Part shown: positions 1 to 40,265 of the stretch, piece after piece
Layout: the number at the start of each line of letters is the position of its first letter
Position numbering within the stretch: position 1 is the stretch's first letter
Source of the DNA: Chiloscyllium plagiosum
Taxonomy: Eukaryota
Length of the DNA: 40,265 bases
Reading direction: 5' to 3'
Assembly (NCBI RefSeq): GCF_004010195.1
Contig: NC_057752.1
Coordinates: 5,783,055-5,823,319 of the forward strand
The notes under the pieces: generated by a model
Database searches by the model: none
The model's input: only the letters and a program-made list of their open reading frames with translations
What the model was told of the DNA's origin: nothing
Program-made: the position numbers and the translations under genes

Positions 1-70
1 TGGGATATCTGGTCGGCATGGACGGGTTGGACCGAAGGGTCTGTTTCCGTGCTGTACATCTCTAAGACTC
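1..70 (+). mobile_element. CR1-like LINE extreme 3' end (young family, truncated by window edge)
   Basis: tgggatatctggtcggcatggac...gtgctgtacatctcta..actc closely matches the 3' ends of the copies at 18199-18565 (+) and 39850-40265 (-). Confidence 0.85.
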
Positions 71-274
71 GATTTACCCTCTCAACACCTCTGACACTTT
101 TTGGTTTTCTATTTATTAAACATGCACCTTGCAAACATTCCAATGCAAACTAAAATTTGGTGCATGCTTTCACCTGCTGAATCTTCAATAAAGCGAGCTC
201 AGAGATAACTGTCAAAAGCATTTTTAATTGGCACTGGGGAACAGGTGGAGTTGTGTCGGGGTGGCGCACTTAAG

Positions 275-992
275 TAGGACAAACAAAGCAGGGGAGAACA
301 TGATGAGCTGCAGGACCCTGCGATGCACCTAGGATCACAGAGACCTTGGTGTGCGGGTCCACCAGTTCCTTAAGGTAGAGGGATAGGTAGATAAAGTGAT
401 TAAGAAGACATTTGGGATGATTGTCTTTACTAGCCGAGACATAGAGTTTAAGAGCAGGGAGATGGTGCTGGAACTGTATAAAACGTTGGTAAGCCACAGC
501 TGCAGTACTGTGTGCAGTTTTGGAATCCACGTTACAGAATTGATATGATTGCACTGGATAAGCTTTGGAGGGTATTTACCAGGATGTTGGCAGGATTGGA
601 GAATTTTAGTTATGAAAAGAAATTGGAAAGAACGGGGTTGTTCTCCTTGAAGCAGAGGGGACTGAGGGGGACCATGATTGAGAGGTATGAAATTTATGTG
701 GGGCATAGACAGGATAGAAAATTTTCCCCTTGTTGGAGAGTCACTGACCAAGGGGCATAGATTTGAGGTCTAAGGGCAGGAGGTTGAGAGGCGATATGGG
801 GAGGTTTTTTGTGGGAATGTGGGAATGTGGAAGTCACTGCCTGTGAGGATGATACAAGCAGAAATCCTTATCACATTTTAAAAAGTATGTAGATATTCTC
901 TTCGGATTTGAATAGTTGAGGGGTTGTTTTGACCAGCGCAGACTCGACGGACCAAAGGATCTTTTTCTGTGCTGTAGGCGTCTGCGACTCTA
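275..992 (+). mobile_element. CR1-like LINE 3' fragment (decayed ORF2 C-terminus plus 3' UTR)
   Basis: Translates to QFWNPRYRIDMIALDKLWRVFTRMLAGLENFSYEKKLERTGLFSLKQRGLRG, a typical CR1 ORF2 C-terminus. It is frameshifted. Confidence 0.9.
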
Positions 993-1020
993 CTGCCGAG
1001 CGACCAGGTTAGAGACCCAG

Positions 1021-1180
1021 GTAACAAAAACAGAAACTGACATCTGTACTCAGAAACAGAGTTTCTGTTTCTGAGTACAGATGTTTGTATCCAGTGACCC
1101 TTCGTCTGAACTGAAGAAAACTGGGGAAAGATGGAATTTATGCTGATGACAGAGTGGGGTTGGAGAAAGAGGTTTGTTGA
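1021..1180 (-). mobile_element. Penelope-like element terminal fragment with fold-back hairpin
   Basis: The reverse complement resembles the 3' end of the PLE at 19485-20145 (agggtcactgga...ttctgtttttgt). It contains a decayed hammerhead-like motif and a perfect 21-bp hairpin at 1040-1084. Confidence 0.6.
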
Positions 1181-1182
1181 AG

Positions 1183-1390
1183 TGCATGTGCAAGGTTGGG
1201 CTGTATGTGTGTGTGTGTGTCTGTCTGTGTGTGTGTACGTGCATAACTTGTGTGTACATTTGTGTGTCTGAGTGTATTTGGGCGTGCATGTGTATGTGTA
1301 TACATCTGTGTGCCTATGTGTATACATCTGTGTTTGCATTTGTGTGTGTGTGTGTTTTATGTGCTGTGTGTCTACGTGTGCGTGTGTTTT
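1183..1390. repeat. Degenerate (TG)n microsatellite
   Basis: Alternating TG/CA low-complexity tract. It explains the spurious HT- and CV-rich ORFs here. Confidence 0.95.
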
Positions 1391-3321
1391 ATGCACTGTC
1401 CTCTTCCTGCACACAGACTGGGATCAACGGGTTTGACAACTCAGTCAGTCGTGAATCAGTTCGGGACAATTGGCTACATGGCACTTTGAGCCCTTTGACC
1501 CCTTACCATTGCGATGCTTTGAGACTAGAAAGTTCGAATTGAGGACATTTACGGAAGAAAATGACTCACGGTACAAAGCTATAGATTCCAAAAGAACAGA
1601 AATAACGTTTGTATCCCCAGCTCTCAAGATATCACGTGGTTTTTCGGAGATGCAGCCGGCAAACAGCAGGACATTGAAGAAGCTGCTCAAATCTTCATGA
1701 AACATGACATATCTGGCAGCTTATTGGCTCGGCCCAGCAGCCGGTGAGGGCACACTAAGCACCAAAACGATCCTTAAACTGTGCGCAGACATTGCTTATT
1801 CCCGACGCAAAAATAACGCCACAATCTATTGCTGATTTTGTCCACCTCACATCAAAGAGTGCTGCATCCCTTCTGTCCGTTGTTATCACTGCGCTGAGCA
1901 ATATTGGAGTCTTTAGCGCGCCTGTTTGCATATCTTGCTGGCCACAATCTCAAAATCGCACCTTTTTGGGCGCCGCTACTAACGCGGTCAATGATTTAAA
2001 AAAATACCCTCCAGCCACCCACCACTCCCCGCCTCATTTTACCTTTGCATCTACCTTTCCTGGGAATGGTGAACGCTGTGATTGGGATCTCGGGATCAAG
2101 TAAGTACCAGGAACAGGGAATAGCGAAGCTCTAATGTGCTCAGGCCAACCCCAACTTTCGGAGGAGTCTCTTCCCCCTCCTGGCGCCAATCTGTGAGCGG
2201 TGGTCGTCCAGGTACTGAAGAAAGTCACGGTCATACTCCTGAGAGCGAGCAGAGAGAGAGAGATGAAGCCTCCAGCAGTCTGGTCCTTTTTCACATCCAG
2301 CTGGGATAGACTGTTCTGTAGACCGACCGCAGTCTCAGTGCATTAACTAAGTGTTTTTTTTCACCTGGATTGAAGGAAACGATAACTTTATCATGTCTGG
2401 CGGCGACTTCAGTGGGTTCGGTCTGAAATGAGCCAGGAAGTGGGTGGGGGTGGTGCCAAATACTGACCAGGCTGCACTAACCCTGTCATTGCACACAGCC
2501 GCAAGTTAGCTAGAGATATCTCTGCAAGTGACACTGGAGGTGTCCAGACAGGAGCAAAGCATCTGGTACATTTTGATTCCTTCTGCCGTTTCGGAACTCG
2601 CCGGCGGGTTCTTGTTTGCCCCGGGGACTCTTCCGCGGTTTGCAAAGCGCCTCGGTCCCCGTTCCCCCCCTCGAACATTACACCTTCCCTTGCTTCTGGG
2701 CGGCTGACTTTGGCCAACTTCCCGATTGTTACCCCCCCCCCCCTTTCAGTCTCTCTCGGCGTCTCCATTGTATATACATGGCGATATAAAAGGCTTGGAT
2801 GTGCGTTGTCACGTTTCTGGGAGAGCTCTCAAAGGGCTTCGGCTGCAATGAATCGCTTTGATTTGCAGAGGCTGTCAACGGAAACCACAGCTGTCCTGTA
2901 CTTTTTTTTGTGCGCGTTTTGAAATGCGCTGCCCCTGAAATAGGGTCAGTAATGGGATGTGTATAAAGAGAGCAGAATGTGTGTGTGTGTGTTGTGTTGG
3001 GGTGGGGGGACGTTGAAGCACAGGATCAGAATGAGCAATCTTTAACTACACAATGCTGCATTAATGTCAACATCATCCGTCAATATTTACTAATTATGAT
3101 TAAAAACTATTACTGGTAGTGGATGGCGTGAATGTCAAATTGCTCAGAAAAAGCTTCAGGAGCTACCTTAAGAAGTGGCTGGAATTTTGGATGGGGCTGA
3201 AGGAGGATTAATGGCCCATTAACGGGACCTGATTTTCCCCCAAGTTTTCCATGCGTTTCCATTGGTGCCTTTATTGTCTGCCCCAGCGCCTCTGATTGAA
3301 TTAAAGGCTGCTCGTTTACAG

Positions 3322-3463
3322 GAGAGAGAGAGAGAGAGAGAGATCATAGTCTCGATGATTCGGAGAGAGAGAGAGAGAGAGAGGTGCGTTTAAAACTTGA
3401 GGTGCAGGAGGAGAGCAGTAATCAGACTCGCACCTCTCTTTCTGTCTGTCTCTCTCTCTCTCT
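3322..3463. repeat. (GA)n and (CT)n microsatellite tracts
   Basis: Two (GA)n runs at ~3322-3343 and ~3363-3383, followed by a (CT)n run at ~3433-3463. Confidence 0.9.
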
Positions 3464-3529
3464 CCGCATACTGCAAAAAAAAACTACTAGCATCACACTG
3501 GCTCCCTCCTTGAGCAGATGCACTTCAAA

Positions 3530-3990
3530 TGAAGTTCAATTTTCAAAGATTTCACTTGAGTATTTATGATGATCAAAGTCTTTGGTTTCAAACAGAGTTC
3601 AGTGTTTGATCCAGGAGCGAGAGGGAGAGAGAGAAGCAAACGAGATTGTGGGGTAGAGGTGGGGGCAGGGAGGAGAGAGAGCGGGAGGAGAGAGAGAGAG
3701 AGATCGAGAATAGACAGGGTGTGTATTGGGGGGCTGGTGAGAAACAGGGGGTACGGCGTGAGAGTCAGGGCCAATGTGAAGCACAGAACCAGAGAGAGCG
3801 CTTCGCAGCGTCCCTGGCGCAGCAACTTGAGACTGACTGATCTATCTTGGTTCAATCTGCCTTTGAACTGAGGTGGGGCCCTCCCCCTTCCCTCCCTCCC
3901 TCTGTCTCTGAGTGGGATTTTTGTTTTAAATCCTGACGGACTCGGCGGCAGTGAACCACAGCCGAACGGGGGCGTTCAAACATGACCCGG
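3530..3990 (+). promoter_or_regulatory. Putative wnt10b proximal promoter / 5' UTR region
   Basis: Unique sequence just upstream of the coding exons, CpG-rich towards its 3' end. CCAAT at 3771-3775. TCF/LEF-type motifs TTCAAAG 3542-3548, ATCAAAG 3572-3578 and CTTTGAA 3861-3867. The TSS cannot be determined from sequence. Confidence 0.5.
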
Positions 3991-4143
3991 TGAGCACGGC
4001 ATCGCACCGTAACTCAGCACGGATCTGAGAGCTCGGTCCGGGGGAAGAAGGGAGGACAGGACGGAAGGGCACCGGGGCAAGGGGCGGGGGTTCGTACCCG
4101 CTCATCGGCCCGAACTGTTCTGCGCCGGTTCACTCCCCCCAGC

Positions 4144-4208
4144 ATGGCTGCTCCAAGAATCTCCAGACCTGTCCCTCTCCTCCTCGCCATCTCGCTCACA
4201 CTGTCCGG
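4144..4208 (+). CDS. wnt10b: Wnt10b first main coding exon (signal peptide)
   Basis: ATG at 4144 gives MAAPRISRPVPLLLAISLTLS(G), a hydrophobic signal-peptide-like stretch. The donor GG|GTAAGG at 4208/4209 is phase 2 and compatible with the next exon. Confidence 0.85.
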
Positions 4209-4357
4209 GTAAGGGAGCGATAATGCGGTTCCGTTCTTACACCTTTACACATGGGCACCCTGTGCTCTGCCAGGGAGATGTCAAAGTGCCTCTCCTTTGG
4301 GGATAGGCTGCTCATTCTATTCGAGTGTTCATTTCTTGTCGTTGTCGTTTGCTTCAG

Positions 4358-4620
4358 GGTGGCCGGGAACGAGATTCTGGGCTTGAAGATCCCCCTGGAG
4401 CCCATCCTGACGGCCAACGCAGTGTGCCTGACCCTGCCGGGTCTCAGCAAGCGCCAGTTGGGCCTGTGTGTCCGGAGTCCTGATGTGACCGCCGCTGCCG
4501 TGCAGGGAATCCAAGTCGCTATTCACGAGTGTCAGCATCAACTCTGGGACCAGAGGTGGAACTGTTCGACTCTGGAGAACGGGGGCAAGGTCCTGCAGGA
4601 CACCGTCATCCTGAGCAGAG
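4358..4620 (+). CDS. wnt10b: Wnt10b coding exon 2
   Basis: Acceptor ttgcttcAG at 4356-4357. Encodes [70 protein letters not shown]...[19 protein letters not shown] and ECQHQL match Wnt10b rather than Wnt10a. Donor AG|GTAAGC at 4620/4621 is phase 1. Confidence 0.96.
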
Positions 4621-4724
4621 GTAAGCACCAGCTGTATGGAGAGAGAGGGAGTTGGCAGTTGATAATTCGCCCAGTGGGAGACAGTGAGGACAGGGAGCAG
4701 AGTTGGTGGAGAGGAGGCAAGTTC

Positions 4725-5045
4725 AGCCTGATTCAGAAGGGGAGCCAGAATTTGCTCAGAACCAGAGGTCATAGTCTCGGGATACTGGATGGGTCACTTA
4801 GGACTGAGATGTGGAGAAATGTCTTTACCCAGAGAGTGGGGAGCCTGTGGAGTTGTCTGTCGCAGGAAGCAGTTGAGGACAAAACATTGAATGCTTTCAA
4901 GAACGCGTTAGATATAGTTCGTAGGGCTTAAAGCGATTCAAGGCTACGGGGGAGAAAGCAGGAACGGGGATTGAGTTGGATGATCGACCATGATCCTGTT
5001 GAATGGAGGAACAGAGTTGGGGGGCGGGGGGGTGCGCATAGACGG
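4725..5045 (+). mobile_element. CR1-like LINE 3' fragment in wnt10b intron
   Basis: Translates to RTRGHSLGI...[36 protein letters not shown], the CR1 ORF2 end, followed by a CR1-type 3' UTR. Confidence 0.85.
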
Positions 5046-5302
5046 ACCAGGCGAGATAGCGACCCCATGTCAACATTGGCACAAATTGCAGGTGTGATGT
5101 GAAGGTGCTTGGGAGCGATTGGATGAATTATGGTCCATAGTGACAATGGTATTCCTGTCGGTGGGGAGGGGGTTGTGGAGAAGAGTTCTTTTTATATACA
5201 AACCGACACCCCCCCCCCCTCCCCCAACACACATCTCTGGGATTGTATAATGCGACAGTGACCCTGGAATTTATTGATGCTGTGGAGCCCGGTGTTGGAC
5301 TC

Positions 5303-5640
5303 CACGCAACAACATGTTATAGTCCAACAGGTTTATTTGGAAGCACTAGCTGCTCCTTCATCAGGTGGTTGTGGAACAGGACCACAAGATACAGAATTTA
5401 TAGCAAAAGATTACAGCGTCATGCAGCTGAAATGATATATTGAACAAGCCTATTGAACCTAGATTTGTTCAATATATCGTTTCAGTTGGCTGACACTGGA
5501 ATTTTTTGCTGTAAATTCTGTGACTTATGTCACAGAATTCTGTCCTGTTCCACAACCACCTGATGAAGGAGCAGCGCTACGAAAGCTAGTGCTTCCAAAT
5601 AAACCTGTTGCTGTGTGATATAACCTGGTGTTGTGTGATT
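5303..5640. mobile_element. Penelope-derived fold-back (palindromic) element carrying a minimal hammerhead motif
   Basis: Arms ~5303-5450 and ~5464-5640 are imperfect reverse complements. The right arm has CAC-CTGATGA-AGGAGC-AGC-GCTAC-GAAA-GC-TA-GTG. Confidence 0.8.
5557..5591 (+). ncRNA. Minimal type I hammerhead ribozyme motif
   Basis: CUGAUGA at 5560-5566. Helix II is GGAGC/GCUAC with one mismatch. GAAA at 5581-5584. Palindromic loopless helix III (AGCU), CUA cleavage triplet ending at 5588, helix I CAC/GUG. Activity not shown. Confidence 0.7.
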
Positions 5641-6032
5641 TGTAACTATGCCCTGGAATTATTGGTAACCCCCCCCCCCCCCTCCCCTCAGACGCACATC
5701 CACTTTGTCCTCCCCGTGTTACAGGGGTCAGCCCTTGGTGTCTGGCCTGGCACAGGAAGCGGGGAGCCCAGCTGTAGCGGCTTATATGTCCGGATCGCCT
5801 GCTCAACTCTGAATTACGACAAGATCGTTGGCTATACGAACACAGCAGTCCGACAGCAAATGCATTTTTCTCCCCCCCCCCAAAAAAAAGCTGCCAGAAT
5901 GCGCGTAGGTTTTGTACGTTTCCGTGAATCCTGGGTTCTTTGCTAAGAACCGACAGAGGAGCAGTCCTCACTTTGTGCAAGCTGGGATCGCGAGTGTTTC
6001 AAAGCTCCAACTCCGTGGACTTCGATTTTCTC

Positions 6033-6135
6033 ATCAACCTGTTCAGAGATGTTACTATTCATCTCTGGTGGAACTATGAACCCGGGCCTCCTGGTTCACA
6101 GATTGGGACACTATAACTGTGCCACAAAGCTCCTT
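6033..6135 (-). mobile_element. tRNA-derived SINE head fragment
   Basis: The reverse strand has A-box/B-box-like motifs (tggcacagttatagtg; cgggttcat). A similar copy lies at 20731-20836. Confidence 0.55.
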
Positions 6136-6337
6136 AACAGGGGTTGCCCTGATATCCAGTCCCAGTAAATGCTGGGCTGCAAACACAGTCCTGACCGATG
6201 CTGGGTGTTCGGGTCCGAAGAGAGAGAGAGAAACCGACGGGGGCGGGGGGGCACAGATTTCTGAGAGTGCACCGTACGTTTGGAGTTCATTGTGTTACAA
6301 GGAGCGATGCTTGTGCGAAGTGAGTGCGACTAAAACT

Positions 6338-6565
6338 GTGGCTCAGTGGTTAGCACTACTGCCTCACAGCTGCCAGTGTCCTTGGTTCAATTCCCGCCTC
6401 GGGCGACTGTCTGTGGGTTTCCTCCCACAGTCTAAAGATGTGCAAGTTAGGTGGATTGGCCATCAGTCAGAGGGGAAATGGGTCTGGGTGGGTTACTCTT
6501 TGGAGGGTCGGTGTGGACTGGTTGGGCCGAAGGGCTTGTTTCCACACTGTAAGGAACCTAATCTT
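6338..6565 (+). mobile_element. HE1-like V-SINE (tRNA-derived), internally deleted
   Basis: A box gtggctcagtggttagcac, B box ggttcaattccc, V-domain-like tttcctcccacagtctaaagatgtgc, and a CR1-like tail ending taatct. Homologous to 22529-22805 and 36397-36706. Confidence 0.85.
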
Positions 6566-7139
6566 AAAAACTGTGATTCCACCAGCCATTTCCTCAGGGA
6601 GGATGGGGCCAGAGTTTTCACCCCTGGTTTGGGGGGCGGGGGAAGGGCAAATCGGCTGGCCTGCCTCCTCCAGGAGAGTGCTGACGGGTACTCCGTGGGC
6701 TTTCAAGTGCTTGGACATGCTGCAGGGTCCATGGACATGTCAGCCCAGGCAGCGGCGTCACTGCTCTTTAATCTGGAAAAAGTTCACCAATTAACTGCAA
6801 CCTCCTGCCTCGCGTGTCTGTGTCCCCTCCACCCCCCATTATCCACTGAGCCCGCCCCGTTTCTTTACGAAGAAAGGTCTTTGCAGAACCGAAGAAATGC
6901 AAAACAAAAACCAACAGATGTTCCAGCTGAATGGCAGATGTGTGCCTCTGGTTGGTTTGTGTTGACTGTGGCTGAATCGCTCCTGCACGATATGATCCCA
7001 ACTGGCTCGCACCAACGCAACATCTGCAATGAACCCAAGCCAAGTGAATAGCTGTTATCACCATATCACCATGTCCACGGAGGAATAGTCCTACTGACGG
7101 GATATTCGGGGATATTTGCTCACTCCAGTTCTCCAGTGG

Positions 7140-7640
7140 CATGGTCAGATTAAGTGATTGGGTCCAGCGGTGGCAGATGCAGTTCAGTGTGTGGGAAGTA
7201 TACAGAGAACGGCTTTAATTTTTAAAATTATTTAATGGGATGTGGCCTGATGTGAAAATGTATTTGCCTTTAGCTAAACGCCTTGCTAGACCACATCAGA
7301 GAACACTGAGAAGTGTTGGAGTCAGGCTCAGGGGAGGTTTACTGGAATGAGCAGGTTGTCTTATGAAGAAAGATTGCCCAGACTGGCTTGTGCCCATTGG
7401 AGTTCAGGAGGGGGCGGGGTGACTTTTATACCATCCTGAATGGCTTTGACTAGGTGATGTGAAAAGGATGCTTCCTATTGTGGGTGAGTTCATAGCTTCC
7501 CTTTTAGGGTTTTTTCCCCCTGAGAGTTGAGCAACTTTGGAAATCTCTGCCTCAGAAGACAGTGGAGGCAGGGTCATTGAATAGTTTTAAGGTGGAGGTA
7601 GATAGATTCTTGTTAGGCAGGAAATCAAATGTTATCAGAA
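7140..7640 (+). mobile_element. Old CR1-like LINE fragment(s)
   Basis: Decayed CR1 ORF2 and 3' motifs (gtggcagatgcagttc; ttatgaagaaagattg; tttaaggtggaggtagatagattc). Confidence 0.65.
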
Positions 7641-7642
7641 AT

Positions 7643-8430
7643 AGAGTCATAGAGTCATACAGCATGGAAACTGACCCTTTGGTCCAACCAGTCTAGGCTG
7701 ACCATAATCCCAACCTAAACTAGTCCCACCTGCCTGGCCCATATCCCTCCAAATATTTCTTATTCATGTACTTATCTAGATGTCTTTTAAATGCTGCAAC
7801 TGTACCCACGTCCACTACTTCCTCAGGAAATTCATTCCACACACAAATCACTCTCTGTGTAAAACAAATTGGCCCTTGTCTTTTTACAATCGTTCTCCTC
7901 TCACCTTAAAACTATACCCCTTAGTCTTGAAATCCCCACACCTGCCATTTACCTTACCTATACCCCTCATGATTTTGTAAAACTCTATAAGGTCATGCCT
8001 CAACATCCTATGCTTCAATGAAAAGCGTCCCAGCCTATTCACCCTTCCTTTACAACTCACACCTTCCATTCCTGCAACATCCTGGTAAATCTCTTCTGAA
8101 CCCTCTCCAGCTTAATAATATCCTTCCTATAACAGGGAGACCAGATCTGGACACAGCATTTTAGAGTAGGCCTCACCAATGTTTTGTACAACCTCAACTC
8201 CTATACTCAAAGGTCTGGGCAATGAAGGCTAAGTGCCTTCTTAACCACACTGTCTACGTGATGCAAACTTCAAAATATTATGTACCTGAACCCCTCGGTC
8301 TCTATGTTCTACAAACACTACCCAAGGCTCTACTTTTAATTGTATAAGTCCTGCCCTTTTTTTCCCCAAAATGCAATACCTCACATTTCTCCAAATGGAA
8401 CACCATCTGCCATTTTCCAGCCCACTGACT
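7643..8430 (-). mobile_element. CR1-like LINE 3' fragment
   Basis: Begins with the (agagtcat)n tail on the + strand. The minus ORF reads RVNRLGRFSLKHRMLRHDLIEFYKIMRGI...KGYSFKVRGER. Confidence 0.9.
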
Positions 8431-8789
8431 CAATTGATCATTCACCAGTATCTGGCCCATATCCCTCTAAACCCTTTCTATTCATTTCAAGTGTATTGCA
8501 CAAATTTGAGACTGTACAGTTTTCTTACAAGCTAGAAATATTAGGCAATACCTGCCTCTTACAAAAGCAAACCTCAGAGCAAAATATCCAAGGCCCTTAG
8601 TCCCTGATAATAGGATTGCTTGTTCAATGCCAAGATTGAGCATTCTGCTTCAGCTTATGTACATTTCTGTTTAAAGGCTAGACAGAAATGTGGAATTTGA
8701 AACACAAACAGATCAGCTATGATCTTATTGAGGGGCAGGCAGGTTTGACAGATGAATGGCCTATTTCTGCTCCTAAATCATATGTTCAT

Positions 8790-9060
8790 AACCACATTGC
8801 TGTGGGTCTGGAGTCACCTGTAGGCCAGACAAGGTAAGGATGACAGATTTCCTGCCCTAAAGGACATAAAAGTCATAGAGTTCTCCAGCACAGAAAAAGG
8901 CTCTTTAGCCCACCATGTCAATGCTGGCCTGGCCAAAAACAACCACTGAGCTCCTGATAATATGAAATCAGGTAGGTTTTTACAACAATTGATTATGTTC
9001 AACATCACTGAGACAAATTTTATATTACACCAGTTACCTACTAGTCCAGTGACAATGTCC
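8790..9060 (-). mobile_element. Fragmented tRNA-derived SINE (family of 18828-19165)
   Basis: accacattgctgtgggtctggagtcac..gtaggccagac..ggtaaggatg.cagatttcct.ccctaaagga is the reverse complement of the body of the 18828-19165 element. Confidence 0.65.
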
Positions 9061-9714
9061 CTACTCACTGTTCCTCCTCCCCATACAGTAAGTTCCTTCT
9101 AACTAATGAAATGCCAGAATTGTAAATGGCTACAGAGTTTAGGGAATCTGTGAGCAAGACTCACTGAAAACATTAGGAAGGTACAACAAAACAATTAGAA
9201 AGAAGAATATCTCAAGGAAACTTGAATATAACAGATGGCACCTGGAGTTCTGCACTCAGTTCAGGGTTCTGTATCTTAAGAAGAATGTTTGAGCTTGGAG
9301 TGGGTACAGGTTCATCAGGTTATATGTTAAAGGAATTGTAGAGAAGGACAAGGTGGTATTTCCTTAAGCTTGGAGGTTAAGTAATGAACCCACTGAGGAT
9401 TATTAAAGGAATTTATAGAACTGCTGGAAAGAAACAATTTCCTCAGATGGTTTGGGGAAGGGGTGGGAACAGGGTGGAGGGTCCAGAAGGAGGGGCAGAA
9501 CTTTAAAGTTCAAGCAAGGCCCCTCAAGGGAGATGCCAGGAAGCACTCCTTCACACAATTGGAAATGGAAATTTCCAACTCTCTCCTTTCCCTCTGACCT
9601 CGCACCCCAAACAGCTGTGTATGTCAGAAGCCAAGCAAAGACTCGAAAACTGCAGTGGATAGATTTTTGTTCGATAGGGTGTTCCCCACTCCCTCCCCCA
9701 GCATCAAGACGAAG

Positions 9715-10250
9715 ACAGTAAGGACTGCATCTGCTAGAAGTCAGAGTCAATAGATGTGAAACTGGAGGAGCACAGCAGGTCAGACAGCATCCGAGGAGCA
9801 GGAAAGGCATCGTTTTGGACCGAAAGCCTTTTCAGGACTGGGGAGGGGGAGGGGAGTCCAGAAGTAAAGAAAGGGAGAAGGGTTGGGCTGGAGGAAGGGT
9901 AGATGCAGGTCTGGGATTATTGTGATTGGTCAGTGGGAAGGGTGGAGTGGATAGATGAGTAGGAAGATGGACAGGTTAGGTCAGGCCAGGGAGGCAAGGA
10001 GGAGGGGGAGGGCTAGGCATGGAGAAGGCTGGGGACAGAAGGACTTTGAAGCTGGTAAAGTCAACGTTGAGGCCATTGGGCTGTCAGCTTTCCAGGCGAA
10101 ATATCAGGTGTTGTTCCTCCAGTTTCCATTCGGCCTCACTCTGACAATGGAGGAGGCCAAGGGTGAATGTGTTGCCGGGGGACCAGGAGGGGGAACTAAG
10201 GTGGATGGCAATCGGAAGGTCGGATTGGTTAATGCGTGCATAGTATAGTC
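9715..10250 (-). mobile_element. Penelope-like retroelement 3' relic (GIY-YIG endonuclease C-terminus plus terminal repeat)
   Basis: The minus ORF DLPIAIHLSSPS...LGLLHCQSEAEWKLEEQHLIFRLES matches the RKLEEQHLIF motif of the copy at 19.7 kb. The terminal part (gaggactgca.a.tgct..; cagcatccgaggagcagga) is shared with 23801, 34858 and 39670. Confidence 0.8.
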
Positions 10251-10920
10251 GCTCTGCCAACCGGGTCAAGTCGTACTCCAGGGCTAGATGACCAGGGAAG
10301 TCGTATTCATAACACAGCCGAACAGGTTAACATTCAACCTGCAAATCCTTTTAACCCGATAGCAGGCAGTCAGAGCAGGAGAGATTCAGGGTCAGCCTGA
10401 ATGGAATGGAAAGAAATTGGACCCTCTACCATCACTGCCCATTGATCCTGACTACAACATATACAGTATATAGAATGCAACATGTAATTGAATGTGGAAT
10501 TGTCATGAACGTGAAGCACATTTACGTGAAACTCAACATGTAATTGAAATACAGTCATCTGAAATGCAACAGCCCGAGTGGTCTATAACACACCATCATA
10601 AGGGGCAGGGTGGGGAGCTGGGCTAGCAGGATGCAGATGAATGGGAGAACAGGCTGGCGGGGCTGAATGGCCTCTGTCTGTCCCCATGTAACTCCATTGG
10701 GAAGCGTGTGACTGTGGAAAGAGATGGACAGCATTCTGAAGTGGTATGTGTGTAATTTTGCAGGCGCCTGTGTTAAGCTCAGGTCTCTGCCACTTAGTAA
10801 TGTTGCAACAAACAAGCTGAAGGACCATTTCTGCATCTCGGTTCAGCGACCAGCTTCGCTTAAATGTGTAAAGCCTTGGAATTGCACCTCGGTGACCCTC
10901 ATGTTCTTGTGCCCGAGCAG

Positions 10921-11285
10921 GTTTTCGGGAAAGCGCCTTCATGTTTTCGCTGCTGGCCGCGGGGGTTACCCACTCAGTGGCGACAGCCTGTAGCCTGGGG
11001 AAGCTCCGGGGCTGCGGCTGCGACCTCAAGCGGAGGGAAGACGACCAGAACCTGCGCTTCAAACTCCACCAGCTCCGGGTGCAGGCCCTGACCCAGGGCA
11101 TCCCAGTCTCGATCCTCGAGCCCGAACAGCGTTACCCCGGCCTCCAGGACTCCTGGGAGCGGGGGGACTGCAACCATGACATCGAATTCGGGGAGAAGTT
11201 CTCCAGGGACTTTCTGGACTCCCGGGAAACCTCGAGAGACATCCATGGGAGAATGAGACTGCACAACAACAAGCTGGGAAGACAG
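10921..11285 (+). CDS. wnt10b: Wnt10b coding exon 3
   Basis: Acceptor AG at 10919-10920. Encodes (G)[33 protein letters not shown]...[20 protein letters not shown]...[12 protein letters not shown]. Donor CAG|GTAAAC at 11285/11286 is phase 0. Confidence 0.96.
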
Positions 11286-13618
11286 GTAAACACATCTGTG
11301 TGTCTGGACCATTCATTAGTCAGTCTGGTGCCCGTCGTTTTGTCCAGAACCTGTGTCAGTGAAACTGATCCTTAGTATACTCTGGGATGAAAGGAAGGTC
11401 AGTTTAAAATGTTCCAATTCTATCTCGGTAATATGATCTGAGAATTTTGGTGTATTTCAGTTCTACAGCAACCAATATCCCACTAGTTCTAAATAAAAGC
11501 TGCTCCGACTTGTAGCTGAGTGTTAAACAGCGCCAATCAGCATGTTAGCGGCGCCAAAGAGCATATTAGCGGCGCTCAATTATCTTACGGGGGAATTGTA
11601 CCTGTGCCTGCTGAATTGTCATCTGTTTGTCTTTAAATCAGAAAGGAAGGCCGCCGATGTTTGTAGCATTAGCAGTTCAGTCCCTCAGGCTGGCAGTGAA
11701 GGGTTGTAAACCAGGTTTGGGGAAGTGCTGTCCTGTCCTAGTTGAGTGTGAAATGCCTGAATCTCGATTGAGCCAGTGTCGCTAATTATAGTTTGGGCTG
11801 TGATCCAGGCAACAGCTGATCGTGTTCAAAAGACACAAATGCTAAACCAAAGACGAGAGTTATGCAATCTGAAAAAAAGGGGGATAAGTATCTCCTTGTC
11901 TTGGGTCTTGCTTTTCTGGTCATTTCAACAATCCAACAGAGCCATCTTATGAGAGATGTTAAATCCTCAGCCAAACCTGTTTCTCAAGGGCACGAAGATC
12001 AGGATAATGGATAGAAGTGGCTGTAGTTTATATGCTAGCACAGATGAAATGTAGCTATTATTAACATAAATCCTTAACAATTTATATATCCATGTTGTCC
12101 TGAAAGCACGTTTGAATAAGCTGAGTATGCCAATGAGCTGAATGCATGGGCACACAGTGCCAATATGGTGACTAGTTGGAACACTCATGCTTTGGCACAG
12201 GAGTGTAATGATGCCTGTGTGACCATGGCAGAATATTGGCTCAAATTGGCAAGTTTTGGTTTTGGTTTGAAGACACTGTCTGCTTTTAATTAGTTTTTTT
12301 AAAATTACTGCTAGTTGCCCCACCTCTTACCTTTACTAACCATCTGAGAATAGTAGGCTGTCTTCTGTGATTAGGATTATGTCTGACTGGAATCTATATT
12401 GCAGTCTTTACTGATTTGGCAGCTTTCTGCTTGAAATGTATCATTTAATTCTTCAACATAGGAAGAATCCATTTTCAGTGCATGCAGGAAGTTGATCAGG
12501 AAATCCCTGCTCACTCCAACTCTTTCTGATTGATTTCACTCATCCTCAATTTCTTAACACCAGTAATTTGAGGAAAAGCCTCCCACACTCAATTAAACTG
12601 AAACCAGGCAGATGTGAGTTAATAGGGCCCAGGAGGGCATACACACAACCATCGCAATGAGAAATGTCCCTCCATGTACCACATTTCAACTTCTGAAGAA
12701 GAGTTTCATTCATAAGTTTTGTTAAATCTTTCAGCCAGCATCAAGATAGTCCTTCTATATCTGGTGACAGACCTTCTTTTTAACTATTCAAGTCTTTCCC
12801 AATGATCATTTAAAATGTGATATGAATTGAGAACTGAAGGTCCATTTCTGCAATTTTAGTGAATAGTAAATAATAGAGATTGGTAGGAAGCTATTTAGCC
12901 CCCCACACCCTTGCCTTCATTATTCATTAAATCTATCTATGTCAAAACCAGGTGCACATTCCATTGGAAGTTGCTATGTAAATACTTCCTGTGAGAATTC
13001 TCACTTTAAGACCACCACATTTACTGTGAAGATAGTAAGTGGCACTATAGCAGGAATCTCAATGTTAGGCCTCACTTGCTTGTCACAGTACCCTCAGTGT
13101 CTTGGAATCCTGTTGATTTATTCTCAGTGCTCCTATAGAACTCTCTCTACTGTGTGTGCATTTGATAACTTTCTTTTTCACTTTTTAAAATTTAAATCTT
13201 AATATCTTGCTGACTTTCCAATCATTCTGAGTTTCCCTTCAATTTGGTCCCACTAAGGTCTTGATTTTGGCCTCGTTTTCAACATTCTTAATCTCCTAAA
13301 TAATCTGCCTTTCATCTAATTTTTTTCCATTTCCACCCCACTCTTCATGAACATTATCTTGTGTGTGTGCTTGCCTCTGCTCTGGTTCCAGATGAACCAG
13401 CATTACCACCATTTTTGCCAATGTCGGTGCCCAATGGCCACAATTGCTTTCCATCTTCACCATTGATCTCATCTTCCATCACAGATACTGTGCCATCAAT
13501 TAATTGTAAGCTTGCTTTTTAGCAACTGAGGGTGGTTTATCTGGAATCCTCCTTGGCCATTTGCAGGTTATCCTACATCACAATTTACTTTGAAGGGACA
13601 GTAAAAGAAAAGAATATT

Positions 13619-13904
13619 CAAAGTTTGTGAGAAGATTTGTAGCTCGGGTGCTCGTTGCTGTGGTTCTGTTCGCCGAGCTGGAAGTCTTTGTTGCAAACGT
13701 TTCGTCCCCTGTCTAGGTGACATCCTCAGTGCTTGGGAGCCTCCTGTGAAGCGCTTCTGTGGTGTTTCCTCCGGCATTTATAGTGGCCTGTCCCTGCTGC
13801 TTCCGGTTGACAACACAGGAGGCTCCCAAGGACTGAGGATGTCACCTAGAAAGGGGACGAAACGTTTGCAACAAAAACTTCCAGCTCGGCGAACAGAACC
13901 ACAG
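13619..13904. mobile_element. Penelope-derived element with 91-bp inverted repeats, hammerhead motifs and target-site duplication
   Basis: Arms 13658-13748 and 13814-13904 differ by 3 mismatches by eye. Flanked by the direct repeat AAAAGAATATT (13608-13618, 13905-13915). Each arm has CTGAGGA...GAAACGTT. Confidence 0.82.
13693..13732 (-). ncRNA. Minimal hammerhead ribozyme motif (antisense to wnt10b)
   Basis: The minus strand reads GCA-CUGAGGA-U-GUCACCU-AGAC-AGGGGAC-GAAA-CG-UU-UGC. Core, helix II, palindromic helix III (ACGU), GUU triplet and 3-bp helix I are all present. Confidence 0.6.
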
Positions 13905-15389
13905 AAAAGAATATTATTTAAATGGTAAAAAAAGCAGAAAGCTGTAACACAAGGAAACTTGGGGTGTACTTGTACACAAAACACAGAAAGCTAACAGACA
14001 GGGGCAGCAGGTAAGCAGGAAGACTAATGGACTGTTAGCTTTATTTCAAGGGGGTTGGAGTATAATGGTAGGTAAGTCTTACTGCAACTGTACAAGGTGC
14101 TGGTGAGACCATATCTGGAGTATTGAGAGCAGTTTTGGTCCTCTTATTTAAGAAAAGATATCATTTCATTGGAGGCAGTTCAAAGAGGGTTCACTGGGAT
14201 GATCCCCAGTATGGAGGGACGGCCTTATGAGCAAAGGCTAAACAGGTTGGGACTCTCATTGGAATTTAGAATAATGAGAGGTAATCTCATTGAAATATAT
14301 AGAATTCCTAAGGGACTTAACAGGGTAAATGCTAAGAGGATGTTTCCCCTCATGGGAGAGTCGAGGACCAGACGGCATAGTCTCAACATAAAGGGGAACC
14401 AATTTAAGACCGAGATGAAAAGGAATTTCTTCTCTCAGAGGCTTATGAGTCTTCAGAACTGCACATCACAGAGAGCTGTTGGGGCAGAGCTCTTGTGTAT
14501 ATTTAAGGCTGAGATAGATAGATCCTTGACCAGTCAGGGAGTCAAGGGTTATGGGGAAAGGGCTGGAAAGTGAACATGAAGAATGGTGCATCAGCCATGC
14601 TCCTATTGAATGGCAGAGAGGCTCAAGGGGCCAAATGTTCCTATTTCTGATGGTTTTGATGAGCTGAGGCAGCAACAAAGTTGAGCTATATTACAGAGGT
14701 GGACATGAGTAGTCTTTTATGTAACAAATCAGCAATACATCCCACTAGAAATGCACAATCCTTTGAGAAAACAAAGCCAGCAGTTCCCAATGTTGCACTC
14801 ATTGACTGATGAAACAAAACAGACAGTGAAATGGTTTACAACAACAAACAAAGATTCATTACAACAAATATCATTCAACACATATCATGGCATCCCCCCA
14901 TACATCTTTTGGTAAACTTACATATGCACACAAATTGCAGCACAGGAATACGGATAAATTATGACAAGGTACAAATATCACGACCAGCAACAAATTAACT
15001 GAAATTGAAACATCGACTGTGAGTCAAGTTGCACAGAGAAATCAGACGCACAGAATGAGAGAGCAATACAGTAGGAGCCACTGTGAGCAATGTCGCAGAT
15101 CTGCCAGGAATATATTATACCCCTGAAATTGGGAACTGAAATGTCCCAAGCCCATTAAAATCTCTGGCTGAGCCTGTAAATGATGCATATTGTTCTTAGT
15201 TGGTCCTCAGTCATAGACATAGTCATTTTGAACTTTGAGTCATACAGCACAGAAACAGATCAACTTGCAGATAGTGAGAAGGCAGAAAAGAGACAGCAGC
15301 AAACCTGAGGTCTTATCCTGCTTTTTCCATGATGGGTGCAGATATGCTGCTGCACATTTCCATATTCCTAGCATTTTCCCTTTATTTTT

Positions 15390-15655
15390 GGAAGGGATTC
15401 TACTGCAATGTTTTGGACGAAGAGAGGGGTATTCTTTCTGGTGTCCTGGCCAATGTTTTATTTCTCAATCAGCATCACAAAAGCAGATTATCTGATCGCA
15501 TTGCCACTTTCAAGAGCTTGCTGTGCGCAAATTGGCTGCTGCACTTCCAACCTTGCAATGGTGTTCACAGCTCGATAAAGGCCTCATTAGCATAAAGCAC
15601 GTTTGGGATGCCCTGGAGGAAAAAAGGCGCTATGTAAATACAAGTCTTTCTTTTC
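15390..15655 (+). mobile_element. Deu-domain SINE fragment (SacSINE1/AmnSINE1-like)
   Basis: ggtgtcctggccaatgtttt...gagcttgctgtgcgcaaattggctgctgc..ttcc...aggcgctatgtaaatacaagtctttcttt resembles the Deu domain and tail. Homologous to 28178-28590 and 37365-37832. Confidence 0.75.
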
Positions 15656-15933
15656 TTTCTCATTTTTCCAGTGAAGAAGCACCTTTCCCCCACTCACATC
15701 TCTGCCCTCCCAGCTATCTATGAGCAGGACCGCCAGAGATTTACAAGTATGTCATAGATTGGACTGCTCCAGGCAAGGATAGACTAGCATCTGATAACAG
15801 GGGTCCTATCAGATCATTCACTTTGATTTGTGTGTTGTATTCAGAGGGTGATGGAGAGGGGTTAGTCAGTCTGTTCATTGCTCTAGTCCTTCCTTTGCTC
15901 TTTCTGTTTGATTGCTTTTCTTCTGAATTTCAG

Positions 15934-16392
15934 GCAGTGATTGACAACATGAAACGCAAGTGTAAATGTCACGGCACCTCCGGCAGTTGCCAGTTTAAAA
16001 CTTGCTGGCAGGTGACCCCTGATTTTCGACGGGTCGGGGCTGTGTTGAAGGAGCGATTCCAGAACGCGGTCTTCATCAAAACGCACAATAAAAATACAGG
16101 CCAGTTCAGCCTGAAGCCCAGCAGGAAGAGGATTTACAAGGACATGGTGTACTTTGAGAAATCTCCTGATTTCTGTGAGAAGGACCTTGGCACGGACTCT
16201 CCAGGCACACGGGGAAGGGTCTGCAATAAGACAAGCCCGGGGATGGACAACTGTGACAGCTTATGCTGTGGGAGAGGGCACAACATCCTGAAGCAGAGCC
16301 GCAGTGAGCGGTGCCACTGCCGGTTCCACTGGTGTTGCTATGTGTTGTGCGATGAGTGCAGGGTGAGCGAGTGGGTCAACGTGTGCAAGTAA
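15934..16392 (+). CDS. wnt10b: Wnt10b last coding exon
   Basis: Polypyrimidine tract plus CAG at 15931-15933. Encodes [25 protein letters not shown] (Wnt signature with the palmitoleoylated Ser)...[10 protein letters not shown]...[29 protein letters not shown] at 16390-16392. Confidence 0.97.
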
Positions 16393-17780
16393 ACCATCAC
16401 AACGCTGCCCACACCGGACCAACTTCATTCTCATGCAATACAGACTCTTTCTGTCTTTTTTTTCCACTACATATTTTAATGGACAAAAGGCGTACCCAAG
16501 TGTAACATGACTGGAGGCTGTCCTTGTCACAATTGATTGACAGACATCAGTTTGACATTATAGGGGAGGGGATGAAAGCAACAGCACGTTTGCTAAAGAT
16601 CTCTTTGGCATCATCTAATCCTTGCAGCAACTGATTGAGAAGGGGAAATTACCAAGGAGCTAAAGGTCTTAAGAGGCCATCTCAAACACGGTGGTTTATC
16701 TTATTAGCTCAGCTTGGTGTCTTGGTTGGGGGGGGGGGGGGGTGGATAGGTACCTCTGAGTTTCTGAGTCCTTTAAAAGCTGCCTCATCCCACTCCTAAC
16801 CTATGGATATATTCTTGAACTTGCACCTGGTGCTATCACTGAGGTGAATGTCTGTGCCAACCCTTCCTAATGTGTACAGGGGCTCCAGCATGACCCTGTT
16901 TATTAAGTCTCTTCCACTTTCTCGCAGCCTGTGCCCACTACAGTTGGAACTGCCACTCTGCTTATTCTCTGGCCAGCGGCATTTTCAGAATGAACACAAC
17001 AATCCGCCCCGCCCTGCCCCCTGCAGTGTTCAGCATGTTGGTGGGATCACTGACAGAGGAGATGGCTTGCTGTAAGATCTGTACGCATTGTAGCAGCATG
17101 GATCCAGGATTGTCATTCATGGGGATAACGGATGTAAAAGTGATCCCACAGCAAAGATGAGCACAGCAGAAACCTGAGCTACATTCAGTGTCAATAGCCA
17201 CCATCAACAAACATGAGGCAGCACCTTGTTACTAAGTTTGTGTCCCTCATAAAAGGGCCAGTTCAGTTCTTACAAGCTGGACCTGTAGCAGGGGAATGGT
17301 TGGGGAAATAGAGCAGTGAGAACCAAAGACACCTTACAAGAGAGATATTTTCAAAGTGCAGCAGGAAGGTGGAGTAGTTGTGGTAGAGAGGTGCAATGAT
17401 TGCAAGATCAGTCCCCACTGGTTAAGCAGAAAGAATGAAAGAGCAGCAGCAATCCTGAGCCAGAGGAATGGAGAGGTCTGGGTGGGTACCCCCTGGAGAT
17501 GATTACTCATACACTGAGGAGAAACCATGGAGGGATTCGAAACTGAGGATGAACTCAATCCCTGGGCCACCAAGAGTCGGGAGAGGACAAAGATGGCTTT
17601 AGCGGGCATCACTAGGCAAGTGAGAGCATGGGCAAGAGAGGTTTGTATTATTTGAGGATTGAAGGGTGCAAATGAAAGGAAAGCTAAGGAGAACACCTCA
17701 AAGTTCTGATGGATAGGCATAATAGAAAACAAAAGAAGCTGCTAATGTTTTGGAAGCTGCAGAAAGATGGAATCTCAAGC

Positions 17781-17935
17781 CATAGAGTCACAGAGATGTA
17801 CAGCACGGAAACAGACCCTTCAGTCCAACCCATCCACGCCGACCAGATATCCCAAATCAATCTAATCCCACCTGCCAGCACCCGGACCATATCCCTCCAA
17901 ACCCTTCCTTATTTATATACCCATCCAAATGCTTT
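17781..17935 (-). mobile_element. CR1-like LINE extreme 3' end
   Basis: catagagtcacagagatgtacagcacggaaacagaccctt... is the reverse complement of the CR1 tail. Confidence 0.88.
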
Positions 17936-18198
17936 TTCAGGTCAGGATCCAGTAACCTTAGGACATCACTGGGCTCAGCCTGAACAGTTGTTCAGACTGA
18001 GTGCCAGAGGCAGGTAAACATTGGCAAAAGTTAGAGAAACTGATGTTAGTTTTGACAGACCAAAGTGGACCGTATAGTGCAGACGTGTGTTGATCAAGGC
18101 ATGTAGCTGCACAGATGAAGCATTGTGTGTGGAATAAGAAATGGAATGTTGTTGAGCTGGATTTTTACTTTAGCCAAATGCCACTCCAAGTTCTCACC

Positions 18199-18565
18199 TT
18201 TATAGAGGTTTATAAAATCATGAGGGGCATAGATAGACTAAATAGACAAAGTCTTTTCCCTGGGGTGGGGGATTCCAGAGCTAGAGGGTATAGGTTTAGG
18301 GAGAGGGGGGAAAGATATAAAAGGGACCTAAGGGGCAACTTTTTAACGCAGAGGGTGGGGCATTTATGGAATGAGCTGCCAGAGGAAGTGGTGCAGGCAA
18401 GTACAATCGCAACATTTAAAAGGCATCTGGATGGATATAGGAAAGGTTTAGAGGGATATGGGCCAAGTGCTGGCAAATGGGACTAGATTAGGTTGGGATA
18501 TCTGGTCGGCATGGATGAGTTGGACCGAAGTGTCTATTTTCGTGCTGTACATCTCTATGACTCTA
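18199..18565 (+). mobile_element. CR1-like LINE 3' fragment (young family)
   Basis: Translates to IEVYKIMRGIDRLNRQSLFPGVGDSRARGYRFRERGERYKRDLRGNFLTQRV..LWNELPEEVV, followed by the tail tctatgactcta. Confidence 0.93.
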
Positions 18566-18827
18566 AAGTGGAAGAAGATCAAATACCAGTTCAGATCAAA
18601 CAATGGAAGCTCATGGGGGTTGTTTGAAACACACTGTTAGCATGAAAGGAACCCAGAGACTGTCTGTTCTGCTCAGTTTTAATTTCAGAATCACTTTGAT
18701 AAATCAAGTACAAAGGATTTCCTGTTAAATTACATATCACTTATTATTTAACAAATATTCTGCCTCCTTATTAACTCACATTACAGCCCAGGAGGTTCAA
18801 ATCCTTCTTAACAAAGTGTTCAGTGAG

Positions 18828-19165
18828 GTGGTGGCCGAGTGATATTATTGCTCGAATATTAAACCAGTGACCCAGCTAGTGTTCCACAGATTTGAGTTCA
18901 AATCCCACCATGGCAGATGGTAGAGTCTGAATTCAAAAGAAAAATCTGGAATTAAGAGTCTAATGATGATCATGAATCCATTGTCGATTGTTGGAAAAAC
19001 CCATCTGGTTCACTAATTTCCTTTAGGGAAGGGAACTGCCATCCTTACTTGGTCTGGCCCACATGTGACTTCAGACCCACAGCAATGCGGTTGACTTTTA
19101 ACTGCCCTCTGGACAATAAATGTGGCTGAGCCAGCGATGCCCACATCCTGTAAATGAATTTTAAA
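18828..19165 (+). mobile_element. tRNA-derived SINE with LINE-derived tail
   Basis: A-box-like ggtggccgagtg and B box gagttcaaatccc. The tail caataaatg.ggc..agccagcgatgcccacatcc is shared with the LINE end at 29290-29515. Confidence 0.75.
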
Positions 19166-19484
19166 AATGTGGTGGCTTGGCAAACCTTTGGAATTCAGTT
19201 CTGTGTGGTAGAGGCTGAAGTGGGTGGGGGAGGAAGTAGTGCTTGAACCTTTGGGTGGGGGGGGGGGGCGTGGCGCGGTGGAAATGCAGTGTAAAGAAAT
19301 GCTTGCCCTGCCAAACCTGTGCCACAACCTGCCAATACTTTGCAAGTGATCTGCGATTATTCCCAACCCATAAAGTGCACTTTGAAATGGAAATTGGCTG
19401 GAACAGCTGAAGAAAGATGTTGGAACTTCAAAGTCAGGTGCTGAAACTGCTTGGTGAATCAGCCTAATTAAAATTTAACAATCT

Positions 19485-20145
19485 AGTCGACTGCACTTGC
19501 TGCTCACAATGTGGTCTCCTCTACATTGGGAAAATGAAGCGCAGATTGGGTGACTGCTTTGCAGAACATCTATATTCTGTCCGCAAAAAAAAATCCCCTG
19601 TGTTTCCAGTTGCCTGCCACTTCAACACACACCCTGTTCCCTGGACAACATCCCTAACTCAGGCTTACTACTGTGTTCCAATGCAGTTCAGCGCAAGCTG
19701 GAAGAACAGCACCTCATTTTCCACTTGGGAACTCTACAGCCTTCTAGGCTCAATATCAAGTTCAACAATGTTAGGGCTTGAGGCACCTTTTCCCATGTCT
19801 TTACTCCCAGCCCCTTCACACCAGGCCTTGCTATCACATGGTCTGCCAAAACACATAACTCATTGTTAGCCACTAATTGTCCATTGTTAGCTATTCATTC
19901 TCCTAGGCTGATTGTTATCCACTCCTTTGCCTGTCCAACTGTTCTTCTCTCTCTTTGGGCTCTATCTCTATCTATTGTTTACTCCTTATCTCAACCCTCC
20001 CACCCTATCTTCTGCATAAGAACCAACGTTTTCCTAGCTACTATCAGTTCTGAGGCAGGGTCACTGGACCTGAAATGTTAACTCTGATTTCTGTCCACAG
20101 ATGTTCTACACCTGTTGAGCTTTTCCAGCAATTTCTGTTTTTGTA
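19485..20145 (+). mobile_element. Penelope-like retroelement relic with GIY-YIG endonuclease remnant
   Basis: Frame from 19501 reads CSQCGLLYIGKMKRRLGDCFAEHL...PVACHFN. After a frameshift it reads QRKLEEQHLIFHLGTLQP..LNI. A decayed hammerhead (ctgaggc-agggtc-actg-gacct-gaaa) lies at ~20050-20075. Confidence 0.88.
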
Positions 20146-20730
20146 ATTTATTTAACATCCTGAGGCTTTCATCTGAGGAACACATGGCAAACCTCAGCGG
20201 TGTGCATATTCCAACATGGGCAATGTATGTTTAGGTGGATGCAAGTGTTTTGTCTAAGAACTTATATGTTTTAACAAATATTTAAAACAATTCAATTCAA
20301 CTTCCAGACTTTTGGTAGCAACCTTGGAAATGGCATTATTGACCATTAACTGTCAGCATCCTTCCTCAAGTGCTCTGTTCACCTGTATTGTGCTTATTTC
20401 ATCTGGAATATACCTTCATGTTTTTAACATTTGTATTAATTGTCTGGTTACTTAAACTGCTGTATCTGGATGGCTAACTGGGAAATTTCAGCAATGCTTT
20501 GTCATCTTCAAAGGCAGGGTGCTAAGTGAAAACAATGGTATCTAGACTGGAGGTAAGCAGCAGAAACTCAACACTTGTTTGAGACTTTCCTTCCCCCTTT
20601 AAGATGCAGCGACTACTATTGCCCTGCTCTGAGCAGCACTGTATTCACTCATAGATACAAAGCGGCCCAAGCTTTCCAAATTCTTAGGTGCAAGCCTTTC
20701 CTCATAGCTCACTCTGTAGATATTTCCTAC

Positions 20731-20836
20731 TCAGCCTGTTCAGAGATGTCATGACACATTTCTGGAGCAAGTGGTACTTGAACCCAGGCCTTCAGGCCCA
20801 GAGGTAGGGACATGAGCACTGCTCCACAAGAGCCCC
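20731..20836 (-). mobile_element. tRNA-derived SINE head fragment
   Basis: Similar to 6033-6135 (cctgttcagagatgt...gaaccc.ggcct...ggaca....actg..ccaca). The reverse strand has B box gggttcaagtacc. Confidence 0.55.
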
Positions 20837-22528
20837 CATTTTGTGGGCTGACTGCCATGGGAATGCAATGTACCCACAAACATACTATGTCACTAAGCCT
20901 CTGAAATTTCTCTGTCGCTCCAACTCTGGCATCCTATGCATTCCTGGTTTCCTTCACCTCACCATAGGCCATCATTCTTTCAGCTGCCTCATTCCCAAAC
21001 TCCAGAATTCCCTCCCTCCCCCGCCTTCAGAATATACCTCTGTCTGAAATTTTGGCCACCTTCCCTGACCTCTCCACATGAGGCTCAATGTCAAATTCTG
21101 TCTGAGTGCTCTCATGTGCAGCACTCTGGGATTCTTCACTACCTTAAAGGTGCTACCTAAATGTGACTTGTTGTTTTGCTAATGACTGATAGAAGAGTGT
21201 TGTGCCTTGAAGCTGTCAAGACCAATAAAGATTCTGGTATAGCTAATTATACCAAACCAGACATCTCAACCATGTGCAACTTGGCTGAGGAACTGGAGGC
21301 AATGTGCCGAACAACAGCTCATATTCAGAGAGTACAGAAAAAGTTAGGTGTGACAATTTGAGTGGGATATATCATGCTGTCATAGGTGCAATCCTGTTGG
21401 TTACTCAGTGTCTTTTGAAGTTGAAAATATTATTGTTCTCTCACATTTGCAAAGTAATTTATTATAGATATACAGCTATTTGCTTTCATACATTTTGATG
21501 CAGCAAGCTGATGCCCCTCTGCTGCGACCTCAGCCCACTTTGATTGCACTTTTGCAGAAAAAGTGATATGCACCGAATGGATAGGTTCCAATCAATGTAA
21601 AAACTCTTCCCAGAGAGGAGAGATGTGAACAATCTGGAATGCAGTGCCTGACAGTGTGGCAGAGGTGGAGCCAATCAAGCCATTCACAAGGGATTTGGAT
21701 CATTATATGAAAAGATTTGTAGGAAGTGGGTTGGTGAGGTGCTCATACAGAGACCAACGTGGACATGGCCTCCCTCTGTGCTTATAACTATTCTGCTATT
21801 CTCTCAAGGTAGTGGAGCCTGGAATTCTCACTACATAAATCTCAACTAAAAAAGGTCAAACCCAGTACACAGGAAATGTCTCATTTGAATGAAAATCGTG
21901 AAATTATTATTGAAGTGGGGGACTGATTCTGTTTCTGATCATAGTTCAATATTCTTCGAGCGCAATTAAGATGTATAAACCATTGCACTTCCATAGTTTT
22001 AAGGGTTGACTCTTATACCCCTGAATATTGTGTTGAAATGTACGGATTCTGAAGTGGAACGAAGGACATCAGATTATACAGTGAACCATGGGCTCATTAC
22101 TGTTGTTTCAAGCTGCACTCTTTGGTGTTAATGCTCTACCGCCACAGTCTTAAAATGAGTCTTTATGAAATCTATTCTCACTTTGGTGCTGCATTTGAAA
22201 CTTGTTCTTCTAACTTACATAGGATGATGTAACGTGAGGTGCTTTCCTTCCCATCCCCTGCTCCTCTCAACACCATGATTCACACAAAGCTTTTCAGTAT
22301 AATTTTTAGCCATGAAATAGAACATTGCTATGTCTCACTTTCATGGCAGTTCATCTTTATCATGACAGAATGTTATCATTCATTGTTTCATTTTAAATGA
22401 AAATATCTCCAGAAACCTGAGCCTTGGAATTTGAAAATGACATCCTGAAACTAGACATAGCTGAGAATAGCTGGCCAGAAACATTCCCGGTACATACACA
22501 AACACAGATGACCTCTCTGCAGATCAGA

Positions 22529-22805
22529 GATTAGATTAGATTCCTTACAGTGTGGAAACAGGCCCTTCAGCCCAACCAGTCCACACCGACCCTCCGAAGA
22601 GTAACCCACCCAGACCCATTTCCCTCTGACTAATGCACCTAACACTATGGGCAATTTAACATGGCCAATTCACCTGGCCGGCACATCTTTGGACTGTGGG
22701 AGGAAACCAAAGCACCTGGAGCAAACCCATGCAGACACAGGGAGAATGTGCAAACTCCACACAGTCACCCGAGGGTGGAATCGAACCTGGGACACCGTGC
22801 TGCCC
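22529..22805 (-). mobile_element. HE1-like V-SINE
   Basis: (attag)n tail, acagtgtggaaacaggcccttc, and the V-domain ggactgtgggaggaaacc..agcacc.gga..aaaccca.gcagacac. Confidence 0.9.
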
Positions 22806-23199
22806 CCTGTTAAATACATAATGCACAACCATACATTTCCTGAGTACTGTGTTCTTCCAGAATATTATGACATACAGCAGTGAGGAGCCTTTGGAGTTTA
22901 GGCCTTACACAACTGTGCAAAATCTCTGCTATGCTCCAGATGCCAATTAGATTTTCAACATCTATGTTAATTAATGTTTCATCCACACATTGGATGAAAC
23001 TACCATTGACTTTCAATTCAGTTCAGTTAACTGATGGTTTGCCAAGACTTACAGGGAGATATTTAAACTATTGCTCAATTGGGATTCTTTAAAATAAATG
23101 CTTCACTTATCGCTGGAGTTTTCCTCTTTATCAGGGGGCCTCTGAACTCTCCTCCATAAAAGTAATTACCTTCTTCCCTCACCTTAACTACCCTCCTCA

Positions 23200-23800
23200 T
23201 ACCCACTCTCACACTGGCATTCACTCACAGACACGCACATATGCACACACATGTTCTCACTCACAATCCTATACACACTCACTAATGCACACTTGCAGAT
23301 GCATACACTCAGACATATACATTCACACACACACATACCTGCACATAATCACCCTACCCCACACATACGCACACATACACATATACACACTCCCAACCAT
23401 ACACATAAATGCACTCACTCACATATACACATGAGCACTCAAACACCCACACATATACATGCACACCCACTCACACATACTGACTCATGACGTACACACA
23501 CACACACATACGCACACATATATTCAACATACCAACACAAACATACTCACACACCCACACACAGAAACACATACTCAAATACAAATGCGCACACACTCAG
23601 ACACCTTTTTATATACATTCTCACATGTACGTAAATACATATACTCAATGCACATGCAGAAGCACACACACAAATGCACACTCACAGTCTCACACACACG
23701 CGCACACACATGTACACACTCCCAAACCCGCATTCTCATACACGCATGCACATGTGGACATATTCACGCACACAAATGTATACATACACATATACATACA
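23200..23800. repeat. Long degenerate (CA)n tract (~600 bp)
   Basis: CA/TA-rich low-complexity sequence. It is the source of the His/Thr-rich spurious ORFs. Confidence 0.95.
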
Positions 23801-23915
23801 GGGAGAAAGTGAGGACTGCAGATGCTGGAGATCAGAGTCAAGAGTGTGATGCTGGAAAAGCACAGCAGCCAGGCAGCATCCGAGGAGCAGGAAAATCAAT
23901 GTTTCGGGCATAAGC
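23801..23915 (-). mobile_element. Short Penelope-derived terminal-repeat element
   Basis: ggagaaagtgaggactgcagatgctggagatcagagtcaa...cagcatccgaggagcagga...gtttcgggcataagc is the reverse complement of 34858-34990. Confidence 0.75.
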
Positions 23916-25464
23916 ATGATGAAGGGTTGCAGAGGCACTGTGAAAATACACATTCACAGAATCTTTCCATATACAGAAAGGCATAGGTATTGGCAAGAAA
24001 GTTGGGAAAATAGGGAGAGATTGGCAGTAAGGAGCTTCTTGACATCGAGTCACGTGCATGGCTGGGCATGAAAGATTGCACTAGAGCCAGGAATCCTGGG
24101 AGATTGCAGCAGTGTGCCACATTTCCACCTGTGGCAAGTGGGAAACCATGATGAGCAGGGAACCATAGGGCATGTGGGAGAAAACTCACTCATCAAAATT
24201 GACACCACCAATTTCTGGTAAAACTCAGTCCATAGTTTTGGCTGTAAGCCACTGTTTTATGATATTTAGTTGTCAAAATCTACCCTTAATGATGATTGTG
24301 TCATTACTTTTATTGCCATGATGCTAAGCATCTGCAGGAACTTGCCATTTTCAACCTATTTAAATCAAATAGTTGTTTGGTAGTACACAATTTAAGTATT
24401 GCTGAAAAAAGACACATTTTTGTCAAAGTTATTTGTCTTGCATGCATCAGGACAATTCACAAGAATACCAGTTCAAGGGGCAACCCAACATTTATATTGC
24501 ATGAGAGGAGGGTGCTGGTTGGTTAGCAAGTGAACTCCAGTTGGTAGAGACATTGCCCATGGAGAATGTACTTATTAATAATGACTGACAATTAACAGCA
24601 CCGCTTTGTTTAAATTTTAAATCAGGCTCTGATTGACACTGATTGGTCAGGGCATTGCTTTGAGAAATAAACCAGCAAAGGGTGTTGCCTATCTCATTGA
24701 CTTGAAATAGGTGCTGTGTGTGTATGTGTATGTATATACTTTGTTTCTACAAAGAACACGGCATTGTATATTAATATATATCACTTCCAATACACACAAG
24801 TGTACCACACAATGAGCCTAACTGACAATCCTAAATTTGTTGTCAGTGTAATACTTCGCACAATCAGGATTATCCAGCAAATGTTGTCTAATTTCAGAAT
24901 TACATCAAATGTTAGGCATTGTGTTGCAGGTTTTTCAAGTGTGGTTTGGATACAGTCAGTATCTTGCTTGTGGCAATCAGCCAAAGTGCCATGCTGTCTG
25001 ATGTAATCCATTAGTCTCTAGGATGTATGGCCTACTTACCTAGCATTACACCAGTACTCAAGTTCATATATTACATTACCCATTGGTGTGATTTTAGTCT
25101 TGATGGCAGCATCCTGTCGGTGGTGAATCCCACTCGTGTTGCTGATGCATAATAACAGAATGAAACAGCTTCACCTGTTGCTCAAACATTTTCCAGGGAC
25201 GTCCAAGGTAGGCTGGGCACTTCTGAGCACCGAGAGAGACTGCCTTAGGTCCTTTCATGAGCATGTACAATGTACAGGATCAGGATCACCAATGTCCCAT
25301 AGGATGCGCCGTATTTTGACATCAAGCTTGCACAGTGAATTAATAGCTTGGGCCTTATTTGCGAGGTTGTCAATGACACAAACTTTCAGTCATAAGCTAA
25401 ATAAATACCATATGGTTTGTGAAATCTTTGATTAACCTTAGATTTATTTTAAAATGCATGTCAG

Positions 25465-25761
25465 TTGGTTAACTCAGTTGCCTGGACAACAGGTTTACAA
25501 TGCTTTCCTGATGAAGGGTTCCTGCCCGAAACGGCGATTTGCCTGACCTGCTGTGCTTTTCCAGCACCACTCTAATCTTTACAACACAGACTGATACTAA
25601 CAGTGTAGGTTCAATTCCTGTACTAACTGAGATTATTATGAAGGATTCTCTCCTCACTTGAGGCATGGTAATCCTCTGGTTAAACCACCACCAGTCATCT
25701 CTCTCTAATGAGAGTGTAGCCCTATGGTCTGGTAGGACTGTGGCAACTTTACCTTTACTTT
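25465..25761 (+). mobile_element. tRNA-derived SINE interrupted by a ~75-bp hammerhead-bearing insert
   Basis: A-box-like ttaactcagttg and B box ggttcaattcc, with an (acttt)n-like tail. The insert at ~25504-25577 is flanked by TTTACAA repeats. Confidence 0.6.
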
Positions 25762-26865
25762 AAACATTGTACTGTGTTAAAGTCCAATGACAATTTGGTG
25801 TCACTGCAACACAAAAAAAATCCTTTTGAATATTTTGAAGGGGTTACAGGTCATGGGTGGAAGTAGTTAGCTAATGGGCATCCAGGGTCATTAACAAGAC
25901 CCACAACACTCACCAACTCCATGCTAGACAGGATAACACAAACTAAGCTTCAGAAAGAAGGCTGTTTTAGTCATCAATTACCACACTAGACAATTGTTTC
26001 GCTGATGGTCAATTGTAGAAATGAGCCATTTATAACGTACCTGGCAGTACATTAACATACATTGACTGTTATACATGAATATGCTGGTTTTATATCAACC
26101 TAAATGATTGCATGTATACCAATGACAAGTGAGCATTAATTAGATTTAAAACGTATATACCTACAGGGATATGTTCAGTGTCTATACCAAGGTTATTTGT
26201 CACTGAATGTGAAAGTTACTTTAGGCAAGAAACATCAATTCGTTCATAGATAGGTGAGGCATATTGGATTGTGCAAGTCAAAAAATACAAAGTGACAAAT
26301 TCCATGTGTAATGGTTTTTACTTTAAATTATTCTGTCAATAGTATGAGTTCATTTTGTTACAGAACCACTTCTAACGTAACAAGAGCTGCTGCAATGCAG
26401 AGATCATGCCAATGCATTTATCCATTTTTATTACTGGATTCCACTTGTTTGTCAGAGATTTTTGTCCATCATCCTGACAATCCTGTTTGCATGGATTCTG
26501 GGAAATTAGATATGTGAATAGCTTGGCCTGGAGCTGATTAAAACTTCAATCTCTGACACTTTGGTACAATGCAAAAAGATGTGTACATGAACATGCTAAA
26601 ACTGACAGGCACACACATTCTTCCCTTCAATTACTTTCCATGTTGACATTTAAAGAGGCATCAAATCATGAAGGATAAGATTTTGGTTAAGATGGCAAAC
26701 GATTTAAAAAATAGATTAGTGTTGACAAGGCAGTGCTGGACCCAATTTGCTCAAATTGTGTTAAAAAAGAATAAACTGCTGAACAGCAAAATACTATCTC
26801 TTGGTTCACATTGAAACTTTAATATAAATTAAGGTATTTAAGCCTGTCAGCATTTAATAGTCCAT

Positions 26866-26981
26866 AGTTATAGTTGTATTGGAAATCACAAGCTTTCAGA
26901 CCTTAGCCCCTTCATCAGGTGAACCTGTGGTTGTGTGACTTCTGACTTTGTCCACCCCAGTCCAACACTGGCACTTCCACA
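26866..26981 (-). mobile_element. Internally deleted Penelope-derived element with hammerhead core
   Basis: Minus strand 26921-26887 reads CAC-CTGATGA-AGGGGC-TAAG-GTCT-GAAA-GC-TT-GTG. The terminus (atgtggaagtgccagtgttggactggggtggacaaagtcagaagtc) is shared with 35125-35240 and related to 5303-5640. Confidence 0.72.
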
Positions 26982-28177
26982 TACTGGGGAAAAAGCAGGG
27001 AAGTGGGATTAAATGGATCGAATGGCCTCTTCTTGTGATGTATGATTCTGTGATTCTACTCAACACCAGAACAACAAAGTCTTGTGGAAATTTGACGTAA
27101 GTGCTCAAAATTCTGCAATGCAAAATTCTGTTTACAGCATAAAAGGTTCTGATGATAATGGGAAAGGATGCGTCAATTCAGTACTACTGTGTGGAGATTA
27201 GTGGAAATACTCACATGTAGAAAGAAGTCAGAATCTGAGACATTACAATTGTAATACCCACCAAAACTAAGTCAATGAATTAGAAACACAGACACAGAGA
27301 ATGCTGGAGAAACTTAGTAAATCAGGCAGCCATTGTGGTGACAGAAGTAAAGTTAATGTTTCAAGTCTGGTATGGCTCTTCTTCAAAATATTTTGCACGT
27401 ATTTCAATGAACTAGATAAATACTTGAAGTGCAAAATGGTTATTAATGGTAATAAAAGAATTTAGAACAAAACAAATACAGGAAAAGAGCAGGAAAATGG
27501 GATGGGATGCCAAAAGCAGAATGGGATGAATGTTCTACAACTTTTATGATTCTATAAATTACATTAAACATCAGTGTGAAACAATTTATGGGTAATTGCT
27601 GAACAGAGATGTGTCACAGAATCAATTCAATTTGCACTTAACAGATCATACATGAGAATGTCAATTTTCAAATCATCACAATAATTTATAACACATGAAA
27701 AAGGGGCACTGATTGGTTGACAGAATGTCTACTGTTAGATGTAATTTTGCAATGTGTAGAACTTGTTGAGCAATCCAGGATGTGCTCATAGCTACACTGA
27801 CAACCAATTTAGGATAATCAGTCAAGCTTGTAACATGGTTAATTTATCATTCCAGAGTGGCATATGTTCATATGTGGGATCTGTTCTCTGCAAACAAAGG
27901 TTCAAATCCAGGTTCAAATTTTGCAGCTTTTTTGAATTACTTGGGACGTTGGGGAGCCTATGGTTTCCTGTTGCTCTCTACATTGCTGTGCTTCAGCCAA
28001 TCAGCTTCCTTTTGTCTTGGAGACTAAATTGTTGTGCTTGTTTGAGATGTGTCATTCTTGTAGTTGTCCTGATGAGTGTAAAACAAAAAGCCTTGGTAAC
28101 ATGTCTCTACTTTCAGTAATCTTCTATAAATTGTTTCACATTGATCTTTACTTAATCTTTCTAGACTCTACAATATG

Positions 28178-28590
28178 AGCTGTGTCTCAGTGGGGAGCAC
28201 TCTCGCCTCTGGGCCTGAAGGTTATGGGTTTCAGTCTCACTCCAGAGACTTGAGCACATTACCTAGGCTGATGTTCCAGTGTGCTACTGAGGGAGTACTG
28301 TACTGTCTGAGGTATGCTCTAAGTTAAATATTATACCAAGGCACTTTCTGCTCTAAGGCGAACACCAAAGGTTCCTTGGCACTACTTTGAAGAAGAACAG
28401 GTGAGTTGTTCCCAGTGTCATGGTCACAACTAAAAGCAGTTTATCTGCCCATTTATTGAGTGGCATTTGTGGGATCTTGCTGTGTACAGTGTGGCCTCTG
28501 CCTTTCTTACATTGCTGCAGTAACTACACTTCAGAAATACATCATTGGCTGTGGTAGACTTGTCTGGGGTCATGATAGATGCTATACACT
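28178..28590 (+). mobile_element. Deu-domain SINE (SacSINE1/AmnSINE1-like), near full length, old
   Basis: tRNA-like head (ctcagtggggagcactctcgcctctg...gggtttcagtctcactcc), then ggcactactttgaagaagaacagg...gtgggatcttgctgtg. Confidence 0.78.
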
Positions 28591-29289
28591 AAAAACATAC
28601 AGCTCTGTTTAAACTATATTGATACTGCCACAATGTTGGGGAGTTACCAAGGAAGACAAACAGGCCAAAGGGCAAATAGCATAAGATGGAAAGTCAGTTG
28701 GTGCATTGAAGTTTTTATTGATTTAGCCTTGTTCAGGGACAAATCAAGGAGCATTCCCTTGTGAATTGAACTGCGTTGGGTTGAAGTAAAGTTTGAGCAG
28801 ATTGTGAAGGGAATACATTTGATGAGCCAAATGACCTTTCACTTATTGTTTTTTCTGTTCTTATGATTTTTGAGGTTCAATGATCCATATGATGAGTTCC
28901 TGATTTCCTGCTGCAGGCCTTTTAATTTAAAAGAAAGCCTCGCCAGCAGATTTCCATTGATCAGCAACCGAAGATTGTTACTAAATATCACAGAATGTTA
29001 ACCTTCATCCCACATTCTCAAAATGAGAACTCATTAAACTAACAAGGGGTGGGGAGGATTTTCTCCATGCAATCGATGTAAAGCAACTTTAACTATTCTT
29101 TATCAATATTTTTTTGTGATTTTGCCATACCATGTGCTCTGAAGAAATCCTTTCTTTATTGTTTGTGCACTTCTAGTCTTATTGTCAAACGTTTCTTGTA
29201 TACGATAAGGTAAAGGTACAGGGAAGGGTAAAGAGAATGCAGTCCCATCTTTCCCTCAACATCTTTTCCAAAACTGACAGGAATACCAA

Positions 29290-29515
29290 CTGGAAGGTCC
29301 CCTCCAAGCCACACGCGCCATCCTAGCTTAGAAATCTATTGCCATTCCTTCACTGATGCCGTCCTGGAACTTCCTCTCTGCACCTACAGGCCAAGGACTG
29401 CAGCACTTCAAGGAGCTGGCTAACAACTATCTCCTCCAGGGCAATTAGGGATGGGTCATAAATGCTGGTTTACCCAGTGACAGTCACATCCCATGAAAGA
29501 ATTGAAAAAAAAAGA
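29290..29515 (+). mobile_element. LINE 3' end (putative partner of the 18828-type SINE)
   Basis: ggactgcagcacttcaagg...gggcaattagggatggg.cataaatgctgg...cacatcccatgaaagaattgaaaaaaaa with an A-rich end. Related sequence is on the minus strand at 30640-30940. Confidence 0.65.
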
Positions 29516-30244
29516 AAACGGTCCCTTAATTATTCACCAATTAAAGGCAAAGTAACTGTATATCCTTGGGTTTGCAAGGAGAAATGGTTCTTAATCTTGG
29601 ATCATGTTATTGCAGTTCAGAAAACTAGCTGTTAAAAAAAGAGAATGAAAAGCTGATCTTTACATAATTCTATAAGAATTTACTTACAGAGATTCATTTT
29701 ATAAGCATTCATGTCCTCACCAAACAGCCCCAGTTTCAGTCAGTTCTATTTATATGGCACATGTGCAGCCCCAATTCATGTCCATTGCTTGCATACAATG
29801 ATATACAATGGGTGCATGCTCTTGCCAGGTAACGTTGATCCCATTTAGTTTCAGGGACAGATGTTCAGTCATTGGATTATCCCTTTCTTAAGTGAAAATG
29901 TTTGACCCTCAAGCTTGAACATTATCTGAAAGGACTGAGAACGAAAGTGAATATCAACCTTTATTTGTGACCTTGAAAAGTGACACTCCACATGACATGG
30001 CTGCTACAACATATATCTTGAGATATACAATTGTGAGATCACATGCTAATTATAGAAGAGGAAGGTTATTTAACTCTTATTAATTCATCTAGTCAAGGTG
30101 GTCTGAACATTCCCCCATTATGACATCAAAACCTTTTCTTAAATAATTTTGTTTCCACTATTCTGCCTGGAAGTATACGGCCCACAACGATCATTTTCTT
30201 TGTGAGCAATTTTCGGATATCAGTTCAAAATATTTTTCTACTCA

Positions 30245-30560
30245 GTTCATGTGCATCACTGGCTAAGCCAACATTTATTGCTCATCCCTAATTATCCAGA
30301 AGGCAGTTGAGAGTCAAGCATATTGTTGTGGGTCTAGAGTCACATTTAGGCCAGAACAGGTGAGGATGGCAGATTTCCATCCCTAAAGGACATTTGTGAA
30401 CCAGATAGGTTTTATGACAATTGATCATTAGACTAGCTTCTTATTGAATTCAGATGTCAGCATCTGCCATGGTGGGATTTGAACCCATATCCCCAGAACA
30501 TTAACCTGGAGCTTTGGATTACTAGGGCTATTGACTTTGCAATCACATGACCACCACATG
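30245..30560 (-). mobile_element. tRNA-derived SINE (family of 18828-19165)
   Basis: catctgccatggtgggatttgaaccc (B box on the minus strand), and a body matching 18828-19165. Confidence 0.75.
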
Positions 30561-30940
30561 CCTTTAACTTACTTTTCATCAGTTTGTTTGTGTCTGTTAG
30601 GTCTATGCAGTTTAATTCCAGTCATTATTCTATTTCCTCTTGGGATGTGAGTGTTCCTGGCAAAGTAGTCACTTATTGTCCATCCCCAGTTACCCAGCAG
30701 GAGCTGGTGTTAATGGATGTTCTTCTCTAACTGCTCCGTTCTTAGACACTGAGTTCCAAGATATTGACTGAGCTGTAGTAAAGAAATGGTGACATATTTC
30801 CAAATTAGGATGGTGTGTTACTGGAGATAAACCAGGAGCTGGCTGTATCGTCACAACATTGCCACTTGTCCTTCCCAATGGCTGCAGGTGAGGGAAGTGC
30901 TTTTGAAGTAACCTTGTTGATTTGCAGCAGTGCATTTTGT

Positions 30941-31793
30941 CATAGAGTCATAGAGATGTACAGCATGGAAACAGATCCTTCGGTCTGACTCGTCCATGCC
31001 GACCAGCTATCCCAACCTAATATCTCTCCAAACGCTTCCTATTCATATATCCATCCAGATACCTTTTAAATGTTGCAATTGTACCAGCCTCCACCACTTC
31101 CTCTGTAAGCTCATTCTATACACGTACCACCCTCTGTGTGAAAACATTGGCCTTAGGTTACTTTTATATCTTTCCCCTCTCACCCTAAATCTATGCCCTT
31201 GAGTTCTGGACTCCCCCACCCTAGAGAAAAGACTTTGTCTATTTACCCTATTCATGCCCTTCATGATTTTATAAACCTCTTTAAGATCACCCCTCAGCCT
31301 CCGACGCTCCAGGGAAAGCAGCCCCAGCCTATTCAACCTCTCCCTGTAGTTCAAATCCTCCAACCCTGGCAACATTCTTGTAAATCTTTTCTGAACCCTT
31401 TCAAGTTTCACAACATCCTTCCAGTAGGAAGGAGACCAGAATTGCACGCAACAGTGGCCTAACCAATGTCCTGTACAACCACAACATGACCTCCCAACCC
31501 CTGTACTCAATACTCTGACCAATAAAGGAAAGCATACCAAATGCCTTCTTCACTATCCTATCTACCTGCGACTCTACTTTCAAGGAGCTTTGAACCTGCA
31601 CTCCAAGGTCTCTTTGTTCAGCAACACTCCCGAGGACCTTACCATTAAGTGTATAAGTCCTGCTAAGATTTGCTTTCCCAAAATGCAGCACCTCGCATTT
31701 ATCTGAATTGAACTCCTCAGCCCACTGGCCCATCTGATCAAGATCCTGTTGTAATCTGAGGTAAACATATTTGCTGTCCACTATACCTCCAAT
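30941..31793 (-). mobile_element. CR1-like LINE 3' fragment (young family), inserted in an older LINE relic (30640-30940, 31795-32075)
   Basis: Minus ORFs LQQDLDQMGQWAE..FNSDKCEVLHFG...RDLGVQV...LYRTLVRP and CVQFWSP...LERVQKRFTRMLPGLE...RRLRGDL.EVYKIM. Tail catagagtcatagag at 30941. Confidence 0.95.
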
Positions 31794-32149
31794 TGGCTAA
31801 TGGTAACCTTCAAGTCATTGCTAATGGGAAACTTACTGATGGCAGAGCCATTAAAGGACAAGGTAGTGGCTGACTGTCCGCTTGCTTGAGACGATCTGGC
31901 ATGGCCACCTGCATTATGAATGCTCCCTGCCATTTGTCAGCCCAATCTTGGATGTCATCTGGGTCCTGATATGCGCTACTCCATTAATGAATAATCACAA
32001 TCATCAGTGAACAGCCTCACCCTAAGCCTTGTCACGTATGGAAAGTCACTGAAGCCGTTGCACTTGGTTAGGAAAGATGGATGTTTTCTATAGTCTGAGC
32101 AATCTTATAAGTCTCAAGAAGACCATCTCTCAGTGGGCTTCATTTCAGG

Positions 32150-32920
32150 TTGTCTCCAGTCGGAAAAGGCAAAGTTGTTCATTTTGGAAGGGAAAACAAA
32201 ACAGCATATTATTTAAATGGAGAAAAACTGCAGAAAGCTACAACACAAAGGGACTTGGGGGAACTTGTGCATGAATCACAGAAAGCTAGCACACATGTAC
32301 AGCAGGTCATCAGGAAGGTTAATGGATCATTGCCCCATATTTCAAGGGAGTTGGTTTATAAGAGTAACTCAACTGTATGAGGTGCTGCTGAGACCATATC
32401 AGGAGTACTGTGAGCAGTTTATGCCCCTTATATGTAGAAAGACATAATTACATTGGAGGCAGTTCAAAGAAGGTTCACTAGGATGAGCCCCTGAGTGGAG
32501 GGATTGTATTATGAGCAAAGGCTAAACAGGTTGGGTCTCTACTTATTGGAATTTAGAAGAATGAAAGGTAATCTCATTGAAACATGTGGGATTCTTAAGG
32601 GGCTTAACAGGGTAAATGCTGAGAGAATGGTTCCCCTCATAGGTGATGCTAGGACCAGGCGGCATAGTTTCAACATAAAGGGGAACCAATTTAAGACCGA
32701 GATGAAAAGGAATTTCTTCTCTCAGAGGCTTGTGAGTCTTCAGAACTGCACATTACAGTGAGCTGTGGTGGCAGAGCTCTTGTGTATATTTAAGGCTGAG
32801 ATGGGGAAAGGGTTAGAAAGTGGACCTGAGGAATGTTGGATCAGCCATGATCCTACTGAATGGTGGAGCAGGCTCAGGGGGCTAAATGGCCCACTCCTGT
32901 TCCTATTTCTTATGGTATTC
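32150..32920 (+). mobile_element. CR1-like LINE 3' fragment
   Basis: Translates to KVVHFGRENK..YYLNGEKLQ...QRDLG and RLNRLGLYLLEFRRMKGNLIE...FKTEMKRNFFSQR. Same subfamily as 13585-14660. Confidence 0.93.
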
Positions 32921-33203
32921 TGGTCATCACACTTGAGGGCTAAAGACATACCAATCCAGACGCACTGAGCGGTCAGTCACCAACCCATTTCAAATTGTAG
33001 AATGCCACTCTGACCCATCTCTGAAGCCCTTCAGTGATGTCCCCTCAGCCTCAATGACCAATGGTATAATGCATGGAAGAATTACAACATTTCAAATAGA
33101 CTCCAACCTGGATACAACCTGAAGGATCAAACCTTCCACCTCCAAAATAGTGAACAGCCAACAACTGTGTCTGGGCCAGCCGTGAGAGATGCTGATGATC
33201 ATT

Positions 33204-33562
33204 TTGAGCTTCAGATGATATCACAAACCATGAGTGCAAAAACACGGGCTATTTACAACTGCAATTTCAACAGGGATAAAATGACTGCCTCTAAGTCTCT
33301 TCACTTTACCCAAAGTTTGAAAATAACTAGTTATCTCCAGAGGCCTCACATCCAAGCAGTAAGATCAAATGTAGTCTTGAGGTTAGACACTAGAGGATAA
33401 TTGGGCTAGGGCAGTAGACATAATTGAGTCCTTATTTTGTATTTCCATTACATATCCCCAAGTGTAATGTAAACAGTCTATGTAAGCTCCTCACACTGTA
33501 ATTACAGCTCTCTCCAGTGGGGCACTGCTTCTTCTCACACCTCATGGTCTATGAGGCATGTG
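33204..33562 (+). repeat. Left arm of ~360-bp inverted repeat
   Basis: Reverse complement of 35533-35904. Both copies give the ORF-track peptide ELQMISQTMSAK.RAIYNC.FNRDKMTASKSLHF. Confidence 0.95.
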
Positions 33563-34857
33563 CTGCACCTACTTATGGGTTAAAATATAAAGTGTCTCCA
33601 TTGTGCAATTTCTGTGCTTTTAATCAGACCCTGAAGCACATCTTCATCACTGCACTCAGTAGCAGCCTGAAAAGCTATCTACCAAAGACTCTGATTGGAT
33701 ATCTTCGGTAATTATACTGGTGTTGCACTTTTAGCTACTAGGAGAAAGGTTCCATTTCAGCTCCTTTAGTTTGATCCTCCTCAGTCATATTCTACTCTTT
33801 GGCTACGCGTAGCTAAACATTCATGTTGTTCTTGTTGCTTTCTGCTGTCTATTGCTTGGACATGTTTTGCATTGAGTCGAGTCGGACTGCTCAGCCATTT
33901 CCTGCAACATCCTTAGCTATTATGACATCACTCCTGAATCAAGAGCAGAATAGGGAAACAAATCAGAGCACTGAAATGTCACTCAAGAAGACAAAGGAGC
34001 ATTCCTCAAATTAATCTCAGATGTCCCTCGGCTGAATTGCTGGAAGCTGGTTTATCAGGAAAAATGATATGCACCCTTTCATCTCCCACGGTTAGATTCA
34101 AAATTGACTGAGGAAGGATTATTGAGAAATATTCCTTCACAATAATTCATCTTTACTACAATTCCTATACATATTCTTCAGTATATTTCTCTTTTTCTTC
34201 CCAAATGTTGGTCAGCCAAAGTTAGAAAGCTTCATGACCTTCTGACTGATGTCTGAAATACATCCATGATCATTTTATTATAAGCATTACTTATTAACAA
34301 TGACTACACTGTATATGTTTACTGTAACCTCTTTCTGAATAATTGAACCATGATTTGGATCTGACTAAAGCTAGCTTTCCTGGTTTGATCATTGCCATTG
34401 CAAAATAAATCACGGGTGGCAACTGCAGGTTAAAAGGATTCAGAATGAACAAAAACTGAAAGCATCACAGAAAATGTCCAATCTGAATCTTGATATTTAT
34501 TTTAATTGACATTTTTACATGTGAATTGAAGGTGAATTGCTTCATCACGTGGTTGTACAAAACTTGAGTATCACTGAAGAAAGAGACAAGGTGTTGAAGC
34601 TTTTTACCTTGCACTCATCAGGACTGAGTTCTAAAGAGAAGTAATTATCTGCAAAAAATATTTACCATCCTCCCCCTGCCCACCATGACAATATCTAGTC
34701 TCGGATACTTGTTTCAGGTGTGAATAATCTTTTTTCCTTGAGACACAAAGTTCTTCCAATAATCAACTGATGAGGTTTTGATAAATGCAGAGTGGGAGTT
34801 CTTAATCTGTTACCCCATCTGCTGACTGAAGTAGACTAACTTTTAATTGTCAATTCC

Positions 34858-34990
34858 CATTCCTGATGAAAAGCTTATGCTTGAAATGTCGACTCTCCTG
34901 CTCTTCAGATGCTGCCTGACCGGCTGTGCTTTTCCAGCTCTGCACTTTTTTGACTCTGATCTCCAGCATCTGCAGTCCTCACTTTCTCCT
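34858..34990 (+). mobile_element. Short Penelope-derived element with hammerhead core
   Basis: CTGATGA at 34863-34869, helix II AAGC-ttat-GCTT, GAAA at 34883-34886, GTC triplet ending at 34890. The body ends ccagcatctgcagtcctcactttctcc. Confidence 0.75.
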
Positions 34991-35124
34991 TGCTTTTAAT
35001 GGCACCCGTTATGGGCAAAGTAACTGAAAACAAAATTCTCCACCAATTCCATTCAAATGAAAAATTACTCATGCACTTCTGGCTAACATTTTCCATTTTA
35101 GATCCATATGTCCACAATTTTAGT

Positions 35125-35240
35125 CATGATGTGGAGGTGTTGGTGTTGGACTGGGGTGGACAAGGTCAGAAGTCTTCACTTGACAAAAAAGCAGCACTGC
35201 AAATGCCTGTTGGACTATAACCTAGTGTCGTGTGACTTTG
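35125..35240 (+). mobile_element. Penelope-derived terminal fragment
   Basis: gatgtggaggtgttggtgttggactggggtggacaaggtcagaagtc...cctgttggactataacct.gtgtcgtgtgactt, sharing ends with 26866-26981 and 5303-5640. Confidence 0.6.
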
Positions 35241-35532
35241 GACACAATTTTGGTGGAACTGATCTAAGTGGATTTGTCACAGTGCAAGCCATGCCTCCTC
35301 TTGTGGTGAAGTGACAGTACCCCTGCTTCTGAGCCAGGAACTCTGGTTTCAAGTCCCATGCCAATGGCATTTGTATTGTGGCCATGCAGATTGACTATCA
35401 ATATATAACTTCTATGGTAGGAGTCTCTTAATCAGCTGTGCTCGATATGAAGTGGTGCCCCTCAAGCCAAAACCTCCAGTGATAGACTGGCAATCAATTC
35501 CAGAAACATTTAGTTTTGGAAGCATACGTAGC

Positions 35533-35904
35533 CACGTGCCTCATACACCATGAAGTGTGAGAAGCAGTGCCCCACTGGAGAGAGCTGTAATTACAGTGTG
35601 AGGACCTTACATAGGCTGTTTACATTACACTTGGGGATATGTAATGGAAATACAAAATAAGGACTCAATTATATCTACTGCCCTAGTCCAATTATCCTCC
35701 AGTGTCTAACCTCAAGACTACATTTGAGCTTGACTGCTTGGATGTGAGGCCTCTGGAGATAACTAGTTATACGATAGATAGTTATTACCATCTTTGGGCT
35801 AAAGTGAAGAGACTTGGAGGCAGTCATTTTATCCCTGTTGAAATGGCAGTTGTAAATAGCCCGTGCTTTTGCACTCATGGTTTGTGATATCATCTGAAGC
35901 TCAA
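35533..35904 (-). repeat. Right arm of ~360-bp inverted repeat
   Basis: Reverse complement of 33204-33562, with scattered substitutions and an indel near 35765-35790. Confidence 0.95.
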
Positions 35905-36396
35905 TGAGATTACTGCATATAATCACCCCAGGCATCCATTACTCTCTTTGTAAACATTCTGGGCATGTCACATGCATAACAGCAAAGCCTGGTTATTATG
36001 TGCTCGGCATGTTAAGCTAAGTATAAACCTATGATCAAGCAATTTATCAACGCAAATCAGAGAAGCAGCTGATTTGAATTGGAACACACTCCAAGTGTTG
36101 TACAACACAAGGCCCATAGGCTGAATTATACCCATAGTTTTTTTCATGACTCCCACTTCATACTTATACTCTGAACAATCAGTTTGCACTTGCTCCTCAA
36201 CTAACATCACTACATCAGGTGGTTTACTTATCATCATGTTACTGATGATGAGATCTTGCTGTGCAGATGTTCACTGTTGCATTTCCTACACAGCAATACT
36301 ACATTCAAAAAAGAAGTCCATTAACTTTAAAGTGCTTTAGGAAATCCTCAAGTTGTAAAAAGTGCTATATCAGTGCAACTGTCTTGTTTCTTTAGA

Positions 36397-36706
36397 GAAG
36401 ATTACTTACAGTGTGGAAACAGGCTCTTCAGCCCAACAAGTTCACACCAACCCTCTGAAGAGCAACCCACCCAGACCCATTCCCCTACATTTACCCCAAC
36501 TAATGCACCTAAGACTACAGGCAATTTACCATGGTCAATTCACCTAACCTGCACATCTTTGGATTGTGGGAGGAAACCGGAGCACCAGGAGGAAACCCAC
36601 GCAGACACGGAGAATGTGCAAACTCCACACAGACAGTTGCCCGAGGTGGGAGTTGAACCCGGGTCTCTGGCGCTGTGAGGCAGCAGTGCTAACCACTGTG
36701 CCGCCC
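36397..36706 (-). mobile_element. HE1-like V-SINE, near full length
   Basis: The minus strand starts ggggcggcacagtggttagcactgctgcctcacagcgccagagacccgggttcaactccc (A and B boxes), followed by a V domain and CR1-like tail. Confidence 0.92.
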
Positions 36707-37364
36707 CATTTTATTGACCAGTTTTCCCTGGCCCTAACTATGCCTGCCTGAATTAGCAAGCTTATGCTCTGCAGTGAAGGTCCAAGGTGAATTTGACACT
36801 CTTGTCAAGCCCTGTGCAACATGTGGCCAGGTTGAAGTTCAGCACCAAGTTGGTGATGTGGCAACAGCTGGAATGAATACTTTGGTTACTGGCACCTCAA
36901 ACACCCTTCCGATCAGACAAACAAAAAGGTGGAATTTTGACTGTGTCTGCAAAACATCAGCGTGAGTGTAAAAGACAGAGTTGACACATCGCTTTCGAAA
37001 CTGATGTGCCCCACAATGTCACGACTACATAGATCCCCGTCAATCTCGTCACTTAGTTTGAATCCCTGAGGCCTGTAGTAAACAGATTTCAATGAGTTTT
37101 CTGTCTCAACCTGTAGTCTGCTGAAAGATTGGAATTCAGGTCTGTGCTTGAGTTGGGAGCCTGGTTTCTCATCAAAGTAAGAAATCAGCTGATTTTGCCG
37201 GATTGGGAAATTTGTGTCCCATTAATGTATGATTTTTTTTGGCATTTAATGTCAGAATATCTCCAATAAAGCACAGCAGTGGACAAGTTTGTTAACATAC
37301 ATCGATTTTACAGCACGGAAAGAGACCATTCAGCACAATTGGTCTATACTAGCATCAAAAGAAT

Positions 37365-37832
37365 AAAGGACTTGCATTTATATAATGCTTCCATGAACAG
37401 AGCATCCCAATGCAATTTCTAGCCACTGGAGTACTTTTTTAGGTGTGATCACTGCTATATTGTAGGAAACACTGCAACCAATTTGAGAACACAGCAAACT
37501 TCCATAAACAGCAAGCTTCCATGAAGAGCAATGTGATAATGATCATCTGGTTTTGTGGTTTTAATTGAAGGATAAATATCAGCCAGGACACTGGGTCGAA
37601 CTTCCCTGTTCTTCAAAACAGAGCCATGGGATCCTTTGTATCCATGTAAGAGAGGGAGCTGGGCTTCAGTTTCACACTTCATTCAATGGACGGGACCTCT
37701 GACAGTGCAGCACTCCCTCAGTAATGGGCTGGAGCATCAGCCTTGACTTTTGTGCTCAACTCTTGAAGTGGACTTTGAACCTAGAGACTGCAGCCTCAGA
37801 GGTGTGAGTGCTATCGACTGAGCATCGGCTGA
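37365..37832 (-). mobile_element. Deu-domain SINE, near full length
   Basis: Minus strand gctcagtcgatagcactcacacctctgag...ggttcaaagtccacttc...gatcccatggc...ttgaagaacaggga...gtgtcctggctgatatttatcc. Homologous to 28178-28590. Confidence 0.8.
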
Positions 37833-38065
37833 CACCTGACACACCACCCATCCCCACAATCTCACCTTATCAACATATCTTTTTTTTTTCCTTTATCAGT
37901 TTATCCGGCTTCCCATTAAATATATGGATTATGCATCATTCTCTTTTGGAGCAAGTTCCACATTCTCAACATTGCCTGGGAATAGACATTTCTTGAATTC
38001 CCAATTGGATTTATTAGTGAATATCTGATGTTTATCTTATGACCTTCCACTTTGGGATTCCTCAC

Positions 38066-38596
38066 TGTGACATTGCTGTCACTTTAACAAGGTTATTTTG
38101 TCCTTGTTTTTTTTTAATAGAAGTGGTAAAGGCAGAGGTGCCAAAATGTCTGCTTTAACAATGGTAGGGGAGTGGCCAGTTCTCCCAGTTCAGGTTTCTT
38201 CTAGTTTGTTAGTGACAAGCTGCTGCAGTGGAGAAAGATTCCAAGCTTCAGCTTTCTCTCTGAAATCTCTCCTGCCTGTTAGAACCCGTGTTTGAATTTA
38301 TCTTTTGCCAAGGGTTGTGTTTATGGGATGTTGCGGGAATTGGAACAGCTCATTAGTTAAGTTGTTGTATCAAGTCGGTTGGGTTTTCAAATAGTTAAGT
38401 TATTCTAAATTCTGTTTCTTTTGCTCGTGTTTCAACTGTAGTGTTTAAATAAATTCTGTTTGCTTAAAGCTGAGTGGTTTGACCAGCTGCATCACTCCTG
38501 GAATATCCACTTCACATCTGCCTTTATAATAAGAAAAATTAGGGTCCGGGCTACCTTCTGAAAATATTTTGAGGGGGTCTAGCCTGGTGCGTAATA
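38066..38596 (+). mobile_element. Solo LTR (531 bp) with 5-bp target-site duplication
   Basis: Starts TGTGAC and ends GTAATA (decayed ..CA). Flanked by CTCAC at 38061-38065 and 38597-38601. Internal AATAAA near 38448. Confidence 0.7.
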
Positions 38597-39669
38597 CTCA
38601 CAAATGGAGACATCTGTTAAGTGCCCTACCAAGTCCCTTCCAAATTTGAAAGACCACCTCCCAGCTGTTTTTTTTGAAAGAAAGGAGTCCAAGCCTTTTT
38701 GGTCTTTCCTGGTAACTGGGTTATTTGGTGCCTGAGATGTGCACCAGCTACTTGCCCATGTAGAGAGCTAGCTCATTAAGAGGTGGGTGCATTTCTACCC
38801 TGAGTCTCAAAGGAAACAAAGGCATTCTTGTTATATTTTAGCACAATCAGTTGTTCCCTTGGTCCGTGTTCATCTCCTGAAGGATGCCATCACCTTCCCT
38901 GAGCTGCCCTTTCTGAGGCTGCAGTTTGTAAACATATGGTCGGTGTCAAAACTTAGTCTGAAACTCTGCAGGAGATCCTGATCTCTTATCAGATTGCTAT
39001 GATATTATTATACCCATCGAAAAACTGCTGAAAAATCCCAAATGCCACATGACTACACTCTAATGTTTCATTTTGCATTTTGAAGGCAATAAAATCAGCC
39101 GCACACATGCTGGATCATATAAAGCTGCTGATAAAGGCATAGCCAGCATGTGAGCTATATTTACTATTTTTGGAAGTTAAGGATGAGAGCACAATTAACA
39201 CAGCAGGTATAGATTTTACAATTCCTGAATGAATTCAATGTTTGTTGTCTTTGTTCACTGTTTATCTGTGGGACAATAGCTAGCTGACAATGAATGATAC
39301 AAAGGATGTAATAGCAACTGGCTGCATAGTGAATGAGCACATTTCACTTTCATATCTTGACTCTGCTCTCCAGACTAATGGAATACAAACCTTTGCCCTT
39401 ACTGGCTGCAAGGAATCTAAACGTTCATTGCCAAGGATTCAGAGCACTTGTAACAGTTTCTTGTGGGTGCATTCCAGCAGTGGAGAATTGCGTATTATTC
39501 CAATTACATTAAGTGTGAAGCTGCCATTGTCCTTTATCTAACGTACATCTGGTCAGTGACTGAGGTCTGGGTTTCTCTCCGAAAGCTGACAGGTAGTGCT
39601 TATTTCTCAACATTTCTGTCATATGTTAAATCCAGCACCAAGACCAAAAGGTGGAGATCTAATAGTCAA

Positions 39670-39756
39670 GATTAGAGAGGTGCTGGAAAAGCACAGCAGG
39701 TCAGGCAGCATCCAAGGAGCAGGAAAATCGACGTTTCAGGTAAAAGCCCTTCATCC
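39670..39756 (-). mobile_element. Short Penelope-derived element (hammerhead 5' core truncated)
   Basis: Minus strand gatgaagggcttttacctgaaacgtcgattttcctgctc...ctgtgcttttccagcacc.ctctaatc, the same family as the 25504-25577 insert. Confidence 0.72.
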
Positions 39757-39849
39757 CTAATTGCCCTTGAGAGGCCATTTTCCTGAACCACTGCAGTCTG
39801 TACTCTCGCAATGGTGTTGGTGGGAATTCCAGACTTTTTACCCGACAAA

Positions 39850-40265
39850 CATAGAGTCATAGAGATGTACAGCATGGAAACGGACCCTTTGGTCCAACCC
39901 GTCCATGCTGACCAGATATCCCAACCCAATTTAGTCCCAGCTGTCAGCACCCAGCCCATATACCTCCAAACCCTTCCTATCCATATACCCATCCAAATAC
40001 CTTTTAAATATTGCAATTGTACCAGCCTCCACCACTTCCTCTGGCAGCTCATTCCATACATGTACCACCCTCTGCGTGAAAAAATTGCCACTTTGGTCTC
40101 TTTTATATCTTTCCCCTCTCAGCCTAAACCTATGCCCTCTAGTTCTGGACTCCCTGACCACAGGGAAAAGACTTTGCCTATTTATCCTATCCATGCCCCT
40201 CATAATTTTGTAAACCTCTATAAGGTCACCCCTCAGCCTCCGACGCTCCAGGGAAAACAGCCCCA
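39850..40265 (-). mobile_element. CR1-like LINE 3' fragment (young family, runs off window)
   Basis: Minus ORF MRGMDRINRQSLFPVVRESRTRGHRFRLRGERYKRDQSGNFFTQRVVHVWNELPEEVV, with the tail catagagtcatagag. Confidence 0.95.

What the first reader, a model, noticed from the sequence alone, without database searches (positions are those of the whole stretch)
1021..39756. Window is seeded with several families of tiny hammerhead-ribozyme-bearing, Penelope-derived mobile units
Seen: CTGANGA-helix-GAAA cores with a loopless palindromic helix III occur at 5557-5591(+), 13693-13732(-), 13830-13869(+), 25508-25537(+), 26887-26921(-) and 34863-34892(+). Decayed or truncated versions occur at ~1085-1110(-), ~9810-9837(-), ~20050-20080(+), ~23900(-), ~27357-27388(-), ~34598-34623(-) and ~39728-39755(-). 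At least three distinct helix II/III types are present. Two copies are attached to GIY-YIG endonuclease relics (9715-10250, 19485-20145), and the rest are 75-340 bp non-coding units. Known: Penelope-like elements carry minimal type I hammerheads in their terminal repeats, and non-autonomous ribozyme-bearing retroelements (retrozymes) exist. Inference: this genome hosts high-copy non-autonomous, retrozyme-like PLE derivatives, about one per 3 kb in this window. I do not know whether these families have been characterised.
Basis: partly seen in the sequence, partly recalled or inferred. Interest (0 to 1): 0.7.

Follow-up and report, generated by a model that had tools for sequence, protein, structure and literature searches.

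The report
Shark Penelope stubs carrying minimal hammerheads
These short repeats are the ribozyme-bearing ends of Penelope-like jumping genes in shark-type DNA, a known kind of debris rather than retrozymes, but one family starts at a fixed base beside a predicted transcription start, likely because the enzyme copies only the front of its own RNA and runs off.

Summary
The motifs are real: 17 hammerhead-type cores in 15 insertions and five families (A-E), 5 with an intact core. A strict descriptor finds 3, against 0.017 per shuffle. They are not retrozymes by the published definition: none is in tandem and the cores are minimal. They are pseudo-LTR (pLTR) ends of Penelope-like elements. The family B copy encodes, in two frames, the C-terminus (27/31 identical) and N-terminus (41/44) of Chiloscyllium RT/GIY-YIG proteins. 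It has the textbook inverted layout, a 13-nt target duplication and a one-sided tail. Four copies, not two, carry endonuclease relics (two significant, two weak). Truncation is not all random. In DNA contigs of two species, family D starts sharply at 20047-20048 (about 1,000 contigs per run, mixed flanks), 1-2 nt inside a predicted initiator 31 nt after a TATA-like box. Family B shows no such edge. Best reading: dead-end copies, with the fixed-edge ones likely run-off cDNAs from the RNA's 5' end. Cleavage, start site and circles are untested. Solo minimal hammerheads from truncated Penelope elements were published in 2014. This scan noted the same stubs and reading before on other shark DNA.

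The parts
1021..1160 (-). Family D copy: TATA-like box and initiator 30 nt apart, decayed core (first base 1108), internal palindrome 1035-1092; 5' limit approximate
5272..5650 (.). Family A head-to-head insertion: intact core at 5560(+), core with GAAA deleted at 5364(-); long tail on left arm only; 10-nt target duplication 5262-5271 / 5651-5660
   Evidence: chance of a 10-nt match 0.5%
9713..10263 (-). Family C long copy: GIY-YIG relic 10054-10263, 3' UTR, decayed core (9835), tail
   Evidence: HMM iE 3e-10
13619..13902 (.). Family B head-to-head pLTR insertion in a CR1-like LINE: cores 13729(-) and 13833(+); left arm encodes PLE C-terminus (13811-13716) and, in another frame, N-terminus (ATG 13723 at start of helix II); left tail about 33 nt longer; 13-nt target duplication 13606-13618 / 13903-13915
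   Evidence: 3' edges 13616/13617 and 13654/13659
19474..20144 (+). Family D long copy: GIY-YIG relic 19474-19766, TATA-like box 20015, predicted initiator A 20046 (first base of helix I), core 20050-20079 (one core base mutated), 3' end 20144. The high-copy form spans about 20047-20144
23802..23925 (-). Family C short copy; the first ~10 nt of the core are flipped to the other strand
24389..25230 (-).
   Evidence: E 9e-5
25505..25577 (+). Family C short copy, starts about 3 nt before the core, U of NUH mutated, internal deletion; possible 7-nt duplication (chance 10%)
26875..26982 (-). Family A short copy: inverted long tail joined to an intact core (26918) starting 4-5 nt before CUGA; left limit approximate
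27288..27388 (-). Family D short decayed copy starting about 2 nt before the core
27760..28120 (+).
34561..34624 (-). Family E short decayed copy, homology starts about 3 nt before the core
34856..34990 (+). Family C short copy with intact core (34863), initiator-like sequence at -4; possible 8-nt duplication (chance 3%)
35126..35240 (.).
   Evidence: chance 0.8%
39660..39755 (-). Family C short copy starting 2 nt inside the core; 3' limit approximate

Best explanation
The units are solo or head-to-head pseudo-LTR ends of several endonuclease-bearing Penelope-like retroelements, likely dead-end insertions, and the fixed-length ones (family D, probably C and A) are likely run-off cDNAs made when the reverse transcriptase primes about 100 nt inside the front of the element's own RNA and reaches its 5' end. 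Steps: (1) shown: the family B unit is both the last and the first coding stretch of a Poseidon-type RT/GIY-YIG protein; D and C copies continue upstream into Neptune/Nematis-type endonuclease relics. (2) Shown: 3' ends are fixed, in two classes about 33-40 nt apart in B, and inverted pairs carry target duplications. (3) From the anole PAc work: the protein nicks AT-rich DNA and primes at two internal RNA sites, on uncleaved RNA. (4) Shown for D: a sharp 5' edge at 20047-20048. (5) Inferred: that edge is the transcription start, because a TATA-like box and initiator sit there at normal spacing. (6) Inferred by analogy with PAc: the stubs lack the TATA box and the RNA downstream of the priming site that the protein needs, so most cannot be copied again. 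The hammerhead is a passenger in the stub; it would need a partner copy (and perhaps the protein) to cleave.
For: B: 41/44 identity to residues 10-53 of P0001 (656-aa RT, Chiloscyllium punctatum; RVT_1 E 4e-11) and 27/31 to the last residues of P0014, which ends in a GIY-YIG-type domain. The ATG lies at the start of helix II as in PAc, and the layout matches Adineta Pen2a: inverted pLTR, 9-bp TSD, 31-bp tail on one arm, first 12-22 codons inside the pLTR, putative TATA plus Inr. Linker Cx(1-5)CxxC motif: 34 of 64 testable relatives of the D relic, 0 of 38 relatives of the B protein. D, two species' DNA contigs: loose ends before 20047 (544 and 536 contigs) and 20048 (472 and 452), agreement 0.33-0.34, like the mixed flanks at B's 3' end (0.36-0.38); 3' edge 20144 (955 and 1,017). 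Raw-read depth is 128-241 over 20060-20155 against 13 or less in every bin upstream of 20036. Opposite-strand joints 20047/20057 to 20110/20116 show the inverted-tail form. No edge at the cleavage site (20080) is among the 18 loose-end rows shown. TATA-like plus Inr at 30-31 nt in both long D copies and one E copy, against 0.56% of random window positions. In the window, 8 of 17 copies start within about -7..+2 of the first core base (read by eye).
Against: Family B shows no sharp 5' edge: raw-read depth falls gradually from about 220 to 80, and reads run on upstream at 13809 with agreement 0.70-0.85. The TATA/Inr pattern was chosen after seeing the copies and was met in only 3 of the 8 long copies; it failed in both A arms, B, C 9830 and E 24420. 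The D edge is 1-2 nt downstream of the predicted +1, not on it, and it also coincides with the 5' strand of helix I. The short E copy starts near -3 while E's predicted start is -15. Only 18 of 1,847 loose-end rows and 15 of 1,276 joints were shown, and 18 of 425 loose-end rows. The query copy is diverged, so upstream depth is underestimated; summed contig depth peaks at 192,000 in the endonuclease region against 550,000-690,000 in the unit. No full-length partner protein was tied to A, C, D or E at high identity (one search found none).
Confidence: 0.6

Rival explanations
1. Non-autonomous masters: short or internally deleted elements of about 100 nt are transcribed from an internal promoter and copied in trans by the PLE protein, like SINEs.
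For: Both ends of the D unit are fixed and it far outnumbers long copies. Two family A short copies share the inverted-tail-plus-core layout. Drosophila Penelope has an internal promoter in the pLTR. Non-autonomous pLTR-forming elements are reported for Chlamys, and pLTRs can mobilise other sequence in trans.
Against: The two family A copies have different seams. PAc needs RNA to +172 while priming at +111-118, so a stub would lack that part. D, C and E also occur with endonuclease relics. B is coding pLTR.
Confidence: 0.2
2. The fixed 5' edge is set by structure, not by the RNA start: longer cDNAs stall, fold back or are trimmed at the 5' strand of helix I.
For: In D the edge coincides with helix I. 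The short E copy starts at helix I (-3) rather than at E's predicted start (-15). One C copy has the first 10 core bases flipped.
Against: B has an equally good hammerhead and no edge there. The B right arm starts at -19, nearer TATA+31 (-22) than helix I.
Confidence: 0.13
3. True non-LTR retrozymes: monomers shed from tandem arrays through self-cleaved circular RNAs.
For: Tandem retrozymes were reported in one chondrichthyan genome and derive from pLTRs. Single contigs join the D tail back to 20044-20050 or ~19900, so tandem forms exist at low number (table 5c).
Against: No tandem copy in the window. Units do not run from cleavage site to cleavage site. Cores are minimal, not canonical. Ends match PLE priming sites.
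Confidence: 0.05
4. All copies are purely random 5' truncations.
For: Fits family B and the scattered long copies; it is the published reading of single minimal hammerheads.
Against: Family D edge at two adjacent bases in about 1,000 contigs per run, in two species.
Confidence: 0.02

Closest known systems
Minimal hammerheads of metazoan PLEs (Cervera and De la Pena 2014, PMC4209133)
   Same: Loopless palindromic helix III, extra base before helix II, many families per genome, mostly single copies 'probably related to truncated PLEs', opposite-strand pairs 100-700 bp apart; thousands per genome in coelacanth and Xenopus.
   Different: Sharks are not named in the sections read. A fixed 5' edge at a predicted start is not described there.
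Canonical EN+ PLE insertion (Adineta Pen2a, PMC3846280; scheme in PMC8557442)
   Same: Inverted pLTR, 8-10 bp target duplication, 30-40 bp tail on one arm, first codons inside the pLTR, putative TATA plus Inr, solo pLTRs seen.
   Different: Here the insertions have no ORF between the arms, and solo ends dominate. That paper ascribes its TSD-less solo pLTRs to recombination or deletion; three insertions here keep 9-13 nt duplications.
Poseidon element of the green anole, PAc (Frangieh 2024, PMC11167929)
   Same: For family B: ORF starts at helix II, cut site about 26-28 nt after the ATG, insert ends about 105-118 nt into the ORF, two 3' ends, AT-rich target.
   Different: PAc was tested in vitro; nothing here was. 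Families C and D are Neptune/Nematis-like, and their core ATG does not open a long frame in the window copies.
Animal non-LTR retrozymes (PMC7229834; bioRxiv 10.64898/2026.07.22.740005)
   Same: Non-coding, type I hammerhead, related to PLE pLTRs, present in a chondrichthyan.
   Different: Retrozymes are tandem repeats, typically with canonical hammerheads and circular RNAs. These are solo or inverted, minimal, and bounded by PLE ends.

Membership tests
EN+ Penelope-like element (pLTR end) | Linked to a PLE-type RT and C-terminal GIY-YIG ORF | tested here: met
   B. D and C: relic HMM; D's relatives carry GIY-YIG and some RT (mostly below Pfam cut-offs). E weak. A: no partner found.
EN+ Penelope-like element (pLTR end) | Inverted pLTR with target duplication and one-sided 30-40 nt tail | tested here: met
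   B 13 nt, A 10 nt and 9 nt duplications, tails asymmetric; two 3' edge classes in B.
Penelope/Poseidon clade (family B) | No Zn-finger-like linker between RT and EN | tested here: met
   0 of 38 EN-bearing relatives of P0001 have the motif; no tree was built.
Neptune/Nematis clades (families C, D) | Zn-finger-like linker between RT and EN | tested here: inconclusive
   34 of 64 testable relatives of the D relic have it; the window relics stop short of the linker.
Minimal type I hammerhead | CUGANGA / GAAA / NUH core with palindromic loopless helix III | tested here: met
   5 of 17 copies intact; in D, 84 of 87 raw reads restore the mutated core A at 20056.
Minimal type I hammerhead | Helices I and II kept with different sequences across families | tested here: met
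   Read: helix I CAC/GUG (A), GCA/UGC (B), UC/GA (C), AGUU/AACU (D), GUC/GAC (E, decayed); helix III AGCU or ACGU. No formal covariation statistic was run.
Minimal type I hammerhead | Self-cleavage as dimer or with protein | not testable with these tools
   No pile-up of RNA ends, but the library is poly(A) single-cell and cannot show this.
Non-LTR retrozyme | Tandem head-to-tail units, each with a hammerhead | tested here: not met
   0 of 18 TRF rows overlap a core; only single contigs with go-back joints for D.
Non-LTR retrozyme | Canonical hammerhead with loop 1-loop 2 contacts | tested here: not met
   Helix III loopless, helix I 2-4 bp; no Rfam hammerhead match.
Non-LTR retrozyme | Expressed as circular RNA | not testable with these tools
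   No RNA holder listed and no RNase R library.

The most novel reading that the evidence does not exclude
The stubs are failed 'strong-stop' intermediates of a retrovirus-like PLE cycle. The RNA starts at helix I and is ended by hammerhead cleavage in the downstream pLTR, so the ~34 nt from start to cut site form a repeat at both RNA ends. The enzyme first copies the front ~100 nt and normally jumps to the 3' end through that repeat; when the jump fails, the stub is inserted. This would explain how pLTRs are regenerated and what the hammerhead is for. It is against the in vitro finding that cleavage is not needed for PAc insertion and that no anole reads end at the cut site.
Probability: 0.15. 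Interest if true: 0.7.

Novelty: new member of a known kind. Interest (0 to 1): 0.33.

Why it matters
As a class these are known PLE debris, so the finding does not add a new element type. What remains useful: shark genomes hold very large numbers of dated insertion products whose two ends can be counted. If the family D edge is the transcription start, the stubs map PLE promoters and give a direct test of two open points, how pLTRs are regenerated and what the hammerhead does. They also warn that single minimal hammerheads should not be counted as retrozymes.

Tried and rejected
Rfam at E<=10: no hammerhead family; top matches were microRNA models on fold-backs and microsatellites. No assembly is held for this window, so copy numbers and 5'-end counts come only from laid contigs and reads. 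Pfam on the two D relic pieces: 0 families. A word-index search for longer relatives of the D relic found none; the full HMMER search found 267 at E<=0.001. An HMM from 32 Poseidon-type endonucleases scored D at iE 1.5e-4 and missed C. Sequencing runs: no RNA holder listed; X22 laid 0 reads (no test). Minimum-free-energy folding of the B copy as monomer or two-strand dimer did not give the hammerhead fold, which says little for minimal motifs. My expectation that family B would show a 5' edge at its predicted start was not met. Duplications of 7-8 nt at three short copies are within chance (3-10%) and are not used. Literature: hammerhead ribozyme + Penelope + shark gave one paper, where 'shark' refers to the name's origin. 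Searches listed no paper on shark PLE families or on a fixed 5' edge; the library lacks most subscription papers, and Repbase/Dfam could not be searched.
Full report
Setting. The window is vertebrate DNA with a Wnt-family gene (Pfam wnt on 4362-4619 and 15937-16389) among many repeats. The closest named proteins are from Chiloscyllium punctatum, so a bamboo-shark-type host is inferred. No assembly is held. Four coded organisms hold parts of the stretch 11300-19700, organism A at up to 0.84 of its words.

Observation. A plain pattern gave 20 CUGANGA..GAAA matches, most without helices. A structural descriptor gave 3 strict and 4 relaxed hits, against 0.017 and 0.25 per shuffle over 60 shuffles. 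Self-BLAST and alignment group the copies into five families. Five keep all invariant core bases, read by eye; two of these fail the strict descriptor through one helix mismatch each. The copy at 25508 has lost the U of NUH. Helices I and III are kept with different sequences across families. Rfam has no matching hammerhead model at E<=10. None of 18 tandem-repeat rows touches a core.

Family B is a pLTR. The left arm, read from 13750 to 13619, is 41/44 identical to residues 10-53 of P0001, a 656-aa protein with an RT domain. The same DNA in another frame is 27/31 identical to the last residues of P0014, which ends in a GIY-YIG-type domain recognised by motif, not by Pfam. So the unit is the overlap of one element's end and the next one's start. 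An ATG lies at the start of helix II, as reported for anole PAc, and flatworm and unnamed relatives start at the matching place (P0003, P0004). None of 38 endonuclease-bearing relatives has the linker Zn-finger-like motif, which points to Penelope/Poseidon (criterion from passages of PMC8557442). The insertion is head-to-head, sits in a CR1-like LINE (label recalled; RT-like match), has a 13-nt duplication (chance 0.07%) and a longer tail on one arm. This is the layout described for Adineta Pen2a. On reads, 9,547 and 10,371 contigs were laid in two species. The 3' edges are at 13616/13617 (mixed AT-rich flanks) and, in RNA reads, also at 13654/13659. The 5' side shows no edge among the rows shown and fades gradually.

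Other families. The D relic found 267 proteins at E<=0.001. Of ten proteins scanned, seven had a GIY-YIG match at E<0.01 (two above the cut-off), and 34 of 64 testable hits have the linker motif. An HMM from 72 of the 150 listed hits scores the D relic (iE 7e-20 and 1e-5; D was the seed, so this is circular) and, independently, the C relic (3e-10). The E relic at 24955-25230 is weak (HMM 0.07; tblastn 9e-5). Family A has no coding relic in the window, but two of its three insertions have duplications of 10 and 9 nt and carry a long tail on one arm only.

The fixed 5' edge. Laying 19460-20160 on two species' DNA contigs and one raw RNA run recruited about 28,000 contigs per DNA run. The best-supported loose ends are before 20047 (544, 536), 20048 (472, 452) and 20057 (395, 400; caused by this copy's mutations, the loose letters continue the core) with agreement 0.33-0.39, and behind 20144 (955, 1,017). 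The A-rich loose consensus differs from the pyrimidine-rich upstream of the two long D copies, so these are mixed flanks or inverted tails, not another subfamily's upstream. Raw-read depth is 128-241 in the unit and at most 13 upstream of 20036. The predicted initiator A is 20046, 31 nt after a TATA-like box, and is also the first base of helix I. No edge at the cut site 20080 appears in the rows shown. Limits: 18 of 1,847 loose-end rows were shown; contig depth is not copy number; the query is diverged; the RNA run is one poly(A) single-cell sample, 2% read, whose reads come from many loci. In the window, 8 of 17 copies start within about -7..+2 of the core (by eye; approximate for A and C, which lack a close long relative here). 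The promoter pattern was met in 3 of 8 long copies against 0.56% background, and was defined after looking.

Mechanism. Shown: PLE origin, fixed 3' ends, target duplications, inverted pairs, D's fixed 5' edge. From published PAc biochemistry (main text read): nicking of AT-rich DNA on both strands, priming at two internal sites 111-118 nt into the ORF, need for RNA to +172, uncleaved RNA as template, hammerhead active only with protein. Inferred: a transcript starting in the upstream pLTR offers its first complete priming site about 100 nt from its 5' end, so priming there yields a stub from the start site to the tail. Priming on both nicked strands gives the head-to-head forms. Stubs lack the upstream box and the downstream binding region and are likely dead. 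Rivals are non-autonomous masters (0.2), structure-set ends (0.13), true retrozymes (0.05) and pure random truncation (0.02).

Comparison with what is known. PMC4209133 (parts 1-2 of 4 read: results, discussion, part of methods) already reports minimal hammerheads mostly as single copies from truncated PLEs, opposite-strand pairs 100-700 bp apart, and low activity only as dimers or trimers. The 2026 preprint (parts 1-3 of 5 read) defines retrozymes as tandem, derives them from pLTRs and includes one chondrichthyan; its supplements could not be seen and may list these families. Seen as passages only: PMC6155905, PMC8557442, PMC3846280, PMC2377424, PMC7229834. [quoted passage not shown] A 2017 paper on dimeric PLE hammerheads by Lunse and colleagues is recalled, not seen. 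Searches listed nothing on shark PLE hammerheads or a fixed 5' edge.

Earlier scan notes. After I had recorded my reading, one search showed 184 findings with these words in at least 25 genomes. Several reach the same stub and run-off reading. They are unchecked AI notes, not support; they led me to PMC3846280.

Verdict. Real, abundant, a new member of a known kind; not retrozymes. The family D edge is the one feature beyond the literature I could see, and its cause is untested. Interest 0.33.

Noticed in passing
window 33204-33532 and 35560-35904: Two long inverted matches (91% and 97%) about 2 kb apart enclose three of the stubs; could be two copies of one repeat or the ends of a larger element.
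   Followed up: no
window 13606-13812, run X21: Family B RNA reads are about 7:1 on one strand, which under the usual library convention is the hammerhead sense strand; family D reads are balanced. A few loci may dominate.
   Followed up: no
window 34870-34882: This family C copy has two G-C pairs of helix II replaced by two A-U pairs relative to other C copies, a double compensatory change in one copy.
   Followed up: no
window 13723-13694 (-); P0001, P0003, P0004: The hammerhead core of family B is also coding: its GAAA and helix III read as K-R-L, and the same tripeptide stands near the start of the two distant relatives.
   Followed up: partly
P0002 versus window 13815: A C. punctatum gene model joins internal RT sequence to the family B unit within 2 nt of where the right arm starts here; could be a second copy with that edge or a model artefact.
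   Followed up: partly
window 19460-20160, runs X1 and X10: Single contigs join the D tail back to 20044-20050 or to about 19900, so short tandem and partial-tandem forms exist at low number (table 5c).
   Followed up: no
window 23915-23925 and 1035-1092: Micro-inversions: the first ~10 core bases flipped in one C copy, and a tail palindrome in one D copy.
   Followed up: partly
window 4362-4619, ~10921-11286, 15937-16389: Exons of a Wnt-family gene (middle exon by eye; Wnt10-like from recall); three of the insertions lie in its introns.
   Followed up: no
window 22531-22800, 36392-36700, 6473-6570 and several LINE 3' ends: Other dispersed repeats, SINE-like and CR1-like by recall, unrelated to the hammerhead units.
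   Followed up: no
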